Virus record (IMG/VR): IMGVR_UViG_3300034200_001536
Location: 1 to 64,000 of that record
Length of the DNA: 64,000 nucleotides
Origin: a virus
Reading direction: 5' to 3' (one strand)
Below, one piece after another: positions 1 to 64,000 of this stretch. The position numbers and the translations under genes are program-made. Positions within the stretch are counted from its first letter, which is position 1, and each line of letters opens with the position of its first letter. A model generated the notes under the pieces. That model was given only the letters and a program-made list of their open reading frames with translations. It did not search any database and was not told where the DNA came from.

Positions 1-1
1 A

Positions 2-112
2 GAAAGAGATAAGGCTAAAGAGGCGGCTGGGACACGTGTAAAAGAGGCAATAGAAGATAATAGAAAGCTATTATTAGATAGCAAACAGGAATTATTAAAC
101 AGAAAGCTATAA
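2..112 (+). CDS. hypothetical protein, 3' end only (ERDKAKEAAGTRVKEAIEDNRKLLLDSKQELLNRKL*)
   Basis: Open frame from the window edge to TAA at 110-112, directly before the next ATG. Confidence 0.6.
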   Translation, partial: ERDKAKEAAGTRVKEAIEDNRKLLLDSKQELLNRKL

Positions 113-113
113 A

Positions 114-482
114 ATGACTTTATTATTAAGTTTTTTGCTATTGGTATCTTTAATTGTTAACGGCGTGTTACTGTGGTATGTTAGAAAATTAATAGAGAAT
201 CTTAATTATGGCATTAAAAATGTTGATGAATTACAAAAGTTTCTCGATGAATATGTGTCTTTATTAGAACCACTAGCACAATTAGAAAATTATTATGGCG
301 AACCTGCTATTGATTCTGCTATTGCCAATACAAAACTAGCCATACAGGCTTGCAAGGGCTATAAAAATTCAATTATAGAAAGTCAAGATGAAGAAAACAA
401 AGAAAACGAAACTTCCGAAGAAGCTAAAAAGCAAGAAGTTGCCCCACAAAGAACAGCAACCATTGGCCCAATTAGCTCATAA
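114..482 (+). CDS. hypothetical membrane-anchored protein
   Basis: N-terminal hydrophobic helix, then coiled coil and acidic tail. Confidence 0.75.
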   Translation: MTLLLSFLLLVSLIVNGVLLWYVRKLIENLNYGIKNVDELQKFLDEYVSLLEPLAQLENYYGEPAIDSAIANTKLAIQACKGYKNSIIESQDEENKENETSEEAKKQEVAPQRTATIGPISS

Positions 483-1278
483 GCGTCCTAAAAGGTCATA
501 TAAAAAGCTTTTACAGCCCGTAAAGCCACAAGCTGCTGTTTTTAATTCTGCGCCTGTAATGGCTTTAAAAGCCCCTGAAACAAAGAATCAGTATTTTACC
601 AAGATTCACGAAGAAGCTATTTTAGAATACGCTTCTATATTAGACAATAATCGTAAAACTCATCTTTATATTAATCTTATTCAACCTGCTTTTAATGAGA
701 TGGTTGAAAAGATAGTTTATACCTATAAATTCAATAACTTACCTAATATTGATGATTTAAAAAATGAATGCAAGATATTTTTAACTACTATATTAGATAA
801 ATATGATACTTCACGTGGTTCCAAAGCTTTTTCTTATTTCTCAGTTATAACAAAGAATTGGTTTATACACAAAGTTAAAAAAAATAACAATAAAAAAGAA
901 GTATATATAGAAGATATTAAGGATACCGCTCAAGAAGAAGAATTGGTATATGAAGATTCTTATCTACATAGTCGTGAAAAAGAAGAGTTTTGGACTAGTT
1001 TAGAAAGTGAAATGCACGGCTGGTTTGATAAACGGCTTAAAGAAAATGAAGTAAAAGTCTATAAAGCTATTATTATGCTGTTTAAAGAAAGTGAAAGTAT
1101 AGAAATTTTTAATAAAAAGGCTATTTATCTGTATATGAGGGAAATTACAGGATTAAATACAAAGCAGGTAGTAAATAATCTAAAAAAATTCCGTCATAAA
1201 TATGAAGATTTTCGTCACAGATGGTTAAACGGAGAAATATCTCATATAAAACCGAGGGTTTACAGAGATGAGTACTAA
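388..1278 (+). CDS. gp55: late-transcription sigma factor (T4 gp55-like)
   Basis: Sigma region-2-like segment ILDKYDTSRGSKAFSYFSVITKNWFIH and N-terminal YFT..EEAILEY; start uncertain (388 overlaps the upstream gene; an in-frame ATG lies at 559). Confidence 0.75.
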   Translation: MKKTKKTKLPKKLKSKKLPHKEQQPLAQLAHKRPKRSYKKLLQPVKPQAAVFNSAPVMALKAPETKNQYFTKIHEEAILEYASILDNNRKTHLYINLIQPAFNEMVEKIVYTYKFNNLPNIDDLKNECKIFLTTILDKYDTSRGSKAFSYFSVITKNWFIHKVKKNNNKKEVYIEDIKDTAQEEELVYEDSYLHSREKEEFWTSLESEMHGWFDKRLKENEVKVYKAIIMLFKESESIEIFNKKAIYLYMREITGLNTKQVVNNLKKFRHKYEDFRHRWLNGEISHIKPRVYRDEY

Positions 1279-1567
1279 AAAAAGCCTAGAAGAATATATT
1301 GCAGAAGCGACTCATAATATACAAAACGACAGAGCAGTAACAAGCAAGCTTTTATTAGATTTAGTAGACCACATGAATAAGCATGCCGAGGATAAATATA
1401 CTCATAAAAACTTTGGCGAAATAGCTGCGATGTATTTAGAAACTTTACAGCGCTCAAATGAACAATTAGTAAAAGTTGCTGCAATCGTTCAACGCCAAGA
1501 GGGCGATAAAGAAGGCATGTCTAAGAAAGAGAAGGATGCCATATTTGATTTAATTCGTGAGGCCTAA
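1268..1567 (+). CDS. hypothetical helical protein
   Basis: 99-aa ORF overlapping the end of gp55. Confidence 0.75.
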   Translation: MSTKKSLEEYIAEATHNIQNDRAVTSKLLLDLVDHMNKHAEDKYTHKNFGEIAAMYLETLQRSNEQLVKVAAIVQRQEGDKEGMSKKEKDAIFDLIREA

Positions 1568-1570
1568 AAT

Positions 1571-2740
1571 TTGAGTGACGATTATCAAAAAATTAGTGAC
1601 ATACCAGTTATTGACACTAGCACCCAAGACAAAATTGGTCCCACACTAGATTCTCAACATACAAGTCTTGATAACGTATTAAGTTTATTAATTAAAGACA
1701 AATATACAAGAGATACGTTTAAAGGCATTTCTGGTTTTCAAGGTGTGATTTTAAGAGTAATAACAGAACCAAGACTTTTTGAATATAGCCCTAGAACAGA
1801 AATATTAAATCCTAATGGTTCTAGTCAAACAACGACTAAATATAAAGTATGGGTTTTAGGACCACTATATTCTATATTTCTTCAGCCGGAAACGTTTGAT
1901 GAAACTCCAGAAGATAAACTATTAATTGATGCATTGCCAGATTTTTCTATTAGTAAAAACATAGATGCTAATTTATCAGTCGGTGAAATAGTGTGGGTTT
2001 CTTTTAGTAATACAAGCAATTTTAAAGACCCAATTATACAATATTCTTTTTTTTCAACTTTAAAAAATACTGCTTCTTCTACTGGAAATAATGGTGGAAC
2101 AGCAATTTCTGTTACAAAACCAAGTACGGTTTTTTCTAATCAAAATGGTGCAAAACAAATAAGTCTAGATAAGATACCAGATACAGTCACCGAAGAAGAA
2201 GGATATGAAAGAGGAAAAAAAATAGACGAAAAAATTAAATTAAAACAAATCTATTCCTATTCTAGTAATGAGCGCATGCGCTCTGATGCGGCAGAAAGTT
2301 TTAATAAAATGGCTAAAGACGCAGCTGACAACGGAATTAAAATTATAGCTACAAGTGGATTTAGAAGTAATCAAACGCAAATAGGACTTTATAATGCGAG
2401 ATATTTTATTAAATATCCCTATGACTCAAAAGACCCCAGCAAAAAACCCCCTAGTAATTCGTTCATAAACGGTTATTCAGCAGCGGCTGCGTATCCCGGC
2501 TATAGTAATCATCAAAATGGCACCGCAGTTGATATAGATGTTGGCGTGCCTACAAGTACACCGCCTTCACAAAGATATATTAAAGCCGATACTAATAAGT
2601 CTTATTTATGGTTAAAAGAAAATGCCTCTAAGTATAGTTTTAATAACATAGAAGGAAAAAGTGTTACAGAGCCATGGCATTGGGTATATAAAGCTGTTTC
2701 TTTAAATGAACAAAATGCCAAAGACAATCCGGACGAATAA
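1571..2740 (+). CDS. baseplate-associated peptidoglycan peptidase (gp5-N-like region plus M15B/VanY-type domain)
   Basis: SGFRS...Q, AAYPGYSNHQNGTAVD (SxHxxGxAxD), WLKENASKYSF and EPWHW motifs; TTG start; lies among spike/baseplate genes. Confidence 0.8.
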   Translation: MSDDYQKISDIPVIDTSTQDKIGPTLDSQHTSLDNVLSLLIKDKYTRDTFKGISGFQGVILRVITEPRLFEYSPRTEILNPNGSSQTTTKYKVWVLGPLYSIFLQPETFDETPEDKLLIDALPDFSISKNIDANLSVGEIVWVSFSNTSNFKDPIIQYSFFSTLKNTASSTGNNGGTAISVTKPSTVFSNQNGAKQISLDKIPDTVTEEEGYERGKKIDEKIKLKQIYSYSSNERMRSDAAESFNKMAKDAADNGIKIIATSGFRSNQTQIGLYNARYFIKYPYDSKDPSKKPPSNSFINGYSAAAAYPGYSNHQNGTAVDIDVGVPTSTPPSQRYIKADTNKSYLWLKENASKYSFNNIEGKSVTEPWHWVYKAVSLNEQNAKDNPDE

Positions 2741-2746
2741 ACGCTT

Positions 2747-3631
2747 ATGAATGAAATAACTAATAAAAAATATGTAAATACTGGAAGCCTTAATGCTGAA
2801 ATCGGTATTAAAAGCTCTCCTCTTTATGAACCATCAAATGACCCTGTTTTTAATCAAACTAGTGCTGAAAAGGTTATACAAGGTAAAAACAATACTTTTA
2901 TAGTTTTGGGAAGAGATAGACCCGGTGGTATGGAAAGTGGTTATGGCGGTCTAGGACATGTAAAAGCAGGGGCTATTGATATAGTAGTTGGTAGAGTGTC
3001 TAATATAGATACTACAACTTTAGCTGGGCCAGTTAATTCTAACACTGGTGCAGACGCTGCAAGAGTATACTTAAGTCAAAAAGCAGATATAGATAAGTAT
3101 TATAATTTAGTTGATGGGAAAACCGGTCAATCAGAAGCGCTATCCGCTGTTGCTATTAAGGCCGATGCTGTTAGAATTATCGCTAGAGATTCTTTAAAGT
3201 TAGTAACAAATACAGATGCAAAATTATCTAACGGTGAAGATAGTTATTCTGGTACCGGCGTACAATTAATAGCTAATAACGACGATAGCGATATGCAGCC
3301 CATTCCAAAGGGTGAAAATCTAGTAGATGCTCTAGATGGTCTTATAGAAAGTATTGAACAATTAAATGGTCTTGTATTTGGATTTATGGAAATACAAAAA
3401 AAATACAATGACGCCATATCAGAACATACCCATTATTCTCCTTTTTATGGTCTAGAAGATTCACCAAGCCCCGCAACTTTAATTTCTGGTAAAGAAACTG
3501 CTCTACAAACGTTTTTAAAAGTTGAACAAGGATTAAAATCGCACATTAATAACTTAAAAAGTTGGAAAACGAGATATATATATAGTACTGGTACAAAATA
3601 CATTAACAGCTCTTATCATTTCTTAAATTAA
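2747..3631 (+). CDS. putative baseplate spike / gp5 C-terminal-like protein
   Basis: Beta-strand repeats (AVAIKADAVRIIARDSLKLV) and C-proximal HTH tripeptide matching the HxH metal site of spike tips; context. Confidence 0.55.
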   Translation: MNEITNKKYVNTGSLNAEIGIKSSPLYEPSNDPVFNQTSAEKVIQGKNNTFIVLGRDRPGGMESGYGGLGHVKAGAIDIVVGRVSNIDTTTLAGPVNSNTGADAARVYLSQKADIDKYYNLVDGKTGQSEALSAVAIKADAVRIIARDSLKLVTNTDAKLSNGEDSYSGTGVQLIANNDDSDMQPIPKGENLVDALDGLIESIEQLNGLVFGFMEIQKKYNDAISEHTHYSPFYGLEDSPSPATLISGKETALQTFLKVEQGLKSHINNLKSWKTRYIYSTGTKYINSSYHFLN

Positions 3632-3634
3632 CAC

Positions 3635-6600
3635 ATGTTTAATCCCGATTCATTAAAAATACCGGCTACTCCTAATTTTCCTACCCATAAGGCAAAAGAT
3701 AAAATCTTTTTTCTTATGACTGAAGATAGAATGCCGCCAAAAAAATCTTTTTCTTTTTCTAAAAGAACTCCAACAATTCAAGCTGATACGGAATTAATTG
3801 TCTTAGAACATGGTATTGGCGATGACGCAAAGTGGGCTAAAATAAAATATAATGATAATAAAATAGGTTATGTTTTTATTAGCGGAATTGAACCATTAGA
3901 AAAAACAAAGCCGTTTTTTCCACTAAATACTCAACCAGAAAATCAACCTAATCCCTCTGCAAAAGAAATTGATTGGACTACTCAACAACCAATGACCGTT
4001 TATGAAGATGAAAAAAACGGTGCTTATGTGGTACATTATGAATTAGTTGACGTTACAGGCTATAAAGATGATACCGAATTGCTTGGGTATATGTATCAAG
4101 CGAGAACAGAAGGTACAAAATTAATATTAGAGCATTATGGAAAGAGCGCGGATTATTCAATTCTTAATAATTTATTAGATAAATATTATTCTTTTTCTAG
4201 TGCTGAAGAATATACAATAAATCTAAGGCCTTGTTCTTCCTTAAGAGTATTAGTGGCAATACCAAAAAGATATTTAAATGCTAATTCGCCAGATTTAGTT
4301 TCTAATTCTCAACAATCACAGCCAGAGCCAAGTAGTGTAAAGGGGCCAGAAAAATTACCAGAAGATTCTTATTTTACTAGAACTTTTAAAGATTATGCAG
4401 AATATGAAGACTATTTTAATAAATTAATTGAAATATTAAATCATTATGATATTACGATGAAAACCAGATTATGGTCTATCGAACCAGACACCGTATCTGT
4501 TAATTTGAGCGATGAAGCAAATAAGATAAAAATGCTTCACGATTCAATAAATGAATTGATAAAGAAAAATTATCCACAAAACATAATAGAAGATAGGCCA
4601 GATATTTTTAGTAAACCAAGAGAAAGATGGCAGTATTCTCTTGATTTAGTTATAGATAAGAAAAACATTAGTTTAGCAACCATAAAATATTATAATCAAA
4701 ACATAAGATTAAATTTAACAAATGGTATAACTAATTTTCTAAATTCAGAAGAAGTTAAAAACAAAACTTCTATAAATTATCTTATCACTTTTGATTCTAA
4801 AACTGACTCTAGAGATGCCCTAAAAGAAGCATTAAAAAATGCTGCCACAGCAGCACAGGCAGGAGTAATTGCAGGCGCAACCGGTGTTGCTACTACCGCT
4901 TTAGCTGGTTTTGGAATTGGTTTATTAGGCGGAAATCCAGAGGAAGAAATAAAGAAGTTTTTAATTTCTAAACATTATCCTTTTATAACTAATATAAGCC
5001 CGCAACCAGTAGATTTATACAATTGTACCGTTGATACACTTACAAGAATAAAAGATTTAGCTTCTGTTAAGGTACCAAACGAAATTAAAAAATATGAACT
5101 ATTAAACAAAAAGTACGAAGCTGCACAAAAGAAAAAAGAAGCAGATTTATTTATTCGTTCTTTAACTGACTTAACTCAAGTTAAAGATAAAAATTTCCGT
5201 ATTTTATTTGGAATCGATAAACCAAAAGGTGATGCAAAACAGCAATTAAATGCTTATATAGCCGTAGCAAAATCTTTAGATTGGGCAAGATTTATAGGGC
5301 TTGCAACACAATGTCTATCTAAATCATTACCACCAGAAATTATAGCTGAACTTCTAAAAAAATATCAAGAAGCAAGAAAATATTTAGAACAAATGTTTTT
5401 AGCTACTGTCTGTAATCCGTATCTGAAAAATGGGTTAAAAATAATTAACGGCTTTGAATTACCTACTTTGCCAACGTATAATCCTAATCAATCCTTAGCA
5501 GACGAAATTGAGAGAGCAGTAATAAAACTACTTAACGATTTAATAGCAGAGGGAATTAAGAAAGCCTTAGAAGCAGCATCAAAGGCGTGCTTAAATGACC
5601 CAACTGCCAATTTTAATAATAATTTACCTTTTACTAACCCAATTGACCAAGCAGCTAATATAAATGACCCTGCTTTAAATGATTTATTGGATGACTTTTA
5701 TGGAAGTTTAAAGAATGGCACTGGCCCATTGAGTGAAACGGATAAGAATGCTGCTAAAGAAAAATTAAATAGTCTTATTGCTGATATAACTTCTTGCTTA
5801 ACGCTAGCAGAAATTTGCAAATTATATAAGGGCGAAAGTTTAAATGATGAAGTTTATCAAATTATTATCTCTTTAGTAAAAAGAAAGTATGGCTCTCCAT
5901 TCACTGAAAAATTTAATAATAGAGAATATATTAATTATTTCTTTAGAACCCTAGGAAGTAGATTAGACTTATCGGTATGCCCTGATGTAATCGCTGGTGA
6001 AGGACCAATTGGAACTGCTAATATTCTTTGTGACGATGGACGAGTACAAAATTTAAGAAAAGATATACTTTCCAATAAAGGTTTGTCTCCAGAGATGATA
6101 GACTCCTTATTAGAGGACATTAGGAAAAAAGAAACAAAAAATCTTGAAGATGTATTGAAAATTTTGAATTCTGACAATCCTTTTGATTTTTCTTCTGCTC
6201 CCGATTTAGGCTGTAAGGTATTTCCCAACGGCGAAACAATTGGACCTTCAGCAGACAGCTTTAACCAGATGCTAAACACTATGTTTGGTAGTGTATATAA
6301 TACGTTTGATAGAGAGGCAGAAGAATGGTATAAAACAACTTATTCTATTAAAAATGGCTCAAAACCAAACTTTTTAGAATTTGTTAACGGCGAGATAAGG
6401 CCAAAAGAAAATATTATTATCCCATCAGAACAAGGGGATGCCGTTAGGGCAAATTCTGGAAAAGACACACCAGAAAAACAAGAAGAAAATTCAAATAAAT
6501 CAACTGGCGCTGGTTCTGATGAAGTAAAGTTACCTTCTTATATGTTTAAAGATGCTTTGAGCGTAAGAAGAGAGGCGGTACTTAATTATTTAGTAATCGA

Positions 6601-9600
6601 TAATAGTAAATATTTAAGATACTATCAAACATTAGATGGCAACAAACAGCAAAAATTAGATATTGATGTTATTCAAGATAATCTAAGGGATGAAATACAA
6701 AAGGGTGAAGCGTTATTATCTACTTTCGTACACCAGTTTTTAAATGTACTAAATAGTAAATTAGGTGTCGAACGAATATCAGCTTTAGCAAATGTTGCTG
6801 ATAATACTTTTATAAATAATATTAATTCTATTATTTCTGTCTTAAGAGCGTTTGATATCTATGCTAGAAGTAACATAGCTGATTCACAAGACACCACTCT
6901 AAGATTAAATAATCTATACAAACAGCTGAATTTAGGAAGTGCTCAAGAAGCAAATGCTCTTTTTGCCGCAGAAGAGGGAGCGGCCGTATATTTAAGCGTT
7001 TGCGCACAAATAGAGGCCAATAGACAAAAATTAGAAGAAGTTATACCACTAACAACAAATATTAATTCAGCAGATAGCGCTTATTTATCTTCTAATATTG
7101 CACTTTATAATAATTTTAACGATTTATTAGAAGCCACCTTAACACAATATAGAACTGTACAAAGATACTATAAAACAGTTTTAAAGTCCAAAGTAGCATA
7201 TCCAGATTTTAGCTTGGAATATTTAACTGCATTACAAAAAATTAATTTAAGAAATGGTTTGCAAATACCGACCTATTATAGTGGCTCACTGTACGATTTA
7301 CAACAAATAAATATTACAAAAAATAGCAAAAATTATATTAAAATTACACAAGCAAATCAAGTAGATACAGATATTGTAAATTATATTACTAATAGTATTT
7401 CTTCTGGTGGTTTAGGTATTAATGATTTAGAAAACAAAACTAAAGAAGATATATTTAACTCTTTTATAGCTAAATCAATTGCAAATTACGGCTTATCAAA
7501 TCCTAATTCTGGCATATTTTTAAGTATTGACACTCCCTACGAACAATTTAAGTTTTTAAATGAAAAAATATTTGATAATTTTAAACAAAGAATTAATAGA
7601 AAAGAAAATAAATTTCTATATCTTAAAGATTCTAACGGTATAATTTCTTCTGCCATAGCAGAATCTGGCAGCGGTCAACCGTTTACTCAATATTTAAAAC
7701 TAGTTGTTAAACAAACTCCACAACAAAAAGCATGTGGTATTCGACCACATTATCTAGATATCGATTCTATTAAAAAAGATATTTCTGACGAAAAGGCAAA
7801 AAATGTTTGTGTAGAAAAAATAATAGACGAAAAAATTAAAAATAACGAACCCGTTAATTCTAGAGAAATAGAAAATATGCAAACAACAGGCACGCAAAAG
7901 ACTATGCTTGCTGGCGCCTATAGATTAACGCTACGTACGTTCTTACATGATATTATTTTAAGGTCTATTGGCATTTTTGGAAATTATGACCCGCAATCTC
8001 TAAGAGATGAACCAGCATTTATACAATTTATGACTGACATTGTTGAATCAGAAATGCGCGGGATGGATAACATATTTTTTAATATGATGACTAGTTTCTT
8101 ATTACAAAAATATAAAGAGGAAAATCCAGATGAAGAAATTTTAAATGAAACATTAAAGAAAAGACAATTGTTATTTAGCTTAGTAAAAACAGAATTATCA
8201 GATTATGTTTTACCAAAATTAGCAAAACGCATTGATGTTGATACAAATATTTCTTTAGCTATCAATACGCCGCCAGATAATCCAATTAAATTAATTAATG
8301 TTCATGAAGACGCTTTTAATTTAGGTATTTTAACTGTAAAAAATAAAGCAATATATATAAAAATTAAAATTAAAGTATTAAATAACAACAGCACTAATTT
8401 TAATGTCTTAACAAATCAAAATTCTATTGAAATAGAGCAAAAGATATATGAGAATTTAAATGCTAGTAATGATACTGCTGTTAAATTAGAATTTATAAGT
8501 AAGATAGAATATGATTTCTTATTTAAATATATTTTTCCTCTAACACAAGTTTTAAATTATTTCTTTATTCTTAATTGCCTATCAACTACCACTAGACGAC
8601 AAATAGTACAAGCTTTTAAAGATACAAAAAAAGATATTATTCTTACTACTAAATTGATTCAAACCAATGGCCAGCGAATTATACCAGACCCTAATAATGC
8701 TCAAGCTGTAGGAGATTTTAATATAGCGGAAATAATGGCTAAATTTGTTATTAAAGCACTCATTAAGACACCTATTTCAATTATTAAAGGTATGGCAGAA
8801 GGTTCAGAGCCAAATATCGCCTTAATATCTACTGCTTATAAAGCAGCTAAGGTTTTTAAGCCCGATTTAACTTCGTTTATGATACCAGCCGCCTCTATAC
8901 CACTTGGCACTATCCCAACTCCAATTACTTGCCCGTTGCCATATATTAATCCAATATTGGCTGCTACATATTTTGGAACATTGGCGTGGTACGATGATGG
9001 TTTCCCAGATGGCAGTAAAAATATTCTTGATGCTTTAGATAATTTAGAAAAAAATATTGGTAAAGAAGAAATTGTATGTAATTCGGATACAAGAAATGAG
9101 GATATATATTATTTATCTAACGGACAGGCCATAGGAGTTGGAAACTATAATCTTCAAGCAAATCAAATATTTACAAATATATATGGTGAAACAACGCCAG
9201 AACAAGCAGTAGAACAAATTAAACAAGGGTTGATTGAAAATGTAATCATTACTATATTTAATGAATTAAAAGAACAATATTCTTTAGATGAACAAACAAT
9301 AAAATCTGTTGTTAGGAAACAGGTTAATAATTTTAATATTACAACAACATTAGACAAAAATTATAACAAAGCAAAAGATGAGGCAAAGAAAGAATTACAA
9401 GCTATTTTAGATTCTAGAACACCATTACTAACTAAACTAAATGCTAGTTTAGACTTTGTTACTGGCTTTACAACTGAAGATGAAAATCAAGCTAGTATAA
9501 AGGGCGGCGTTTACTTAGATGCTTGGATATTTGTTAAAAAACCAACAACATATTTAGCATTTGAACAGATAGTTAAAGAAGAATACGATAAGTTTATTAA

Positions 9601-9742
9601 TGAAAAAATTACTGCTTCAGGAGCTACTGTTAATTCAATAACGTTACCAATACTATACGCCACTGAAGCCTCAAAAGAAGGACAAACAATTAAAGATTGG
9701 TTAAGAACTCAATTAGTAGGAATTAAGTTTTACGGAGAATAA
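3635..9742 (+). CDS. 2035-aa virion structural protein with N-terminal SH3-like domain
   Basis: LIVLEHGIGDDAKWAKIKY...IGYV resembles SH3b; located between spike gene and gp25. Confidence 0.6.
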   Translation: MFNPDSLKIPATPNFPTHKAKDKIFFLMTEDRMPPKKSFSFSKRTPTIQADTELIVLEHGIGDDAKWAKIKYNDNKIGYVFISGIEPLEKTKPFFPLNTQPENQPNPSAKEIDWTTQQPMTVYEDEKNGAYVVHYELVDVTGYKDDTELLGYMYQARTEGTKLILEHYGKSADYSILNNLLDKYYSFSSAEEYTINLRPCSSLRVLVAIPKRYLNANSPDLVSNSQQSQPEPSSVKGPEKLPEDSYFTRTFKDYAEYEDYFNKLIEILNHYDITMKTRLWSIEPDTVSVNLSDEANKIKMLHDSINELIKKNYPQNIIEDRPDIFSKPRERWQYSLDLVIDKKNISLATIKYYNQNIRLNLTNGITNFLNSEEVKNKTSINYLITFDSKTDSRDALKEALKNAATAAQAGVIAGATGVATTALAGFGIGLLGGNPEEEIKKFLISKHYPFITNISPQPVDLYNCTVDTLTRIKDLASVKVPNEIKKYELLNKKYEAAQKKKEADLFIRSLTDLTQVKDKNFRILFGIDKPKGDAKQQLNAYIAVAKSLDWARFIGLATQCLSKSLPPEIIAELLKKYQEARKYLEQMFLATVCNPYLKNGLKIINGFELPTLPTYNPNQSLADEIERAVIKLLNDLIAEGIKKALEAASKACLNDPTANFNNNLPFTNPIDQAANINDPALNDLLDDFYGSLKNGTGPLSETDKNAAKEKLNSLIADITSCLTLAEICKLYKGESLNDEVYQIIISLVKRKYGSPFTEKFNNREYINYFFRTLGSRLDLSVCPDVIAGEGPIGTANILCDDGRVQNLRKDILSNKGLSPEMIDSLLEDIRKKETKNLEDVLKILNSDNPFDFSSAPDLGCKVFPNGETIGPSADSFNQMLNTMFGSVYNTFDREAEEWYKTTYSIKNGSKPNFLEFVNGEIRPKENIIIPSEQGDAVRANSGKDTPEKQEENSNKSTGAGSDEVKLPSYMFKDALSVRREAVLNYLVIDNSKYLRYYQTLDGNKQQKLDIDVIQDNLRDEIQKGEALLSTFVHQFLNVLNSKLGVERISALANVADNTFINNINSIISVLRAFDIYARSNIADSQDTTLRLNNLYKQLNLGSAQEANALFAAEEGAAVYLSVCAQIEANRQKLEEVIPLTTNINSADSAYLSSNIALYNNFNDLLEATLTQYRTVQRYYKTVLKSKVAYPDFSLEYLTALQKINLRNGLQIPTYYSGSLYDLQQINITKNSKNYIKITQANQVDTDIVNYITNSISSGGLGINDLENKTKEDIFNSFIAKSIANYGLSNPNSGIFLSIDTPYEQFKFLNEKIFDNFKQRINRKENKFLYLKDSNGIISSAIAESGSGQPFTQYLKLVVKQTPQQKACGIRPHYLDIDSIKKDISDEKAKNVCVEKIIDEKIKNNEPVNSREIENMQTTGTQKTMLAGAYRLTLRTFLHDIILRSIGIFGNYDPQSLRDEPAFIQFMTDIVESEMRGMDNIFFNMMTSFLLQKYKEENPDEEILNETLKKRQLLFSLVKTELSDYVLPKLAKRIDVDTNISLAINTPPDNPIKLINVHEDAFNLGILTVKNKAIYIKIKIKVLNNNSTNFNVLTNQNSIEIEQKIYENLNASNDTAVKLEFISKIEYDFLFKYIFPLTQVLNYFFILNCLSTTTRRQIVQAFKDTKKDIILTTKLIQTNGQRIIPDPNNAQAVGDFNIAEIMAKFVIKALIKTPISIIKGMAEGSEPNIALISTAYKAAKVFKPDLTSFMIPAASIPLGTIPTPITCPLPYINPILAATYFGTLAWYDDGFPDGSKNILDALDNLEKNIGKEEIVCNSDTRNEDIYYLSNGQAIGVGNYNLQANQIFTNIYGETTPEQAVEQIKQGLIENVIITIFNELKEQYSLDEQTIKSVVRKQVNNFNITTTLDKNYNKAKDEAKKELQAILDSRTPLLTKLNASLDFVTGFTTEDENQASIKGGVYLDAWIFVKKPTTYLAFEQIVKEEYDKFINEKITASGATVNSITLPILYATEASKEGQTIKDWLRTQLVGIKFYGE

Positions 9743-9746
9743 TTAA

Positions 9747-10124
9747 ATGCAAGGATATTCACCAAAATTACCATTAATATATGACAAAACAAATGACGGA
9801 GTTTATGCACTAAATAAAACCATCCTAGACACAATAAGACAAAATTTAAAAATGCTTATTTTAACAAGTCCCGGTGAAAGAGTGATGGATTCTAATTTTG
9901 GTGTTGGAGTAAGAAACTTTTTATTTGAACAAGATATTCAGGCGGTACGTGACCAATTGCAGAGAAAAATTACTAATCAAGTATCAATATATTTAAATTA
10001 TATAACCATAACTGAAATAAACATTTCACCGCCCGGCAGTAATGACCAAAATATCATGTTCTTAAATATACGTTATGTAGTTCCAAGTTTGAACGTAAAT
10101 GATGAACTAAATATTGAATCATAG
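9747..10124 (+). CDS. gp25: baseplate wedge subunit (gp25/GPW family)
   Basis: IRQNLKMLILTSPGERVMDSNFGVGVRNFLFE motif. Confidence 0.9.
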   Translation: MQGYSPKLPLIYDKTNDGVYALNKTILDTIRQNLKMLILTSPGERVMDSNFGVGVRNFLFEQDIQAVRDQLQRKITNQVSIYLNYITITEINISPPGSNDQNIMFLNIRYVVPSLNVNDELNIES

Positions 10125-10125
10125 T

Positions 10126-10134
10126 CTATTTATA
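10126..10134 (+). promoter_or_regulatory. putative late promoter CTATTTATA
   Basis: Recurrent intergenic motif upstream of structural genes; followed by GAGGA RBS. Confidence 0.6.
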
Positions 10135-10152
10135 TTATCGAGGAACAAATAA

Positions 10153-11958
10153 ATGGCTAAAAAAATAGTACCAATAAACTATACGAGTAGAGATTTTCAA
10201 AGTATTAAAGATGATTTAATACAACATGCGAAAAGGTACTATTCTGACGTATATAAAGATTTTAATCAAGCATCTTTTGGCTCTTTAATGCTTGATACTA
10301 CCGCTTATGTTGGTGATATTTTATCTTTTTATCTTGATTATCAAGCAAACGAAAGCTTTTTGGATACTGCTGCAGAATTTGAAAACATTATTAAACTTGG
10401 CAGACAAGTAGGATATAAATTCGCCAATACTAACTCATCTACTGGAATTGTTACCTTTTTCATCTCTGTTCCAGCAAGTACAAGTGGTTTAGGACCAAAT
10501 ATGGATTATGCGCCAGTGTTAAAAAAGGGAAGTTCTTTTTCTACTAAATCTGGCACAAGATTCATCTTAAATGAAGATGTTAGATTTGATGACCCAAGAA
10601 ATGAAATAAGAGTAAGTTTAGCTGACCCAGATAATGGGTTTCCATTATATTATGCAATTAAAGCACAAGGAACGGTAGTTTCTGGAATTATATCTTCAGA
10701 AAGAGTTTCTGTTGGAGATTATAAAAGATATCAAAAATTTACCCTTTCTCAATTAGATATTATTGAAATTTTATCTATCTATGATTTAGAGGGTAATCAA
10801 TATTTTGAAGTAGATAATTTATCACAAAATATAATTTATAGGTCTGTAACAAATAGAGATTTAAATGACGCTGCTTTAGCAAGAGAAGTATTAAAGCCAA
10901 TCATGGTGCCAAGAAGATTCGTTGTCGATAGAAACCTAAGAACCACCAGTATTCAATTTGGTGCCAGTTCTGATGTTATATTAAACGATAGTGATAGTAT
11001 GGTTGCAGAACCAACAAACGTAGTATTAAATATGTTTGGTAAAGATTATATTTCAAGTGATTATTTTGACCCAACTAAACTTTTAAACAGCGATAAAATG
11101 GGTGTTGCGCCTTCTAATACAGAATTAATTGTTACATATCGCTATAATAACACTAATCAAACAGTTAATTTTGCCACTAATACTCTTGTTAAGGTTGTAG
11201 CTCCAATATTTGAATTTCCTACAGAAGTTGGCTTAAGCAATACGGCGTTAAGTTTAGTAAAATCTAGTTTAGAAATCACCAATGAAGTACCTTTATTGGG
11301 AGATACTACAGTTATTGATTCTGAAGAATTAAAAAAGAGAATAGAAAATTCTTTCTCTACTCAAGGTCGTGCTGTAACAGAACAAGATTATAAATCTTTA
11401 ATTTATTCCATGCCAAACAAATATGGCTCTGTTAAGCGTGTTGCTATAATGCGTGACAGTAATTCGTTAAAAAGAAATTTAAATCTTTATATTTTGTGTG
11501 AAGGGGCAGACGGCTTCTTAACGACGGGTAATCAAACAGTAAAAAGTAATATTAAAAATTGGCTTTTAAGAAATAAAATGATTAATGATTCTATCGATAT
11601 TTTAGATGGCAAAGTGGTAAATTATGGAATTACGTTTACCGCTATTGGTTCAAACGATAAATCTAAATACGATACACTAAGTGATGCTATTAACCAATTA
11701 AAAGCTGATTTTTCGATGTTATCTGATTTTGGTGAAACATTAAATATTACAGATGTCTATAATTCTTTAAAAAAAGTAAGTGGAATTATCGACGTTGTAT
11801 CTGTTTCAATAGACGAAAAAATTGGCGGCGTTTATTCCGATTCTCAGTTTAGTTTTAAAGCCAATACCTCTAGCGATGGAAGATATATTAACGTTCCTGC
11901 AAACGTAGTAATGGAATTAAAATATCCAAATAGTGACATAAAAGGAACCATTCTCTAA
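10153..11958 (+). CDS. gp6: baseplate wedge subunit (T4 gp6 / baseplate J-like)
   Basis: NYTSRDFQSIK, AYVGDILSFYLDYQANESFL and QGRAVTEQDY motifs; follows gp25. Confidence 0.9.
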   Translation: MAKKIVPINYTSRDFQSIKDDLIQHAKRYYSDVYKDFNQASFGSLMLDTTAYVGDILSFYLDYQANESFLDTAAEFENIIKLGRQVGYKFANTNSSTGIVTFFISVPASTSGLGPNMDYAPVLKKGSSFSTKSGTRFILNEDVRFDDPRNEIRVSLADPDNGFPLYYAIKAQGTVVSGIISSERVSVGDYKRYQKFTLSQLDIIEILSIYDLEGNQYFEVDNLSQNIIYRSVTNRDLNDAALAREVLKPIMVPRRFVVDRNLRTTSIQFGASSDVILNDSDSMVAEPTNVVLNMFGKDYISSDYFDPTKLLNSDKMGVAPSNTELIVTYRYNNTNQTVNFATNTLVKVVAPIFEFPTEVGLSNTALSLVKSSLEITNEVPLLGDTTVIDSEELKKRIENSFSTQGRAVTEQDYKSLIYSMPNKYGSVKRVAIMRDSNSLKRNLNLYILCEGADGFLTTGNQTVKSNIKNWLLRNKMINDSIDILDGKVVNYGITFTAIGSNDKSKYDTLSDAINQLKADFSMLSDFGETLNITDVYNSLKKVSGIIDVVSVSIDEKIGGVYSDSQFSFKANTSSDGRYINVPANVVMELKYPNSDIKGTIL

Positions 11959-13388
11959 TGTCTATTAAAAGATTTATAGCCGAAAAAGATACTACCATTA
12001 CAGATGCCTATAAGGAAAATTTAGTAAGTCGTGGTATTAATGCAAATATGGGCGCAGCTGATTCTTTAGAAGTTTTTTCTATTTATGCACAAGCTAGTAC
12101 GTCATCTTTAGAAAAGAGCAGAATTCTAGTTCAATTCCCAATAAATGATATATCTGCCAGTAGAGCCACTGGAAAAATACCTACCAGCGGAAATGTAGAT
12201 TTTTATTTAAGACTTTATAACGTTGTGCATCCTTTTAGTGTACCAAGGAATTTTTCTATGACCATTAATCCTTTATCTAGGTCTTGGGATGAGGGCTATG
12301 GCTTAGACATGGAAGGCTATACAGATAATGGCTTTATATCCGGTACTGGCGGTATCGGTGTTACTTGGGTTTCTCCAACTAGTGGCGTTTATTGGGATTC
12401 ACAAGGAGGGGATTATTATACCGGCTCTGGCTATGATTTAACAGCTAGTTTTATATCTGGATTAGAAAACATAGAATTAAACATTACCTCTTTAGCCGAA
12501 CAGTGGATAACTGGTGCAATACCAAATTATGGCTTATTAATTAAACTTTCTTCTTCTTATGAAAACGGCAGCAACTTACAGAGCTTTTATACTAAAAAGT
12601 TTTCTGCAAGAGGTTCACAATATTATTTTAGTAGACCTTGTATTGAAGCACGTTGGAATCCATCGGTTACAGATGATAGAAACAATTTTTATGCATCAAG
12701 TAACCTTTTAAATACTGCCGATAACACAATGAATCTTTATTTTTATAATAAAGTCGGAGGGGCTTTAAAAAATATATTTGGTAATCCTATTCCAAATGTT
12801 TTGTTTTATTCTGATTCTAACTTTTCAAGTTCTGTATCGGCTTCTTATGTTTCTGTTTCTAATCCTATTCCCGGCGTTTATAAGGCGCAAGTTATTTTAG
12901 ATACAACTGCTAGTGTTTTATATGATAAATGGGTGAATGCTCTTACATCTTCAACAAAATATTTTTCTAGTTCCTTTGATGTATATCAAAGGGAAAACGA
13001 TACGGTAAGTAATTTACCAGAATACGTTATAAATATAACGAATATGAAGCCTTCATATAATCAAAACGAACAAGCTAGATTTAACATTTTTGTTCGTGAA
13101 AGAGATTGGCAGCCAAATATTTATACAGTTGCCTATAATAATGTAGAAAATACAGCAATTCCTAATTTATATTACAAAATATTTAGATTTAATGATAATT
13201 ATACTGTAGTAGATTACTCCACAGGTTCTTTAGCTTATACTAAAACATCATACGATTCAAATGGAAATTATTTTGAATTAGACATGAATATTCTTGAAAA
13301 AGATTATGGATATGGTATAAAATTAGCGTTGTGGGATGGTAACTTATTACAAGAATTTAAAGATGTATATAAATTTAGGATTAACTAA
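11958..13388 (+). CDS. virion structural protein, DNRLRE/carbohydrate-binding-like domain
   Basis: SRILVQF, SWDEGYG, WDSQGGDY, PNYGLLIK pattern; TAATG coupling to gp6. Confidence 0.6.
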   Translation: MSIKRFIAEKDTTITDAYKENLVSRGINANMGAADSLEVFSIYAQASTSSLEKSRILVQFPINDISASRATGKIPTSGNVDFYLRLYNVVHPFSVPRNFSMTINPLSRSWDEGYGLDMEGYTDNGFISGTGGIGVTWVSPTSGVYWDSQGGDYYTGSGYDLTASFISGLENIELNITSLAEQWITGAIPNYGLLIKLSSSYENGSNLQSFYTKKFSARGSQYYFSRPCIEARWNPSVTDDRNNFYASSNLLNTADNTMNLYFYNKVGGALKNIFGNPIPNVLFYSDSNFSSSVSASYVSVSNPIPGVYKAQVILDTTASVLYDKWVNALTSSTKYFSSSFDVYQRENDTVSNLPEYVINITNMKPSYNQNEQARFNIFVRERDWQPNIYTVAYNNVENTAIPNLYYKIFRFNDNYTVVDYSTGSLAYTKTSYDSNGNYFELDMNILEKDYGYGIKLALWDGNLLQEFKDVYKFRIN

Positions 13389-13390
13389 AT

Positions 13391-16300
13391 ATGGCATTGA
13401 AAGACTTATTTGGTAAAACAACTGAAAAGGTTGTTACCAAGCAGCAATTGCAGGATTTATATAATCAGGCTGAATCACAAGAATATGTTGAACAAGTTTT
13501 AGAAGATAAAGAAAGATATTTACCTGTTGTTGATTTTTCTTCTGCTTCAAACTTTGCTCACTATGGTTCTGCTGAAAAGTATTATGTTGATGCCATTAAA
13601 AACATATACCAAAATTATCCTTACGACGGCTCTAAAAAAGAAAAACAAGAATGGAGAAATGGTTCTTCTCAATTAGACTTATATATTTTTGATGAAATTT
13701 ATCCAAAAACAACAGGTTATGTTTCTTTAAGTTCCAGTGCTACATTAAGTAATGTAAACGGTTATCGTTCTTCTTCTGCTCCACAATATATAAAAATTAA
13801 AGGCGGTCCAAATCCTTCTTCTACTGGTAATTTTGAAACTGCTAATCTATATGATTTAGATGCTAACAGAGAATCAAACTTAGGCATTACCTCATATGGC
13901 AATACGGTAGAATTCTGGTTTAAAGATGATTTAACCTCCTCTAATGCAAATTATAATTATTCATATGCCTTATTTGATTTATGGAACGGCATAACAGCTA
14001 GCTCAAGTGATTATACAAGATTGGCATTAACAAAAATAAGTGGTTCTAATAAATTTGCCGCCACTTATCGCTCTGGTTCAGCGGGTATAACAGAAGAAAC
14101 TTTAGATTATACTTTTGATTCTTCTACGTGGCATCATTATGCCTTTTCTTTTACAAACTATAATACAAATGATTTAGAGGTTTGCTTATATGTAGATGGA
14201 AATCAAGTTCTACGCTCGGTATACACTGGCGACGGGGGCATAAATTTAGCTAATAATGCATATCTTGTTGCCAATATCGGCGCTCTAAGAGCAGATTTAA
14301 CATCTGCAAATACTACTTCAGCTAATTTAGGTCCATCATATGGTTCGTATGATGAATTCCGTTTCTGGAAGACATCTAGAACATCACAACAAATTTATAG
14401 AAACTGGAATACACAAATCGGCGGTGGTGCTAACACAGACGATGCAAATAAAGATTTAGGTGTATATTTTAAATTTAATGAAGGCGTAGTAGATAACACA
14501 GATATTAATGACCTAGATAAGATTTGTTTAGATTACTCAGGACGTGTTTCTAATGGAACAATAATTAATTATGTTGTTTCTTCTAAAAATACTGGTTCAG
14601 CAATTGATACATATTTTGGTGTAACACAAGAAAATAAAGACCCAATTGTATTTTCAGGTAACCCATTAGTACAAAGCATATTAGAAACATATACAGATTT
14701 AGGCTTTCAACACGACCAAAATAACACTTCAAACATATATAAAACATTTCCAGCTTGGATTACCGAAGAAGCTGAAAAAAAGGGCTATCAAGATTTATCG
14801 CAATTAATTCAAATCATATCAAGTTATTTTGATACATTGTATTTGCAAATTGAAAGCTTGCCAACAATTAAAAATTTAGATTACGATACACAATCTGGAA
14901 AACCAAAGCCATTCGCTAAATCTCTTTTAAGTTCCAACGGATTCCAGAATTTAGAATTATTTAATGATACAACATTTTTAGAAGATGTATTGTCAAGAAA
15001 CGACTCAGCAGAATTTCAAGAAAAATTACATAGCGTAAAAAATTCAATATATCAAAACATTTATAATAACTTATCTTATATTTACAAGAGCAAGGGAACT
15101 GAAAAATCTCTTCGTAATTTAATTCGTTGTTTTGGCGTAGACGATGATTTGGTAAAAATTAATTTATATGCCGATAACGCTCAATATAATTTAGAAAATA
15201 AATACACTTATACAACAACGACCAAAAAATTTGTTGATTTTAACAATCCTGATAGAAATACAGGATATATTTATCAAAAAGCAAAAACAGGTGATTCTAA
15301 CACTTATGCCTTTATTCCGGGTAGTGCGGCTGATTATCTCGACCATGTTCCTTTAACAATTCAAGCAGAAGCTATATTTCCAAAAAATCCAATTATTGAT
15401 AGCGATAACTACAATGTCAATAACTTTGAAACCTCATCGTTGTACGGTGTGCATACTGCTCTAGGTGACCCAAATGATTTTTCTTGGGGTGGCGATGAGT
15501 TTAATTTTCAAGTATATTCTGTAAGAAAATCTATTGGCAGCGAAGAAGCGTACTTCTTAGTAACCGGCTCTTTTGCTGGATATCCAATACAACTATCGTC
15601 TAGAATCTTCAAAGATGTATATGATAACCAAAAATGGAATTTTGCAGTACGTATAAAACCAGAAAATTATCCGCATAATAATTTGGCTTCTGGTAGCGGC
15701 GAAAGTGACTATATATTTGAATTTGTAGGTATTAATTCAATAGCAGACAGTATTGATAACAGCTTTTCTTTAACAGCCAGTGTTCCAAATTTCAACATGA
15801 CAACCGCTTTGGCTAAAAATAAGCGTGTATATGCTGGAGCACATTATACCGATTTTGATAATACAAGATTAGAGCACAGAACAGATGTAAAAATTAGTTC
15901 AATTCGTTTTTGGTTTGATTATTTATCCGATACAGAATTGGAGACTCATTCTTACAACGCTGCTAACGTTGGTAGACAATATCCTAATTGGCCTGCAACC
16001 TTTATTGCTAGTTTATCTGGCTCATTGGCTTCTAATGCACCAATAACAAAACTTGACACCTTGGCGCTTCATTGGAATTTCTTTAATGTATCTTCATCGG
16101 ATACTAATGGACAATTCATAGTTGAAGATGTATCTTCTGGTTCTCTAGATTCTGTGTCACAATATGGGCTTGATTGGTTTGGTGGTATAGCTAAATACCA
16201 ATTCCCCGGCTTTGCGGATGAATTCTTAGCTAACGATTCTCAAGTAGTAAATAAAGAATATGTTTTTTCTGCTAAGCAACAAAATCCAGAAACATTAAAC

Positions 16301-19300
16301 GGTAACGATTTAGTACAAATACTTGATACCGATGACGTAACCAGAACAAAAGACAGTAAACCAATACAATATTATATTTCTATTGAAAAGAGCATGGCGC
16401 AAGTTCTTAACGATGAAATAATGAATTGGTTTGCGACTATCAAAAGTTATAATAATTTAATTGGCGACCCATTACAACGTTATAAACAGGAATATACAGG
16501 CTTACAACACTTAAGAGAATTATTTTTTAGCAAAGTAGATAACACTATTAGTTTTGAAAAATTCTTTGAATTCTACAAATGGATTGATAGCTCATTATCA
16601 ATGATGATTAATCAATTGGTTCCTGCTTCCGCTAACTCAAGTGACAAAGTACGTAATATGGTAGAAAGCCATATGTTGGAGCGTAGTAAATATGTCAATA
16701 AACTTCCAACAATTGAATTTAAGGGTAATCCAAAATCTACTCCCGCTATTTCACATTTAAATTATAGTTACAAAGAACAAGCGGCGTATCCTAATAATTT
16801 AACCGATGACGTAACAGTTAGTCGTTATTATAATTTCAAACCACAGTGGCTTAAGCAAAGAGCAATAAGAAACGAAACCCCTGTAGACACCGTTTTACAA
16901 CCTACAAACGACATAGATAGAGAAATTTTACGTCAAGTCATCAACGAAAAAAACTTGGATTCAGTTCCAAGACTTTATTCAGTTGATACAAATAGCAATT
17001 ACGATGGTAAAAGAGATGAAACAAGAATTTTTACTCAAACTTATCGTTTATTAACTGATAAATTGTTAGTAATTGAAGATACCATTGAACCAGTAAATAT
17101 TGCTAATAATCTTTTTACATCGCAATTTATATTTGCTTCTGCAAGTGTTACCGCCTCTGGTCAAATTATACAACCAATTAAGAAAAAGGGCAATTATTAT
17201 AATGCCTATGAATATGTATTTATTCCCGGTAGAACTAATAATAATAAATCATTTATAGATTTAGAAGGAAACGTTTCTGGTTCTTCTAGCGTTTCTCCAT
17301 TAGGCTTTACTGATAGAACTTTACCAGTTAGAAGCGTTAATAAGCAAATTATCGTTGAAAGATTTAGCGCTCCCGGTGGTCCAGAAGTCAACAGCAGAGG
17401 AGCAATGGATACTGCAGCCGAAGAATATTCAGTATATAATTCTTTAAATTATAGAAACTTTAGAGTACGTAAAGTATTAAATGCTTGGCTAGCAGAAAGT
17501 TCTAGTATTGATGAAAATTACCCCTCATATCACAAAGTAAATAAAAATACTGCTCGTTATCCCGGCGACGATAATAACACTTATACTAATACACAAAACG
17601 ATAACGAATTTGTAGTACACGCAATCCCACGTAGCGATTCTCAATACGCATGGATTACTGCTTCTTTGTCTGGCGGTGCTAATTTTACAAGCTATATTAG
17701 TGAATTCGATAATATTAGTGCAAGTTATCAATTTATAAGCTCTTCTAACTGGACTTTTACCAATTTACCTTTTGTTAATTTTAGGTATTTTGGTAACTCT
17801 AATGATGATATATTAACAGATAAAATATACGATATTACAACAAATACAATATCGGGCGGTGAATTATTTGGAGCATTTACGTTTATTGGTACGCATTTCT
17901 ATTTGACTTCTTTAAATGGCCCATATCAATATCCTTCATGGAAACAAATTAGAAATGCAGAAAACCCATTAAGCATAATTTCAAGAAAAAATAATAATAT
18001 TCTTATTCAAGACGCTCCAAAGCAAAAAACCAAATATGTAAATGGTAAAGCAGAATCATATCTAAATACAAGAGAACAAACGTTTACAACCTTTAAGGAA
18101 CCACCAGTATCTTATAACAAGCCAATGATGCAAAAAATTGTCATTTCTGGCTCTAGCGACCCAATAGAATTAGTAACAACCTATGACAACAATAAAGAAC
18201 GCTTTGTTAATATTGATTTAGCAAAACGCACTGGTGTTGGTTTAAGAGATGAATTACAAACTCACGATATATTAGTAAGCCTAGAACGTGATAAAGTATA
18301 TGAACCAAGTCCTGAAATTATTGAAGCCGAATATACAGCGCAAATTTATCCAGCGAAAGAAAATACTGGTCTTAAAGAAACACGCTCTAGACCAAATTAT
18401 GCAGAAGTAGCGGGAACTGGTAGTAACGGCTATGATAGAAATTCAGGAGAAATTAGAAGCTTCTGGAAGGATTCTATTATTGATAGAAGAAGAACAAATG
18501 CTTTCTATTCCTCTACAAAAACTGGTTCTTTAAATAATTTAAATATTGCACAATTAAGTGGAACTTACATTTCTTCCAGCTACAGCGGTACTATAAGACA
18601 TAAATCTGGTTCTTTGTATCGTGTGCCGTCTGTCGCCGATTTTAATGTAACCACATCAGTAAATAAAAACTATGATAGTTATTATGATTCTGTTTTTTCC
18701 CTAGACAACAGCAGCAGTTATTCTTATCAGTCACAAATTACTTTTTATAATCCTAGTAGTAGTTTTAATACCATTTATAACATTTTTTCTTCTTCTTACG
18801 GAGATTTAGCCGGTTTTGATGAATTGGAAGCAAGACAATTATTAACTTATCAAGATGGAGAATATTACGACCAAGCTATCACCCGTTCTTCAGACCAAAC
18901 AGAGGTTGTACAATATTTTAAATATAACGTAAGCGGCAACATCGTAAGACCTAGAGCAGCTTATGTCAATAAAATACATTATCCCAGTTCTTTTAGTAGA
19001 ATTTTATTTGTAACTGGAGCGTTTTCTATTCTTCCTACTAATTCATCTACCTCTATAAATTATACTAGAACTTTTATCAATGAAGGAATGCTTCATAAAA
19101 CTAATCAATTAGCAGGTAAAAATCCTTGGTATAATTCATATGAAGATTTTTTTGCCGATTTAAAACCATTATCTCAAGATAAAACTTTATTACCTGAATA
19201 TACTTTTTCTGAACATGCAGATTATTTTATAAAAGATAATAATGGAGATTTTAAAATTGCTCCACCAAATAATTATATTTCTTTTATTGGTTCTGATGTA

Positions 19301-21988
19301 TCAGTTAACGATTATGATGGTGCTTATAATATTACTGATACGTTAAATAATTTTATATTTAATGATATTAACAATAGCGATAAAACATTAAAATTATCTA
19401 TTAATGGCGTTAAGAAATTATTGCCGTATAAAGGTTTTTATCCACAAGAAAGAACTGCTCAAATAGTAGATTTATTTCAAAAATCATTTTTTAATATTTC
19501 AATGAATGATATAACGGGCGGCTATCCGACTTATAGATATTATTCTGGTGTTTATGGAAAAAATTATGTTGACGCCGGCGGATGTCCAATAACACAGCAA
19601 ATGCAAACTTTGCTACAGCCATATTTTGCTCCCGGTATTTTATTTAATACTATTAAATCAGGAATTGCTGTAGATTGGCCGACTTATATTAGCGCTTCAG
19701 CGTATTCGTTTCTATTTGCTGCGCCATCCGAAGTTAAGTTTTTGCCTGCACCCGGTCACGGGACCTCATCTTTTGCAGTAACTTCTTTGACAGATAAAGT
19801 ACCAGTTTTAAATAAAAATTTTGATTTGAGAATACCTTTTGAATCTTTAATTGATTTAAGAGGATTTGAAGAGTCAGAAGAAACTATTTTATCTTATCTT
19901 GACCCAACTAGATATAATACAGAAACATTTTTAGATATGACTGCTTCTGGACTTTCATCAAATACGTATTCTGGTCATAGTATAAGAGCAAATCCTATAT
20001 TTTCTTTTAATAACAAATATTCTAAAAATAATCAATCTAGAAAATTTTTAGACAATAGATATACTTTAGCAATTAATAACTTTTTAGCTGAAACACCAAG
20101 ATTTTTCCTTCAAGACCAATCATTAACAAGTTTTACTAGTAATAATGATGTAGCCAATATTAGTTTTGAAGTTGGTAAACAGTATGAAATGTATGTTCAA
20201 ATAGAAAAAGAGCAAAATGTTAAGATGATACTAGATTCTCTAGATGATACAGCATACATTTATTCTTCTTCTACAACTCCATATATAACTTCTGGAAGTG
20301 GCGGATTTATAACTGGTACGCTTATTACTTCCTCAGCTAAATTTCCAGCTGCGTCATTGTTTGGTCCACCATCACAATATTTCGCTTCTTCTAGCGGTGA
20401 TGAATCCTTATTAGGTCATAAAGCTTATGACTCTCCAGCTTATGCCCCTTATGTTCCTCCGTATTATTATGGAGCACAAAGAGCTAAATTAACATTTATC
20501 CCAACAAGCGAAGTATATACGTCATATCAGGAAATTATTAATATGTTAACTGTTTCTTGTGAACAGGCAACAACTGAAATGACTGATTTCTTTTCTTCTT
20601 CTATAAATGAAATAAGTGGCGTTACAGCTTATTTAACTGGTTCTACAGCTTATGTCAATAGAATGCCGCTAACTTCTAGCATTAGATATGATATTTTGGT
20701 TGGAAAAAACCAAGTTAAATATGGTTTAGATGGTCAAGTAATAGATATTACTGATACTAATGATGTCGCTGCCAAATTGTGGCGTATACAAACCAAATTT
20801 GAAACACCGATATTAAACTTTAATACTGATTTAAATAAATCTGTTGATACTACAAGTACAACACTAAGCAGCACCAATAATAATATAACTTATGGAGGAA
20901 ATTATTATTTTGATATTCTCAATAATCAAACAACAAAATTTGGTTTTATGGGCATGTGGGGCGGTTATGCACAAACTGGCTCTAATAGTGGTATATCATT
21001 AAATATTATTAAGGGCAGAAACAAAGGACAATATAGAGATTTAGCAGAAACCTGTGGATTTAATGCGGAAACAAAATATGTTGGTCAAATAGCTGCTAAA
21101 AAAGAAATTAGTGAAGCAATCGTTATGATTCCTTTTACCAGAATTAAGAATCATAGAGAGGGAAAAGATGACACTAATTTTGATTTCACTAGGGCAAGAA
21201 CTATAAAAGAAATTATTGGCGAAAATGGAAAAACAAGCGATGTAGGCACAAATGGACCATATTATTTTGCAGTTGACCGTTTAGCTATAAACACAGTTTT
21301 AAGACAAAATGGCATTAATATTGATTTTAACAGCAACGTATCATATAGAGATTTAAAAAATATATTGTCTAATATTCAAACCGACAATTCTATTATAAAA
21401 ACAATGAAAGCTATGTCTAACTACGTATTACCTCCGCATTTAGATTGGCTCTATAACAGAAACATAAGTCCATTTGTTATGTATATGTTTGAGTTTAAAC
21501 ATGAATTGATGGGTGATGAATTGGCAGATATCTGGCAAGGAGTTATGCCTAAATCAGCCATGCAGGCAAGTTTAGATACAGTTGATATTGAACACGCTTT
21601 AAACGACCTTGAGTTCTTCCATGGCAAAAAATTACCAGATGATATTCAATGGAAAGTGTTTAAGGTAAAAAGACGTGCTAACTATTCATATGATAGTTTA
21701 GTAACTGGCGTGGAAGAAAGATTCAACTTCAAGAGTAAAGAATCAGAAGAATTAGTATATTCTTATAACTGGCCTTATGATTATTTCTCGTTGGTTGAAC
21801 TAGTTAATATTGAAGCAAGTCTCAATGTAAAACCAACTACGGTAATAGTAGAAACTACTGATGGGCAGCAAGTGGAGTTATCAAAAGATTCTAGGCAACA
21901 AACATTAACCGTACAAGAAGCTAAAAGGCAAACAGAAGCTACTAAAGAAGAATCAAGTATAAGTACCTTAAAAAACACTAAAGTATAA
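13391..21988 (+). CDS. 2865-aa baseplate protein with LamG/concanavalin-like domains and gp7-like motif
   Basis: TVEFWFK..WHHYAFS..LYVDG..DEFRFW (LamG); YIYKSKGTEKSLRNLIRCFG (wedge gp7/tail-I-like motif). Confidence 0.7.
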   Translation: MALKDLFGKTTEKVVTKQQLQDLYNQAESQEYVEQVLEDKERYLPVVDFSSASNFAHYGSAEKYYVDAIKNIYQNYPYDGSKKEKQEWRNGSSQLDLYIFDEIYPKTTGYVSLSSSATLSNVNGYRSSSAPQYIKIKGGPNPSSTGNFETANLYDLDANRESNLGITSYGNTVEFWFKDDLTSSNANYNYSYALFDLWNGITASSSDYTRLALTKISGSNKFAATYRSGSAGITEETLDYTFDSSTWHHYAFSFTNYNTNDLEVCLYVDGNQVLRSVYTGDGGINLANNAYLVANIGALRADLTSANTTSANLGPSYGSYDEFRFWKTSRTSQQIYRNWNTQIGGGANTDDANKDLGVYFKFNEGVVDNTDINDLDKICLDYSGRVSNGTIINYVVSSKNTGSAIDTYFGVTQENKDPIVFSGNPLVQSILETYTDLGFQHDQNNTSNIYKTFPAWITEEAEKKGYQDLSQLIQIISSYFDTLYLQIESLPTIKNLDYDTQSGKPKPFAKSLLSSNGFQNLELFNDTTFLEDVLSRNDSAEFQEKLHSVKNSIYQNIYNNLSYIYKSKGTEKSLRNLIRCFGVDDDLVKINLYADNAQYNLENKYTYTTTTKKFVDFNNPDRNTGYIYQKAKTGDSNTYAFIPGSAADYLDHVPLTIQAEAIFPKNPIIDSDNYNVNNFETSSLYGVHTALGDPNDFSWGGDEFNFQVYSVRKSIGSEEAYFLVTGSFAGYPIQLSSRIFKDVYDNQKWNFAVRIKPENYPHNNLASGSGESDYIFEFVGINSIADSIDNSFSLTASVPNFNMTTALAKNKRVYAGAHYTDFDNTRLEHRTDVKISSIRFWFDYLSDTELETHSYNAANVGRQYPNWPATFIASLSGSLASNAPITKLDTLALHWNFFNVSSSDTNGQFIVEDVSSGSLDSVSQYGLDWFGGIAKYQFPGFADEFLANDSQVVNKEYVFSAKQQNPETLNGNDLVQILDTDDVTRTKDSKPIQYYISIEKSMAQVLNDEIMNWFATIKSYNNLIGDPLQRYKQEYTGLQHLRELFFSKVDNTISFEKFFEFYKWIDSSLSMMINQLVPASANSSDKVRNMVESHMLERSKYVNKLPTIEFKGNPKSTPAISHLNYSYKEQAAYPNNLTDDVTVSRYYNFKPQWLKQRAIRNETPVDTVLQPTNDIDREILRQVINEKNLDSVPRLYSVDTNSNYDGKRDETRIFTQTYRLLTDKLLVIEDTIEPVNIANNLFTSQFIFASASVTASGQIIQPIKKKGNYYNAYEYVFIPGRTNNNKSFIDLEGNVSGSSSVSPLGFTDRTLPVRSVNKQIIVERFSAPGGPEVNSRGAMDTAAEEYSVYNSLNYRNFRVRKVLNAWLAESSSIDENYPSYHKVNKNTARYPGDDNNTYTNTQNDNEFVVHAIPRSDSQYAWITASLSGGANFTSYISEFDNISASYQFISSSNWTFTNLPFVNFRYFGNSNDDILTDKIYDITTNTISGGELFGAFTFIGTHFYLTSLNGPYQYPSWKQIRNAENPLSIISRKNNNILIQDAPKQKTKYVNGKAESYLNTREQTFTTFKEPPVSYNKPMMQKIVISGSSDPIELVTTYDNNKERFVNIDLAKRTGVGLRDELQTHDILVSLERDKVYEPSPEIIEAEYTAQIYPAKENTGLKETRSRPNYAEVAGTGSNGYDRNSGEIRSFWKDSIIDRRRTNAFYSSTKTGSLNNLNIAQLSGTYISSSYSGTIRHKSGSLYRVPSVADFNVTTSVNKNYDSYYDSVFSLDNSSSYSYQSQITFYNPSSSFNTIYNIFSSSYGDLAGFDELEARQLLTYQDGEYYDQAITRSSDQTEVVQYFKYNVSGNIVRPRAAYVNKIHYPSSFSRILFVTGAFSILPTNSSTSINYTRTFINEGMLHKTNQLAGKNPWYNSYEDFFADLKPLSQDKTLLPEYTFSEHADYFIKDNNGDFKIAPPNNYISFIGSDVSVNDYDGAYNITDTLNNFIFNDINNSDKTLKLSINGVKKLLPYKGFYPQERTAQIVDLFQKSFFNISMNDITGGYPTYRYYSGVYGKNYVDAGGCPITQQMQTLLQPYFAPGILFNTIKSGIAVDWPTYISASAYSFLFAAPSEVKFLPAPGHGTSSFAVTSLTDKVPVLNKNFDLRIPFESLIDLRGFEESEETILSYLDPTRYNTETFLDMTASGLSSNTYSGHSIRANPIFSFNNKYSKNNQSRKFLDNRYTLAINNFLAETPRFFLQDQSLTSFTSNNDVANISFEVGKQYEMYVQIEKEQNVKMILDSLDDTAYIYSSSTTPYITSGSGGFITGTLITSSAKFPAASLFGPPSQYFASSSGDESLLGHKAYDSPAYAPYVPPYYYGAQRAKLTFIPTSEVYTSYQEIINMLTVSCEQATTEMTDFFSSSINEISGVTAYLTGSTAYVNRMPLTSSIRYDILVGKNQVKYGLDGQVIDITDTNDVAAKLWRIQTKFETPILNFNTDLNKSVDTTSTTLSSTNNNITYGGNYYFDILNNQTTKFGFMGMWGGYAQTGSNSGISLNIIKGRNKGQYRDLAETCGFNAETKYVGQIAAKKEISEAIVMIPFTRIKNHREGKDDTNFDFTRARTIKEIIGENGKTSDVGTNGPYYFAVDRLAINTVLRQNGINIDFNSNVSYRDLKNILSNIQTDNSIIKTMKAMSNYVLPPHLDWLYNRNISPFVMYMFEFKHELMGDELADIWQGVMPKSAMQASLDTVDIEHALNDLEFFHGKKLPDDIQWKVFKVKRRANYSYDSLVTGVEERFNFKSKESEELVYSYNWPYDYFSLVELVNIEASLNVKPTTVIVETTDGQQVELSKDSRQQTLTVQEAKRQTEATKEESSISTLKNTKV

Positions 21989-21990
21989 CA

Positions 21991-22932
21991 ATGTCTTTTT
22001 TTGATGATAAACAGGAAATTATTAAATTAGAATTAACCACTTATGGTAGATTTCTTCTATCAAGAGGTAAATTCAAGCCTGTTTATTATGCTTTTTATGA
22101 TGATGATGTTATATATGACTCTTTATACGGTAGTCTTTCTGAATCGCAAAATAGCATTCAAGATAGAGTATTTGATGAAACGCCTTCTTTAAAGCCACAA
22201 ACGACATATACAAGTATTGAAGATAGTGTAAAATTAAATAAATTAGTTTTAAGAGAGATAGATAAATTAAAAGAAGAAGAGTCACAAATTAGTGCAGATA
22301 AGAATTATGCTCTTTCTTTACCATTAGCTAATTCTTCATTAAGTTCTGATTACAGTCCCGCTTGGTCATTGTCCCTTATAAGCGGCTCTATTTCTTCTTC
22401 ACAGCCTTATATAGACAATAGCGATGGTTTATCAGGAAGTTTACAGCCTTACTTAAAAGTACCACAAATAAATCTTATTGATAATGTATATGACATAAAG
22501 ACTAAAAAAAATGAGTTTTCTTTAGATAATGGTTATGAATTTGTTACTGTTGAAGTATCTGGAAATGACCAATATGTATATTCAATGAAAAATAGTAATA
22601 TAATACTAAGTCTTTTAGAGGCAAATGTTGATAATCTAACTAAGAATTTTGATATAGAAGTTTTTGTTGAAGAAGAAGAAAAAATATTAGGTCGTGATGA
22701 AACAAAAAAAACCTTAAAACAGTTGAATTTTAAAAAAGATTCCGTATCTATCGTCAACAATATTTTATTAGACACTCCTATTACATTTGAAATACAAGAA
22801 GACGAAAATTATGTTGAATATTATTTTGAATTAACAATTGACGATGAAATAGAATTGCCACCACAACAAAATATTTCTACAAACACCTATCAATCAAATG
22901 TTAAGGGTGGTCCATTTGGAGTAGATTGCTAA
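21991..22932 (+). CDS. putative baseplate/tail-collar protein (paralogue of 28047)
   Basis: LELTTYGRFLLSRG..YYAFYDDDVIY parallels VLTDTGRMRLAKG..KFALGDDEIDY. Confidence 0.55.
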   Translation: MSFFDDKQEIIKLELTTYGRFLLSRGKFKPVYYAFYDDDVIYDSLYGSLSESQNSIQDRVFDETPSLKPQTTYTSIEDSVKLNKLVLREIDKLKEEESQISADKNYALSLPLANSSLSSDYSPAWSLSLISGSISSSQPYIDNSDGLSGSLQPYLKVPQINLIDNVYDIKTKKNEFSLDNGYEFVTVEVSGNDQYVYSMKNSNIILSLLEANVDNLTKNFDIEVFVEEEEKILGRDETKKTLKQLNFKKDSVSIVNNILLDTPITFEIQEDENYVEYYFELTIDDEIELPPQQNISTNTYQSNVKGGPFGVDC

Positions 22933-25900
22933 TGTTTTATAATTTAACAGATGCCCAAGTGGCAAAAATAAAATCTAATTTTTATCCTCAAGAAGAATTC
23001 AAAGGACAATTTTTAAGAAGAGTTATTGTAAATGATTATGGAACTGATAACGCTGATAATTCTGTAAGAATTGTCTATAATTTTAAAGATGGTCTTCAAA
23101 AAGACGAATCTGGCAATCAAATATATAAAGTTTTTAATAATCTTCAAGCTAAAAAATATATGAAACTTAAGATATTCGAAATCTTAAGCCAAAATATGTT
23201 AGATGAATTAAAATCTACAGACGAAATAGATATATTTAACGATATAGCAACATTAGAAAATGTAATTAATAAGTATGGCGCTTTAAGTAGAGATTTATCA
23301 CCTTCTTATGATTTTATAGGCGATAAAGTAGACCCTAATTTACACATAAAAGAAAAAGATGGTTCTATTAATTTAGTCTATGAAGTAACTTTTCTTTTAG
23401 CAAGAGCAAAAATAAATTTTCTTTCTATTGGAGCAGTATTTTATTTTGATAAAGAAGCTTATTTAAGCGACCAAAGCGTAGACGAAAGATTTATAGATAA
23501 AAGAATTTTATTAGATACATTAAACGTTTACAATTTATATTCTGACAATATATTAATAAAGGACGCTCCAGTTCAAGATTTACGTATTATTAAATCGGTT
23601 TTTAAGGCTAGTAACGATTTTAATAATCTTTTAAATATTATTAATTCTGATACAGTATATAACAAGCTTTTAGCCGTTAAACAACATAAAAATAAAGATT
23701 TTACAAAATCGAACACTTCTTTAGAGAACGACGAAGAGGCTAAAAGTGATATAGCAAAATATAATACCGCTATAGCAAAAAAGAAATATTTCTCAAACGT
23801 TTATTTTTCCAGAAATTCGAATAAGTTTCTTGGTTTTATTTTTAATTTAGATTATGAATCTTTAATTAAAGATAATTCTGCGTATGCAGCATTAATTAAT
23901 AGAACATCTTTAACAAAAGATTTTACTGATAAATGTAAAATTTCTTCTATAAAAATACTACGTAGAAAAATAGAAAAAAAATCTTTAGATAAAATATTAA
24001 TAAAAAAAGACACTACAATTAGTTTAGTGGATTCTGGAGAGCCAAAAACAAATAAAATTATTACTGAAATAGACACAAATTCAGCAGCTATTAAAGAAAT
24101 TAATTTAAAAACTGGCGCTAAGGCATATAGAACCTTTGCTGTTACTGATAAAACGGTCTTTTTTGAAAATAAGGCTTTATATCAATACGGCGTTGAGGTA
24201 CAGATAGCTGATTCTATAAACCAATATTTAATTTCCTTGGCAGATGATTTATCGGCCCAGTTACCAAATTTAAAAAATTATCTTGAAGAGACTAATAAAG
24301 TAGTTCGTATATCATACAGCGATGATGATGGTTATTCTATAGAAAACTCTTATGACCCATTAAAAAATACATTTACATCCAAATTTATTAATAGTTTTAA
24401 TGAAAAAAGAGTTGTTAAAGATTCAAATAATGTTGTTATAAAAGAATTACCCTCTTATAAAGATATAGTATCTAATGCTGGGGAGATTTTTGTTAATACT
24501 CTGTTAACAATTGGCTTATTAAAAGAAACAAATAAAGATAATTTTATAGATGTAATTGTTAATACATTAAATCCTATTAATTCAAATGCAAGTATAATAC
24601 AAAACTTTATTAATTCTTATCAAAGATTAATTAATGAAATTAATAGGCTTGCTAGAAACAATAAAAATAATACCTTTACTATTCAAAATTGGTTTATTAA
24701 TGACTACATAGATTCTACACAGGTAATTAATATCGGTTATAAATTTATAAGCCCAGAAAATTATCAAGGCTTAGGTCTTATTACATCTTTTAATTTAGCG
24801 TCTAGAGTTAATGAAGAATTAAACAAGTATGCGTTAAACCCCCAATCCGATTCAGCAGATTACGAAAATAAAAAATATTGTTTTCTATCTCCAAATATAA
24901 TTTATTCTAAAAGCAAAATAGTTAATATGCAAAATTTTGCAGAAAATGCTGAAGCTGTTACAAATTTAGACTTTATTGATTTAGAATTAGATATTAAAAA
25001 TAATAATTATTTTGGTCCAAATGTTATAGATAATACAAATATTAATAGCGAAAAAAGCAATAATACTGCTGATGTAAAAACAAACAAGTTATCTGTAGCG
25101 GGTAGTGTATTGGCGAATGCGTTTTCTATACACACAAAAAATCTTTTTGTTAAAACTACTGATAATCAAACTGTAAAAGAGCAAGAAAAAAATATTAAAA
25201 ATAAAAATGTAGATTTGTCATACTTGATGTTAGGTTTGTCTAAACAATATGATTTAACAAAAAATACTTATTTTAAAACAGTTAACAATAATAACAATGT
25301 TTTAAATAAAAATGATATTTTTTATAACTTAAACACTTCTCTAATTAATGATTTAAAAAATAAAGATATATTAAATAATCCTACTCCCACTAATGAAATA
25401 GCTTCTTTTGAACAAAATAAATTAAATTTACTGTCACCAGAAGTGCCAATACATATTAATTTATTGCTTGATGATAATGATAGATGTAAATTATTAAATA
25501 AAAGCCAAAATTATAAAAAATCTTTAGAATTGAATTCAAAATTTCAATTTTTATTTAACACCCTACACTCATTAGAAATAATGGAATATTCTGATAAAAG
25601 CACCTATAACGAAAACTGGTCTTTATTAACAAAAGAAAAATTATCTTCTTTAGAAATAAATTCTACATATCTTTGTAGATTGAGAAATTATCGTAATAAC
25701 ACTTTTGGTATTGAAGGTTATGAGCGTATAAAACTACCAGTATACGAACAATATTTTCTATTATTTAACTTAAACATTTCAAATGTTCTTAATAATTTAA
25801 GAACTCCCGAAATTACTAAAGATATCGTTAAACGTGATATAATCAATAAATTAACATTAAAAAATAACGTCGCTGTACAAATTAGTCCACCTGTCCCTAA

Positions 25901-25985
25901 TCAGAATTCACAAATAGATACAAAAAAGGTAATAAAAGCGTTTGGTCGTGAAAAAATAAACGTCCGCTTAGCTCCTAAAAAATAA
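22932..25985 (+). CDS. large hypothetical protein, Asn/Lys/Ile-rich
   Basis: About 1017 aa; the TAATG overlap favours ATG 22932 over TTG 22926. Confidence 0.7.
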   Translation: MFYNLTDAQVAKIKSNFYPQEEFKGQFLRRVIVNDYGTDNADNSVRIVYNFKDGLQKDESGNQIYKVFNNLQAKKYMKLKIFEILSQNMLDELKSTDEIDIFNDIATLENVINKYGALSRDLSPSYDFIGDKVDPNLHIKEKDGSINLVYEVTFLLARAKINFLSIGAVFYFDKEAYLSDQSVDERFIDKRILLDTLNVYNLYSDNILIKDAPVQDLRIIKSVFKASNDFNNLLNIINSDTVYNKLLAVKQHKNKDFTKSNTSLENDEEAKSDIAKYNTAIAKKKYFSNVYFSRNSNKFLGFIFNLDYESLIKDNSAYAALINRTSLTKDFTDKCKISSIKILRRKIEKKSLDKILIKKDTTISLVDSGEPKTNKIITEIDTNSAAIKEINLKTGAKAYRTFAVTDKTVFFENKALYQYGVEVQIADSINQYLISLADDLSAQLPNLKNYLEETNKVVRISYSDDDGYSIENSYDPLKNTFTSKFINSFNEKRVVKDSNNVVIKELPSYKDIVSNAGEIFVNTLLTIGLLKETNKDNFIDVIVNTLNPINSNASIIQNFINSYQRLINEINRLARNNKNNTFTIQNWFINDYIDSTQVINIGYKFISPENYQGLGLITSFNLASRVNEELNKYALNPQSDSADYENKKYCFLSPNIIYSKSKIVNMQNFAENAEAVTNLDFIDLELDIKNNNYFGPNVIDNTNINSEKSNNTADVKTNKLSVAGSVLANAFSIHTKNLFVKTTDNQTVKEQEKNIKNKNVDLSYLMLGLSKQYDLTKNTYFKTVNNNNNVLNKNDIFYNLNTSLINDLKNKDILNNPTPTNEIASFEQNKLNLLSPEVPIHINLLLDDNDRCKLLNKSQNYKKSLELNSKFQFLFNTLHSLEIMEYSDKSTYNENWSLLTKEKLSSLEINSTYLCRLRNYRNNTFGIEGYERIKLPVYEQYFLLFNLNISNVLNNLRTPEITKDIVKRDIINKLTLKNNVAVQISPPVPNQNSQIDTKKVIKAFGREKINVRLAPKK

Positions 25986-25999
25986 AGGAGAGTAAATAA

Positions 26000-27985
26000 A
26001 TGTCTAAAATAGGCAAAAAATATAATTTTTTTTCTGATGATGCTTTGAAAATACAAAATTTTTATTCTTATCTCTTGAATTTAAGAAGAGAAAATATCAA
26101 TTTAACAGTTGATGAAAAATACGATGAAAATAGCAAATCTTATACTGGCAGTATAAATTTATCAGGTCCGAGAGAAACTTTAGAAAAAATATTAAATTTA
26201 ACAGAGTTTTTAGACTTTATTAGTCCTAGAAGATTAAGAAAAAGTACAGTTTTTTCTACCAATACGCATTATGAAGAGTTATTAGAACTAACTAATGTTA
26301 AATTATCTTCTTCTTTTGATGGATTAAATTTGTATAAATTTCAATCACCTTTGGAATATAACTTCTTAGTCAAAAATTATGAATCTTATTTAAATCAAAA
26401 CAATAATATTTCTGAAACAGCATTACCTTATTATTACGACGTTTTAGCTGAATTTGTACAAAATGATAATTTTCAAGGATTTGAAGGAACTTCATTTTAT
26501 GAAAATCCTAAAAATATTATTACAACAAATAATAGACCTGAATTAATAACAAATATAATTCCGTCATACGTAAATGTTGACAATGAGTTAATACAAATAG
26601 ACAATTATTTAACAAAATTTGATATTTACAAAGAACAATTTCCATTTTATACCGATATAAAATTTAGTACGCACGAAAAAGATGAAAACAATATATCAGA
26701 CGCTCTTCAGCAAAAAAATTTATATACTGATTTATTAGAAATTGCTTCTAAAGGAACAAATAGTCAATTATTTTTTAAAAACTCTATCGCAAATACGTCT
26801 TCTATTATAAAAGTTAAAGAGGCAGATTTAAATGAATTTTTAACACAAACATTAGATACATTTGCAAACAATGATTTTACATTTATATTTGATATAAATT
26901 CAAGAGTTGATAATAAAGCAAGGTCTTTTTTAGAAGTTTTACAAAATAAAGAAGAATATTCTGAAATTGTCGGCTATCATCTTAAAAAATTTGATGGTAC
27001 CACGAATACATTAATTCAAGAATGGTACTTACCTAATGTATCAGAGAAAGATTATAAATGGATAGATACTCAAATAAAATATAATAAAACTTATACATAT
27101 AAACTTGATTTAATTGTTTTATCTTTTTCAACAGAATTTATTTTTAGCGACCCAGAATTAATAAGAAAAAATTTAATTATTAATTTTACCAATAAGCCTT
27201 TAATAAAAGTATATGTATTAGATGCGTTAACAAATTCGTCTAATATTACTTTAGGAGCTTCTTATACAAATAAGTTATTAGATTATCCACCATTGGACCC
27301 TGAAATTGAAATTGTTCCTTTTATAAACGTGGCAAATCAAATAAAAATTAATCTTAATACCTCTACTGGTAAAAAAACTATACCAGCAATTGTTTTTTCT
27401 GCTACTGAACAAATCGATAAAAATGATTTAAAATTAGCACAAAATAAAAATCCAACTGATACACTAGTGACTTTTCAAGCGGACGAACCTAATACGTCTT
27501 TTGAGATTTATAGATTAGATTTCAAACCATCAAGTTATGAAGATTTTTTTGGTAATCGCTTAGCGTTAATTTCAACTGAAAATTCATCTGCTGGCTCTTA
27601 TTTAGATACTATACAACAAAATAAAAAATATTATTATATTGCGAGAGGGGTGGATTTTCATAATCACGTATCTAATCCAACTCCTTTATATGAAGTGGAA
27701 TTAATAAATGATAATGGACTTATTATTCCTATAATAAATGTAGTCGATTTTGATAAAAAACAAAATTTCAAACAATCAAATAAAAGTTTTAAACGTTATC
27801 TTAAAATACAACCAGCCTTAAGACATAGACTAATAAATACTGAAATTTTATCTTCTGGTAAAATAGAATTAGGTAGTGATGAAATAACCCCTTGGAACAA
27901 AAACTTTAAAATACGTGTTACTTCTAAGTCTACAGGTAAAAAAATAGACATAAACTTAACATTTAAATACAATAAACTATCATAA
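26000..27985 (+). CDS. hypothetical virion protein with FN3-like repeats
   Basis: WIDTQIKYNKTYTY and YLDTIQQNKKYYY motifs; AAGGAG RBS. Confidence 0.65.
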   Translation: MSKIGKKYNFFSDDALKIQNFYSYLLNLRRENINLTVDEKYDENSKSYTGSINLSGPRETLEKILNLTEFLDFISPRRLRKSTVFSTNTHYEELLELTNVKLSSSFDGLNLYKFQSPLEYNFLVKNYESYLNQNNNISETALPYYYDVLAEFVQNDNFQGFEGTSFYENPKNIITTNNRPELITNIIPSYVNVDNELIQIDNYLTKFDIYKEQFPFYTDIKFSTHEKDENNISDALQQKNLYTDLLEIASKGTNSQLFFKNSIANTSSIIKVKEADLNEFLTQTLDTFANNDFTFIFDINSRVDNKARSFLEVLQNKEEYSEIVGYHLKKFDGTTNTLIQEWYLPNVSEKDYKWIDTQIKYNKTYTYKLDLIVLSFSTEFIFSDPELIRKNLIINFTNKPLIKVYVLDALTNSSNITLGASYTNKLLDYPPLDPEIEIVPFINVANQIKINLNTSTGKKTIPAIVFSATEQIDKNDLKLAQNKNPTDTLVTFQADEPNTSFEIYRLDFKPSSYEDFFGNRLALISTENSSAGSYLDTIQQNKKYYYIARGVDFHNHVSNPTPLYEVELINDNGLIIPIINVVDFDKKQNFKQSNKSFKRYLKIQPALRHRLINTEILSSGKIELGSDEITPWNKNFKIRVTSKSTGKKIDINLTFKYNKLS

Positions 27986-28003
27986 AGAAATAACAAATAA
28001 ATA

Positions 28004-28032
28004 TTTGATACTATTTATAGAAAAGTATCAAA
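28004..28032 (+). promoter_or_regulatory. late promoter ACTATTTATA within a 9-bp inverted repeat
   Basis: TTTGATACT-N11-AGTATCAAA. Confidence 0.6.
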
Positions 28033-28046
28033 AAGGATAAAAAAAC

Positions 28047-29006
28047 ATGGCATTTTTAGATAATAGTGGCGACATCATCCTCGATGCTGTATTAACAGAT
28101 ACAGGTCGTATGCGTTTAGCAAAAGGCGACGGTTCTTTTAGAATAGCCAAATTTGCCCTAGGAGATGATGAAATCGATTATTCTTTATATAATTCTAATC
28201 ATACTAGTGGCTCTGCTTATTTTGATTTAGAGATTCTACAAACGCCAGTTTTAGAGGCATTTACTAATAATGCTTCAAGTATGAAAAGTAAACTATTATC
28301 GATTTCGAAAAACAATCTTTTGTATTTGCCAGTAATAAAAATTAATGATTTAATTGCTAAAACTACCCCAGCAACCGCTTTAGTTAATAATGGTTACATC
28401 TTAGCGGTAGATACTGATACAGAAACATATCTAAAACAAGATACTTTAGCTTATAATACAGTAGGTTTAGATAATACTGGTATCTTATTTGGCAAAGATT
28501 ATATTAATGGCGGTTTTATAAGAACCGACCAAGGCCAAGATACAACACAAATTCCTGTTGGTGCATTGGACACTGATTTGGTTGAAACTCAATATTTAGT
28601 AGAAATAGATAATCGTTTTGCTTCTTTGGCTGCTGGTGACCAAAGCGGCTTAAAGGCTGAGCCATCGTATATTGATGATGATAATATAGCTACTTATTAT
28701 TTTTCTAGAGGCGTGGATGTGTCTTTTATAGGTGATTTACCAAACTCTACTGATGCTCAAAATCAAGTTATTGCTGGTCCAAGAGGAACATATTTAAATT
28801 TTAAACTTATTTCCCAAAATGAAGTGGCTTCAAGCGATTACCTTTTTAATCAATTAGGCAAAGAAATATATAGTGGTTTTTCTGGCGGCTCTTTAGCCGC
28901 AGCAACTAGCGTAAGAAGTATTCTTACAAATATTAGAGTCACTGGTGTTACCACGGGAAATACAGTGGACATTCCATTGTTGATTGTTAAAAAAATAGCA
29001 CCATAA
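28047..29006 (+). CDS. putative tail-collar/baseplate protein
   Basis: LTDTGR..LA....FALGD resembles the N-terminus of tail-collar fibre (DUF3751-like) domains. Confidence 0.55.
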   Translation: MAFLDNSGDIILDAVLTDTGRMRLAKGDGSFRIAKFALGDDEIDYSLYNSNHTSGSAYFDLEILQTPVLEAFTNNASSMKSKLLSISKNNLLYLPVIKINDLIAKTTPATALVNNGYILAVDTDTETYLKQDTLAYNTVGLDNTGILFGKDYINGGFIRTDQGQDTTQIPVGALDTDLVETQYLVEIDNRFASLAAGDQSGLKAEPSYIDDDNIATYYFSRGVDVSFIGDLPNSTDAQNQVIAGPRGTYLNFKLISQNEVASSDYLFNQLGKEIYSGFSGGSLAAATSVRSILTNIRVTGVTTGNTVDIPLLIVKKIAP

Positions 29007-29021
29007 TAAAGGAAGAATTAA

Positions 29022-30137
29022 ATGGCTACAACTTTTAAAACGTTTTTAGATGATGACATTGTTTCCACAAGAACACTTTTGCATGAAAATATTCCTTTAA
29101 CTGGTACTGTGGTATCTAGTTCAGCTTATGGAACTTCAAGTATCAAAACATATTCTCATGGTATGTTTCAAAGTGTTTATGATTATCCATATTTAAGCTC
29201 TTCCGCAAACCAATTATTTGATTTAACTGCTGGACAAGCGGTTGGTTCTCCCGGTAGCAGCAGCTTAGCGTTAGATGCTTTTGCAAAAAAGAAAATTAAT
29301 ATTTATAATCAAATGGCGCAAGTATTAGTAGGATACGATACAACAGGCTCAATAGTTCAATTTGACCGTGATGGCGACCCTGCTACAACTGGTGACAAAT
29401 ACAGTTCTATGTTCTATTTTAATTTTTCTCGTTTGTTAGTTAAGGATGAAATTAAAAAAGGTAGCTTCCAAATGACTTTGATGAATGGTTCTTCTGCCAC
29501 ATCAGTTTCATCCTCTACTTGTTTAGTAAGCGATGCTAGCGGAACAGCAAATTATAAGATTAATTCGCCTGCTGGAGAATATGGTATTCTATACGCTAGC
29601 AATTTTACTGGTAATAATGGTTCTAATCCAACAGCATCTGTAGGTTTTGTATTTTATCAAGCGGGTGTTGTTGCATTATCAACAGCAATTTTTGCTGCTT
29701 CTGGTACAAATAGTCCTTCTACTTCAATGTCTAGTAGCCAGTTTGGTCAATTAGCTACTGCTGCGCAAATGCGCGGAACAAGTACCACATATACAAACGT
29801 TGAAACATTATTTGAAAGTGGAAGTATAAATGATATTGGCGCTGCTTTAAGACAAAGAATTAATAACATCACTTTTAATAATACAACTGAGTTAAATTCC
29901 TCTATACACTTCTGCCGTGTTAATCACAATGAGTTTAATTATAGCGCAAATCCAACTTATTTGAGCAGCAGCCAAATTCGTGTTAAAAATAAATCTAGTG
30001 ATGCACCAGTGTCATACATTACAACAGTTGGTTTGTATTCACCAGATAATGAATTGTTGGCAGTTGCTAAGCTTTCCGAGCCACTAAAGAAAGACCCAAC
30101 ACAAGAAATGATTTTAAGAGTTAGATTAGACTACTAA
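29022..30137 (+). CDS. putative baseplate/collar virion protein
   Basis: C-terminal YITTVGLYSPDNELLAVAKLSEPLKK motif, shared with 30915. Confidence 0.6.
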   Translation: MATTFKTFLDDDIVSTRTLLHENIPLTGTVVSSSAYGTSSIKTYSHGMFQSVYDYPYLSSSANQLFDLTAGQAVGSPGSSSLALDAFAKKKINIYNQMAQVLVGYDTTGSIVQFDRDGDPATTGDKYSSMFYFNFSRLLVKDEIKKGSFQMTLMNGSSATSVSSSTCLVSDASGTANYKINSPAGEYGILYASNFTGNNGSNPTASVGFVFYQAGVVALSTAIFAASGTNSPSTSMSSSQFGQLATAAQMRGTSTTYTNVETLFESGSINDIGAALRQRINNITFNNTTELNSSIHFCRVNHNEFNYSANPTYLSSSQIRVKNKSSDAPVSYITTVGLYSPDNELLAVAKLSEPLKKDPTQEMILRVRLDY

Positions 30138-30138
30138 T

Positions 30139-30378
30139 ATGTCTTACAAAAAGTTTGAACAAGGAGATTTAATATATAATACAATAAAAGCAAAACCACG
30201 TTTTGAATTCAAAATATTTAAAGGAAATGTTTTTTTAAATGATTCATCAAATAGTTTTGCATTATTAAATTCTCTAGGCGGTCCTGCATTTGCTTCCGGT
30301 TCTGCGCCATCACTTTGTATAGAAAACGCATACGATTTTAGTTGCCTAGAAAACTCACAATATTTACCAACGATTTAA
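30139..30378 (+). CDS. small hypothetical virion protein
   Basis: N-terminus (KKFEQGDL) resembles that of 29022 (KTFLDDDI). Confidence 0.6.
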   Translation: MSYKKFEQGDLIYNTIKAKPRFEFKIFKGNVFLNDSSNSFALLNSLGGPAFASGSAPSLCIENAYDFSCLENSQYLPTI

Positions 30379-30396
30379 AGATTAAAGGAAATGTAA

Positions 30397-30870
30397 ATGG
30401 CTATTCAAAGCATGATTATAAAAGATGGAGCAGGCAACACTAAATCCTTAACGGTAGAAAGTTCCAGTTATGGCTTTATACCATTTCATCAAATAACCTC
30501 TTCTGTTGCTGCGCCGGTTTATGTAACAGAAACGCCAGTAACCACTGTAGCACAAAGCGCCGTTACTACTTTTAACTATGGAACATCCGCTAGCGGAACA
30601 TTTTCAATAGCCAATAATAGCACCACAAGAAAAGGTTTAACTGTTTTCAATCCCGGTCCAAGTAATTTGTATCTAGCTTTGTCAACTGCCGGTGGAACAA
30701 CTAACGGCTTTACACTTACTAATACTGCCAGTGCTCCTACACTATATTCTTTTATTATTTATCCTTCTGGCACGTATACAGCCGATTCTACAACTGCTGG
30801 TGTTTATCACGGTGGTTATTTTATTAGCGGTTCAACGTCTGCAGGCGTCTTTATTTCTGCTATAAGCTAG
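30397..30870 (+). CDS. Ser/Thr-rich virion protein
   Basis: AAGGA RBS; RKGLTVFNPGPSNLYL beta-sandwich-like segment. Confidence 0.65.
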   Translation: MAIQSMIIKDGAGNTKSLTVESSSYGFIPFHQITSSVAAPVYVTETPVTTVAQSAVTTFNYGTSASGTFSIANNSTTRKGLTVFNPGPSNLYLALSTAGGTTNGFTLTNTASAPTLYSFIIYPSGTYTADSTTAGVYHGGYFISGSTSAGVFISAIS

Positions 30871-30896
30871 TAATAAATGCACTGTTTTTCTTAACG

Positions 30897-30916
30897 TGAT
30901 ATAATTACTATATCAT
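30897..30916 (+). promoter_or_regulatory. TGaTATAAT promoter-like site with hairpin abutting the start codon
   Basis: TGATATA-attac-TATATCA; ATG 9 nt after TATAAT; no RBS. Confidence 0.45.
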
Positions 30917-31895
30917 GGCAGATAATACAAAATACTATCCTTTTTTGCCAAAAGGTAGTTCTTTAGACGGCTTTAAGACAGTTAGTAATACCGATTTTGC
31001 TCCCACGCAATACGGTGAAATAATTTCTGGCTCTTATGCATATTCTTCTTCTATAAGTACAGAATATTTTTATCAAGTAAGTGGTTTTGTTAGTGAAAGA
31101 AGGCGAATTTATGCCCTTAAAAACACTTTAAATAGTTATCTGCATTATAGTCAGCATTACGCATATAGTTCTAGTTTAGGTAACAAAGCAGACCAAGCAT
31201 TAAATCTAATCAATATTCCGTCTATTTTTTATGGTTCTTCAATAGATAAAGGTAGCATAGAATTATCATACTATATATCTGGTACTCTTGTAGGAAAATT
31301 ACAAGATATTAATAAAAACGGTGAACTAATACAAACGACAGGAGCTTTAGGATTAGGACAAGTGGCAGGTGTAGTATTATATAACGAAGGCTTTATAGTT
31401 CTAACTGGTTCTTGGAAATTAGATAATAATTTTCAGGAAACGCTAATTTATAACCCTTCAGCAGCAACCGATTATGCTCGATGGATAAATTGGGGAGCTG
31501 GTTTATATCGTGATGATAATAATACTATTTCAGCTAGCTTTGATTTAAATTTTGAAGGCGTTAATTATATTAATACCGTTACCATGTTTGCGCATGCTGA
31601 TAAAGGAGAATTAAACCACTCTAATAATCCAACATATGTTAAATACTTAAATACTGGTTTTTCGCAGCCAACAATAACAAATAATTCTTATAGTGAATAT
31701 GCTTATAGTGAAATAAAAAATGTTGTAAAATACTCTTATGAAAATTTTACAGGTAGCTTAGAAAAACAAACTTTTATTTCTAAAATAGGCATATATGATG
31801 AGAATAAAAATCTTATTGCAATTGCAAAATTAGCAAAACCAATTAAAAAAACAGAAAATCGTGATTTTACCTTTAAGCTTAAATTAGATATATAA
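30915..31895 (+). CDS. putative baseplate/collar virion protein (paralogue of 29022)
   Basis: ELNHSNNPTY and FISKIGIYDENKNLIAIAKLAKPIKK. Confidence 0.6.
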   Translation: MADNTKYYPFLPKGSSLDGFKTVSNTDFAPTQYGEIISGSYAYSSSISTEYFYQVSGFVSERRRIYALKNTLNSYLHYSQHYAYSSSLGNKADQALNLINIPSIFYGSSIDKGSIELSYYISGTLVGKLQDINKNGELIQTTGALGLGQVAGVVLYNEGFIVLTGSWKLDNNFQETLIYNPSAATDYARWINWGAGLYRDDNNTISASFDLNFEGVNYINTVTMFAHADKGELNHSNNPTYVKYLNTGFSQPTITNNSYSEYAYSEIKNVVKYSYENFTGSLEKQTFISKIGIYDENKNLIAIAKLAKPIKKTENRDFTFKLKLDI

Positions 31896-31896
31896 A

Positions 31897-33906
31897 ATGA
31901 GTACAGATATTGAGACAGATTTAAATAAAAATATAGTTTTTGTGCCAAGTTCCATAGAAACAATGGATTCGGCATTATTTGATTATATAGAAAATCTTAA
32001 TATCTTTTGCAATACTATTAATGGCTGGGATAAAATCCCAATAATCTGGGCTTCCGCAGAGCGTTCATACCAAATAAAAAATAATAAAGCTTTAAGAGAT
32101 AAAAACGGTAGTCTTATTCCTCCGATTATCTCTATTGAAAGAACTTCTATTTTAAAAGACCCTAATAAAAAAGGCACTTTTCAATCGAACGTATCCCCAA
32201 AAGACGACCGTTATTATATAACTAAGGTTTTAAATCAAGATAAAACTTCTAATTTTGCCAACGCTGATGCTTTAAAAAACAATAAGCAATTAAATTTCGT
32301 TACTTCCAAAAAAAATAAAAAAATAGTTTATCAACATATAGCGGTTCCAAAACCAATTTATGTGTTTGTAGAATATAAAATTAATATTTTAACAAACTAT
32401 CAAGGCCAAATGAACGAAGCCATACAGCCATTTATGGCTCGTACGGCGCAAAACTATTTTACTATTAAAAAAGATGATTATAGATTTGAATGTTTTATGG
32501 ACCCGACTTTTTCGCAAGAAAGCGTTGCTGATTTAGGCGAAGAAGAAAGAAAATTTAAAAGCTCTATTATTATAAAAGTACTTGGTCAATTAGTTGGTGA
32601 AGGTCCAAATCAAGAAAAGCCACAACTTGATATAATTGAAAATGCCGTAGAGGTAAAATTACCAAAAGAAAAAGTTGTTATCGATACTCCGTTACGTTCT
32701 ACAAGAAAAATAAAAGAAAAACAAGCTGCTTTATCAACAGTCATTAATAATCAGCCGGAACCTATATCTAGAAATAATTTACAAGACAGTATTAATAAAC
32801 AAATAAAGGCTGAAGTATCTAATGATGGCGAAGCGGCAACAACAGAAAAAACAAAAAAGAATAATTTATCTGCTAGCAACATAGAAACTATAGATGGTGC
32901 TTTTTTTGATTATATAGAAAATCTTAATGTTTTTTGTAACACAAATGCTGGTTGGAATAAAGTGCCCGTGATTTGGGCTTCCGCAGAACGTTCTTACCAG
33001 ATAAAAAATAATAAAGCCCTAAGAGATAAAAACGGTACTTTAATATCGCCAATTATATCCTTAGAGAGAGGCAATATTACTAAAGACCCCAATAAAAAAG
33101 GCAATTTTCAATCAAATGTGTCACCAAAGAACGATAGATATTACATAACAAAAGTTTTAAATCAAGATAAAACTTCTAATTTTGCCAACGCTGATAGTTT
33201 AAAGAATAATAAACAGTTAAATTTCGTTACTTCCAAGAAAAACGAAAAAATTGTTTATCAACATTATGCTGTTAGGATTCCAGTTTACATAACTATTGAA
33301 TATAAGATAAACATAATGACAAACTATTTGATGCAAATGAACGAAATAGTACAGCCGTTTATGGCTCGTACCGCACAAAGTTATTTTGTTATTAATAAAG
33401 ACGGCCATAAATATGAAGCGTTCATGGAACCAGAATTTTCTCAAGAAACTATTTCTGATTTGGGAGAGGAAGAAAGAAAATATAAAAATACAATAACTGT
33501 AAAAGTATTAGGCTATCTTGTTGGAGAAGGTGAAAATAATTTAGATAGAAATATTAATATTGACGAAAACGCAGTTGAAATAAAGTTTCCTAAAGAAAAA
33601 ATAATAATCGATGGACCTAAAAAAAGATTAAAAAAAGAAATCAGTTCACAAGGCGTATTTGAGCTACCTAATACTGGAGTAGGTGGTACTAACAAAAAAT
33701 CTTTTGTTATAGGAAATGGAATTGATTCCATCTACACCATATCACATGGCTTAAATACAAGAGATGCATTCGTGACCGTTCGTGAAGATTTTAATGACCA
33801 TAATCAAGTTATAGCGTTTATTACGTTTGATACATTAAACGCCATAACGGTGGATATGGGTGAAATCATTGAAGAAAATAGCTATGTAGTAACAATTATT
33901 GGCTAA
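31897..33906 (+). CDS. tail completion/terminator-like protein (gp15/gp3-like) with tandem domain duplication and C-terminal fibre-type domain
   Basis: Two copies of IETxDxA.FDYIENLN..PxIWASAERSYQIK..ENAVExKxPKEK; C-terminal GNGIDSIYTISHGLNTRD; family call tentative. Confidence 0.55.
   Translation: MSTDIETDLNKNIVFVPSSIETMDSALFDYIENLNIFCNTINGWDKIPIIWASAERSYQIKNNKALRDKNGSLIPPIISIERTSILKDPNKKGTFQSNVSPKDDRYYITKVLNQDKTSNFANADALKNNKQLNFVTSKKNKKIVYQHIAVPKPIYVFVEYKINILTNYQGQMNEAIQPFMARTAQNYFTIKKDDYRFECFMDPTFSQESVADLGEEERKFKSSIIIKVLGQLVGEGPNQEKPQLDIIENAVEVKLPKEKVVIDTPLRSTRKIKEKQAALSTVINNQPEPISRNNLQDSINKQIKAEVSNDGEAATTEKTKKNNLSASNIETIDGAFFDYIENLNVFCNTNAGWNKVPVIWASAERSYQIKNNKALRDKNGTLISPIISLERGNITKDPNKKGNFQSNVSPKNDRYYITKVLNQDKTSNFANADSLKNNKQLNFVTSKKNEKIVYQHYAVRIPVYITIEYKINIMTNYLMQMNEIVQPFMARTAQSYFVINKDGHKYEAFMEPEFSQETISDLGEEERKYKNTITVKVLGYLVGEGENNLDRNINIDENAVEIKFPKEKIIIDGPKKRLKKEISSQGVFELPNTGVGGTNKKSFVIGNGIDSIYTISHGLNTRDAFVTVREDFNDHNQVIAFITFDTLNAITVDMGEIIEENSYVVTIIG
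31951..33612 (+). repeat. intragenic direct duplication, about 735 nt x2 (31951-32686 and 32878-33612)
   Basis: Long identical tracts, e.g. gttttaaatcaagataaaacttctaattttgccaacgctgat, occur in both copies. Confidence 0.9.
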
Positions 33907-33941
33907 GTAAAAACCGAAATAATTCTTTTTCTAAATTTAAA

Positions 33942-34028
33942 ACTATTTATTATACAGCGATTTTAATCGGTTGTTTAGATTAAGGCGCTATTTTTTTATC
34001 CGCCCTATGGGCAAGGAAAAGTATTACA
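33942..34028 (+). promoter_or_regulatory. late promoter plus structured leader (hairpin, T7, RBS hairpin)
   Basis: ACTATTTAT; AGCG-a-TTTTAATC/GATTAAGG-CGCT stem; T7; GCCC/GGGC stem; AAGGA. Confidence 0.65.
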
Positions 34029-35759
34029 ATGGCTAATCCATTAAAGATTTTAACAGTTTTGACAGCATCACAAGCTGCAAAATTTGAACAAGGTTTAAGT
34101 GTTAACTCACAAAAAATCACTAACGTTGCTGATGCAACAGTTGCAACCGATGCAGTAGCATACGGTCAATTAACTGCAGTATCAGGCGCAATGAAGAGCT
34201 ATGTAGACGCTCAAGATACAGCACTCTCTGGTGCATTTGACGCCCGCATGGTAGCATTAAGTGGCGCCGCCGCAACAGCATTAGTAGCAGAAGCAGCAGC
34301 ACGTGTTGCAGGCGATGCAGCAGTATCAGGTGCATTAAAAACCTACGTTGATGGCAAAGACACTGCACAAACATTAGCACGCGATGCACTTTCTGGTGCA
34401 TTAAAATCTTATGTAGACGCTGCAGATGGCGTATTACAAGGTAACTTGAACACTGTTTCAGGTGCAATCAAGTCTTACGTTGACGCAGCTGACACAGTAT
34501 TAGACGGCAGAATCACCAGCGTTTCTGGTGCAATTGTTGCTTATGTCGATGCAGAAAATGCTGCACAAGACGCTGCAGTAGCAGCAATGTCTGGTGCTAT
34601 GAAGTCATACATTGATGCACAAAACTCTGCACAAGATACAGCAGTAGGCAATCTTTCAGGTGCTTTGAAATCATATGTAGACGCAGCAGATTTAGTATTA
34701 GATGGTAGAATCACAAGTGTTTCTGGCGCAATTAAGACATATGTTGACGCACAAGACTTAGTATTATCTGGCGCATTCGATACACGCTTAACCCGCAATG
34801 AAACAGCATTTGGTACATTGGTAAGCAGCTCATTACCAGCAATGTCTGCTTCTATCTCAGGCACTATCTTAGCAGAAAAGACCCGTGCACTAGCAGCAGA
34901 AGCAGTATTATCTGGTAACTTGGCAGCAGAAGTTAGCCGTGCAACTGCAGCAGAAGGTGTTCTACAAACCAACATTGACGCAGAAGCAACAGTACGCGCA
35001 GCAGCAGATGCCACATTGCAAAGCAACATCACCGCAGAAGCAAACACACGTTCTGCAGCAGATGCAGCATTAAGCAGCAGCCTTGCAGGTGAAATCAGCC
35101 GTGCATTAGCAGCAGAAGCAGTATTGTCTGGTAACTTAGCAGCAGAAATTAGCCGTGCAACCGCTGCAGAAGGCACACTCCAAAGCAACATTGACGTAGA
35201 AAAGGGTCGCATTGACGCTATCCTCTCTGCTTCAAACGCTAATTACGATACCTTCAAGGAAGTAGTTGATTTAATCAACAGCGTTGATACAACAAACGAC
35301 AGCGCATTCGCAGGTTACGTAATAAGCAACGATGCTGCTATTGCCACTCTTTCAGGCGCATTAAACACAAAGATTGACAATGAAGTAACACGTGCAACTG
35401 CTGCAGAAGCAGTATTGTCTGGTGGTTTAGCACAAGAAGTCAGTGACCGTGCAGCAGCAGTAGCAGCAATGAAGACAGCATACAGTGCAGCACGTTTCGT
35501 ACAAACTGGCTCATTAGTATCTGGCGCAGTAGTTGTTTCCTTCGCAGCTGAAGGTGCAATGTTCGCTGTAGCAGAAATGGGCAACATCGCATTAGACGTA
35601 ATGGTTGATGCAGATGGCTCAGGCTATACCAACGACTTGGTAGCAGTTAAGATGTTCTCTGATGGCGGCGTATTGAAAGTACAAATCGACGCTCCAGCAA
35701 CACCAAGCGCAGGCTATCGCTTAATCGCTGTAAATGAAAAGAAGGGCGGTTTGAACTAA
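34029..35759 (+). CDS. long trimeric coiled-coil fibre (whisker/collar-like)
   Basis: YadA-neck-like KITNVADATVATDAVAYGQL; 22-aa and 18-aa repeats; DTFKEVVDLI; shared C-terminal module. Confidence 0.75.
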   Translation: MANPLKILTVLTASQAAKFEQGLSVNSQKITNVADATVATDAVAYGQLTAVSGAMKSYVDAQDTALSGAFDARMVALSGAAATALVAEAAARVAGDAAVSGALKTYVDGKDTAQTLARDALSGALKSYVDAADGVLQGNLNTVSGAIKSYVDAADTVLDGRITSVSGAIVAYVDAENAAQDAAVAAMSGAMKSYIDAQNSAQDTAVGNLSGALKSYVDAADLVLDGRITSVSGAIKTYVDAQDLVLSGAFDTRLTRNETAFGTLVSSSLPAMSASISGTILAEKTRALAAEAVLSGNLAAEVSRATAAEGVLQTNIDAEATVRAAADATLQSNITAEANTRSAADAALSSSLAGEISRALAAEAVLSGNLAAEISRATAAEGTLQSNIDVEKGRIDAILSASNANYDTFKEVVDLINSVDTTNDSAFAGYVISNDAAIATLSGALNTKIDNEVTRATAAEAVLSGGLAQEVSDRAAAVAAMKTAYSAARFVQTGSLVSGAVVVSFAAEGAMFAVAEMGNIALDVMVDADGSGYTNDLVAVKMFSDGGVLKVQIDAPATPSAGYRLIAVNEKKGGLN

Positions 35760-35761
35760 TA

Positions 35762-35819
35762 TAATCTAGTTGAAAAATTAGATTAGGGAAGGGAGGCAGA
35801 AATGCCTCCCTTCTTTTTT
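35762..35819 (+). terminator. intrinsic terminator preceded by a second hairpin
   Basis: GAAGGGAGGCA-GAAA-TGCCTCCCTTC-T6; upstream TAATCTAGTT-GAAA-AATTAGATTA. Confidence 0.9.
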
Positions 35820-35830
35820 AACGTTAAAAA

Positions 35831-35909
35831 ACTAATTATTAAAGAGGTCTAGTTTGTATTTTAGACTTCTATTTTTTTATCTGCTCTGACGAGCAAGGAA
35901 AGTATTACA
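35831..35909 (+). promoter_or_regulatory. late promoter plus structured leader (hairpin, T7, RBS hairpin)
   Basis: ACTAATTAT; AGAGGTCTA/TAGACTTCT stem; T7; GCTC/GAGC stem; AAGGA. Confidence 0.65.
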
Positions 35910-36428
35910 ATGGCTAATGAAAGACCATTAAAAATTTTAACAGATTTAGTAGTTGAACAAGATATTACAGTTAGCGGTTCTACTGTAGTTTCAGGCTCAG
36001 AATATTTACATACAACTGCTTCTTTTACAAATGTAAATGTAAATAAAAGCGCTGATGGCATGTACGATGTTGATACAGCTATTCATGCTTTAGACACAGC
36101 TATTGGCACACTAGAAAATAGCGTTAAAAATGCTTATGAAAACTTAAGATTGGTAGTTACAGGTACTTTAGATGGTAATGGCAATAAGAAAATTAACTTA
36201 ACTTCTACTGCCGTTTCAGGTTCAACTTATTTTAATACTAGTTCTTTAAAGCTAGTTGACGTATCGGTTTTGTTAGCCGGTGAAGATTTAGTATATAAAA
36301 ATGATTTAGTTTCAGTTCAATTATATAATTCTGCTAGTGCTTTATGGGTTGAAGTTGATGCTCCAGCTTCACCAAATGCAAACTATCGTTTAATTGTCTC
36401 TAATAACGATTTATTACCGTTGGTATAG
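35910..36428 (+). CDS. short fibre-family paralogue
   Basis: PLKILTDL N-terminus; YKNDLVSVQL..VEVDAPA..YRLI module. Confidence 0.75.
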   Translation: MANERPLKILTDLVVEQDITVSGSTVVSGSEYLHTTASFTNVNVNKSADGMYDVDTAIHALDTAIGTLENSVKNAYENLRLVVTGTLDGNGNKKINLTSTAVSGSTYFNTSSLKLVDVSVLLAGEDLVYKNDLVSVQLYNSASALWVEVDAPASPNANYRLIVSNNDLLPLV

Positions 36429-36442
36429 GGGGTATTTAAATC

Positions 36443-38068
36443 ATGGCTAATAAAATAAAAGTTTTATCTAACTTAACAGCAAGTCAAGATATTATTGTAA
36501 AAGGAAATACAGTAACATCTGGTTCAAAACAATTATCAACCGATACAGCATTTAATAATGCTGTTGTGGCTACTTCTTCAGATGGCATGTATAATGTAGA
36601 TGAAGCTATTCATGCAATTGATACAGGTTTAACAACATTAAAAAATGATATAAAAAATGCTTATAATCTTGTAAGAGCGGTATTAACAGGAACACTAGAG
36701 TCTAACGGTAATAAAAAAATTAATTTAACTACCACTATTGTTTCTGGTTCGTTATATTTTAATACTTCTTCTTTAACTCGCATCGAAGCATCACTATTTA
36801 TTGATGAAAATGGTGATTCGACATATAAAAATGATTTAGCGTCATTACAGCTATATAATTCTGCAAGTTATCTTTGGGTAGAAATAGACGCTCCAGCTGC
36901 CACTAATGATGCGTATAGTTTGATTTTAAAAAATCAATTTTTATTACCATTAGCTGGTAGCGATGGCATTGGAAATGGAAATAATAATGGCGGCGGCGGT
37001 GGAGGTGGTGGAAACCAATATATGCTCACCCCATATAACACAAATCCAACTGGTAGTATAAGTGGCTCTATATCTGGCACTAGAGAAGGATATTATGTAT
37101 TCCCAGATGTTTATGGTAATGTAAAATTTACATTTAATGATTTTTCTTCTTCCGCTGATAATTCAGGAATTACATTCTATGTAATGCCAAATAATTATTC
37201 TGGTAGTTTAACTTACAGCCCAACTACTAATTTAATTAATACTACTGGCGTTGGAAAAATAGTTACTTTACAAGGTCCAAATTTAGCAAATCTCAGTTTA
37301 TCCGGTAATGGTATAAGTGGCGTTAGTGCTGGCTATCCAAGCGATTATACAAGAGATATATATAACAATAATCTCAACACTAACATGCATGTACACGATG
37401 GAGTTGTAGATTTTACTATTCCGGTGGGCACTGGTTCGGCTGTTTATGTTGATATAGTAGGCCCTGTAGCTTACGATATAAACTGGACAGGCGGTGCGTA
37501 TTATAATCCTTCAGCGGAACAAATAACTTTTGTACCAACAAATATAGGTGGCTATTATGTACCGCCTATAAATGATTTTAATACAAACTATAAAGATACT
37601 TATATTTCCGCTTCTGGTACTCCAACTAGAATATATATTCCACTAATAAATTCTGATGGTACCTATAAGCCTACTTTAACACCAGTAAGCGTAGAAACAC
37701 CAACTGGCTTATATGTAAGAATTAATAGTTATATTCATAGTTTGAGATTCTTCTCAGCTTATAATCCAACAGCAAATATTAATGATTTTGCTCCCGGTGT
37801 TAATGCTCTAGGAGAACCGACTGTTCCCGGTGTCGGCTTTAATGAATATGGTAATTTTGATTCTATGAGTTTTATTAATTACATGAGTGTATATTCTTTT
37901 GACGACTCAATGTTTTATACTCCACAATCTCCATATCCAATAGTAATTTTTGTACCTTCTCGTAACGGAGTTGCTAAATTATGGATTGTAAGTTATCCAC
38001 AAACAAATCCGCCACCACAATCGGGTTATACTAACGGAATAGGTAATATAGAGGTCTGGACGGCATAA
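36443..38068 (+). CDS. fibre-family paralogue with poly-Gly linker and unique C-terminal domain
   Basis: First ~170 aa closely match 35910; GNGNNNGGGGGGG linker; Y/P/G/T-rich C-terminal domain. Confidence 0.75.
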   Translation: MANKIKVLSNLTASQDIIVKGNTVTSGSKQLSTDTAFNNAVVATSSDGMYNVDEAIHAIDTGLTTLKNDIKNAYNLVRAVLTGTLESNGNKKINLTTTIVSGSLYFNTSSLTRIEASLFIDENGDSTYKNDLASLQLYNSASYLWVEIDAPAATNDAYSLILKNQFLLPLAGSDGIGNGNNNGGGGGGGGNQYMLTPYNTNPTGSISGSISGTREGYYVFPDVYGNVKFTFNDFSSSADNSGITFYVMPNNYSGSLTYSPTTNLINTTGVGKIVTLQGPNLANLSLSGNGISGVSAGYPSDYTRDIYNNNLNTNMHVHDGVVDFTIPVGTGSAVYVDIVGPVAYDINWTGGAYYNPSAEQITFVPTNIGGYYVPPINDFNTNYKDTYISASGTPTRIYIPLINSDGTYKPTLTPVSVETPTGLYVRINSYIHSLRFFSAYNPTANINDFAPGVNALGEPTVPGVGFNEYGNFDSMSFINYMSVYSFDDSMFYTPQSPYPIVIFVPSRNGVAKLWIVSYPQTNPPPQSGYTNGIGNIEVWTA

Positions 38069-38122
38069 AGTTTAATTTAAACTTTGGTTTGGGTGGCAGA
38101 AGTTTTGCCACCCTTTCTTTTT
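38067..38122 (+). terminator. intrinsic terminator preceded by an AT-rich hairpin
   Basis: GGGTGGCA-gaagttt-TGCCACCC-TTTCTTTTT; upstream AAAGTTTA/TAAACTTT. Confidence 0.85.
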
Positions 38123-38128
38123 AAAAAA

Positions 38129-38137
38129 ACTATTTAT
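38129..38137 (+). promoter_or_regulatory. putative late promoter ACTATTTAT (near-leaderless mRNA)
   Basis: Motif 7 nt upstream of ATG 38145. Confidence 0.6.
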
Positions 38138-38144
38138 TATTACT

Positions 38145-38348
38145 ATGAAACGTAAAATAACTTATCTTATTAAGGACTTTGACAAAATAATGCGTGAAAT
38201 ATTACCACATACTGGCGATTTTCGCAAAGAAGTTATGTTGCTAAAACGTAAAGAAGAATTTGAAGAAATAATAGATAAAATGGCAGAAAAATACGATAAA
38301 ATAATAGAATTAATAGAACAAGAAAAGGAACTACCAGATGAAGTATAA
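38145..38348 (+). CDS. small hypothetical protein
   Basis: 67-aa charged ORF after a promoter motif. Confidence 0.65.
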   Translation: MKRKITYLIKDFDKIMREILPHTGDFRKEVMLLKRKEEFEEIIDKMAEKYDKIIELIEQEKELPDEV

Positions 38349-38592
38349 GTTTTCTTTTATACAAGTAACTAACTGGCTAATGATTTGTCGTGAAAATTTG
38401 ATGAAAATACGCGAAGAAGCAAACGAAGGTTTTGAAGATAAGCAAATTGTTATAGAAAAATTAAAAAAACAAAAACGAGATTTATTGTTAGTAAAAGATA
38501 TTCTAAACAGAAAAATTAGATTACATGGAATAAGCCCAGATTTTTTAAAGAATTTTAAACAAATTAAGAAAGAATATGGAATAAGCGATTAG
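38338..38592 (+). CDS. small hypothetical protein
   Basis: 84-aa ORF overlapping the previous stop; AAGGA RBS. Confidence 0.65.
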   Translation: MKYKFSFIQVTNWLMICRENLMKIREEANEGFEDKQIVIEKLKKQKRDLLLVKDILNRKIRLHGISPDFLKNFKQIKKEYGISD

Positions 38593-38604
38593 GGATAAAA
38601 CAAA

Positions 38605-39717
38605 ATGGCAGTTAAGCCAGCAAAAGCGATTGCGGATTTATTAGCAAGAAAGCAGATATTAAAAGTAGATAAAGATAATAATATACTTTTTAAAGTATCT
38701 GGCTCTTTAGAATCAGGTGCTGTTAGTTCCTCATTGCCAATTACTGCTTCTAGTTATTTTTCTGCTTTTGATTCAATTATTTCTGGCACTTTAACAACAA
38801 AAAATCTATTAATCACCGATGACAAAAGTTATGTAAATATTAATCAATTAAGTAATGTATCGGCTTCTAATGCACAAGAAGGCGAGTATTTAGTATTTAG
38901 TGGTTCTAATTGGGTTCCTTCTAGCGTTCGTGGCGTTGGTATTACAAAAGAAACCTATAATCGTCTTCGCTATACCGTTTCTGGTACATTCAATGGAACT
39001 GATACCGTTGAAATACCGCTACCGCTTTCTTCCTCTATAAGAGGACCGGCATTTACAATTGATTCTGTTAATCAAATAAATTTTACTTTATTAATTCAAG
39101 AATCTACAGCATCTAATTGGAAAAATGACTTAGCTTCAGTAGAATTCAAAGTATCGGGTTCAGAGCCGCAAATATTTGCTGTTATATCCGCACCTTCTAA
39201 TCCATACGCTTATAGTTTTAACGCAGTTAATATGAACCCAGCTGCTGTTAATGCTTCAATTATGATGGGAGAATATACAACTCTTGTCGTAGAAAATGAT
39301 GCGTACATATCCGGTAACACGTATATAAGTGCTTCATCCCAATTATCTAATATTGGCAATGTCAATTTATTATCTGGTAGCTTTTATAATGTTGATAACG
39401 TTTTTACTTCAATAGATTCAAGATTTGCACAGATGGTAACAAATTATAATTCTTTAAGAGAAGTACAGATAGGAAATTTTGAATCCGATGGAAGCAAAAC
39501 TATACAATTAACTAATTTTGTTAGTGCAGATATAGATTATTTGAGTTTAGATGTGATGATTAAATACAGCGGCAGTACACAGTATTTAAATGATTTAATA
39601 AGTGTAAGAATGTCTGGGGCTTTAAATAATAAAATCAACGTTGAAATCAGTGCTCCTAGTGTAAGTAGTGGAGATTTTTACAGAATTATTGCTGTAAAAG
39701 AGTCGGGAAGTTTATAA
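38605..39717 (+). CDS. fibre-family paralogue with two copies of the shared module
   Basis: MAVKPAKAIADL; WKNDLASVEF..ISAP and YLNDLISVRM..EISAP..YRIIAV. Confidence 0.75.
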   Translation: MAVKPAKAIADLLARKQILKVDKDNNILFKVSGSLESGAVSSSLPITASSYFSAFDSIISGTLTTKNLLITDDKSYVNINQLSNVSASNAQEGEYLVFSGSNWVPSSVRGVGITKETYNRLRYTVSGTFNGTDTVEIPLPLSSSIRGPAFTIDSVNQINFTLLIQESTASNWKNDLASVEFKVSGSEPQIFAVISAPSNPYAYSFNAVNMNPAAVNASIMMGEYTTLVVENDAYISGNTYISASSQLSNIGNVNLLSGSFYNVDNVFTSIDSRFAQMVTNYNSLREVQIGNFESDGSKTIQLTNFVSADIDYLSLDVMIKYSGSTQYLNDLISVRMSGALNNKINVEISAPSVSSGDFYRIIAVKESGSL

Positions 39718-39721
39718 AGAC

Positions 39722-39730
39722 ACTATTTAT
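39722..39730 (+). promoter_or_regulatory. putative late promoter ACTATTTAT
   Basis: Recurrent motif; AAGGAG RBS downstream. Confidence 0.65.
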
Positions 39731-39754
39731 TAAAAACTATAAGGAGAAATTTCA

Positions 39755-40852
39755 ATGGCAGTTAAACCGTTTAAGATTTTAGCAGATTTGCAATCTAATA
39801 AGCAAATCATAAAATTAGATTCAGCAGCAAATAATGCAGTATTATTTAATGTTTCTGGAACATTAGCTGGTGGTGGTCACGTTAGTTCTTCATTGCCATA
39901 TACTGGTTCTGGATTGTATATTGATGGTAATGCAGTAATAGCTGGAAAATTAACCGCTAGAGAATATCATGCTGAAGTAGTTTCCTCTTCGATTATTTAT
40001 CAAAGTGGTTCAACTAAATTTGGTGATAGTGCAGATGATTTGCACCAATTTACTGGCAGTGTACAAATTAGTGGCGGCTTTGGCGCACATTACTTAACTG
40101 CTTCATTAGGTTTATTGTCTAACGGCCCAAGCACATTAGTCGGTACTGTAAACGCACAAAATGGACTAACAATAACCAACGCTCCTTTAGACGCTAGTAC
40201 GGTAGCAGTAAGCGCTAGTGGCTTAAACGTAACAAATGCTGCAGTTGTTGGTTCTACATTAGCTGCATTAGGAGGTTTAACTTCTTCCGCTGGCTTAAGC
40301 GTTGCTGGTACTGCTAGCGTAGTTGGTCCTATTATTTCTAACACATCAGTTCTTACACCTTTATTGGGAGCTACTAATGCTGGTTTAGTAACAGCTTCTG
40401 TAGCAACAACTGCTAGCTTTAATGCAATTGCAATTGTAACAGCTTCTCAAACTGTTAATGGTGTTTCATATGACATGTATAATGTTGACCAAGCATTCCA
40501 TGCAATTGATTCTGCCATGGCAGATAAAACAGCTACACAAAATGCTTACAAACGTTTACGTTATCAAACAAGCGGCTCATTTGACCCAAGTGGCGTACAG
40601 CTAGTTGCACTCCCTACATCTTCACTAGGAGGTGATTCCTTCCCAGTTAGCTCTATCGGTTACATTACCGTAGACGTTTTAACAAAATTTGATATAAATG
40701 ATAATTGGATGAACGATGTTATGGCTATTGAAGTATATGTAACTGGTTCTCCCGGTTCAGAATATATCGAGGTAGCCATCAATGCCGCTGATGTACCACA
40801 TGAATATCGTTTAATAGCAGTTAATGAAGACCCAACTAAATATGTGGTATAA
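39755..40852 (+). CDS. fibre-family paralogue
   Basis: MAVKPFKILADL; SGSTKFGDSADDLHQFTGS; WMNDVMAIEV..YRLIAVNE. Confidence 0.75.
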   Translation: MAVKPFKILADLQSNKQIIKLDSAANNAVLFNVSGTLAGGGHVSSSLPYTGSGLYIDGNAVIAGKLTAREYHAEVVSSSIIYQSGSTKFGDSADDLHQFTGSVQISGGFGAHYLTASLGLLSNGPSTLVGTVNAQNGLTITNAPLDASTVAVSASGLNVTNAAVVGSTLAALGGLTSSAGLSVAGTASVVGPIISNTSVLTPLLGATNAGLVTASVATTASFNAIAIVTASQTVNGVSYDMYNVDQAFHAIDSAMADKTATQNAYKRLRYQTSGSFDPSGVQLVALPTSSLGGDSFPVSSIGYITVDVLTKFDINDNWMNDVMAIEVYVTGSPGSEYIEVAINAADVPHEYRLIAVNEDPTKYVV

Positions 40853-40853
40853 T
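40845..40853 (+). promoter_or_regulatory. sigma70-type extended -10 promoter TGgTATAAT
   Basis: Perfect TGnTATAAT 8 nt upstream of the ruvC ATG, inside hairpin 40840-40863. Confidence 0.6.
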
Positions 40854-40861
40854 AACCGCAT

Positions 40862-41392
40862 ATGATTCTTGGTTTAGACATTTCAACTTCAATTACAGGA
40901 ATAACCGTCCTTGATGATACAGGGGCGGTTGTTCTTTTTGATATGATTGATACTCATTCCAAGAAATTTACTAGCTTTTTTATGAAAGCAGACGCAGTTG
41001 AACGGCGGCTGGTACAGCTAAAAAGTGAGTATAAAATCGATAAAATCTTCATAGAACAAAGTTTACAAGCGTTTAGACCGGGATTATCCTCTGCAAAAGT
41101 CATTTTGACACTAGGAAAATTTAATGGTATAGTTAGTTGGATTTGTTACAAGATTTTTGGGATTCAACCAGATTATATTGGCGCTTCTACCGCTAGAAAA
41201 GCACTTGGGATTAAGGTAGAGCGTGGTGAAAACGCAAAAGAAATCGTCTTAAAGCGTGTTTTAGAGCTTGAAAAAGGCTTTGTAGTAAAGTATACTCCTA
41301 AAGGTAATCCAGTAGCCGGCACTTATGATAGAGCCGATAGCTATGTTATTGCCAAAGCGGGGTATTTGTCTTGTCAGACACCAAAAAAGTAG
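40862..41392 (+). CDS. ruvC: RuvC-like Holliday junction resolvase
   Basis: ILGLDISTSITG, IFIEQ and DRADSYVIA catalytic motifs. Confidence 0.85.
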   Translation: MILGLDISTSITGITVLDDTGAVVLFDMIDTHSKKFTSFFMKADAVERRLVQLKSEYKIDKIFIEQSLQAFRPGLSSAKVILTLGKFNGIVSWICYKIFGIQPDYIGASTARKALGIKVERGENAKEIVLKRVLELEKGFVVKYTPKGNPVAGTYDRADSYVIAKAGYLSCQTPKK

Positions 41393-42312
41393 AAATTCTT
41401 AAGCAAATTCTTGGTGATTATTACACTTCTGGTCATGAAAAGCTGTTTTTCTGTCCAAAATGTAAGCATCACAAGAAGAAATTGTCTGTTAACTTAGATA
41501 AAGATGCCTTTAAGTGTTGGATTTGTGATTTTTCTGGTAAATCTGTTCGTCGCTTGGTGCTAAGGTATGGTAATTATGTCCAACAAAAGACGTGGAATGA
41601 GCTTTCTGGTATTGTTGAAATTACGGAATACGAAAAAATCTTCCTTGCAGAAGATAATGTTGAAGAAAAGATTGAACCAATCAATCTTCCGCCAGAATTC
41701 CAGACGCTTTGCAACAGGGATTTAGGACTTTCTTCTCTTCCTGCACGTAGATATCTTAAAGACCGTGGTGTAAGCAAAGAAGATATTCTATTTTGGAAGA
41801 TTGGCTATGCTGTTTCGGGCGAATATAAGGGTAGAATTATCGTTCCATCATTCAATCTTGACGGTAAAGTAGACTATTTTATTGGTAGAACATATGAAAA
41901 TGATTGGAAGCGTTATCTTAATCCTCCAACGCCAAAAGATATCATTTTTAATGAGCTATATATTGATTGGAGCAGTGATATAACTATCGTTGAAGGTGTT
42001 TTTGACGCCATCAAGGCAAAAAACGCTATACCTATTCTTGGTTCTACTTTAAGGGAAGGTTCAAGAATATTTCGTGAATTAATTCGTAATGACCCACGCA
42101 TTTATATAGCTCTAGACCCTGATGCGGAGAAAAAAGCTGATAAATTAATCAATTCGCTATTGACATATGACGCAGAGGTTTACAAAATTGAGATTCCAGA
42201 AGGAAAAGATGTTGGTGATATGTCACATGAAGAATTTTTAGAGCGTAAGAAAGAGGCTAAACTAATTAAAGATAGCGATTACATGCTAATTAAAAAAATA
42301 ATGAGTCTTTAA
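41371..42312 (+). CDS. dnaG: DNA primase (Zn finger plus TOPRIM)
   Basis: CPKC..H..KCWIC, GRIIVP, VEGVFDA, ALDPDA, KDVGD. Confidence 0.9.
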   Translation: MSDTKKVEILKQILGDYYTSGHEKLFFCPKCKHHKKKLSVNLDKDAFKCWICDFSGKSVRRLVLRYGNYVQQKTWNELSGIVEITEYEKIFLAEDNVEEKIEPINLPPEFQTLCNRDLGLSSLPARRYLKDRGVSKEDILFWKIGYAVSGEYKGRIIVPSFNLDGKVDYFIGRTYENDWKRYLNPPTPKDIIFNELYIDWSSDITIVEGVFDAIKAKNAIPILGSTLREGSRIFRELIRNDPRIYIALDPDAEKKADKLINSLLTYDAEVYKIEIPEGKDVGDMSHEEFLERKKEAKLIKDSDYMLIKKIMSL

Positions 42313-42313
42313 T

Positions 42314-42511
42314 ATGTCTGATAGTCAAAAATATGACGAAAAAACATTAATCTCGCTACTAAAAATAATGTTAGCTGTTCGTTCGGATTTATCAAAAGAA
42401 GAAAAAGAATCTGTTTTGAGATTAGCAGAACAAATAATTAAAAAAGGCAAAAAAGAAGATTATGAAGATAAACAAATCTTTCCTAACACGGATTATAAAA
42501 GAAGAAATTAA
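42314..42511 (+). CDS. small hypothetical protein
   Basis: 65-aa ORF starting just after the primase stop. Confidence 0.55.
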   Translation: MSDSQKYDEKTLISLLKIMLAVRSDLSKEEKESVLRLAEQIIKKGKKEDYEDKQIFPNTDYKRRN

Positions 42512-42935
42512 GAAAGTAATATATGAAGAAGATATTGGTCCCGAAAAGGAACTAATAGATTTGTTTGTACAATATCGTAATTATTTTTCTAAAAATCCAA
42601 CTAAAAATAAAGATGAATTGCCAGACTTTGAAGCAATGATAAAACAAATTGCTCCAAATTATTCTCCTGAAGAAATTATTCATATGCTTCAAGGTAAAAT
42701 TGACCGTCAACTATTTTCATTTATTAAAGATATACTTTTACGTGATAAAAACATGAAAACACAAAGTGATAAACTTGATAATTACGAAATGTCTATAACT
42801 CCCGACGAGCAAAACGTTTATCAAGTCTATAATAAGCAAGACCCAGACCCCGGCTTTATGCGTGTACCAAAAGACGACGAAGCATATGACCAAGAAGATG
42901 TTCGTAAGGACCGTAAAACTTTAACTCAATCATAG
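42462..42935 (+). CDS. hypothetical protein with MKI..IIKEE leader (possible internal head protein)
   Basis: MKINKSFLTRIIKEEI. Confidence 0.7.
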   Translation: MKINKSFLTRIIKEEIKKVIYEEDIGPEKELIDLFVQYRNYFSKNPTKNKDELPDFEAMIKQIAPNYSPEEIIHMLQGKIDRQLFSFIKDILLRDKNMKTQSDKLDNYEMSITPDEQNVYQVYNKQDPDPGFMRVPKDDEAYDQEDVRKDRKTLTQS

Positions 42936-42947
42936 GAAAATATTTTA

Positions 42948-43142
42948 ATGTCAGAACGTCCAGAAAGCGGTGGAAAAAGTGAAGGCAAAAGATGTGGCGG
43001 TGCTTGTAAGCATAGCAGCACATATCACCAAGTAAAATGGTTTGATAAATTTACAAGCATGTATTATTATGGTTGTGCATATGTAGATTGTAAATGCATG
43101 AATTATGTAGCAACTGATATTAAAAATACCGATATACGCTAA
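42948..43142 (+). CDS. small Cys/His-rich putative Zn-binding protein
   Basis: CGGACKH....H and GCAYVDCKCMNY. Confidence 0.6.
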   Translation: MSERPESGGKSEGKRCGGACKHSSTYHQVKWFDKFTSMYYYGCAYVDCKCMNYVATDIKNTDIR

Positions 43143-43168
43143 TTTTTTTTGTCTTACTGGCAAAAAAA

Positions 43169-43177
43169 ACTATTTAC
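43169..43177 (+). promoter_or_regulatory. putative late promoter ACTATTTAC
   Basis: Recurrent motif; AAGGAG RBS downstream. Confidence 0.55.
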
Positions 43178-43209
43178 TGTAATTTTGCAGTATCAACAAG
43201 GAGAAAAAT

Positions 43210-43464
43210 ATGAAGATTACAAAAGATGATTTAAAGAAGCTTATTAAAGAAGAATTGACAAAAGAAATGTCTGCTCCAACACCTGTGCAAGAAGCACCTA
43301 TGCCAGAAGAATTAAGCGAAGCAAGCTTAAAAAGAGCTGCTGGTGTTATTTCTAAAGTTTTAAAATATCATAAAACAACAATACAAAAATACTATGGTCC
43401 AGATGCTGTGCAGGGGCTTGAAGAGGCATTAGAAGTTTTGCCAAAAATATGGGCAACTATTTAA
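43210..43464 (+). CDS. hypothetical protein with MKI..LIKEE leader (possible internal head protein)
   Basis: MKITKDDLKKLIKEEL. Confidence 0.75.
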   Translation: MKITKDDLKKLIKEELTKEMSAPTPVQEAPMPEELSEASLKRAAGVISKVLKYHKTTIQKYYGPDAVQGLEEALEVLPKIWATI

Positions 43465-43502
43465 TAAACAAACTTGTAATAGAACAAAACTTGTAGTAAC
43501 AT

Positions 43503-43534
43503 GACCGTTAAGAATACCACTTAACGGTCTTTTT
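43503..43534 (+). terminator. intrinsic terminator
   Basis: GACCGTTAAG-aatacca-CTTAACGGTC-TTTTT. Confidence 0.8.
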
Positions 43535-43567
43535 GTATCGTGATAGTGTAAAGCATCTGGAGGTAGA

Positions 43568-46500
43568 ATGAAGATAGCGCACGTAGCGGACACACATATA
43601 AAAAACTTGAAGTACCACGATGAATATCGTGAAATTTTTAATAAGATGTATGAGATTATGCGTGAACAAAAAGTTGACGCTATTGTTCACTGCGGCGATA
43701 TTGCTCACACAAAAACACAAATCAGTCCTGAATTTGTTGATATGACAAGCGAGTTCTTTAAGAATCTTGCTTCTATCGCACCAACTTATATTATTCTAGG
43801 CAACCACGATGGAAACCTACGTAATGATTCACGTCAAGATGCAATTACGCCAATTGTTTCTGCACTAAATCTTCCTAATCTATTTCTCCTAAAAGACAGC
43901 GGAGAAATGGCGATTAGCGACGATGTGACATTAAATGTCATGAGTGTGTTTGACCAAGAAAATTGGGTTAAACCAGTTAATCCAGATAAGATTAATATTG
44001 CTCTCTTACACGGTTCTGTGTCTGGTGTTCAAACCGACACAAATTATGTAATGGAGCATGGTGAATTTACTGTAGATATTTTTGAAGGCCATGATTATGC
44101 TTTCCTTGGCGATATTCACAAGACAAATCAGATTCTTGATTTGGAAGGTCGTGTCCGATATCCCGGCTCTACCGTTCAACAAAACTTTGGCGAAACAGAC
44201 GATAAGGGTTTCTTAATTTGGGATATCCAAAGTAAGGAAAGCTTCAGCTGCAAACACTATGCCATTCCTAATCCTCGTCCATTCGTTACATTAGTATTGG
44301 ACGAAAACGGCGTATTGCCCGAGATTGACGTTAAGAAAGGTGCAAGAGTTCGTATCGTTGCTGACAAGAACGTTACGCTAGAAAAGGTTAAAAAGGCTAC
44401 AGAGGTCGTTAAAAGCCGTTTCCAGCCTGAGAGTGTAACCTTCGTTAACAAAGCGGTTATCTCTAAGGCATCACAAGATGAAATTAATTCTATTGGTCAT
44501 GCAGATAATTTACGCGACCTTGGTGTACAAGAACGTCTTATCCGCGATTATCTAAAAGATTTCAAGGCAGAAGAAGAAGTGGTAAACAAAGTTGTTGACC
44601 TAAACAAGAAGCTTTCTTCTGCTATTGAAGAAGGTGAAGAAATTAATCGTAATGTTCGCTGGTCCCTTAAAGAATTAGAGTGGGATAACCTATTTAATTA
44701 TGGCGAGGGCAATCGTGTTAATTTCCAAGACCTATCAGGAATCGTTGGTATTTTCGGCAAGAATTATTCTGGCAAATCTTCTATTGTTGACAGCATGCTT
44801 TATACTTTGTTTAATACCACTGCCAAAAACAACAGAAAAAACCTAAACGTCATCAACCAAAACAAAGAAAAAGGTCGTGGCAAAGTCAAGATTGAAATTG
44901 ACGATGGTGAATACGTCGTTGAACGCAAGTCTGAAAAGTATATCAAAAAGCTAAAAGGCGTTGAAACAATCGAAGCTAAAACAGATGTAGAATTTACTTC
45001 ATCCAATGAATCATTGAATGGTCTTGCTCGTAACGATACGGACAAGAATATTCGTCGTTTCCTTGGAACAGTTGATGACTTTTTCTTGACAAGCATGGCT
45101 AGTCAGTTTGGTTATCTTTCATTTATTTCTGAAGGCTCAACTAAGCGTAAAGAAATTCTTGCCAAGTTCCTTGATTTGGAAAACTTTGACAAGAAATTCA
45201 AGCTTGCAAAAGATGAAAGCGCAGAATTAAAAGGCTTGCTCAAAAAGCTTGAAGGCGTAGATTATAAGCGTGATATTGCCAATGCAGAAACACAACTTTC
45301 TGTTCTTGATAGCACGCTAGCTGAACAAAAAAGCCTTGTAGAGCAGCTACGTGGAAAAGTTATGGATGCAAATGAAACACTTTGTCAGTTACAAAAGAGT
45401 ATTGCTAATGTTCCAAACCTTGTTCTTAATTGGGACGATATCAACAGTCAATTAAATTCATATCGTGCGGATAGAAAGAGAATCGGTGAAGAAAATGTTT
45501 CTCTAGAAAGCGAAATTGCAAAGCTAGAAACTCTTTCACTAAAGATTGATGAATTCCTTTCTAATCTTGATGAAAAGGAATTGATGTTAAAGGACCAACA
45601 GCTTAAGTTTATTAACGACCAAGTAAGAATTTTGGAGCGAGATTACGGTCTTGCTACAAACGAAATTGCTGCGTCTGATAAAAAGATTAAGCTACTTGAC
45701 CAAGTTCCATGCGGCGATAAATTCCCAACATGTAAATTCATCAAAGATGCGTTTGCTGCAAAAGAATCCTATGATGATTTGGTAAAAAACCAATCATTAA
45801 TGGATGGTACTTTGCGTGAAACAAAAGAAAAGTTTAATGTTCTTGATGCCGAAGTATCTGATGGTTTGAAAAAGCTTTCTGATATCAAGAAGAAGCGTCT
45901 AGAAACAACCACAAAACTATCTTCTTGCCAGCTTAAATTGGAGAAGAATAAAAATACAGTTATCAATCTTGATAAAAAGATTGAAGAGGCAGAAGAAAAG
46001 CTAAAACTTTACAATGATAATCGTGAAGCTATTGAGAATTATGAAAAGCTTTTAGCTAATCGTGAAGATGCAAAGCGTAATGTTGTATTTTATACAAAGA
46101 AACTAACTGATATAGAGCATGAAATTGTAGAACTCTACAAAAATCACGGTTCTGTATCCGCTAAAATAGATATATTCCGTAAACAGGAAGCAGAATTACA
46201 AGATTTGCGTAAACAATATAGTGCTTATGATTTGTTTTTAACATGTATGCATCCAAGTGGTATATCTTATGAAATCATCAAGAGCAAACTACCGGAGATT
46301 AACCAAGAAATTGCCAAGATTTTGGCAAATGTCGTTGAATTCTCTATTTACCTTGAGAACGACGATGATAAATTGGATATTATGATTAAACATCCTAAGT
46401 ATGACGCTCGCCCACTTGAAATGGGCAGTGGTGCAGAAAAGACTTTAGCCTCTACAGCTATTCGTCTTGCCTTATTAAACGTTACAACCCTACCAAAAGG

Positions 46501-46696
46501 CGACATATTTATTATGGACGAACCCGGAACTGCTCTAGATGCAGAGAACCTAGATGGTTTTGTACGCATCTTAGAACTAATTAAGGGATATTTCAAAACT
46601 GTAATCTTGATTTCACATCTAGATAGCTTAAAAGATTGTGTAGATATGCAAATCGTAATCGACCGTAAGGATGGTTTTGCATCCGTTAATCAATAG
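43568..46696 (+). CDS. fused Mre11/SbcD nuclease and Rad50/SbcC ATPase (gp47-gp46-like)
   Basis: Phosphoesterase motifs DTH, GD, GNHD, LHG, GDIH; Walker A GKNYSGKSS; coiled coil; signature GSGAE; Walker B IMDEP; ISH; GGAGGT RBS. Confidence 0.92.
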   Translation: MKIAHVADTHIKNLKYHDEYREIFNKMYEIMREQKVDAIVHCGDIAHTKTQISPEFVDMTSEFFKNLASIAPTYIILGNHDGNLRNDSRQDAITPIVSALNLPNLFLLKDSGEMAISDDVTLNVMSVFDQENWVKPVNPDKINIALLHGSVSGVQTDTNYVMEHGEFTVDIFEGHDYAFLGDIHKTNQILDLEGRVRYPGSTVQQNFGETDDKGFLIWDIQSKESFSCKHYAIPNPRPFVTLVLDENGVLPEIDVKKGARVRIVADKNVTLEKVKKATEVVKSRFQPESVTFVNKAVISKASQDEINSIGHADNLRDLGVQERLIRDYLKDFKAEEEVVNKVVDLNKKLSSAIEEGEEINRNVRWSLKELEWDNLFNYGEGNRVNFQDLSGIVGIFGKNYSGKSSIVDSMLYTLFNTTAKNNRKNLNVINQNKEKGRGKVKIEIDDGEYVVERKSEKYIKKLKGVETIEAKTDVEFTSSNESLNGLARNDTDKNIRRFLGTVDDFFLTSMASQFGYLSFISEGSTKRKEILAKFLDLENFDKKFKLAKDESAELKGLLKKLEGVDYKRDIANAETQLSVLDSTLAEQKSLVEQLRGKVMDANETLCQLQKSIANVPNLVLNWDDINSQLNSYRADRKRIGEENVSLESEIAKLETLSLKIDEFLSNLDEKELMLKDQQLKFINDQVRILERDYGLATNEIAASDKKIKLLDQVPCGDKFPTCKFIKDAFAAKESYDDLVKNQSLMDGTLRETKEKFNVLDAEVSDGLKKLSDIKKKRLETTTKLSSCQLKLEKNKNTVINLDKKIEEAEEKLKLYNDNREAIENYEKLLANREDAKRNVVFYTKKLTDIEHEIVELYKNHGSVSAKIDIFRKQEAELQDLRKQYSAYDLFLTCMHPSGISYEIIKSKLPEINQEIAKILANVVEFSIYLENDDDKLDIMIKHPKYDARPLEMGSGAEKTLASTAIRLALLNVTTLPKGDIFIMDEPGTALDAENLDGFVRILELIKGYFKTVILISHLDSLKDCVDMQIVIDRKDGFASVNQ

Positions 46697-46706
46697 GAGA
46701 AACGTT

Positions 46707-46994
46707 ATGGCTAATATGGGATTAAAAGATGAAGTAAAGGAAGAATTAACAGACTTAGATAAACGTATGGAAGCAGAAAGAAAAAAGTTAGACGGTTCAC
46801 GCTTAGGATTGGTTGATTTAGTAACTGAAAAGTTTATTTCCCGTAAATTATTGGTATGGGCTATAGCTACCGGTCTTTTATGGACAGCAAAAATTACTCC
46901 TGACGAGTGGACAGCTATTACGTTAGGTTACGTAGGTATTGAAGGTATGGCAGATTTAGCAGTAAAATGGCGTTCATCGGGAAAAAAGGAATAA
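46707..46994 (+). CDS. putative holin
   Basis: KFISRKLLVW followed by two TM helices and a basic tail; AGGAG RBS supports ATG 46707 rather than 46671. Confidence 0.55.
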   Translation: MANMGLKDEVKEELTDLDKRMEAERKKLDGSRLGLVDLVTEKFISRKLLVWAIATGLLWTAKITPDEWTAITLGYVGIEGMADLAVKWRSSGKKE

Positions 46995-46998
46995 TAAA

Positions 46999-47397
46999 AT
47001 GACTAAATTAAAACAATTATGGAATAAAATTAAGCTTTGGGTTGGTTTGTTTGTTGCAGGGCTTGTAGTAAGTTTTTTAGTATTCAGAAAAACTGTTGGA
47101 GATGGTTTAGAAGAGCAAAAAGAGCAATTAAAACAAGAAGAAGAGGCGAAATTAGCAGCACAAAAGAAACTAGAAGAAGAAAAAGTAAAACTAGAAGAGG
47201 AAAAACAGAAAGAAATAGCAAAAGCAGAAGAAGAAAAGAAACAAAAGCTAAAGGAAGCAGTAGAAAAGGCAAAACAAGAAAGAGATAGACTTAAAACTCT
47301 TGAAAAGCGTGACGCACAAGGTTTTATAATGGAAATGGAGCGTGAGTTAAGAGTAAAACCAAAGAAAAAGAAAGGTAAAAATAAGAGAAATGAATAA
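46999..47397 (+). CDS. membrane-anchored coiled-coil protein (i-spanin-like)
   Basis: N-terminal TM, E/K-rich coiled coil; follows the holin candidate. Confidence 0.5.
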   Translation: MTKLKQLWNKIKLWVGLFVAGLVVSFLVFRKTVGDGLEEQKEQLKQEEEAKLAAQKKLEEEKVKLEEEKQKEIAKAEEEKKQKLKEAVEKAKQERDRLKTLEKRDAQGFIMEMERELRVKPKKKKGKNKRNE

Positions 47398-47881
47398 ATT
47401 CAAATCTTTAATCAGTATCTTTATGTTGCTAGTGTTTCTAGCGACACGGACTTCTATTGCCTATGCTTTGCCTCCCTCTTCTAGTCCAGATGCTGGATAT
47501 ATAGAAGGGGAAGACGAAGACGGTGACTATTCTATTGTTAAAGCCGGAGAAGAAGTTCCATATGATGGATTTCTTTTTGATTCTGAAGCCTTAATCAAGG
47601 TAATGGCCAATAAATCATTTGAACTGGATAAATTAAGAATAGAAAAAGACTTTGAAATACAAAAACTCAATATAGAGATTCTTACTTTAAAGAAACAACA
47701 TGAATTAGAACTTAAAATTAATAGTGATTTAACAGATAATATAATAAAGATAAAAGATAACAGAATAATACAGTTAGAAGATAGTAAAAAATATGATGAT
47801 TTAAAACTGTTTGGTTCAATGTTACTAGGAATGGCTTTATCAGTTACTATATTTTATGCTGCAGTTAAAATAACTAAATAA
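47390..47881 (+). CDS. exported coiled-coil protein with C-terminal TM (spanin-like)
   Basis: Signal peptide ending AYA, coiled coil, C-terminal hydrophobic helix; overlaps previous gene. Confidence 0.45.
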   Translation: MNKFKSLISIFMLLVFLATRTSIAYALPPSSSPDAGYIEGEDEDGDYSIVKAGEEVPYDGFLFDSEALIKVMANKSFELDKLRIEKDFEIQKLNIEILTLKKQHELELKINSDLTDNIIKIKDNRIIQLEDSKKYDDLKLFGSMLLGMALSVTIFYAAVKITK

Positions 47882-47884
47882 ATT

Positions 47885-48271
47885 ATGAACAAAAAAGACC
47901 CTAATTACATAGCCGCATTAGAAAAAGCAGTAAAAGAAAAGTATGGAGAACAAGCAACAATGCATCCTAAATATTTCTGGAATCAAGAGAAGGAAAGAGA
48001 ATACGTAGCCGACACTAAAGAAACCGTTAAAAAAGAGCTAAGTAATGAACAATCCAGAGAAAAAATCGATTTAGGCGGGATTTTAATACCCAAGAAACTA
48101 ATTAATAAAAATGAACAGAAGTCTTGTTCTGTCTGTAAACAGTATAGTTTTGATAAAAAAGATGATGTTTTTTTAAATAAATTCTCTACCTGCCAACGTT
48201 GCTATGTTAAGCATATAGAAGATAGAGAAGAAAGATGGAATTCAGGTTGGCGTCCTAATGGAGATAAATAA
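47885..48271 (+). CDS. hypothetical Zn-finger protein
   Basis: CSVC...CQRC. Confidence 0.7.
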   Translation: MNKKDPNYIAALEKAVKEKYGEQATMHPKYFWNQEKEREYVADTKETVKKELSNEQSREKIDLGGILIPKKLINKNEQKSCSVCKQYSFDKKDDVFLNKFSTCQRCYVKHIEDREERWNSGWRPNGDK

Positions 48272-48781
48272 ATGGCTAGCATTCTAGAAGTTGTAAATGG
48301 AATTTCACAAGCAATACACGCTAAGCATCATGGTGGTGCTGAAGTAGGCTTAAAGCGTGAATCAGAAGACCTTGTACAAGGAGTTTCTATTTACGACCCC
48401 AGAATGATTGACGGTTTTGGTATTCAATATCAAGGAAACATGTTGATATTAAAATATCACAGTGAAATGCCTTTAACCAAAGTGCATGATAAGAATTTCG
48501 AAACTGATATTCGTCGTACTATGAAAGACATTATTGCTTTTATCAAATCTGAATACAAAAAAGTAACTAAAAAGTCTTTAGATTTAACTGAACATGGCGA
48601 TGTTAACGTTTTAGTACAAAGCGCTAATCGTAGAACTGCTTACGTTAACGCAACCCAATCATATCAAATTGGAAACGTAGAAGGTTATAACAAACAAGAC
48701 AGTAAACCAGAACAATCTTATGCTGATATTGCTAAGCGCTGGTTAATGAATGTTAAACAACCAAAGACATATCTTAAATAG
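48272..48781 (+). CDS. hypothetical protein
   Basis: 169-aa ORF directly upstream of the terminase. Confidence 0.7.
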   Translation: MASILEVVNGISQAIHAKHHGGAEVGLKRESEDLVQGVSIYDPRMIDGFGIQYQGNMLILKYHSEMPLTKVHDKNFETDIRRTMKDIIAFIKSEYKKVTKKSLDLTEHGDVNVLVQSANRRTAYVNATQSYQIGNVEGYNKQDSKPEQSYADIAKRWLMNVKQPKTYLK

Positions 48782-48797
48782 GTAATAAGGTAATGGC

Positions 48798-50375
48798 ATG
48801 GCGTATAAACTATCTAAAGAGGAAATTACTAAAGAAATCCTAAAGTGCGGCAAAGACCCAGCCTACTTCTTAGATAATTACGCCAAGATTGTTCATCAAA
48901 GTAAAGGTTTAATACCATTTAGAACTTTTAAGTTCCAAAAAGAGTTATTAAACGATTTCCATGACCATCGATATAACGTAATTTTGAAATCCCGTCAAAT
49001 GGGTATTTCAACAATTGTATCTGGTTATATTGCTTGGATGCTTTTGTTCCACAAAGAACGCAACGTTCTTGTAATGGCAACTAAATTAAATACTGCTATT
49101 GAAATAGTAGAAAAAGTAAAAGATATTATTGATTCAGTTCCAAGCTATGTCAAAATAGCTGACATAACAATTAATAATAAAACTAAACTTGAATTAAGTA
49201 ACGGTTCTAAAATTCAAGGTGTACCAACTTCAAAAGATGCAGGTCGTTCTCAAGCTCTATCATTGTTAGTAATTGACGAAGCTGCACACGTCGAAGATAT
49301 GGATGATTTATGGACCGGTTTATTACCAACAATTTCTACTGGTGGTCGTTGTATCGCACTATCAACTCCTAATGGTGTAGGAAATTGGTTTCATAAAACA
49401 TATGTTGATTCTGAAAGTGGTTTAAACAATTTTAAACCTTCTAAATTGCCATGGCATATGCATCCTGAATATACTCAGGAATGGTTTGACAATATGACAC
49501 GCAATATGAGCAAGCGTCAAGTAGCTCAAGAATTCGAATGTAATTTCAATGCATCTGGCGAAACGGTAATGCATGCTGACGACATTACTAAATTAAAGAA
49601 ATTTATTTGCGAACCAAAACATAGAACTTGGATTGATAGAAATTATCATATTTGGAAAGAATACGATTCTAACGGCTCTTATTTATTAACTGCCGACGTT
49701 GCAAGAGGTGATGGAAAAGATTATTCTGTTTTTCACGTTTTAGATGTTAAAAACATGGAACAAGTAGCAGAATACCAAGGAAAAGTAGATTTAGATAATT
49801 TTGCTAAATTGCTTTTTGACGCTGGAAAAGAATACGGTAATTGTATGATAGTTGTAGAAAATAATAACGTTGGATTTGCTGTATTAACAAAATTAATTGA
49901 CATGCGTTATCCAAATGTTTATTATTCGCAAAAAGGTTCACAAGATTTTATTGATAGTACTAGTGCTCAATATAGTTCGAATTCAGTTCCCGGTTTTACA
50001 ACTACGATGAAAACTCGTCCATTGATTGTAGCCAAATTAGAAGAATTTATTCGTAATAAAAGTATTAAAATTAATTCTCAACGTGTTATAAATGAATTAG
50101 ATACTTTCGTTTGGGTAAATGGTAGGCCAGAAGCACAAAAAGGCTATAACGACGATTTGGTAATGTCTTTAGCAATTGGTTGTTGGGTAAGAGATACAGC
50201 TATTATTAACAACGAAAGAAATTTAGAGTATTCTAAGGCATTCTTAAATTCAATCATTAAAAACGGTAATTATTTAGATACATCAGTGCGTAGTTTTCAA
50301 AGTGAAGATAAAGCTCGTAAAATTCAACAAGCTCAACAACAATATAAAGATTTCTTGTGGCTTATTAAAGGTTAA
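48798..50375 (+). CDS. terL: terminase large subunit (T4 gp17-like)
   Basis: ILKSRQMGIST (Walker A), LLVIDEAA (Walker B), STPNG, nuclease ADVARG..D, NDDLVM. Confidence 0.95.
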   Translation: MAYKLSKEEITKEILKCGKDPAYFLDNYAKIVHQSKGLIPFRTFKFQKELLNDFHDHRYNVILKSRQMGISTIVSGYIAWMLLFHKERNVLVMATKLNTAIEIVEKVKDIIDSVPSYVKIADITINNKTKLELSNGSKIQGVPTSKDAGRSQALSLLVIDEAAHVEDMDDLWTGLLPTISTGGRCIALSTPNGVGNWFHKTYVDSESGLNNFKPSKLPWHMHPEYTQEWFDNMTRNMSKRQVAQEFECNFNASGETVMHADDITKLKKFICEPKHRTWIDRNYHIWKEYDSNGSYLLTADVARGDGKDYSVFHVLDVKNMEQVAEYQGKVDLDNFAKLLFDAGKEYGNCMIVVENNNVGFAVLTKLIDMRYPNVYYSQKGSQDFIDSTSAQYSSNSVPGFTTTMKTRPLIVAKLEEFIRNKSIKINSQRVINELDTFVWVNGRPEAQKGYNDDLVMSLAIGCWVRDTAIINNERNLEYSKAFLNSIIKNGNYLDTSVRSFQSEDKARKIQQAQQQYKDFLWLIKG

Positions 50376-50380
50376 ATAAA

Positions 50381-52336
50381 ATGGCAGATAATAAAAATAA
50401 ATATAATAGTTTGTCTAAGAAGAATCCGCGGAATAACCAATCTCCTTTATATACAGGATTAACTAAACTGTTTTCTGGCCCTCTAGCCAGCTTCCGTTCA
50501 CAAGCACAAATTCGTTATAAGCGTCGTGATTTAGACCGTTATAAGTTTACTTCCGCCAGTGGTCAAGCCTTTAAGAAAAAGTCCTACAATCCTTTTGAAG
50601 CCATTCAAAGTAACATCATGGCTAATCAAAGCCGTGCTGAACGTTATAGTGATTTTGACCAAATGGAATTCATGCCCGAAATCGCATCAGCGTTAGATAT
50701 TTATGCCGATGAAATGACTACGTGTAATGCTTTTAGACAAGTATTAATAATAGACAGTAAAAATGAAGAAATAAAAAATATTCTTTATAATCTCTATTAT
50801 AATATTCTAAATTTAGAAACAAATTTATTTTCATGGTGTAGAACCATGTGTAAATTTGGCGACTTCTTCCTTTATTTAGACATCGATGAAAAATTAGGAG
50901 TTAAATCTTGTTTAGGTTTACCTTCACCAGAAGTAGAACGTTTAGAAGGAGAAGACGAAAGTAATCCTAATTATGTCCAATTTCAATGGAACAGCGCAGG
51001 ATTAACTTTCGAAAATTGGCAAATTGCACACTTTAGAGTATTAGGACAGGATAAATATGGTCCATATGGTACCTCTATTCTAGAACCAGCTAGACGTATA
51101 TGGCGTCAACTACAATTGATGGAAGATGCAATGATGGCTTATCGTATCGTACGTGCCCCAGACCGTCGTGTATTTTATATTGATGTTGGTAACGTAGCAC
51201 CTGCTGAAGTTGAACAATTCATGCAAAAAATCATTACTCAGATGAAACGTAATCAAATAGTAGACCCTAATACTGGTCGTGTTGATTTACGTTATAATCC
51301 AATGAGTATTGATGAAGATTATTTCTTGCCAGTAAGAGGTACACAAGGCGGAACAAAGATTGACACACTTCCCGGTGGTCAATTCCAAGGTGATATTGAT
51401 GACGTACAATACCTTCGTGATAAATTATTTTCCGCTATTAAAGTTCCTCAAGCATATCTATCCAGTGCTAAGGACAAAGCTCCAGAAGACAAAAGTACAT
51501 TAGCGCAAAAAGATATTCGTTTTGCTCGTACAGTGCAAAGATTGCAAAGAATTATAACTAGTGAACTAGAAAAGATAGGTATCATCCATCTTTATACTCT
51601 TGGTTATCGTAATGAAGATTTATTAAAGTTTAAGGTTAAGCTTAACAATCCATCAAAAATAAGTGAACTACAAGAGATTGAACATTTTAAGGCTCAACTA
51701 GAAGTTGCTGCTGCAGCTAAAGAAAATGGATTCAGCAAACGTTGGATATACGAAAATGTATTCCGTATGAATGATACAGACTTTTTACGTATTCAACGTG
51801 ACTTATACTATGATAAACAAACAGAGAAAGCTATTGAAGCAGGCGAAGTTAGTGATACCGGTACAGTTGGCGGTGGAACTATAACAGCAGACACAGCTGC
51901 AGCAGGCCTAGAAACTTCTGAAGAAGGAGGTGTCACAACTCCAGAAGGAGAAGGTCTAGAAGGCACTGAAGCAGCCCCAGAAGCAACAGAGGGCCCAGAA
52001 AGTAATCTTTTATCAGCCCCAGCAAGAAGAGATGATACATCATATACTACAGTAGGAGCAAAAGGCAAAACATATACACCAGTAAAATACGATAGTCGTC
52101 CAAGCGGTGCACGCTCAAGGCATTTAGAAAAAACTCACACGCCAGAATCTACAACTAGTAAATACAGAAATTTGTTTGCTGGTAGCAAATCATTATCACA
52201 AGCTAGTAAGGGTATATTTAATGAATCATCTGAAGAATTTGAAAGCGATGAAAAAATGTTGATGGACGTAGAAAATAAGCTCCAAATGCTTTCAAAAACA
52301 CTACTTAAAGAAGATAAAGAATCGGAGAATGAATAA
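50381..52336 (+). CDS. gp20: portal protein (T4 gp20-like)
   Basis: QLQLMEDAMMAYRIVRAPDRRVFYIDVG, EDYFLPVR, TLPGG. Confidence 0.95.
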   Translation: MADNKNKYNSLSKKNPRNNQSPLYTGLTKLFSGPLASFRSQAQIRYKRRDLDRYKFTSASGQAFKKKSYNPFEAIQSNIMANQSRAERYSDFDQMEFMPEIASALDIYADEMTTCNAFRQVLIIDSKNEEIKNILYNLYYNILNLETNLFSWCRTMCKFGDFFLYLDIDEKLGVKSCLGLPSPEVERLEGEDESNPNYVQFQWNSAGLTFENWQIAHFRVLGQDKYGPYGTSILEPARRIWRQLQLMEDAMMAYRIVRAPDRRVFYIDVGNVAPAEVEQFMQKIITQMKRNQIVDPNTGRVDLRYNPMSIDEDYFLPVRGTQGGTKIDTLPGGQFQGDIDDVQYLRDKLFSAIKVPQAYLSSAKDKAPEDKSTLAQKDIRFARTVQRLQRIITSELEKIGIIHLYTLGYRNEDLLKFKVKLNNPSKISELQEIEHFKAQLEVAAAAKENGFSKRWIYENVFRMNDTDFLRIQRDLYYDKQTEKAIEAGEVSDTGTVGGGTITADTAAAGLETSEEGGVTTPEGEGLEGTEAAPEATEGPESNLLSAPARRDDTSYTTVGAKGKTYTPVKYDSRPSGARSRHLEKTHTPESTTSKYRNLFAGSKSLSQASKGIFNESSEEFESDEKMLMDVENKLQMLSKTLLKEDKESENE

Positions 52337-53150
52337 AATGAAACATAATAAGAAAAGAAATACCGCTTTTCTTTACGAAATTCTTTTACGTGAAGGCACA
52401 AAGGCATCTTTAGAAAAAGATATTGACCGTTTAAAAACAATTAAAACTTTAATAGTTGAATACTTTCATCCACAAGCAGTATTAGGCTATGAGCTATCTC
52501 TTTATAAAGCTCTTCGTTCTTCAGAAATAGATAAGTCTATTGGTGAAAAGTATTTAACCGAAGTTAAAAACCGTCATAATAATATTGATAAACGCCTATT
52601 ATTTAATGAACAAACAAAATTAATTAACAAGATTAATAAATCTTTAGGTGCAGAAGTATATAACAATTTTGTTCCTTATTATAAAGACTTAGCAACAATA
52701 GCGCAAATCTTTAATGACACGACTTCAATAAAAGAAAAAATTCTTCTTGAGCAAGCATTATTGAAAGATTTGCAAACTTTAAATGAAAACGGCAAACAAG
52801 AATTAAAACCTATAGATGCTATTGTATATAAAACATTCGTTAAGAAATTTAATGATAAGTATTCTAGTTTGTTATCAGAACAAAAAGATTTACTAACAAA
52901 ATATGTTAGTTCTTTTGCTGATAATAATTTAGAACTTAAATTATATTTAAATGAAGAAATAGACAGATTAAAAGCAAGAATTAATTCTGCATTACAACTA
53001 GAAGAAATTAAAGTTGATAATAGAATGCAAGAAAAAACTAAAAAATTGTTATCCGTTCTTCAAGAATTTAAATCTAAAAAAGATTTAACACCTGATATGC
53101 TAGAAAATGTATTAAAAATACAACAATTTGTTCATGAGGTAGAAAGTTAA
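52329..53150 (+). CDS. hypothetical head-module protein
   Basis: MKHNKKRNTAFLYEILLRE; overlaps portal stop. Confidence 0.7.
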   Translation: MNKMKHNKKRNTAFLYEILLREGTKASLEKDIDRLKTIKTLIVEYFHPQAVLGYELSLYKALRSSEIDKSIGEKYLTEVKNRHNNIDKRLLFNEQTKLINKINKSLGAEVYNNFVPYYKDLATIAQIFNDTTSIKEKILLEQALLKDLQTLNENGKQELKPIDAIVYKTFVKKFNDKYSSLLSEQKDLLTKYVSSFADNNLELKLYLNEEIDRLKARINSALQLEEIKVDNRMQEKTKKLLSVLQEFKSKKDLTPDMLENVLKIQQFVHEVES

Positions 53151-53671
53151 TGCTTAAAATTATTGTTAAAGGTACAACTGGCGAACAAAAAGAAGTAAAT
53201 ATTCGCAAAACACTTTCTGGAGATTTAATGTTGAGAGAACATCCAGAAATTGATATTATTGTTATACCTGAAAAACAAAAAGTATTAGTTTTACCAAAAG
53301 ATGAACAAAATGACCACGTATATAAATTACAAGAACTTTTATTTAAATATATGATTCAAAAAGGAGTAATATTACCAGAAAGCGTATTTGCTGGTAACGT
53401 TTATGGTTCTTTGCAAGGTAACTATCCTCAACAAACCCCAGATGGCGTAGACTCTTTACAAGTTGTTATATACAATCTTGCTAATTTTATTGAAGAAGAG
53501 CGTCCTAAGTACGAATATGAAAAAGCTTACGAAGAACAAATGGAACAAGAACTTCTTGTTCCTGATACAGAAGATTCTACAGAACTAGGCGAAGTACCAC
53601 AAGAACCATTCAAGGGTTCTATACCAAAATATGGCTTCCCAACCCGTGGTATTTATCGTTACAATTATTAG
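53150..53671 (+). CDS. hypothetical head-module protein
   Basis: TAATG coupling; 173 aa. Confidence 0.7.
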   Translation: MLKIIVKGTTGEQKEVNIRKTLSGDLMLREHPEIDIIVIPEKQKVLVLPKDEQNDHVYKLQELLFKYMIQKGVILPESVFAGNVYGSLQGNYPQQTPDGVDSLQVVIYNLANFIEEERPKYEYEKAYEEQMEQELLVPDTEDSTELGEVPQEPFKGSIPKYGFPTRGIYRYNY

Positions 53672-53682
53672 GATACTTTATA

Positions 53683-54486
53683 ATGAAATTAATAAAAGAA
53701 AACTCTCAATTAATATTGGAATATTCTTCCTTACAAGAAGCGTGGTATCACTATTTATCTGGAGTTGGCGGTGCAGTTTCACAAGAAATTAAAGATTTAA
53801 TTGATAAATCAAAATTATTACCTAAAGATGAGCAAGACAAAGTTTTAAATTTTTTAAATAAAGCACATGCCGCAAAAAAAGCAGGTAATAAAGAAGAATA
53901 TCTTAAATATATAGGTATGGCCGTGCAGGCAACAAGACAAGAAATGGCTTTGGGAATACAACAACGTCAATCTAAAAAAATCGTTCCCCCGTCCCCACCC
54001 CCTGAAGCATACGATGATGTTTTAGAATTAAACGAGGAAATAAAAATGAAAATTACACAACAACAATTGAAGCAAATTATCAACGAAGAAATTAACAAAA
54101 TGTCTGAAGAAGGTGAATTAGACGAATTTTTAAATTATTTTAAAGGTGCTGGTGGAGCAGCTGTAGGTGACGTTGGCGGTGCAATAAAAAGAGGAGCAGA
54201 AAAAGTAGCTGCTAAAGCTGGCGAGTATCACAAAGCAGGTCAAACCGCCAGCGTTAAAGCAGATGTAGCTAAATCTTTAAGTCGCCTACAAATAAGTATG
54301 ACTAAAATGAAAACAGACATTGATAATTTACAACAACGTGCTGTAAAACTAGGTCTAAATCTAGGATTAGATAAGATTGCTAACCAAATTAAAAACCAAA
54401 TTGAACCAGCGGTCGTTGCTGCAGCAAAAAGATTAGGCTCCGCACAATCATCACCAGTTACCGAAAAAATAGATGAAAGCAAATAG
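53683..54486 (+). CDS. hypothetical protein with probable internal start at 54046
   Basis: Internal GAGGA RBS then MKITQQQLKQIINEEI. Confidence 0.65.
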   Translation: MKLIKENSQLILEYSSLQEAWYHYLSGVGGAVSQEIKDLIDKSKLLPKDEQDKVLNFLNKAHAAKKAGNKEEYLKYIGMAVQATRQEMALGIQQRQSKKIVPPSPPPEAYDDVLELNEEIKMKITQQQLKQIINEEINKMSEEGELDEFLNYFKGAGGAAVGDVGGAIKRGAEKVAAKAGEYHKAGQTASVKADVAKSLSRLQISMTKMKTDIDNLQQRAVKLGLNLGLDKIANQIKNQIEPAVVAAAKRLGSAQSSPVTEKIDESK

Positions 54487-54988
54487 ACAAATACTTTTAC
54501 AATTAATCTTAGAAGTATTAAGTGAAGAAGATATCCGTGATAAGTACGGATATCTTATAGCTACAGATGTTCCAAAATTAAAAAAAGATAAATATCAAAT
54601 TTCTGATAAAGAAATAGTTTTTATCTTGCAGCCACTTATTTCGTTTGTTAATCAAGAATACCCTAAAATTTCTAATGAAGTTTTACGAGAAATGATAGAG
54701 GATTTAGTAAATATAAAAAAACTAAATCCAGAATTAGAAAAAGCAGTAGGAATATTTAATAAAAAATATGATTCTGCTTTTTCTGTCAAACAAATAAAAA
54801 ACATGATGCTTGTTTTTAAAGTAGCTGACAATTTAAGAGGCGTGCATAATTTGATAAATTTCTATGAACAAGTTACTAAAAGAGAAAAAATAAATTTATC
54901 TTCTTATCAACCTTCAAAAGAAATTCCTAGAGAACCAACACAAAAACTTAAAGAAAAGAAAGTTAGAGTAAGATATAAATGCAATTAA
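54473..54988 (+). CDS. hypothetical protein with related MK..LxQLILE leader
   Basis: MKANRQILLQLILEVLSEE. Confidence 0.65.
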   Translation: MKANRQILLQLILEVLSEEDIRDKYGYLIATDVPKLKKDKYQISDKEIVFILQPLISFVNQEYPKISNEVLREMIEDLVNIKKLNPELEKAVGIFNKKYDSAFSVKQIKNMMLVFKVADNLRGVHNLINFYEQVTKREKINLSSYQPSKEIPREPTQKLKEKKVRVRYKCN

Positions 54989-55245
54989 TAACTTTTATAT
55001 TAGCTTGTTATGGCATGACAATGATAGTTGTATATGGAAAAATATTTGAACCTATTAGACCAAATCACTACTTCTTTCGCTGCACAATGTGTATGGGATT
55101 TTGGATAGGATTATTTAATTGTTTTATGATTGAATTGCCCTTTAACGCTTTTACATCTGGCTGTATAAGTGCAGGAACATCTTATTTTTTAAGCCGCCTT
55201 GTTGATGATGATGGTATACTAATAAAATTGAAGAAAAGCAATTAA
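54979..55245 (+). CDS. small membrane protein with CxxC (DUF1360-like)
   Basis: Hydrophobic helices and FRCTMCMGFWIG. Confidence 0.6.
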   Translation: MQLITFILACYGMTMIVVYGKIFEPIRPNHYFFRCTMCMGFWIGLFNCFMIELPFNAFTSGCISAGTSYFLSRLVDDDGILIKLKKSN

Positions 55246-55249
55246 AACG

Positions 55250-55258
55250 ACTATTTAT
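55250..55258 (+). promoter_or_regulatory. putative late promoter ACTATTTAT
   Basis: Recurrent motif followed by GGAGGTG RBS. Confidence 0.65.
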
Positions 55259-55279
55259 AATTGATTGGAGGTGTTGCTT

Positions 55280-55351
55280 ATGAGAGAACAGATTATTTAC
55301 ACAAGACGTTACTTATTGCAACCCGTTAGACGTTGCTGCAACGGTAGCTGA
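55280..55351 (+). CDS. 23-aa peptide MREQIIYTRRYLLQPVRRCCNGS (not in ORF track)
   Basis: Strong RBS GGAGGTG at correct spacing, upstream promoter motif and downstream hairpin. Confidence 0.6.
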   Translation: MREQIIYTRRYLLQPVRRCCNGS

Positions 55352-55355
55352 ATTT

Positions 55356-55381
55356 AGCCCCGATGAAATATTCGGGGCTTT
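55356..55381 (+). terminator. GC-rich hairpin, weak terminator or processing site
   Basis: AGCCCCGA-tgaaatat-TCGGGGCT followed by a short T run. Confidence 0.55.
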
Positions 55382-55398
55382 AACCTTTATACAAAACT

Positions 55399-56010
55399 AT
55401 GTCAAAAGAATTACTTAGAGAATGGTACGAATTATGCGAAGGTGGCGTTTGTCAAGACTTATTGACAGAGGCTGAGAAACTTCATGTTAAAAACGGTGGA
55501 TTGATGCTTACGGGTGTCATGCAAAGAGCCGATAAAGAAAACGGTAATGGTCGTGTTTACGGCAAAACTATTTTAGAACGTGAAATAGAAAATTATAAAA
55601 AGCTTGTTGAAGACCGTAGGGCTTTAGGCGAATTAGACCATCCAGAAGATTCCGTAGTTAATCTTAAAAATGTTTCACATATGGTTACAGGTATTTGGTG
55701 GGATGGCGATGCAGTAATGGGAAAAGTTAAGGTTTTAGACACCCCATCAGGAAAAATTCTTCGTTCTCTAGTGGAAAGCGGCGTAAAACTTGGTATTTCT
55801 AGCCGTGGTTTAGGTAGCACACGTAAAGAAATGGGAAAAACCATTGTAGAAGATGATTTTCAGTTAATCTGCTTTGATTTCGTTCAAGAACCAAGCACTC
55901 CCGGCGCATTTATGATGAGTGAAGGCAAAAAACGCACTCTAGACCCAAAAGTTATTTGGTCAAAAGCTGACCGCTTAAACAGATTACTCAACGATATCGT
56001 AAAAGGATAA
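55399..56010 (+). CDS. gp21: prohead protease (T4 gp21-like)
   Basis: NGNGRVY, GELDHP, LGISSRGLGS, FDFVQEPS. Confidence 0.93.
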   Translation: MSKELLREWYELCEGGVCQDLLTEAEKLHVKNGGLMLTGVMQRADKENGNGRVYGKTILEREIENYKKLVEDRRALGELDHPEDSVVNLKNVSHMVTGIWWDGDAVMGKVKVLDTPSGKILRSLVESGVKLGISSRGLGSTRKEMGKTIVEDDFQLICFDFVQEPSTPGAFMMSEGKKRTLDPKVIWSKADRLNRLLNDIVKG

Positions 56011-56017
56011 AACTAAA

Positions 56018-56419
56018 ATGTCGGAATTTCAATATAAAGCAGGATTAAATCACGTTGGCAGCTATCAAATAAGTGGAATACCATATGTAACTGGCGGCTT
56101 AACAGCGCCAACCGGTTCTGGAACTCCTATTTCTATTGATTTTCCAAGTGTTACACAATTTATAACCGTTACAAATGGTTCTACAGTTGCTAGTAACGCC
56201 TATCTTAGAATTGGATATAGCTTAAGCGGTACTCAGGGAACAAACTATACTTTAGTTCCTCCAATGTCTTCTATAACTTATGAAGTAAGAGCAACAAAAT
56301 TATTTTTGCTAGGTAACACATCGGCAATTACAGGTCTAGTAAGCGTTGCAGCAGGACTCACAGGAATTACCGGTTATGATTTAGCAACTATTTATTCTGG
56401 CAGTAACGGAATCGGATAA
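56018..56419 (+). CDS. small virion protein
   Basis: GLNHVGSYQISGIPYVTG; S/T/G-rich beta protein. Confidence 0.65.
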   Translation: MSEFQYKAGLNHVGSYQISGIPYVTGGLTAPTGSGTPISIDFPSVTQFITVTNGSTVASNAYLRIGYSLSGTQGTNYTLVPPMSSITYEVRATKLFLLGNTSAITGLVSVAAGLTGITGYDLATIYSGSNGIG

Positions 56420-56427
56420 CATAAATA

Positions 56428-58293
56428 ATGAGTACCCTTATAGATTGCGCTGATACTTTAAATTGTGCTACGTTATCCGGAAGCGATAACGTTAATGTTG
56501 CTTTTCAGGCAGGCGTTCCAAATAAAATTGTTGTTTCTTTATCACAATCAGTTGTTGGATTATCTAAATTAGAAGTTACCGGAAATGCGATTATATCTAA
56601 TAATAGTTCTAATGCGGCACTCCGTATAACACAAACAGGAGCCGGCGAAGCCATACGTGTTGAAGATAGTGCTAATCCCGATAGCACACCATTTGTTGTA
56701 AGTTCCGTTGGTAATGTTGGTATTGGTACATCATCTCCAAGTGAAAAACTAGAGGTTAGCAATCCAACGGACTATTGTGCAATTCGCGTATCAGCAAACC
56801 CAACTGTCAACACGGCTAATGAAGCACAAGTTCATCTTAATAGTGGCTTAAACGGTTATACAAGACTTTTTTATCGTGAATCAGATAAAGCTTTTGGTAT
56901 TTACCATAGTGGTACCGCAGGTCCAGCAACAAAGTTCCGTATTAATGACAGTGGTATGTCGCTTATGGAAGGAGGCGGAAATGTTGGTGTTGGTGTTCAA
57001 TCACCGGCACAAAAATTAGATATTCGTGGTGGGACAGAAGTAAATGCTCAAGTGTATGCTGATAGTGCTGGTGCAACAAGAGCAGATTTGCGTTTACGTG
57101 TTAATAATACCACTGGTGACAACTATATTACTTTTGGTGATTCAACTGCTTTTGATGTAGGAAGAATACAATATAATCATAATTCTGATTATATGGCCTT
57201 TTATGTTAATTCATCAGAAGATATGAGAATTACATCAAATGGGAATGTTGGTATTGGAACAGCTACTCCTCAAAGCATACTACACATAGAAGCAAATGGT
57301 TATACAAATCAAACTATAAGAAGTGCAGGTGCCTTCGCTGGTTCATATATATTAGCTCAACGGTCTAAGGGCACTTTAGAATCTAAAACCGCTTTAGGAA
57401 TCGATGATTACGCTGGTGGTTTGTTGTTTTCTGGATATGATGGAACTAATTTTATAAATCTTGCCGGTGTGTATGGAATAGTTAATGGAACTCCCGGCAC
57501 TAATGATATGCCGGGTGCTTTAGCATTTTCTACTACAGCCGATGGAAGTAGTACGATTACTGAAAGAATGAGAATTGACAATACGGGTAGTGTTGGTATT
57601 GGAACTGCAACCCCATCCACGAAGTTGCATGTTAGAGGCGATGTATCTGTTGAAGACACAAATCCAACTGTATCTTTTAAAAACACTTCTGGTAATCAAA
57701 TAGGCTCTTTGGCGCACAATGGCTCTGGTGGCCGTATGGATTTAATAAATGAAGAAGCTAATTTATTAAGACTTGGAACTAACGGAGGGCCATTAGTATA
57801 TATTGCTTCTTCTAACGTTGGTATAAATATTGATACGCCAACTCAAACATTAGATATTAATGGAACTTTAAGAATTAGAAACTTAGTAGCAGGTACCAAT
57901 ACTGCTCCCGGTAGAGCGGCCACTGGTGAAATAACAGCTTTAAGTTCCGATAAAAGATTAAAAAAAGATATTTCAATTCTTTCTGATTCTCTTAATAAAG
58001 TTAAAAATTTAAGAGGTGTTACATTTAAATGGGATAAAACAAATGAACCTGACTTCATTATCGACGATTCAGAAAAAGAAAAAGAACAAATTGGTTTAAT
58101 AGCGCAAGAAGTGGAAGCAGTATATCCACAATTAGTTTATTTAAATGGCGTTAAAGATTATAAAGGTGTAAGATACCCAGAACTTACTGCTGTATTAATT
58201 GAGGCTGTTAAAGAATTATCGTCACTTAACGATGAATTAAAACAAAAATTAGATGATGTAATGACAAGAATATCTGCTTTAGAAAATAAATAG
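56428..58293 (+). CDS. fibre protein with C-terminal intramolecular chaperone (peptidase S74)
   Basis: Repeated GNVGIGTxxP..KL units; SSDKRLKKDI, GVTFKW, IGLIAQEVE, LIEAVKEL. Confidence 0.88.
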   Translation: MSTLIDCADTLNCATLSGSDNVNVAFQAGVPNKIVVSLSQSVVGLSKLEVTGNAIISNNSSNAALRITQTGAGEAIRVEDSANPDSTPFVVSSVGNVGIGTSSPSEKLEVSNPTDYCAIRVSANPTVNTANEAQVHLNSGLNGYTRLFYRESDKAFGIYHSGTAGPATKFRINDSGMSLMEGGGNVGVGVQSPAQKLDIRGGTEVNAQVYADSAGATRADLRLRVNNTTGDNYITFGDSTAFDVGRIQYNHNSDYMAFYVNSSEDMRITSNGNVGIGTATPQSILHIEANGYTNQTIRSAGAFAGSYILAQRSKGTLESKTALGIDDYAGGLLFSGYDGTNFINLAGVYGIVNGTPGTNDMPGALAFSTTADGSSTITERMRIDNTGSVGIGTATPSTKLHVRGDVSVEDTNPTVSFKNTSGNQIGSLAHNGSGGRMDLINEEANLLRLGTNGGPLVYIASSNVGINIDTPTQTLDINGTLRIRNLVAGTNTAPGRAATGEITALSSDKRLKKDISILSDSLNKVKNLRGVTFKWDKTNEPDFIIDDSEKEKEQIGLIAQEVEAVYPQLVYLNGVKDYKGVRYPELTAVLIEAVKELSSLNDELKQKLDDVMTRISALENK

Positions 58294-58298
58294 ATATC

Positions 58299-58427
58299 AT
58301 GAAAATTTTAACAACCGTAACAGCATCAGCGGGTTTAGACGTATCTTCGACTAATACGGATACTATAAAATTAGGTAGTTCTAATACAAATTATCAAAAT
58401 TCATTAAACAATAACATTTCTTCATAA
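58299..58427 (+). pseudogene. 42-aa ORF, probable truncated fibre-family paralogue
   Basis: MKILTTVTASAGLDV resembles LKILTVLTASQ (34029) and IKVLSNLTASQ (36443). Confidence 0.4.
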
Positions 58428-58433
58428 TAGAAT

Positions 58434-58442
58434 ACTATATAT
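58434..58442 (+). promoter_or_regulatory. putative late promoter variant ACTATATAT
   Basis: One mismatch to the motif; GAGGA RBS downstream. Confidence 0.45.
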
Positions 58443-58455
58443 ATCGTGAGGATAT

Positions 58456-58845
58456 ATGAAAAAAGAACAACTAAAACAAATTATAAAACCATTAATAAAA
58501 GAATGCCTTATGGAAGTTCTTGTAGAAGAAGGTTTTACAAAAATGTTATCAGAGTCTATTAAACAGCCAACTATAGTTCAACAAACAAGAACAATAGAAA
58601 AAGATATAAATCAACAGTCTGTAACACAAAAAAAATCAATAACAGAATTACAAGAAGCAAAGAAAAAAATGTTAGATGCAATAGGTAATTCTGGCTTTGA
58701 TGTCTTTGCCGGTACTCAACCGTTAAAAGAAGACCAAGAGATTGTTAATAGCGACCCCGGTATAGATATTAGCAAATTATTAGAAAATAAACAAGTTTGG
58801 AAACAAACATTAAATGCCATGAATGGCAAGAAAGTAAAAGAGTAA
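58456..58845 (+). CDS. hypothetical head-module protein with LKQIIK leader
   Basis: MKKEQLKQIIKPLIKECLMEVLVEE. Confidence 0.7.
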   Translation: MKKEQLKQIIKPLIKECLMEVLVEEGFTKMLSESIKQPTIVQQTRTIEKDINQQSVTQKKSITELQEAKKKMLDAIGNSGFDVFAGTQPLKEDQEIVNSDPGIDISKLLENKQVWKQTLNAMNGKKVKE

Positions 58846-58848
58846 CAA

Positions 58849-59154
58849 ATGAGTAAGCGTCCTGTAAATTTAGAAACAAGATTACCAAAAGGTTTACAAC
58901 CATCATTAGAAAATAATGAATTATTGATTAATAGATTTTTAAAAGCTTGCAGCAAAGAATCCCTAACACAGTATCTTTATGATTATTCTGCTTATACAAG
59001 ACGATTTGACAAGCCCAGCGTATTAGAACGTCAACGTCAATTACAATATAAGCGTAATGCTAAAAAAGCAAATCAATTATTGATGACTGACCCTGAAGTT
59101 TCCACAAAAAAGAAAAAGAAAAAGCCTGCTAAACGTGCAGAATCAGCACAATAA
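58849..59154 (+). CDS. rpsU: phage-encoded ribosomal protein bS21 homologue (divergent)
   Basis: ELLINRFLKACSKESL...RRFDKPSVLERQRQ aligns by eye with bS21 ALRRFKR.C.K.G....RE.YEKPS..RK.K; basic C-terminus; adjacent to scaffold and capsid genes. Confidence 0.7.
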   Translation: MSKRPVNLETRLPKGLQPSLENNELLINRFLKACSKESLTQYLYDYSAYTRRFDKPSVLERQRQLQYKRNAKKANQLLMTDPEVSTKKKKKKPAKRAESAQ

Positions 59155-59170
59155 TTGTCATTTCAGTGCA

Positions 59171-59199
59171 ATTAATACTAATTAAGTAAAAGTATTAAT
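59171..59199 (+). promoter_or_regulatory. late promoter ACTAATTAA within a 9-bp inverted repeat
   Basis: ATTAATACT-N11-AGTATTAAT. Confidence 0.6.
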
Positions 59200-59225
59200 C
59201 TTTTTCCTGCATACAGGAGATATTC

Positions 59226-60575
59226 ATGTCAGATTTGTTACAACAAGCGATGATTGATGCTGCCGCTTTAAAAGAAGCAGCCATTAAGAATGCCGAAAAC
59301 GCATTGATTGAAAAATATTCTCAAGAATTCAATCAAACAGTACAAAAATTATTAGAACAAGAAGTAGCGACAGCCCCAGAAGCTGCAGCTGCTTCTTCTC
59401 CATCTCCAGAAACTATGCAAACAGCCGGTATGTCTGATGCAGAACCTTCTTTAGACCCATCTACATTAGACCCAATGGCTGGCGGCTTAGAAACAGCAGG
59501 AGATATTGGCAAAAAGGATGCATTTTCTAAAGTCCCCGGTGCTTTTTCCAATATTTCTGATGATGAAATGATTACAATTAACTTTGACCAAATACGTGCA
59601 ACATTAAATGAAATGTTGGGTTATCAAACAAATCAAGACCCAACATCAGACGCTTTAGCACAAGGTAAGGCGCCTATTAATGTAACCGAAGAAGAAATTT
59701 CTTCACCTTCTAAAGTAAAAGTGAAAGTTGTTGGTGAAAAAGAATCAGAAGAAGAAAAAGAAGAAGAAAAAGAAGAAGAAGAAATGGAAGAATTGGAACT
59801 TGAAGAAGCAGAATTAGCTTCTCCTGAAGTTGTATCTGCCGAAAGAGAATTAGCTGATAAACAAGCTGCTGTTGCTAGTGCACAAAAGAAAATAGGTGAC
59901 GCTAAAGTTAAAGCTGCCGAAGAAGCTGCTCGTAAAGCTAAAGAAGCTGCTACAACAGCCACCCCTTCTTCTCTAGGAGAAGATATTGAATTGACCGAAG
60001 AAGAACTTCAAGAACTAGCTGAAGAATTAAAGGTTGATTTAAAGGTTGGTAACTTAAGCGACGGTTATCTCGGTTCCACAGAAACACAAAAACGTGAACA
60101 GCGTAATGTTGAGTTAGCAGCTGCACGTGATGAAGCGGCAGCAAAAGAACGCGAAGCAGAAATGCAAAAAATGAAAGACTTGATGCAAGAAAACGTAAAG
60201 TATAAAGATTTAAATAGTGAATTATTAAATGCAGTAGAATCATTAAAAGAACAAATGGAAAAAATTAATCTTTCTAATGCAAAATTATTATACACAAACA
60301 AAGCTCTAGGAAATATCTCCTTGAATGAGCGACAAAAACAAAATATTGTCGAATCAATTTCCAAAGCAGATAGTGTATTAGCGGCGAAGACAATCTATGA
60401 AACACTTCAAAATGCGGTTGATAGTGTAGCTAAAGAAAAAGAAGCTCCACAATCACTCCGCGAAGCATTAAATAGAGCACCTTCTCCATTCGTAGTAAAG
60501 AAGTCCTCTGCTAATAATATTAATGACTTAATGGCAGAAAGAATGAAAGCCCTAGCGGGTATCAAAAAACAATAA
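59226..60575 (+). CDS. gp22: prohead core scaffolding protein (T4 gp22-like)
   Basis: Acidic coiled coil directly before the MCP; NLSNAKLLY; C-terminal RMKALAGIK; many LxE sites. Confidence 0.8.
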   Translation: MSDLLQQAMIDAAALKEAAIKNAENALIEKYSQEFNQTVQKLLEQEVATAPEAAAASSPSPETMQTAGMSDAEPSLDPSTLDPMAGGLETAGDIGKKDAFSKVPGAFSNISDDEMITINFDQIRATLNEMLGYQTNQDPTSDALAQGKAPINVTEEEISSPSKVKVKVVGEKESEEEKEEEKEEEEMEELELEEAELASPEVVSAERELADKQAAVASAQKKIGDAKVKAAEEAARKAKEAATTATPSSLGEDIELTEEELQELAEELKVDLKVGNLSDGYLGSTETQKREQRNVELAAARDEAAAKEREAEMQKMKDLMQENVKYKDLNSELLNAVESLKEQMEKINLSNAKLLYTNKALGNISLNERQKQNIVESISKADSVLAAKTIYETLQNAVDSVAKEKEAPQSLREALNRAPSPFVVKKSSANNINDLMAERMKALAGIKKQ

Positions 60576-60595
60576 CTATCTTAAGGAGATATAAA

Positions 60596-62365
60596 ATGAG
60601 TAACATCTTGGAACGCCTCACAGAAGGCGTAGTAGAAAAAAACATGTTAAATGAAACAAAGGCAGTAGTAGGTAAGTGGGAAAAGTCTGGTCTTTTGGAA
60701 GGTTTAAAGACAGACCGTGAACGCAGCACCATGGCAGTATTATTAGAAAACCAAGCAAAAGAACTTCTCCGCGAATCAACCACAATGGCAGGAGGTGATG
60801 TTCAAGGTTTCGCAGCTGTAGCTTTCCCAATCGTACGCAGAGTATTCGCTGGCTTAATTGCTAACGACCTCGTATCTGTACAACCAATGAGCTTACCAAG
60901 CGGTCTTGTATTCTTCATGGATTTCCGTCGTGGTACAAACATTGGTAGCACTGGTGACACCGTATTCGCAGTATCTTCTTCACTATTCGGCGACCGTCTT
61001 GGTGTACAAATCACTGGCGGCGTTCGTGTAGACGGCGTAGATAATGCTGAAAAGGGTTTCTACAATCTTGCTAACGGCTATAACACATCACGCTACAGCA
61101 GCGGTGTAGCAACTGGTAGCGTAACATTACAAGCTGGTCCAATGAACTTGCAAGACGCTGGCGCAAACGCTTCAGCCACTGACTTGTCAGCTATTCGCTA
61201 TGATGCGGATTTATTATCCGACCCAGCATACGTATCAGCTTCCGTACTTAAGATTCCACTTGCTAGCTTGGATTATGGCACTCTATTAGCAGTACAAGAC
61301 GTATTTGCTACATCACTTGTAACAAGCAGCGCAGACGTAAACGCAGCTGGTGATTATACAGGCGGCGGCGCATTAGGTGCCGGTGCAAAAGTTATTCGTC
61401 GTTTGAGCAGCATCTCTGGTTCACACTTGTTATTAGCTGTAGCTACACCAAGCACAAGTCCAACAGTAGCAAACTTGTTCTCTGGTGCTAACTTTGCAGT
61501 TGTAACATATCCAATCAAGGATAATCTCACCAACGTAGGTACCGACGCTCTTGGTGCATTAGCCGGTGCAACACCTTGGACATTTGAAGGTTCTACTGCA
61601 ATTCCAGAAATCGAATTGAAGGTAGACAGCTTCTCCATCACTGCTCGCACACGTAAGCTCAAGGCTCAATGGACCCCAGAATTAGGTCAAGACTTGAACG
61701 CTTACCACAACTTGGACGCAGAAGTAGAATTAACCTCCATGTTATCTGAACAAATCGGTCTTGAAATCGACCAAGAAATTCTTAACGACTTAGTTAAGGG
61801 TGCAACAGCAGGTACCAAATATTGGAGCCGTCGTCCCGGTAAGTTCGTAAACCGTGCAACTGGCGCAGAAATCAATGCTGGTTCTCCAACATCACCACCA
61901 GACTTCACTGGTAACGTAAGCATGTGGTACGAAACACTCGTTGAAACAATCAACGATGTATCTGCCAACATTCACCGTAAGACATTACGCGGTGGTGCAA
62001 ACTTCCTCGTATGCTCACCAGAAGTTGCAAACATTCTTGAATTCACCAGCGGTTTCCGTGCATCTGTAACAAACGATGCAGAAAAGGGCACCGTAGGCGC
62101 AGTCAAGGTTGGCGATATGAACAAGAAGTGGGACGTTATCGTTCACCCATACTTCCTCCGTAACGTAATTCTCGTTGGCCGTAAGGGTGGCAGCTTCTTA
62201 GAAAGCGGTTACGTATATGCACCATACGTACCACTACAATCCACACCAACCATCTTCTCACCAACCGACTTTACACCACGTAAGGCTGTAATGACCCGTT
62301 ATGGTAAGGCAATGGTTCGTCCAGACATGTACGGTCTTGTAGTAGTAGAAGACCTCTTGGGCTAA
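60596..62365 (+). CDS. gp23: major capsid protein (T4 gp23-like)
   Basis: LLENQ, AFPIVRRVF, VSVQPMSLPSGLVF, TRKLKAQWTPELGQDLNAYH, YAPYVPL, MTRYG. Confidence 0.97.
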   Translation: MSNILERLTEGVVEKNMLNETKAVVGKWEKSGLLEGLKTDRERSTMAVLLENQAKELLRESTTMAGGDVQGFAAVAFPIVRRVFAGLIANDLVSVQPMSLPSGLVFFMDFRRGTNIGSTGDTVFAVSSSLFGDRLGVQITGGVRVDGVDNAEKGFYNLANGYNTSRYSSGVATGSVTLQAGPMNLQDAGANASATDLSAIRYDADLLSDPAYVSASVLKIPLASLDYGTLLAVQDVFATSLVTSSADVNAAGDYTGGGALGAGAKVIRRLSSISGSHLLLAVATPSTSPTVANLFSGANFAVVTYPIKDNLTNVGTDALGALAGATPWTFEGSTAIPEIELKVDSFSITARTRKLKAQWTPELGQDLNAYHNLDAEVELTSMLSEQIGLEIDQEILNDLVKGATAGTKYWSRRPGKFVNRATGAEINAGSPTSPPDFTGNVSMWYETLVETINDVSANIHRKTLRGGANFLVCSPEVANILEFTSGFRASVTNDAEKGTVGAVKVGDMNKKWDVIVHPYFLRNVILVGRKGGSFLESGYVYAPYVPLQSTPTIFSPTDFTPRKAVMTRYGKAMVRPDMYGLVVVEDLLG

Positions 62366-62373
62366 TAATTAAA

Positions 62374-62420
62374 AGAGGTTAAAATCTCTGCCCCGCTACT
62401 GAAAGGTAGCGGGGTTTTTT
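62374..62420 (+). terminator. intrinsic terminator preceded by a short hairpin
   Basis: CCCCGCTACT-GAAA-GGTAGCGGGG-T6; upstream AGAGGT/ATCTCT. Confidence 0.9.
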
Positions 62421-62446
62421 ATTTGTGAAGAAAGAAGATAATTACA

Positions 62447-62455
62447 ACTAATTAC
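62447..62455 (+). promoter_or_regulatory. putative late promoter ACTAATTAC
   Basis: Recurrent motif after the terminator; GAGGA RBS downstream. Confidence 0.6.
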
Positions 62456-62480
62456 TATACTATTTCCCGAGGAATAAAAG

Positions 62481-63785
62481 ATGGCACTTCCTAATTTTTC
62501 GCCTGCTTCGCAAATGAGTAAGGTGATATTACCACCAACTGGCAATGTCGCTAATGTAACTGTTACTAGTTTACCATTTGGTGTTTATGTATCAACAAAT
62601 TATTGGACAAATGAACAAATATCTTCTTATAAATCAGGTTCCGTAGAAGAAGTGGCGTTTGTTTATAAAAAGTTAGGCGGTGACGTAGTAGATATTGAAT
62701 TAGTTGAAACACAAGTTCATGCTGCTTATGAAGAAGCTTGTTTAGAATATTCATATCTTATCAATTTACATCAAGCAAAGAATGCTTTGCCATTTATTCT
62801 TGGACAAGATACAGGTTCGTTTAATAACGACGGACAATTAACGGGCAGCAATAGTGGAAGTTTATTAAATGCTAATCTTGCATTTCCAAAAATGCAATTT
62901 GTATATGCTAAAAACATTGGTATGGCAGTTAATACCTTAGTAGGCTTAAATGGTAATGAACCAATCTATTCTTCTTCTTTTAATATGGTTCCCGGTCAGC
63001 AAGATTATGATTTACAAGCAGCTGCTTCTGCTTCTGCCTTATCGGGCGGATGGGATTTAAACGATAAGCGCATTAATATACAAAAAGTTTATTATAAAAC
63101 CGCTGGTGCATCATGGAATTTTTATGGCTATTTCGGCGGTCTTAACGTTGTAGGTAACTTGTCAACATACGGTCAATATGCAGATGATAGCACATTTGAA
63201 ATTATTCCTGCATGGCAAAATAAATTACAAGCAATGGCGTATGAAGATGCAATTAAAACCCGTGTAAGCGATTGGTCATTCCAGATTCGTAATAACATGT
63301 TGAGAATATTTCCAGTTCCTAACGCATCTTCACCAGAAAAGTTTTGGTTTGATTTTACTGTTAGTTCAAATGCTTGGGAACAAACACCACAAACAGTGGG
63401 TATTAGCGGCTCTACAGCCCCAGCAGAAAGTGGAATCAATGGTATTAATAATATGAACACAATACCATTTCAAAACTTACCATATGATAAAATAAATAGC
63501 ATTGGTAAACAATGGATTCGTCGTTTTGCTTTAGCTTTATGCAAAGAAATGCTTGGTCAAATTCGTAGTAAGTGGGATAAAATTCCTATTCCCGGTGATT
63601 CAGTCGTTTTAAATGGCGATAAATTAATCAGTGAAGGTAAAGAAGAACAAGATAAACTTCGTGAAGAATTGAAAACACAACTTGCAGACATGACATATGT
63701 TAAGTTGGGAGAAGATAGCGCTAAAACAATGGAAGATGCTTCAAAAACACAAGCATATGTTCCAAATCTTATCTTTGTTGGTTAG
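62481..63785 (+). CDS. gp13: neck / head-tail adaptor protein (T4 gp13-like)
   Basis: KKLGGDVVDIEL...EEACLEY and WIRRFALALCKEMLGQIRSK..IPIPG..LNG. Confidence 0.8.
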   Translation: MALPNFSPASQMSKVILPPTGNVANVTVTSLPFGVYVSTNYWTNEQISSYKSGSVEEVAFVYKKLGGDVVDIELVETQVHAAYEEACLEYSYLINLHQAKNALPFILGQDTGSFNNDGQLTGSNSGSLLNANLAFPKMQFVYAKNIGMAVNTLVGLNGNEPIYSSSFNMVPGQQDYDLQAAASASALSGGWDLNDKRINIQKVYYKTAGASWNFYGYFGGLNVVGNLSTYGQYADDSTFEIIPAWQNKLQAMAYEDAIKTRVSDWSFQIRNNMLRIFPVPNASSPEKFWFDFTVSSNAWEQTPQTVGISGSTAPAESGINGINNMNTIPFQNLPYDKINSIGKQWIRRFALALCKEMLGQIRSKWDKIPIPGDSVVLNGDKLISEGKEEQDKLREELKTQLADMTYVKLGEDSAKTMEDASKTQAYVPNLIFVG

Positions 63786-63807
63786 TTTTGTCTTTGGAAT
63801 AATTTAA

Positions 63808-64000
63808 ATGGCACGTAAAAAGAAAACAAAAGCTAGTTTAGCTGAAAACATTGCTAGACAACCAGAAGCTCCTCCCCCGCCGTTATTTCTTGGCGAGAAG
63901 GAACGTAATCTTGTTAAGCAAGTAAATGATGAAATTATTGAGCGTGTTATTGGACAAACAGTTACCTACTATCCAATGAGCCGTGAACATACAAACTATC
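63808..64000 (+). CDS. gp14: head completion/neck protein (gp14-like), 5' part only
   Basis: MARKKK..PPPPLFLGEKERNLVKQVNDEIIERVIGQTVTYYP; follows gp13; runs off the window. Confidence 0.6.
   Translation, partial: MARKKKTKASLAENIARQPEAPPPPLFLGEKERNLVKQVNDEIIERVIGQTVTYYPMSREHTNY

Follow-up and report, generated by a model that had tools for sequence, protein, structure and literature searches.

A φ-[ST]-G-[ST] motif in excess on virion proteins of a T4-like marine phage: possible acceptor loops for O-glycosylation

Tetrapeptides in which a hydrophobic residue precedes Ser/Thr and a small residue recur in the virion proteins of a T4-like phage of a marine clade, known from a 103-kb contig (~57% complete). 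The question is whether they exceed what amino acid composition provides and, if so, whether they constitute a Ser/Thr O-linked code coating the virion, as a preliminary description of this DNA held. The analysis covers the window, the stretch of 64,000 nucleotides at the start of the contig, and extends to the remainder of the contig and to related phages. Proteins are named by the first coordinate of their genes.

Motif excess in the window

Two forms were counted, the degenerate motif [VILMFYA][ST][GAS][SATNG] and the strict core φ-[ST]-G-[ST] (hydrophobic, Ser/Thr, Gly, Ser/Thr), with per-protein expectations from 500 composition shuffles. The several-fold excess on tail, baseplate, fibre, sheath, and capsid proteins is real (Table 1). 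Pooled over the listed proteins, the degenerate motif occurs 178 times versus 63 expected from whole-protein shuffles or 74 from 20-aa block shuffles (z 14–15), clearly bearing out the over-representation previously claimed, and the strict core is six-fold in excess (47 vs 7.8). All remaining window proteins together show no excess of the degenerate motif (34 vs 38). Chance alone yields about one degenerate match per 120 aa, and therefore many single matches are noise.

Residue order matters, since φ-[ST]-[GAS]-x is enriched and the reversed φ-[GAS]-[ST]-x is not (72 vs 64–74). An unbiased k-mer scan ranks SG (104 vs 52), SGS (32 vs 5.8), SSS, ISG, TGS, VSG, SGA, and LSG highest. The dipeptide excess is specific to Ser/Thr (SG 1.98, TG 1.35, GS 1.50), with none for NG (0.95), DG (0.96), or AG (0.82; observed/expected), and SK, SD, and SE are depleted in motif-rich proteins. 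Because the Ser codons at motif sites are a mixture of TCN and AGY, the signal acts at the protein level.

Table 1. Features of the window; motif counts are degenerate motifs, observed vs expected, unless stated otherwise
Feature	Coordinates	Strand	Motif count	Other evidence
Contig 5′ end, at glycan-island junction of relatives	1..387	+		alignment to G002 and L105
gp6-like baseplate wedge subunit, without motif	10153..11958	+	0 vs 3.1	phrog_6, E 1e-18
Baseplate-module protein, 476 aa, enriched	11958..13388	+	11 vs 3.0, p 0.002	
Giant baseplate protein, 2865 aa, enriched	13391..21988	+	46 vs 15.6, z 8	
313-aa protein, weakly enriched	21991..22932	+	4 vs 0.9	
371-aa tail-module protein, enriched	29022..30137	+	12 vs 4.8	
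326-aa tail-module protein, enriched	30915..31895	+	7 vs 2.1; strict core 4 vs 0.3	
Trimeric-adhesin-like coiled-coil fibre, enriched	34029..35759	+	26 vs 9.4	PF05662 YadA_stalk, E 3.4e-8, above cutoff
Four paralogous fibre genes (35910, 36443, 38605, 39755), enriched	35910..40852	+		common ~100-aa module
T4-type distal tail-fibre homologue, negative control within virion	56428..58293	+		phrog_9942, E 3.6e-52
gp23-type major capsid protein, enriched	60596..62365	+	15 vs 4.6	Foldseek to T4 gp23, probability 1.0
Neck/head-tail adaptor-like protein, modestly enriched	62481..63785	+	6 vs 2.2, p 0.018	phrog_211 match

The proteins previously listed as motif-dense are so in the case of 11958, 13391, 29022, 30915, 34029–40852, and 62481, while 30397 (3 vs 3.9) and 56018 (3 vs 2.3) lie at composition expectation. 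The tail sheath, encoded just beyond the window (genome 64423–67113), has 14 vs 5.9. Among relatives at 33–90% identity, motif density is kept and individual sites turn over. Homologues of 11958 in G002 and G003 retain the excess (10 vs 2.7 and 11 vs 5.2), as do those of 29022 (13 vs 4.1 and 14 vs 3.7), which shares a C-terminal domain with its paralogue 30915. Protein 13391, with an N-terminal ConA-like/Laminin_G_3 domain (PF13385 match), has a G003 homologue at 34% identity with 59 vs 23.2, though just 7 of 40 aligned sites are in common. The G002 homologue of 21991 (0 vs 0.8) and the full-length LR756508 homologue of 30915 (0 motifs) carry none.

The excess is confined to virion proteins; those of replication, packaging, and the virion interior do not show it. 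Primase, the Mre11–Rad50 fusion, TerL, and the gp20 portal are confirmed as motif-poor in both identity and count, and the prohead protease joins them (all with observed/expected at most 1). The same ratio holds for the supposed scaffold 59226, which is in scaffold position and has no Pfam match, while 26000, also called motif-poor, lies weakly above expectation (4 vs 1.8). The label “outer virion proteins” is too broad, because the T4-like tail fibre 56428 has no excess (5 vs 5.25; SG 7 vs 6).

Capsid and fibre sites and their counterparts in other phages

The capsid motifs do cluster in the central insertion (aa 115–300), which holds 10 of the 15 sites. Homologues of this protein carry PF07068; 120 of them average 9.7 motifs vs 4.0, with 5.9 vs 2.7 (48% identity) within the insertion. 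In that domain, motif Ser/Thr and the remaining Ser/Thr are about equally conserved (0.52 vs 0.48). Several capsid sites (FTGN, FTSG) fall at invariant core positions and are probably structural. An AF2 model places I273-S-G-S between strands E265–274 and E277–284, and the association of capsid motifs with strand ends is not significant in this model.

Fibre 34029 contains eight 22-aa repeats, each with [VLM]SGA (consensus xDxAxDxxxxAVSGAxKSYVDA). SGA is indeed held at a fixed repeat position, but the earlier argument that this reflects selection on the motif itself is weakened, as the whole half-repeat AVSGAxKSYVDA is conserved. The fibre paralogues have 5 vs 1.35 (35910), 13 vs 5.1 (36443), 15 vs 4.1 (38605), and 12 vs 5.4 (39755). 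In a 43-member alignment of the family, V31 and S32 of their N-terminal VSGS occupy nearly invariant columns (≥90%). In the AF2 model of 38605, F98-SGS and V183-SGS each form a loop after a strand-ending hydrophobic residue, and 6 of 15 sites are at strand C-ends vs a 19% background (p 0.05).

The virion proteins of T4 show no excess of the degenerate motif (62 vs 58.7 over all) and favor φ-N/D-G instead (1.58x). Capsid proteins without excess are T4 gp23 (0), the immuto MCP (3 vs 3.9), and the LR756508 MCP (0). That non-virion proteins, the T4 virion, and fibre 56428 of the same genome all lack the excess speaks against a cause in a generic fold or in mutation.

A glycan gene island in related phages

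The contig starts ~0.4 kb downstream of a site that holds a hypervariable glycan island in syntenic relatives. Synteny with G002 is perfect, with window position 22 aligning to G002 position 33985, just past the island end at 33566. In L105, the closest relative, a truncated GMD-family epimerase lies 1.4 kb upstream of the homologue of 388–1278. The preliminary description had pointed to the rest of the genome for sugar genes; the contig supplies a phosphomannomutase (91850–92566), and the glycosyltransferase and nucleotide-sugar island is found in the relatives, with no island gene in the 103-kb contig itself.

A PD-(D/E)XK nuclease gene borders the island on one side and the tail genes on the other, all on one strand and with hardly any gaps. 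It combines a conserved glycosyltransferase pair, GT4a and GT4b, with highly variable nucleotide-sugar enzymes and extra transferases; its gene types are GDP-mannose dehydratase, three to four glycosyltransferases, a sugar aminotransferase, and a methyltransferase, with NeuB or Rml genes in other relatives. The G002 island encodes GMD (E 1.6e-122), three PF00534 glycosyltransferases, a GT8-like protein, FkbM, a second GMD-family enzyme, a split transketolase, an epimerase, and DegT. A late-promoter-like motif lies at the head of the run of genes leading through this island into the tail genes. Homologues of the G002 island occupy the same site in 12 of the 15 relatives having at least ~9 kb upstream. 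The other three (L117, L119, and L120), L115, and four short-flank loci harbor NeuB, CMP-transferase, GLF, RmlC/D, WbqC, APS kinase, and GT2, a Pfam tally pooled over these loci rather than assigned to each. Of 12 relatives’ records, 11 contain PF00534, among them the two with a completeness of 90% or more.

Of 50,697 phage records, only 7 contain a GT4a orthologue (immuto, four records; Mel-JY01; LR756508; RM378), and these are exactly the nearest capsid relatives of the source phage. GT4a is a signature gene of the deep clade showing the motif excess. Three of the four GT4a-bearing phages have the excess, with strict-core values of 4.05x (immuto), 2.7x (RM378), and 2.2x (Mel-JY01) beside 4.2–6.0x in the source lineage; in LR756508, neither the capsid protein nor the baseplate homologues show any. 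Values outside the clade are 0.8–1.8x, including S-SSM7 (1.55x) and 11b (1.8x), both without GT4. The co-occurrence of GT4a and motif is one phylogenetic event.

Competing explanations and known systems

The motif may mark loops at which the phage’s own enzymes O-glycosylate exposed virion proteins in the cytoplasm, a reading to which we give somewhat less than an even chance. The source phage would possess an island like that of its relatives. Late in infection, GT4a and GT4b would initiate a glycan on Ser/Thr residues of the tail, baseplate, fibre, sheath, and capsid-insertion proteins, whether these are folded or still folding, from host GDP-mannose and island-made sugars, and the variable enzymes would complete a strain-specific coat. 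The enrichment, the phosphomannomutase, the island, and the GT4a clade speak for the code originally proposed. The hosts of GT4a phages (Bacteroidota, Rhodothermus, and cyanobacteria) span three phyla, which argues for a phage-intrinsic acceptor. Against it stand the ordinary conservation of insertion sites, the exposed fibre 56428 without motif, LR756508 with GT4a but no excess, immuto with an island yet an unenriched capsid protein, and the milder excess in the GT4-free S-SSM7 and 11b. Given this mixed evidence and an island outside the sequenced part of the phage, a sugar-coated virion is plausible and testable, but not established.

About equally likely is a lineage-specific structural idiom in which φ-S-G-S-φ closes short hairpins or arches of all-beta outer proteins, with Ser replacing the Asn/Asp preferred in T4; the island would then serve elsewhere, remodelling host surface glycans late or acting on another acceptor. 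The small triplet is flanked by hydrophobic residues on both sides (HBCD, BCDH, and HDCB orders are all enriched), which fits a beta-strand/turn/beta-strand as well as a sequon. The strand-ending hydrophobic residues and S-G-S loops of the AF2 models, the invariant capsid core sites, and the same observations on site conservation, GT4-free phages, and LR756508 also agree with a structural role. However, no fold requires the motif, since T4, immuto (for the capsid), and LR756508 have the same folds without it. At least eight unrelated families converge on the motif within one lineage, the turn-formers N, D, P, and T are not enriched beside Gly as Ser and, more weakly, Thr are, the small-residue-rich beta fibre 56428 is without it, and the strand-end association is weak.

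It is improbable that the glycosyltransferases act on phage DNA or host envelope glycans and that the excess arises incidentally from Ser-rich composition together with repeats and paralogy. The 34029 repeats and the shared fibre module do supply part of the raw count, but 139 vs 48.1 remain after trimming of tandem repeats and shared modules/paralogues (z 14.7), and block shuffles give z 15. The nuclease adjoins GT4a/GT4b in three lineages, and glycosyltransferase clusters are known to glycosylate phage DNA (PMC13326640); yet no ThyA-type hydroxymethylase/hydroxylase was detected in RM378, Mel-JY01, G011, G012, G014, or G002 (T4 was positive for ThyA), nor any TET in a search run without a positive control. 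An envelope target is hard to reconcile with a core glycosyltransferase common to phages of three host phyla, and the islands contain no polytopic membrane protein at all, be it a flippase, a polymerase, or one like an initiating transferase. Recognition of the φ-S-G-S loops by another trans-acting factor, such as a Ser/Thr kinase, other modifying enzyme, or fibre/tail assembly chaperone, would equally produce a virion-restricted, hydroxyl-specific, lineage-specific excess, but is very unlikely, as Pfam scans of contig and islands contain no kinase or other candidate enzyme and the sugar genes are the one conserved modifying system to emerge.

Virion glycosylation has a precedent in mycobacteriophages, where Freeman et al. 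(2023, Cell Host Microbe 31:1216; cited in PMC12582341) reportedly demonstrated glycans chemically, on C-terminal extensions of siphovirus capsid and tail-tube subunits. Common to that system and the one proposed here are phage glycosyltransferases beside or within structural genes, capsid and tail proteins as proposed acceptors, and cytoplasmic modification without lipid-carrier machinery. The present phage differs as a T4-like marine myovirus whose relatives’ island is much larger and hypervariable, and whose candidate sites, read from sequence, are loops dispersed over many proteins. Marine T4-like cyanophages also carry large variable LPS/sugar-biosynthesis clusters, to which, to our knowledge, no function has been assigned; unlike the GT4a phages, S-SSM7 is without GT4a/GT4b and PF00534.

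The general O-glycosylation system of Bacteroidota, the likely host phylum of the source phage, similarly uses a short sequon on many proteins, the three-residue D-[ST]-[AILVMT], in the periplasm on exported substrates. The motif-rich proteins contain a mild excess of this sequon (48 vs 30), but it needs Asp before Ser/Thr, where the motif has a hydrophobic residue.

Chloroviruses and giant viruses encode GDP-mannose 4,6-dehydratase and several soluble glycosyltransferases that build atypical capsid glycans in the cytoplasm (PMC4691112, PMC9614988). The best solved-structure match of GT4a is the GDP-mannose-binding B736L of chlorovirus NY-2A (weak, E 3e-8, C-terminal half), although chloroviruses infect eukaryotes and their glycans are N-linked at atypical sequons. 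GT-B enzymes also perform cytoplasmic O-glycosylation of Ser-Asp repeats of bacterial surface fibres (SdgA/SdgB; PMC8561734) and of flagellin (PMC7591256), and the Ser-O-GlcNAc transferase SdgB is the best solved match of GT4b (very weak, E 4e-3). Their acceptors differ, being DSD repeats or flagellin sites without a sequon; the likeness lies in soluble GT-B transferases and many Ser/Thr in repetitive or exposed fibre segments, modified before export or assembly.

Motif enrichment in the virion proteins

The source of the window is a T4-like myovirus. Its linear contig (103,214 bp, an IMG/VR virus with a completeness estimate of 57%), of which the window is the first 64 kb, has a GC content of about 32% and carries all genes on one strand. 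The capsid protein is of the gp23 type, with PF07068 in its homologues and a Foldseek match to T4 gp23 at a probability of 1.0, the latter supporting the type of fold only and giving no aligned ranges. Also identified are a gp20 portal, a T4-type TerL, a prohead protease, a primase, an Mre11-Rad50 fusion, a gp6-like wedge protein, and a T4-like distal fibre; a tail sheath lies just beyond the window edge. The closest cultured relative by capsid protein is Flavobacterium phage immuto (49.6%), other near ones being the uncultured 484-kb phage LR756508, Microcystis phage Mel-JY01, and Rhodothermus phage RM378, and uncultured relatives with 55-94% capsid identity number in the hundreds.

The preliminary description proposed that the tetrapeptide [VILMFYA][ST][GAS][SATNG] recurs in outer virion proteins. 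Against 500 composition shuffles per protein, the motif is enriched in the products of the genes starting at 11958, 13391, 21991, 29022, 30915, 34029, 35910, 36443, 38605, 39755, 60596 (capsid), and 62481, as well as in the tail sheath outside the window (14 observed vs 5.9 expected). Pooled, the count is 178 vs 63 under global shuffling or 74 under shuffling in 20-aa blocks (z 14-15), while the rest of the window's proteins together have 34 vs 38. The observation holds up, with a stronger and more specific signal than first stated. Most of the proteins listed at the outset stand; 30397 and 56018 drop out once composition is allowed for, and the genuine tail fibre 56428 has no excess (5 vs 5.25). 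PHROGs and Pfam yield almost no matches for the motif-rich proteins.

The motif also emerges from an unbiased k-mer scan that made no use of it, with SG as the top dipeptide (104 vs 52) and SGS (32 vs 5.8), SSS, ISG, TGS, VSG, SGA, and LSG as the leading tripeptides. Residue order matters, in that φ-[ST]-[GAS]-x (φ, hydrophobic) is enriched and φ-[GAS]-[ST]-x is not. The position profile runs from I/V/L through S over T, G over S or A, and S to L/I, and for the strict core φ-[ST]-G-[ST] the count is 47 vs 7.8. Next to Gly, enrichment is confined to preceding Ser (1.98-fold), preceding Thr (1.35-fold), and following Ser (1.50-fold); N, D, A, and P stand at 0.7-1.05-fold, which rules out a general clustering of loop-forming residues. 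In contrast to the sequon of Bacteroidota general O-glycosylation, D-[ST]-[AILVMT], the enriched motif has a hydrophobic residue rather than Asp. This periplasmic sequon is itself mildly over-represented in the pooled motif-rich proteins (48 vs 30.2, z 3.5), due partly to the repeats of 34029.

Several trivial origins of the excess can be dismissed. The Ser codons of the motif are a mixture of TCN and AGY (TCT 51% and AGY 24%, vs 36% and 34% overall), excluding a cause at the DNA level, and the block shuffles (still z 15) exclude whole-protein and local composition alike. BLAST finds one module common to the C-terminus of 34029 and to 35910, 36443, 38605, and 39755, and a domain shared by 29022 and 30915; repeats and paralogy explain only part of the count, as trimming of these modules, domains, and the 34029 repeats leaves 139 vs 48.1 (z 14.7). 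Avoidance of deamidation-prone Asn-Gly and Asp-Gly is likewise rejected (NG 0.95, DG 0.96). A generic property of myovirus fibres and tails is ruled out by T4 and crAss001: the 27 virion and packaging proteins of T4 have 62 vs 58.7, with no excess in the fibres and with φ-N/D-G favoured instead.

The clustering first described for the capsid protein holds, with 10 of the 15 sites at aa 115-300, which we take to be the external insertion domain of the gp23 fold. This domain is confidently modelled by AF2 (pLDDT 80-91 for aa 160-310). The AF2 model of fibre 38605 is also usable, and a fold search with it returned no usable match. In the secondary structure of these models, the hydrophobic residue of several motifs is the last of a strand and an S-G-S loop follows (capsid I273-SGS; 38605 F98-SGS and V183-SGS). 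Such strand-end sites make up 6 of 15 in 38605 against a background of 19% (p 0.05) and are not significant in the capsid protein, so that the predicted association is only suggestive.

In 34029, residues 29-65 match PF05662 YadA_stalk (34.2 bits, cutoff 28.4), as in trimeric autotransporter adhesin-like stalks. The repeats that follow have the consensus xDxAxDxxxxAVSGAxKSYVDA, which can be read as a hendecad with V (a), A (d), I/L (e), and Y (h) in the core, such that S and G would point outward at b and c. SGA does keep a fixed place in each repeat, as first described; with the entire half-repeat conserved, SGA by itself makes a weak case for selection.

Coordinates of features in the studied phage and its relatives
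Feature	Location	Details
13391, concanavalin A-like/Laminin_G_3 domain	13391-17000	PF13385, E 3e-9; near N-terminus of giant 2865-aa baseplate protein
34029	34029-35759	N-terminal YadA_stalk match, then eight tandem 22-residue repeats with hendecad-like hydrophobic pattern
56428, T4-type distal tail-fibre homologue	56428-58293	inside head-gene block, between small protein and scaffold/capsid genes
Cpn10-like protein	genome 90379-90657 (L002:7379-7654)	weak, below cutoff; near phosphomannomutase
Proteasome-subunit-like protein	genome 91288-91839 (L002:8288-8836)	PF00227, E 6e-6, above cutoff; adjoins phosphomannomutase
Phosphomannomutase, PMM-type/eukaryotic-type	genome 91850-92566 (L002:8850-9563)	PF03332, E 1.6e-30; outside window
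von Willebrand A domain protein	genome 95031-96185 (L002:12031-13182)	with three MopE-type putative metal-binding motifs (PF11617)
PD-(D/E)XK nuclease-GT4a-GT4b, immuto	MW353175 48.0-51.9 kb	
PD-(D/E)XK nuclease-GT4a-GT4b, Mel-JY01	PP395634 81.4-86.2 kb	
PD-(D/E)XK nuclease-GT4a-GT4b, relative G002	22.5-26.7 kb	
Glycan island, relative G002	23.3-33.6 kb (L093:4293-14563)	GDP-mannose 4,6-dehydratase (E 1.6e-122); three PF00534 glycosyltransferases (GT4a, GT4b, GT4c); GT8-like protein; FkbM methyltransferase; second GMD-family enzyme; split transketolase; epimerase/reductase; DegT aminotransferase

A glycan island upstream of the tail module in relatives

The search for glycosyltransferase and sugar genes proposed in the preliminary description found no glycosyltransferase in the whole 103-kb contig, beyond the window included; it did find a phosphomannomutase in the contig and an island of sugar genes in relatives. 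The phosphomannomutase lies in a nucleotide-metabolism block with RNR, ThyX, and the proteasome-like gene. Its occurrence is sporadic, being present in one relative (G012) and absent from another (G011), immuto, RM378, and Mel-JY01, and a GDP-mannose pyrophosphorylase (PF00483) was looked for and is absent. The GT2 family is absent from the contig and from the fragments of ten relatives.

The relative G002 is collinear with the contig gene for gene and harbors the island directly before the tail module. Its position 33985 aligns with window position 22, about 0.4 kb past the island end. The three glycosyltransferases belong to the GT4 family (Glycos_transf_1), scoring 54.7 (GT4a), 35.3 (GT4b), and 49.3 bits (GT4c) against PF00534, whose curated cutoff is 26.4. 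Of 12 relatives' records, 11 have PF00534, and the two with a completeness of 90% or more are among them. A glycosyltransferase stands beside structural genes in G002 and in immuto; the studied contig, which begins some 0.4 kb past the place where the island would lie, is without one.

Of 20 relatives of the first tail-module gene in IMG/VR, 15 have about 9 kb or more of upstream DNA, and in 12 of these that DNA holds homologues of the G002 island. The other three, L117, L119, and L120, were scanned with Pfam in one pool together with L115 and four short-flank loci; the tally, not split by locus, comprises further sugar families, namely NeuB, CMP-transferases, UDP-galactopyranose mutase, RmlC/RmlD, WbqC, APS kinase, PIG-L, UDP-glucose dehydrogenase, and GT2. 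The gene content of the island, whose junction corresponds to window 1-387 and whose site was compared in relatives L105-L124, varies between close relatives, much like that of an O-antigen locus. A truncated GMD-family gene opens the contig of the closest relative (92%), and at least five contigs, including the studied one, break 0.4-4 kb upstream of the tail module, an expected consequence of a population-variable island.

The late-promoter-like motif ACTATTTAT precedes fibre, sheath, neck, and scaffold-position (59226) genes of the studied phage by 30-90 nt. In G002 it heads an unbroken gene string that extends across the island and on into the tape-measure and baseplate genes, and the island would thus be expressed late together with the tail genes.

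GT4a and GT4b form the conserved part of the island, with 62-93% identity among close relatives. Their order behind a PD-(D/E)XK nuclease is kept in immuto and Mel-JY01 and is thereby common to phages of Flavobacterium, Microcystis, and the marine lineage; GT4a is also found in RM378. Orthologues of GT4a occur in only 7 of 50,697 phage records, namely immuto (four records), Mel-JY01, LR756508, and RM378, a set that coincides with the nearest relatives by capsid protein.

Strict core φ-[ST]-G-[ST] in small-residue-rich ORFs
Phage	GT4a	Observed/expected
Studied contig	not in contig (island in relatives)	6.0
Relative G002	yes	5.2
Relative G003	contig does not cover island site	4.2
immuto	yes	4.05 (z 13)
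RM378	yes	2.7
Mel-JY01	yes	2.2
Flavobacterium phage 11b	no	1.8 (not significant)
S-SSM7	no	1.55
crAss001	no	1.4 (not significant)
T4	no	0.78

In immuto, the ORFs richest in the motif carry tail-spike and fibre annotations, and one of them, a tail spike of 1053 aa, has 20 vs 2.6. The co-occurrence of GT4a and the motif is effectively one phylogenetic event. The prediction that GT4a entails a motif excess failed in a fifth carrier, LR756508, in its capsid and baseplate homologues; its full-length homologue of 30915 has no motif sites.

Interpretation of the motif

Glycosylation of virion proteins is known in phages, and the literature yielded no report of it in this clade. The original proposal, that the motif is a Ser/Thr O-linked modification code coating the outside of the virion, gains real support from the island beside the tail genes and stays a matter of interpretation. 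Glycosylation at the motif is our favoured, if tentative, explanation of the excess, since a conserved, apparently late, all-soluble glycan system adjoins the tail genes, with a core enzyme that occurs solely in the clade where the motif excess has turned up. Among solved structures, GT4a comes closest to the chlorovirus protein B736L (E 3e-8) and GT4b to the Ser-O-GlcNAc transferase SdgB (E 4e-3), both matches being weak. A lineage-specific beta-turn idiom, with which the S-G-S loops at strand ends are in keeping, is almost as probable, neither reading being more likely than not. A requirement of the fold is rejected, as T4 gp23 and the LR756508 capsid protein have no sites and that of immuto has 3 vs 3.9. 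The excess is kept in the same families of three whole relatives (capsid identity 91%, 76%, and 58%), and a 3674-aa homologue of 13391 with 34% identity has 59 vs 23.2, with 7 of 40 aligned sites common to both. Across 120 capsid homologues the mean count is 9.7 vs 4.0; the insertion domain, with a mean identity of 48%, averages 5.9 vs 2.7, distributed across 72 alignment columns. Site-specific purifying selection on the motif Ser/Thr of the capsid insertion is not seen (conservation 0.52 vs 0.48 for other Ser/Thr). Density kept without conserved sites fits either selection of a shifting, glycan-shield type or a persistent sequence idiom.

Rather improbable, by comparison, is that the motif serves some other trans-acting recognition, or that the enzymes act on DNA or the host with the motif unrelated. 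Against host envelope glycans, GT4a is a clade core gene kept across hosts of three phyla, which argues for a phage-made acceptor. A crude hydropathy scan found no polytopic membrane protein (at least three transmembrane segments; Wzx, Wzy, or initiating phosphoglycosyl transferase type) in any island; lipid-linked O-antigen or capsule assembly thus appears not to be encoded there, though host enzymes could substitute. Known routes of DNA glycosylation require a hydroxymethylase-type enzyme (PMC13326640). A ThyA-family hydroxymethylase (PF00303) is absent from G011 (96% complete), G012 (92%), G014, G002, RM378, and Mel-JY01 in a search that recovered T4 td and gene 42, and TET (PF12851) is absent in a search run without such a control; the enzyme making a hydroxylated base for T4-type glycosylation is thus not found, which speaks against a DNA acceptor.

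Only slightly less probable than glycosylation at the motif itself is the wider picture, in which a deep T4-like clade (the marine lineage, immuto, RM378, and Mel-JY01) would coat tails, baseplates, and fibres, and in the marine lineage capsids, with strain-variable glycans, GT4a and GT4b attaching them at φ-[ST]-G-[ST] beta-turn sequons and the hypervariable island setting a "serotype". If true, virion glycosylation would extend past actinobacteriophages and giant viruses to abundant marine T4-like phages, together with an acceptor motif that can be read and a variable island of the O-antigen type, and a soluble system for O-glycosylating proteins at a short sequon would be gained. It would bear on virion stability, stickiness, and decay at sea, on recognition by hosts and grazers, and on why metagenomic assemblies of these phages break at the island locus. 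Cultures exist of both immuto and its host, Flavobacterium sp. LMO8, so the idea can be tested directly. Should the motif turn out to be structural, the GT4a/GT4b pair conserved across phages of three host phyla and the hypervariable island adjoining tail genes would still be new.

The distal tail-fibre homologue 56428 is the only small-residue-rich virion protein without a motif excess and, given this, may have been acquired recently.

Follow-up and report, generated by a model that had tools for sequence, protein, structure and literature searches.

The window analysed here, a stretch of viral DNA 64,000 nucleotides in length, contains two paralogous fibre genes, A and B, each preceded by a 5ʹ leader in which the same elements occur in the same order (Table 1). 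A phage promoter motif is followed by a first hairpin (hairpin 1), a single nucleotide, a run of seven T residues (U7 in the RNA), a second hairpin with a 4-bp GC stem, the sequence AAGGA and the ATG. The leaders span positions 33939-34028 (gene A) and 35828-35909 (gene B), and every part of the shared layout that the first-pass annotation had described upstream of 34029 and 35910 was found where it had been placed. The 13-mer CTATTTTTTTATC occurs twice in the 103-kb genome, both times within these leaders.

Table 1. Positions of the leader elements and associated genes in the window
Feature	Position	Strand	Remarks
Promoter motif, leader A	AAAACTATTTATTA 33939-33952, feature to 33954; core ACTATTTAT 33942-33950	+	Motif counts, RNA depth
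Hairpin 1, leader A	33956-33968 / 33978-33989	+	12 pairs, one bulged A, 9-nt loop, about -10.5 kcal/mol, z = -3.4; compensated in relatives
A33990, then T7 (U7) run, leader A	33991-33997	+	1 nt 3ʹ of hairpin 1
Hairpin 2, leader A	33999-34017; GCCC 34002-34005 / tat / GGGC 34009-34012	+	UCC:GGA extension across AA bulge
Shine-Dalgarno AAGGA, leader A	34013-34017	+	Adjoins stem 2; partly paired by predicted hairpin 2 extension
Hairpin 3 (predicted), leader A	34028-34042	+	AAUGG (start codon) with CCAUU (codons 4-5)
ATG of gene A	34029	+	
Gene A	34029-35759	+	576-aa coiled-coil fibre; YadA_stalk match; 22- and 18-residue repeats; abundant monocistronic mRNA
Gene-A end hairpins	35763-35819	+	TAATCTA/TAGATTA, then strong GC terminator 35788-35813, -20.9 kcal/mol, T6
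Promoter motif, leader B	35828-35841, feature to 35843; core ACTAATTAT 35831-35839	+	3ʹ of gene-A terminator
Hairpin 1, leader B	35843-35852 / 35861-35870	+	10 pairs, 8-nt loop, -11.7 kcal/mol, z = -6.9; flagged terminator-like
T7 (U7) run, leader B	35872-35878	+	
Hairpin 2, leader B	35880-35899; GCTC 35883-35886 / tgac / GAGC 35891-35894	+	UCU:GGA extension
Shine-Dalgarno AAGGA, leader B	35895-35899	+	
ATG of gene B	35910	+	
Gene B (172 aa) and following 541-aa paralogue	35910-38068	+	Apparently one transcription unit; terminator 38091-38113

The hairpins and terminator 3ʹ of gene A are kept in all relatives, and a strong terminator that always bounds the gene fits a stable monocistronic mRNA. 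Beyond this point, the interval between gene A and the MKRK gene varies among relatives, in that it holds gene B with the 541-aa gene, a type C gene (~900-1000 aa) or nothing. Each variable module in this interval begins with the leader, and B- and C-type leaders always lie 3ʹ of the gene-A terminator. Among 62 genes, gene A comes nearest to the major capsid gene in codon usage (r = 0.91), whereas gene B is ordinary in this respect (r = 0.52).

Structural conservation among related phages

In all, 11 such leaders were found in seven records, located upstream of three paralogous fibre gene types (A, B and C), with their structure conserved. Each of the 11, folded singly, gives the common layout. 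Hairpin 1 begins 3-8 nt after the promoter core and ends 0-2 nt before a T6-7 run that is invariant in all 11 leaders, and the hairpin abutting this run scores z = -3.1 to -6.9 against shuffled sequences in every homologous leader. Stem 1 is represented by at least five different, unrelated sequences, yet its pairing is kept in 11 of 11, so that the earlier remark that this stem differs in its letters but not in its pairing holds well beyond the two leaders of the window. Changes affect both sides of helix 1 in eight of its 11 pairs. Within the 11-sequence alignment, 97.8% of cells pair compared with 28-53% when partners are slid, a contrast that favours structure to some extent because the alignment was fitted to the structure model. 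The differing inverted repeats of the various copies also led us to reject a DNA operator, and stems of 5-12 bp are too short to constitute an RNase III site.

Stem 2 varies among C:G, U:G and U:A at one pair; the C:G to T:A covariation reported from the window is real, and one relative (L093:669-756) carries the U:G intermediate. Its loops are variable while the stem is retained. The suggestion that this stem extends to pair with the GGA of the ribosome-binding site agrees with the predictions, which give the GGA a pairing probability of ~0.9 and include the TCC/GGA extension in the RNAalifold consensus, where its support consists of one-sided changes. Both the Shine-Dalgarno sequence and the AUG are predicted to be paired (p ~0.9) in the A and B leaders. 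For the short hairpins 2 and 3, conservation of the structure is confounded with that of the Shine-Dalgarno sequence and of the N-terminal peptide MAN..PLKIL. A 9-codon ORF that opens in the stem 2 loop of leader A (34007) was dismissed as a leader peptide, given that it has no Shine-Dalgarno sequence and is absent from L010A and from the B and C types.

Because the genes are paralogous, shared ancestry accounts for the likeness of their leader sequences, but it does not account for compensated stems. Since such stems occur in seven records and before three gene types, the leader is not merely a relic of duplication, as the first-pass annotation had allowed it might be. As judged by sequence comparison, it is a conserved RNA-level structure located 3ʹ of a real promoter motif. 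It amounts to a compact cis-acting RNA motif of ~75 nt, which shows real covariation and is supported by RNA sampled in situ.

The carriers of this leader are a small, narrow group of uncultured freshwater T4-like phages. It is absent from Rfam, in which no family reached its gathering threshold (best scores of 18-27 bits versus thresholds of 46-128). Model R1 found zero further copies in 24 loci encoding more distant fibre relatives and gave only weak matches (E 0.18-0.54) in the rest of G000-G004. A degenerate pattern scan of viral contigs returned 55 loci, among which the element was confined to four related records. Megablast of positions 33000-37000 against GenBank phages produced zero matches; at the protein level alone, relatives were found in Flavobacterium phage immuto and Microcystis phage Mel-JY01, whose portal protein is ~44% identical.

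Promoter motif and RNA in lake metatranscriptomes

The sequence ACTATTTA is present in 16 forward and four reverse copies in the genome, and nine of the forward copies are intergenic and lie 16-87 nt upstream of an ATG. This strand-specific motif, which is enriched in intergenic DNA, shows no clear difference between its copies in the leaders and those elsewhere in the genome. RNA contig depth rises from 0-4 to 36-144 just 3ʹ of the motif in leader A. These observations uphold the promoter half of the earlier designation ‘late-promoter motif’. However, no gp55-like late sigma factor was found among the 20 ORFs searched, and hence the word ‘late’ rests on the genes that lie 3ʹ of the motif.

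Each of four lake metatranscriptomes contains a single contig, 100% identical, that covers gene A. These contigs start at 33965, 33969, 33988 and 33997 and end at 35744-35749, with k-mer depths of 36-144 compared with 0-4 upstream and 3-7 downstream; one has a sequencing adapter joined at 33969. Contigs over the gene B unit extend from 35860 to 38061 at a depth of 3-7. From the motif spacing and these contig starts (33965-33997 and 35860), we infer that transcription begins a few nucleotides 3ʹ of the motif. The contigs cannot give true RNA ends or levels, their depth is a poor measure of expression, and stretches of 33680-33964 that lack contig cover are not evidence of absence.

The U-run is included in three of the four gene-A contigs (runs X6, X7 and X9), which start 3-26 nt upstream of it, reach 22-26 letters at best against a bridging rule of 31, and match at 100%. 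Transcription therefore continues past the U-run, as the high-depth contigs of these three runs extend on through gene A. Leader A heads an abundant full-length mRNA. The first-pass annotation had proposed that the leader sets fibre stoichiometry, but a version in which it does so by holding expression down conflicts with the data: in the four metatranscriptomes, no RNA contig of the region is as abundant as that of gene A, which also has capsid-like codons, and so the leader does not keep this gene low. Conversely, the leader alone does not confer high expression, because gene B carries the same leader and has an RNA depth of 3-7 and a codon-usage correlation of r = 0.52. The U-run was also considered as a promoter in its own right, either of the Bacteroidota type (TAnnTTTG) or as a stretched late motif. 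We rejected this possibility because RNA contigs start upstream of it and L008A, L092A and L093A do not retain the CTA.

Possible functions of the leader

The interpretation that we tentatively favour, with a confidence that falls a little short of even, is that the element promotes expression of its gene. It would comprise an mRNA-stabilising hairpin at or near the 5ʹ end, a U-rich single strand for waiting ribosomes and a structured ribosome-binding site, and its likeness to a terminator would be incidental. Each fibre-gene module, having a promoter of its own, would carry the element as its 5ʹ untranslated leader. If transcription starts a few nucleotides past the promoter motif ACTAWTTAT, hairpin 1 would begin either right at the 5ʹ end of the mRNA or a few nucleotides into it. 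In this position it probably shields the message from 5ʹ-end-dependent decay, much as the ompA and T7 gene 10 hairpins do. The invariant U7, 4-5 nt upstream of hairpin 2 and between the promoter and the Shine-Dalgarno sequence, is expected to stay single-stranded and is probably a U-rich landing or standby site for the ribosome (S1). From there, the 30S subunit could enter the folded ribosome-binding site, where predictions have the Shine-Dalgarno GGA paired through hairpin 2 and the AUG enclosed in a small third hairpin. We infer the stabilisation, the standby binding, the exact start site and the degree of termination from these features. The occurrence of at least five unrelated stems that all pair suggests that hairpin 1 acts by structure, not by sequence. 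The scaffold/capsid operon (59226) and a sheath-like gene (64423) likewise have leaders with a U-rich stretch and a predicted mini-hairpin that sequesters the Shine-Dalgarno sequence.

Known leaders provide precedents for each of these parts. Stem-loops at the 5ʹ end stabilise ompA and T7 gene 10 mRNAs (PMC2254391; Emory et al. 1992, cited in PMC7509114). As in those messages, a 5ʹ hairpin that acts independently of its sequence is followed on a very abundant mRNA by an A/U-rich single strand, by another hairpin close to where the ribosome binds (hp2 in ompA) and, at the 3ʹ end, by a terminator hairpin. However, the fibre leaders bear no sequence relation to them, the 5ʹ end is placed here by motif spacing and contig starts, and the hairpin directly precedes a perfect U7 in terminator form. 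Where a ribosome-binding site is folded, an unstructured flank can act as its standby site (PMC5934652). Examples are MS2 coat and tisB, in which an unstructured stretch similarly lies directly 5ʹ of the hairpin that holds the Shine-Dalgarno sequence; the fibre-leader version is a prediction, with short and weak hairpins 2 and 3. U-rich stretches are bound by 30S subunits and raise the translation of rnd, for which its leader is needed (Zhang and Deutscher 1992, cited in PMC5934652). The fibre leaders resemble that of rnd in having a terminator-like hairpin and U-run between promoter and Shine-Dalgarno sequence that do not prevent expression, the rnd U-run being one that binds 30S. They differ in that rnd belongs to the cell, is expressed at a low level and starts with UUG, and an rnd-like function for them would be by analogy. 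In the E. coli rnd leader, the hairpin comes first and the U-run after it.

Some observations sit uneasily with an expression leader, among them the low RNA depth and ordinary codon usage of gene B. A pure stabiliser needs no U-run directly 3ʹ of its stem, and the adjacency of hairpin and U7 has outlived complete stem turnover in three lineages, as a terminator would require.

The stem-loop directly before a U-run, present in 11 of 11 leaders, is equally what an intrinsic terminator looks like, and some termination at ~+40 is therefore physically likely; in an expression leader this would be leaky and secondary. The earlier comparison of stem 1 and U7 to an intrinsic terminator is apt if a weak one is meant. 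Of all terminator-like structures in the genome, the leader hairpins are the weakest: they have bulges, loops of 7-12 nt and energies of -8.6 to -14.8 kcal/mol, as against -12.8 to -22.3 for gene-end terminators. A gate or attenuator of this kind, in which transcription would stop at U7 after ~40 nt unless the terminator leaks or a phage factor is loaded at the promoter by Q-like logic, might time or scale fibre expression. We regard it as unlikely, although it remains a serious competitor. It is favoured by the T6-7 run 0-2 nt after the hairpin, which persists despite full turnover of the stem sequence, by the flagging of leader B as terminator-like in a consensus scan, by the low RNA depth of gene B and by B and C leaders that, lying behind another terminator, act on their own promoter’s transcripts. 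The Q and AlpA systems, with terminators just 3ʹ of their promoters (PMC6606751, PMC9371919), offer precedents. Conflicting with it are the abundant full-length gene A RNA that includes the U-run, the capsid-like codons of gene A and the weakness of the hairpins, although RNA contigs from size-selected libraries would not display ~40-nt products. We conclude that the element more probably serves expression than acts as a tight stop.

A classical attenuator is not possible: the hairpin lies 3-8 nt past the promoter core, and a leader ORF, an alternative fold and a conserved RNA box are all lacking. Neither single nor consensus folds of the 11 leaders include an alternative fold that could act as sensor or antiterminator. 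Leader-peptide, T-box, riboswitch and RAT/BglG attenuators share with the fibre leaders a terminator-like hairpin in the 5ʹ leader, but the latter leave no space for a sensor and lack an antiterminator fold as well as any conserved leader ORF or RNA box. The likeness to lambdoid Q control at PR'-tR' (6S RNA) and to AlpA antitermination, with a promoter shortly before an intrinsic terminator and ahead of late or virion genes, is one of layout. Unlike those systems, the fibre terminator is weak, is located ~40 nt from the start and occurs once per fibre module instead of once per late operon, and RNA past its U-run is abundant. No Q-like factor was found among ~30 ORFs scanned against PHROGs in a genome that is 57% complete, nor was an AlpA homologue, another antiterminator or a binding element identified for these leaders.

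Three further explanations account for parts of the data. Hairpin 1 and U7 might end read-through from upstream, while the promoter’s own transcripts, beginning within the 5ʹ arm and so carrying an incomplete stem, escape termination. No other terminator lies between the gene at 31897-33906 and leader A, and a start ~16 nt past the motif start would remove the base of the stem in winA, L092A, L010A and the B types, leaving a dG of -4 to -5. Hairpins that straddle promoters have a precedent in T4, where they are used in translational control. Nevertheless, with the same assumed start, L008A, L093A and both C-type leaders keep their whole stem, and the spacing from core to stem varies from 3 to 8 nt. 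Moreover, because a strong terminator already precedes the B and C leaders, hairpin 1 and U7 are not needed there against upstream transcription and must act on the promoter’s own transcripts; we consider such insulation improbable. Scarcely more credible is an inherited cassette boundary with no RNA function of its own, in which the stretch from promoter to ATG is kept by descent and by module-swapping recombination. Paralogous genes, and modules that differ between relatives while each opens with this leader, are in keeping with this idea, but a stem 1 that has completely changed yet pairs in 11 of 11, together with a stem 2 retained between variable loops, requires selection on structure. 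The least plausible is a short late RNA of ~40 nt that acts in trans. The layout would give an Hfq-type hairpin with a U-tail, but this hairpin would be the whole RNA, and the A, B and C types have no stem or loop sequence in common and therefore no common seed.

Implications for fibre-gene expression

Leader A shows that an mRNA can be among the most abundant of a phage even though a terminator-shaped hairpin and U-run stand at its head, directly behind the promoter, which calls for caution when terminators and attenuators are assigned automatically in phage genomes. The leader also marks the borders of swappable fibre modules and thus aids the reading of host-range cassettes. A more speculative proposal, which we consider doubtful, is that each exchangeable fibre module carries its own promoter-proximal terminator gate, opened at the promoter by a phage factor that uses no RNA box. 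Receptor-binding fibres would then be switched on apart from other late genes, and the leader would double as a homology arm for cassette swaps. Should such gating be true, it would represent a new way of timing the production of receptor-binding proteins.

Fibre-gene leaders and their relatives

Both leaders had been described in the first-pass annotation as a promoter motif, a first hairpin (stem 1), a U7 run and a second hairpin (stem 2) at the SD. Every one of these elements was located in both sequences at the positions given, and each leader folded alone yields hairpin 1, an unpaired U7 and hairpin 2. Hairpin 1 and the T-run of leader B are called terminator-like by a consensus scan, and the 13-mer CTATTTTTTTATC occurs at two sites only in the whole record, both in these leaders. 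One contig from lake metatranscriptome X6 carries T8 rather than T7 in leader A (33991-33997), possibly through strain variation or homopolymer slippage.

Scans by pattern and by protein turned up homologous leaders in four more IMG/VR records and two metagenome contigs. A covariance model built on six A-type leaders recovered 11 leaders in total (six A, three B and two C; E 1e-23 to 1e-5), and its search gave no convincing match elsewhere; no Rfam family matches the leader. The two C-type leaders precede a gene of 900-1000 aa beginning MAD.RNIKILG. The structure is kept in homologous leaders: stem 1 pairs in 11 of 11, although its sequence takes at least five forms (two for A, one for B and two for C). 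In the model-fitted alignment, helix 1 has changes on both sides at 8 of its 11 pairs, and 97.8% of cells pair, compared with 28-53% with slid partners; because this alignment leans towards the model, each sequence was also folded alone. Folded singly, every leader has its hairpin end 0-2 nt upstream of the T-run (T7 in ten, T6 in one), with hairpin z-scores against shuffles of -3.1 to -6.9.

Most leaders have GCCC/GGGC as stem 2. The pairing change reported for it is present, with GCTC/GAGC in leader B and GCTC/GGGC (U:G) in the B leader of the related record L093, and one C-type leader has the stem reduced to GCC/GGC. The stem-2 loop has at least seven different sequences. Stem 2 had also been proposed to extend onto the SD: UCC-like letters keep their pairing with its GGA, but solely through one-sided C-to-U changes. 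A degenerate pattern scan found the series terminator, T6, ATT, GCCC..GGCA, SD and ATG in unrelated viral contigs (L074, L089, L048/L065/L075/L078), and an arrangement of terminator, small hairpin and SD may be common.

The window covers the first 64 kb of an IMG/VR record of 103,214 bp (33.6% G+C, ~57% complete, genes nearly all on the + strand). The phage encodes a T4-type portal, major capsid protein and terminase; its closest cultured relatives share only ~44% portal protein identity, and the runs containing its DNA are lake-water metagenomes and metatranscriptomes. Genes A and B have a common N-terminus (MAN..PLKILT) and C-terminal module, and their family also includes genes 36443, 38605 and 39755. 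The label 'fibre' is reasonable for gene A because it matches the YadA-stalk coiled-coil above the Pfam threshold.

Downstream of gene A, all relatives have a small AT hairpin and a strong GC terminator, and after these the next unit's promoter motif. What lies between gene A and a small conserved gene (MKRKITYL...) differs among relatives, each inserted fibre module being accompanied by its own motif and leader, a pattern suggestive of fibre-module cassette exchange. Since a strong terminator precedes every B and C leader, halting transcription from upstream cannot be the role of hairpin 1 and U7 there, which must instead affect RNA initiated at the leader's own promoter. Within ~150 nt upstream of the C-type promoter lie four or five spaced TGGC(T/C) motifs (e.g. 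TATGGCTCGACA, ATATGGCTGATA and CTTGGCTCGACA), a possible protein-binding array.

Features of the fibre region and related loci (window coordinates unless a record is named; G000, whole record)
Feature	Location	Details
Gene A	34029-35759	576 aa; paralogue of gene B
Gene B	35910-36428	172 aa; paralogue of gene A
Variable unit, gene A to MKRKITYL gene	35763-38144; L008:5692-9036; L009:4300-7553; L010:5536-5624	B and 541-aa paralogue (two records); C gene, 900-1000 aa (two); nothing (two)
C-type leader with reduced stem 2	L009:4469-4551	
TGGC(T/C) motifs	L008:5750-5870; L009:4350-4470	
Contigs, upstream gene	31897-33906	fragmentary cover; k-mer depth 0-4
Contigs, gene A	starts 33997, 33969, 33988, 33965; ends 35744-35749	one per run, 1.75 kb at 100% identity; k-mer depth 144, 57, 54, 36 (same order)
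Contigs, gene B and next gene	starts 35860 (twice), 35890, 35958; end 38061	k-mer depth 3-7
Motif at MKRK gene	38126-38147	
Motif copies in inverted repeats	28004-28030; G000 99447-99470; G000 67126-67160	
Scaffold/capsid operon leader	59177-59228	UUCCUG/CAGGAG pairs SD, -7.6 kcal/mol
Sheath-like gene leader	G000 64361-64425	CUCC/GGAG pairs SD

Promoter motif and ribosome-binding region

The motif ACTATTTA has 16 copies on the + strand and 4 on the - strand. Nine + strand copies are intergenic, 16-87 nt upstream of a start codon, although intergenic DNA makes up a few per cent of the genome; they stand before structural genes and some others, and a stop codon, a GC-rich terminator, the motif, the SD and the ATG typically follow one another in this phage. 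The distance from motif to ATG is usually 33-42 nt and 79-87 nt in the two fibre leaders, the difference being made up by hairpin 1 and U7. No gp55-like sigma factor was found among the ORFs scanned, and thus the label 'late' rests on the genes served by the motif. At the MKRK gene the motif adjoins the ATG (core-to-ATG gap 7 nt, and 4 nt in relative G003), implying that either the mRNA is leaderless or the start is wrongly set, and the distance from motif to start site therefore cannot be fixed from this gene. Some other copies sit within short inverted repeats (GATACT..AGTATC, ATACTA..TAGTAT and GTTGCCTAC..GTAGGCAAC).

An SD-like motif precedes 49 of 95 phage genes (about half), against a background of 6%. 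All leaders place the SD 10-11 nt from the AUG, and in the A and B leaders its GGA and the AUG each have a predicted pairing probability of ~0.9. The AUG is held in a predicted 5-bp stem (AAUGG/CCAUU) with codons 4-5, a pairing that conservation of the encoded peptide confounds. The scaffold/capsid operon (59226) and the sheath-like gene (64423) likewise have leaders in which an SD-holding mini-hairpin comes after a U-rich stretch. ORF 58849-59154 has no Pfam match at E <= 0.01. A single-stranded U-run adjoining a folded ribosome-binding site, as in the predicted fold of the fibre leaders, is also how ribosome standby sites and the U-rich rnd enhancer are arranged (PMC5934652).

RNA from the fibre region

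Four lake metatranscriptomes were mapped over 31800-38400 as contigs, which carry no true RNA ends and a single depth figure each. Adjacent genes differ 10- to 50-fold in depth, beyond what DNA contamination gives, and abundant RNA therefore starts between the motif and 33965. This start fits initiation at the motif. It also rules out the U-run as a promoter. In three runs the abundant gene A RNA extends over both the U-run and the 3' arm of hairpin 1. Such RNA evidence for read-through calls for caution before promoter-terminator leaders are taken for antitermination gates. An Illumina adapter is joined at 33969 in the X6 contig, a sign that fragment ends pile up at this position. Contigs start at the loop or 3' foot of hairpin 1 and end just before the 3' hairpins, matching reverse-transcriptase stops at stable hairpins, a weak hint that these hairpins form.

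Possible functions of the leader

We tentatively favour, at slightly less than an even chance, an expression leader composed of a 5' stabiliser hairpin, a U-rich ribosome landing site and a folded ribosome-binding site. Such a leader would account for the abundant RNA through U7 and the codon usage of gene A. It would also explain why hairpin 1 lies 5', why a folded ribosome-binding site stands beside a U-rich flank, and why such a flank recurs in the leaders of other strongly expressed genes. By itself, this reading leaves the contact between hairpin and U-run unexplained, and the best argument for real termination is precisely that this adjacency is kept through complete stem turnover. Termination at the U-run, as an attenuator or gate, is less likely; it might operate as a permanent leak, or as a gate that a factor loaded at the promoter opens, as with Q or AlpA (PMC6606751, PMC9371919). 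Hairpin 1 has the longest perfect T-runs, but is weak (-8.6 to -14.8 kcal/mol, loop 7-12 nt, often bulged) relative to the gene-end terminators of the same genome (-12.8 to -22.3 kcal/mol, loop 4-7 nt), and termination should therefore be partial at best. Terminated products of ~40 nt are invisible in such RNA libraries. A classical attenuator is excluded by too little space, no alternative fold and no conserved leader ORF.

An insulating terminator with a nested promoter fails as an explanation, since the stem is whole in four leaders under one assumed start and the B and C leaders already lie behind a terminator. A short RNA acting in trans is unlikely given that conservation is limited to shape. 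The remaining probability, beyond the expression leader and the attenuator or gate, is spread over other readings.

Codon usage lends independent support to high expression of gene A: among 62 genes, its relative synonymous codon usage resembles the major capsid gene's most closely (r = 0.91), followed by the sheath-like gene (0.87), whereas gene B (0.52) and the 541-aa gene (0.45) show ordinary values. With this codon usage, and with an RNA contig far deeper than any other of the region in the four metatranscriptomes, the gene A product is probably present in the virion at high copy number, for instance as a head or whisker-type fibre, rather than being a tail fibre of low copy number.

Follow-up and report, generated by a model that had tools for sequence, protein, structure and literature searches.

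A probable, strongly diverged homologue of ribosomal protein bS21 in the head module of T4-like lake phages

Ribosomal protein bS21 is the predominant ribosomal protein encoded by viruses and is nearly confined to aquatic phages (PMC6375957). Viral ribosomal proteins have been reported to be under purifying selection, and the bS21 of a pelagiphage enters E. coli 70S ribosomes (PMC6375957). Large Bacteroidota phages of lakes carry bS21 amid structural genes and express it highly together with them (PMC9723584). A phage bS21 gene near structural genes is of an already known kind. New here is a cryptic, strongly derived bS21 clade in a different T4-like lake phage lineage, which escapes all curated models and is connected to canonical S21 by a graded series of genes in one genomic slot. 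Also new are the co-orientation of its gene with the head genes and its probable translational coupling to the gene upstream. As this family shows, profile-based surveys undercount phage bS21: the clade belongs to abundant, transcriptionally active T4-like phages of lakes, and its version of bS21 is called "hypothetical" in public records.

The window analyzed here is a stretch of 64,000 nucleotides taken from the start of a 103-kb virus record in IMG/VR (IMGVR_UViG_3300034200_001536), whose estimated completeness is 57%. The stretch is present in many lake-water metagenomes and in 12 lake metatranscriptome libraries.

The gene at 58849–59154 and its relationship to bS21

The gene occupies exactly the originally predicted positions, 58849–59154, on the + strand, runs from ATG to TAA, and encodes a 101-aa protein with a pI of 10.2. 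The core of the product (residues 29–63) reads RFLKACSKE...RRFDKPSVLERQR, and the translation also contains the YLYDYSAY stretch and the poly-Lys tail (KKKKKK, residues 87–92) that had been described together with this core. A large protein collection holds 71 homologues at 70–100% identity, all unnamed or "hypothetical" and none with a Pfam domain, and a scan of IMG/VR identified 44 viral loci that encode relatives of the protein. Comparison of the first 75 codons with 13 relatives gave dN/dS values of 0.06–0.13 at dS 0.5–1.7, demonstrating strong purifying selection. Given the 71 homologues, the 44 syntenic loci, and the low dN/dS, the ORF is a real gene, and a chance ORF is ruled out.

The window protein falls below every curated S21 model. 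An HMM search against Ribosomal_S21, proposed as a check alongside the original prediction, returned no PF01165 match in Pfam at E ≤ 1; NCBIfam gave no match at E ≤ 10 (rpsU models included), and PHROGs gave no S21. Neither phmmer nor profiles built from alignments of the close (A1) and wide (A2) families recovered an S21 among PDB chain sequences, the best PDB profile match being a YorR kinase-like protein at E 0.08, which was judged to be noise. A six-frame PF01165 scan of the whole 103-kb record was equally without a match, as was a tblastn search against 50,697 phage records. Searched against two gammaproteobacterial genomes at E ≤ 10, profile A2 missed the rpsU genes present there, since this profile alone is too derived.

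Structure prediction, the second proposed check, yielded an all-helical AlphaFold model from 28 sequences (helices at residues 20–33, 36–45, 48–54, and 56–79; mean pLDDT 76). Foldseek against the PDB and VIA-align wide returned only generic long-helix matches for this free-monomer probe (Z ≤ 4.9), with no specific structural match. These matches speak neither for nor against bS21, which takes up its fold in contact with rRNA and is poorly probed by a model of the isolated monomer. The direct tests as a group are weak for a 60-residue, rRNA-bound protein. Failure to reach the cut-off of PF01165 or of the NCBIfam rpsU models is a measure of divergence and is separate from the question of homology. 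The absence of a profile or structural match had been named in advance as what would refute the bS21 assignment; for direct searches that absence is what was found, whereas homology emerged through Pfam-valid genes in the same slot and through profile–profile alignment.

The head-module proteins of the window were run by tblastn against the 44 related loci, where MCP (major capsid protein) identity declines from 91% to 53%. The order protease–p129–slot gene–(p133)–scaffold–MCP–p434 was found in all 44, the slot gene being the counterpart of the gene studied here. In the two most distant loci, the T4-like contigs L044 and L045, the slot gene (positions 5995–6213 and 5974–6219, respectively) is a canonical, Pfam-valid S21. 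These genes score 39.1 bits (E 6e-10) and 49.2 bits (E 4e-13) against PF01165, for which the gathering cut-off is 27, and they match solved bS21 chains with E-values down to 1e-8.

Profile searches connect this pair to the window family. Among 4167 six-frame ORFs, a close-family profile restricted to relatives sharing at least 64% identity with the window protein retrieved the slot genes of L044 and L045 at E 1.2e-8 and 9.9e-7, the next match being unrelated and at E 0.13. A profile of the wider, insertion-bearing family retrieved them at E 7.7e-11 and 1.1e-8. In the reverse direction, an HMM of 30 proteobacterial S21 proteins was searched against the same ORFs, and 13 of the 19 best matches were the slot gene, which accounts for only about 1% of this set.

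Profile–profile alignment with hhalign, using 40 insertion-bearing family members as the query, gave P-values of 7e-5 to 8e-5 (probability 60% at P 8e-5) against proteobacterial S21 alone and 7e-8 (probability 94.6%) against S21 supplemented with the two Pfam-valid phage proteins. Query residues 20–74 align with residues 9–59 of the 71 in E. coli S21 over 51 columns with one 4-residue gap. In a control run, the real score of 30.4 compares with 11.9 for the reversed alignment and with an average of 10.7 and a maximum of 20.7 for 150 column shuffles.

Scanning all 1.8 billion representatives with HMMER added intermediates (P0080, P0081, and P0082) that carry the same insertion. Their top Pfam match is PF01165 at sub-threshold E-values of 1e-2, 6e-5, and 2e-3, respectively, and it is the sole Pfam match for P0080 and P0081. 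P0081 bears the JGI name "ribosomal protein S21," and bS21 chains account for seven of its eight PDB matches at E ≤ 10; a homologue search with P0081 returned only the query itself. In a language-model search of the Atlas, the three nearest clusters are viral and carry PF01165 (scores of 0.85–0.88, 187–197 of 256 features shared), and all ten family-bearing neighbours agree on S21. This last line of evidence is independent of alignment and has the standing of a lead.

Homology to bona fide S21 members can thus be demonstrated, and positional orthology, profile links, hhalign, and the language-model neighbourhood, all of them indirect lines of evidence, together make it very probable that the window protein is homologous to bS21, in agreement with the original assignment of a divergent phage bS21. 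The opposing explanation, that the protein is unrelated to bS21 and that its motifs reflect a chance resemblance between short, basic, helical proteins, draws on the lack of any direct profile, sequence, or fold match of the window protein. We regard it as very improbable against a continuous sequence series that reaches Pfam-valid S21 genes in the same genomic slot, an hhalign P of 7e-8 with far lower scores for the shuffled and reversed controls, the enrichment of the slot gene among S21-HMM matches, and nearest Atlas neighbours that are S21 clusters throughout.

Alignment with canonical relatives bears out both the N-terminal extension and the internal insertion that had been claimed. Ahead of the canonical first strand, the whole lineage, including L044 and L045, carries an extra (K/R)P(I/V)N(V/L)E segment. 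Two insertions mark the window sub-lineage: 4 aa (about SAYT) immediately preceding RRFxKPS and, additional to the insertion first described, about 5 aa (GLQPS) between the first strand and helix 1. The Lys-rich C-terminal tail of this sub-lineage is variable in length. As a side observation, the N-terminal segment reads KP-I-N-V-E in the L044 and L045 genes and RPVNLE in the window protein and is absent from E. coli S21.

Around these additions the S21 core motifs are present, namely RF-x-[KR] in helix 1, the [FY]-x-K-P-[ST] loop, and a basic C-terminal helix; in the window protein they appear as RFLKACSK (residues 29–36) and RRFDKPSV (residues 51–58), followed by ERQRQLQYKRNAKK. Within the close family, F30, K32, C34, K55, and R61 do not vary, and across a wide alignment that includes E. 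coli S21, F30 and K36 are invariant. The fixed positions (F30, K32, C34, K36, K55-P56-S57, and R61) are hallmark positions of S21. Both insertions and the N-terminal extension fall in or adjoin the regions through which S21 packs against the 30S subunit, and 30S binding may therefore be changed or lost.

The head module and its transcription

The original prediction placed the gene directly upstream of scaffold and capsid genes, and the neighbourhood conforms to this description. A prohead core protease of the T4 gp21 type (55399–56010, + strand; PF03420, E 2.8e-30, and synteny) lies 2.8 kb upstream of the S21-like gene and is the upstream anchor of the conserved module. Downstream, 71 nt separate the S21-like gene from the gene for a 449-aa putative prohead scaffold (59226–60575, + strand), which is preceded by an AGGAG SD core and was assigned by position and by its coiled and acidic composition. 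This protein has no family match, and its position between the protease and capsid genes is conserved in the related loci. A T4 Gp23-type MCP follows (60596–62365, + strand; PF07068, E 4.8e-71).

Between the protease and the scaffold lies a gene for a 621-aa fibre-like protein (56428–58293, + strand), which carries a Peptidase_S74 intramolecular chaperone domain at its C-terminus (E 2.3e-16); otherwise syntenic relatives differ in whether they have this gene and in its sequence. The putative scaffold gene contains a low-complexity acidic repeat (EEKEEEKEEEE...) at 59712–59791, and the equivalent gene of a related Flavobacterium phage is annotated "DNA polymerase phi-like," a label that looks like a composition artefact. 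Beyond the capsid terminator, the gene for a 434-aa protein (p434; 62481–63785, + strand; PHROG 211 "head-tail adaptor Ad2," E 2.3e-11) is almost uncovered in RNA libraries that are deep over the capsid gene.

Immediately upstream of the S21-like gene lies the gene for a conserved 129-aa protein, p129 (58456–58845, + strand), recognized by synteny and preceded by a GAGGA SD core. It is directly upstream of the S21-type gene in 43 of the 44 loci, including L044 and L045; in the remaining locus (L043) only a short piece of p129 was matched. Searches of Pfam and PHROG with p129 gave no match, and the Atlas places it in viral hypothetical clusters only, with a low-confidence model (pLDDT 0.58). 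Because the p129 stop codon lies 3 nt before the start of the S21-like gene, the two genes are probably translationally coupled.

By eye, the N-terminus of p129 (MKKEQLKQIIKPLIKECLMEVLVEE...) contains several (L/I)xE motifs (IKE, LME, LVE, and LSE), the kind of motif cut by T4-type prohead proteases. Possible roles for p129 are as a core or cargo component of the prohead or as a partner with which the S21-like protein functions. The N-terminal part of the S21-like protein, inspected in the same way, is devoid of (L/I)xE, its VNLE and PSLE carrying Leu at P2 and not at P3.

These observations bear on whether an S21-derived protein now acts away from the ribosome, either as a basic head-internal or core protein that is packaged and perhaps injected, or as an RNA-binding regulator of late mRNAs. 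In favor of such a role, the gene sits in the head module between protease and scaffold in 44 of 44 loci, and its partner p129 has an (L/I)xE-rich N-terminus like T4 capsid-targeting and cleavage sequences. The divergence of the protein below every S21 model and a Lys-rich tail suited to DNA binding point the same way, as does the OLE RNP, reported to be a partner of bS21 away from the ribosome (PMC12054373).

Location alone, however, does not imply a structural role, since canonical S21 fills the same slot in L044 and L045, and other phage bS21 genes are likewise found amid structural genes (PMC9723584). The S21-like protein also lacks both a good (L/I)xE site by eye and a leader of the MKxxxLKxIIKE type seen in p129, and its invariant residues F30, C34, K36, and K55-P56-S57 are those conserved in ribosomal S21. 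On balance, a role off the ribosome is unlikely, though it is the chief competitor of the ribosomal explanation.

Contigs of four RNA libraries were mapped onto 55000–63900. Contigs cover the S21-like gene at 100% identity and at a depth of 4–13; depth is 40–115 over the scaffold 3′ end and the capsid gene, 1–7 over the upstream fibre gene, and about 0–2 over the gene after the predicted terminator, these values coming from assembled contigs, from which strand, transcript ends, and true expression level are not readable. Such uneven depth points to RNA rather than carried-over DNA. One contig spans 58458–59711. The gene is embedded in the structural module and, at the contig level, co-transcribed with it. 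Every RNA contig breaks at 59712–59791, where the mapper skipped the repeat, and this break was rejected as a transcript boundary.

An intrinsic-terminator-like hairpin with 11 GC-rich pairs and a T run (62390–62415, + strand) closes the unit. Capsid contigs end just before it, at 62355–62377, in all four RNA libraries, and the capsid transcript probably ends here, within 62355–62415.

As for initiation of transcription, the window contains eight exact copies of ACTATTTAT (at 28010, 33942, 36793, 38129, 39722, 53750, 55250, and 56387), compared with about 1.7 per strand estimated from base composition; every one is on the + strand, and most closely precede the start of a gene. Copies with one mismatch occur at chance frequency overall (66 found, 65 expected). 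The motif is a candidate late promoter, of which only the eight exact copies look meaningful. A one-mismatch copy, ACTATATAT, lies at 58434–58442 (+ strand), 14 nt upstream of the p129 start, and one RNA contig starts nearby at 58458, a weak hint; this copy is compatible with a p129–S21 late transcription unit. A scan for sigma-70-type promoters gave background level, and a tRNA search of the window found none.

Shine–Dalgarno use, host, and proposed role

An SD core (GGAG, GAGG, or AGGA at −20 to −4) precedes 26 of the 51 predicted genes of the window, against 6% of random positions. Most genes that do not have one, the S21-like gene among them, abut or overlap the preceding gene, and the originally described pattern of SD use combined with coupling of internal genes is broadly right. 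The SD-core fraction is about 50% in all 44 related loci.

Judged by capsid protein, the nearest cultured phage is Flavobacterium phage immuto (MCP 49.6% identical), which differs on both counts: it has an SD core on one of 18 genes and no S21 slot gene. Its 75-aa and 30-aa genes between protease and scaffold were considered as S21 candidates and rejected as unrelated. The canonical slot genes of L044 and L045 find their best matches in gammaproteobacterial bS21 chains (38 and 28 bits) and match the bS21 of F. johnsoniae weakly (19.5 and 20.6 bits); among free-living bacterial bS21 chains, that of F. johnsoniae ranks last for L045 and mid-to-low for L044. A search of genome contigs with E. coli S21 returned only close Gammaproteobacteria. 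The SD cores on about half of the genes, the contrast with immuto, and the gammaproteobacterial type of the slot genes together suggest that the host is probably an SD-using, non-Bacteroidia lake bacterium.

This assessment makes the Bacteroidota context of anti-SD sequestration, invoked in the original prediction, probably irrelevant. Within that context the phage bS21 would be tuned to Bacteroidota ribosomes, where it would replace host bS21 and change anti-SD sequestration such that SD-bearing mRNAs are read in a host that otherwise ignores the SD. The infection of Flavobacterium by the nearest cultured phage (49.6% capsid identity) and the SD cores on the phage genes here would fit, and Bacteroidia ribosomes without bS21 are reported to gain SD recognition (PMC9976891). 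We nevertheless consider this scenario improbable: the Flavobacterium relative has no slot gene and an SD core on only one of 18 genes, whereas the 44 S21-bearing relatives have about 50%, the pattern of phages of SD-using hosts, and the slot genes are closest to gammaproteobacterial bS21 and weak against that of F. johnsoniae.

The best overall explanation, to which we assign a probability of roughly 0.6 including its ribosomal role, is a phage-borne, strongly diverged descendant of bS21. An ancestor of this freshwater T4-like lineage would have captured a gammaproteobacterial-type rpsU, which became fixed within the operon for head morphogenesis, directly behind the genes for the prohead protease and p129. 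The window sub-lineage would then have acquired the variable Lys-rich tail and two insertions, about 5 aa between strand 1 and helix 1 and 4 aa ahead of the (F/Y)xKPS loop, with the S21 core retained (helix 1 with RF..K.C.K, the RRFxKPS motif, and the basic C-terminal helix). With its gene transcribed alongside the late head genes and its translation probably coupled to that of p129, the protein would replace bS21 at its site on the host 30S subunit, beside the 3′ end of 16S rRNA. There it could alter start-site selection or SD/anti-SD use in favor of the abundant phage late mRNAs.

The present data show homology to bS21, a conserved gene order, purifying selection, and representation in RNA libraries; for ribosome incorporation and an effect on initiation we infer the outcome by analogy. 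The functional step, a late exchange at the bS21 site that biases initiation toward phage late mRNAs, seems to us somewhat favored, and such retuning agrees with published hypotheses for phage bS21 (PMC6375957, PMC9723584).

A more specialized possibility, which we hold to be doubtful, assigns the function to the insertions and the N-terminal extension themselves. They might make this bS21 a phage-specific initiation switch that, after exchange into host 30S subunits, changes the presentation of the 16S 3′ tail so that phage late mRNAs with AAGGA/AGGAG leaders outcompete host mRNAs, perhaps jointly with the always-adjacent p129. Alternatively, the head might carry the protein and deliver it along with the DNA, in which case ribosomes would be altered from the first minute of infection.

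The graded series in one slot is a set of natural variants bearing on which parts of bS21 can change with function kept or redirected. In practical terms, it improves annotation and supplies defined proteins for assays of ribosome incorporation and for reporter assays.

Comparison with known bS21 systems

In its architecture the window protein resembles bacterial bS21 (RpsU, PF01165), with which it shares a short N-terminal strand, helix 1 with RF-x-[KR]-x-C-x-K, helix 2, the [FY]-x-K-P-[ST] loop, and a long basic C-terminal helix; both are small and basic. Bacterial bS21 proteins measure about 55–75 aa, whereas the window protein extends to 101 aa through its N-terminal extension, two insertions, and Lys-rich tail. 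It also differs in scoring below all curated models and in being encoded by a phage within a head-assembly operon.

Francisella bS21 paralogues offer a parallel in concept only, as alternative bS21 proteins reported to change which mRNAs initiate (PMC9578407, PMC13374519). Those paralogues are chromosomal and bacterial, and the gene described here is phage-borne.

Among phages, the bS21 genes of Pelagibacter phage HTVC008M and of the cultured Mosig, Melnitz, and PA5oct group are similar in belonging to aquatic T4-like phages or large myoviruses, and their products are presumed to exchange into host 30S subunits. Unlike the window protein, these proteins are found by BLAST with E. coli S21 and are annotated as S21. 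The HTVC008M gene lies among auxiliary and replication genes and not, as here, in the head module. Ribosome incorporation has experimental proof for the pelagiphage protein and is proposed for the window protein.

A parallel in genomic setting is provided by the freshwater Bacteroidota phages of about 300 kb (Chen et al. 2022, PMC9723584), which are likewise lake phages with bS21 amid terminase, portal, prohead protease, and capsid genes, transcribed with the structural genes late in infection. Their bS21 gene lies on the strand opposite to the structural genes, whereas the window gene is co-oriented with them and probably coupled to p129. Their bS21 is Bacteroidota-like, with a predicted Bacteroidota host, in contrast to the gammaproteobacterial appearance of the canonical members of the window lineage. 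Their genomes span 293–331 kb, and the window phage is known from a 103-kb record estimated to be 57% complete.
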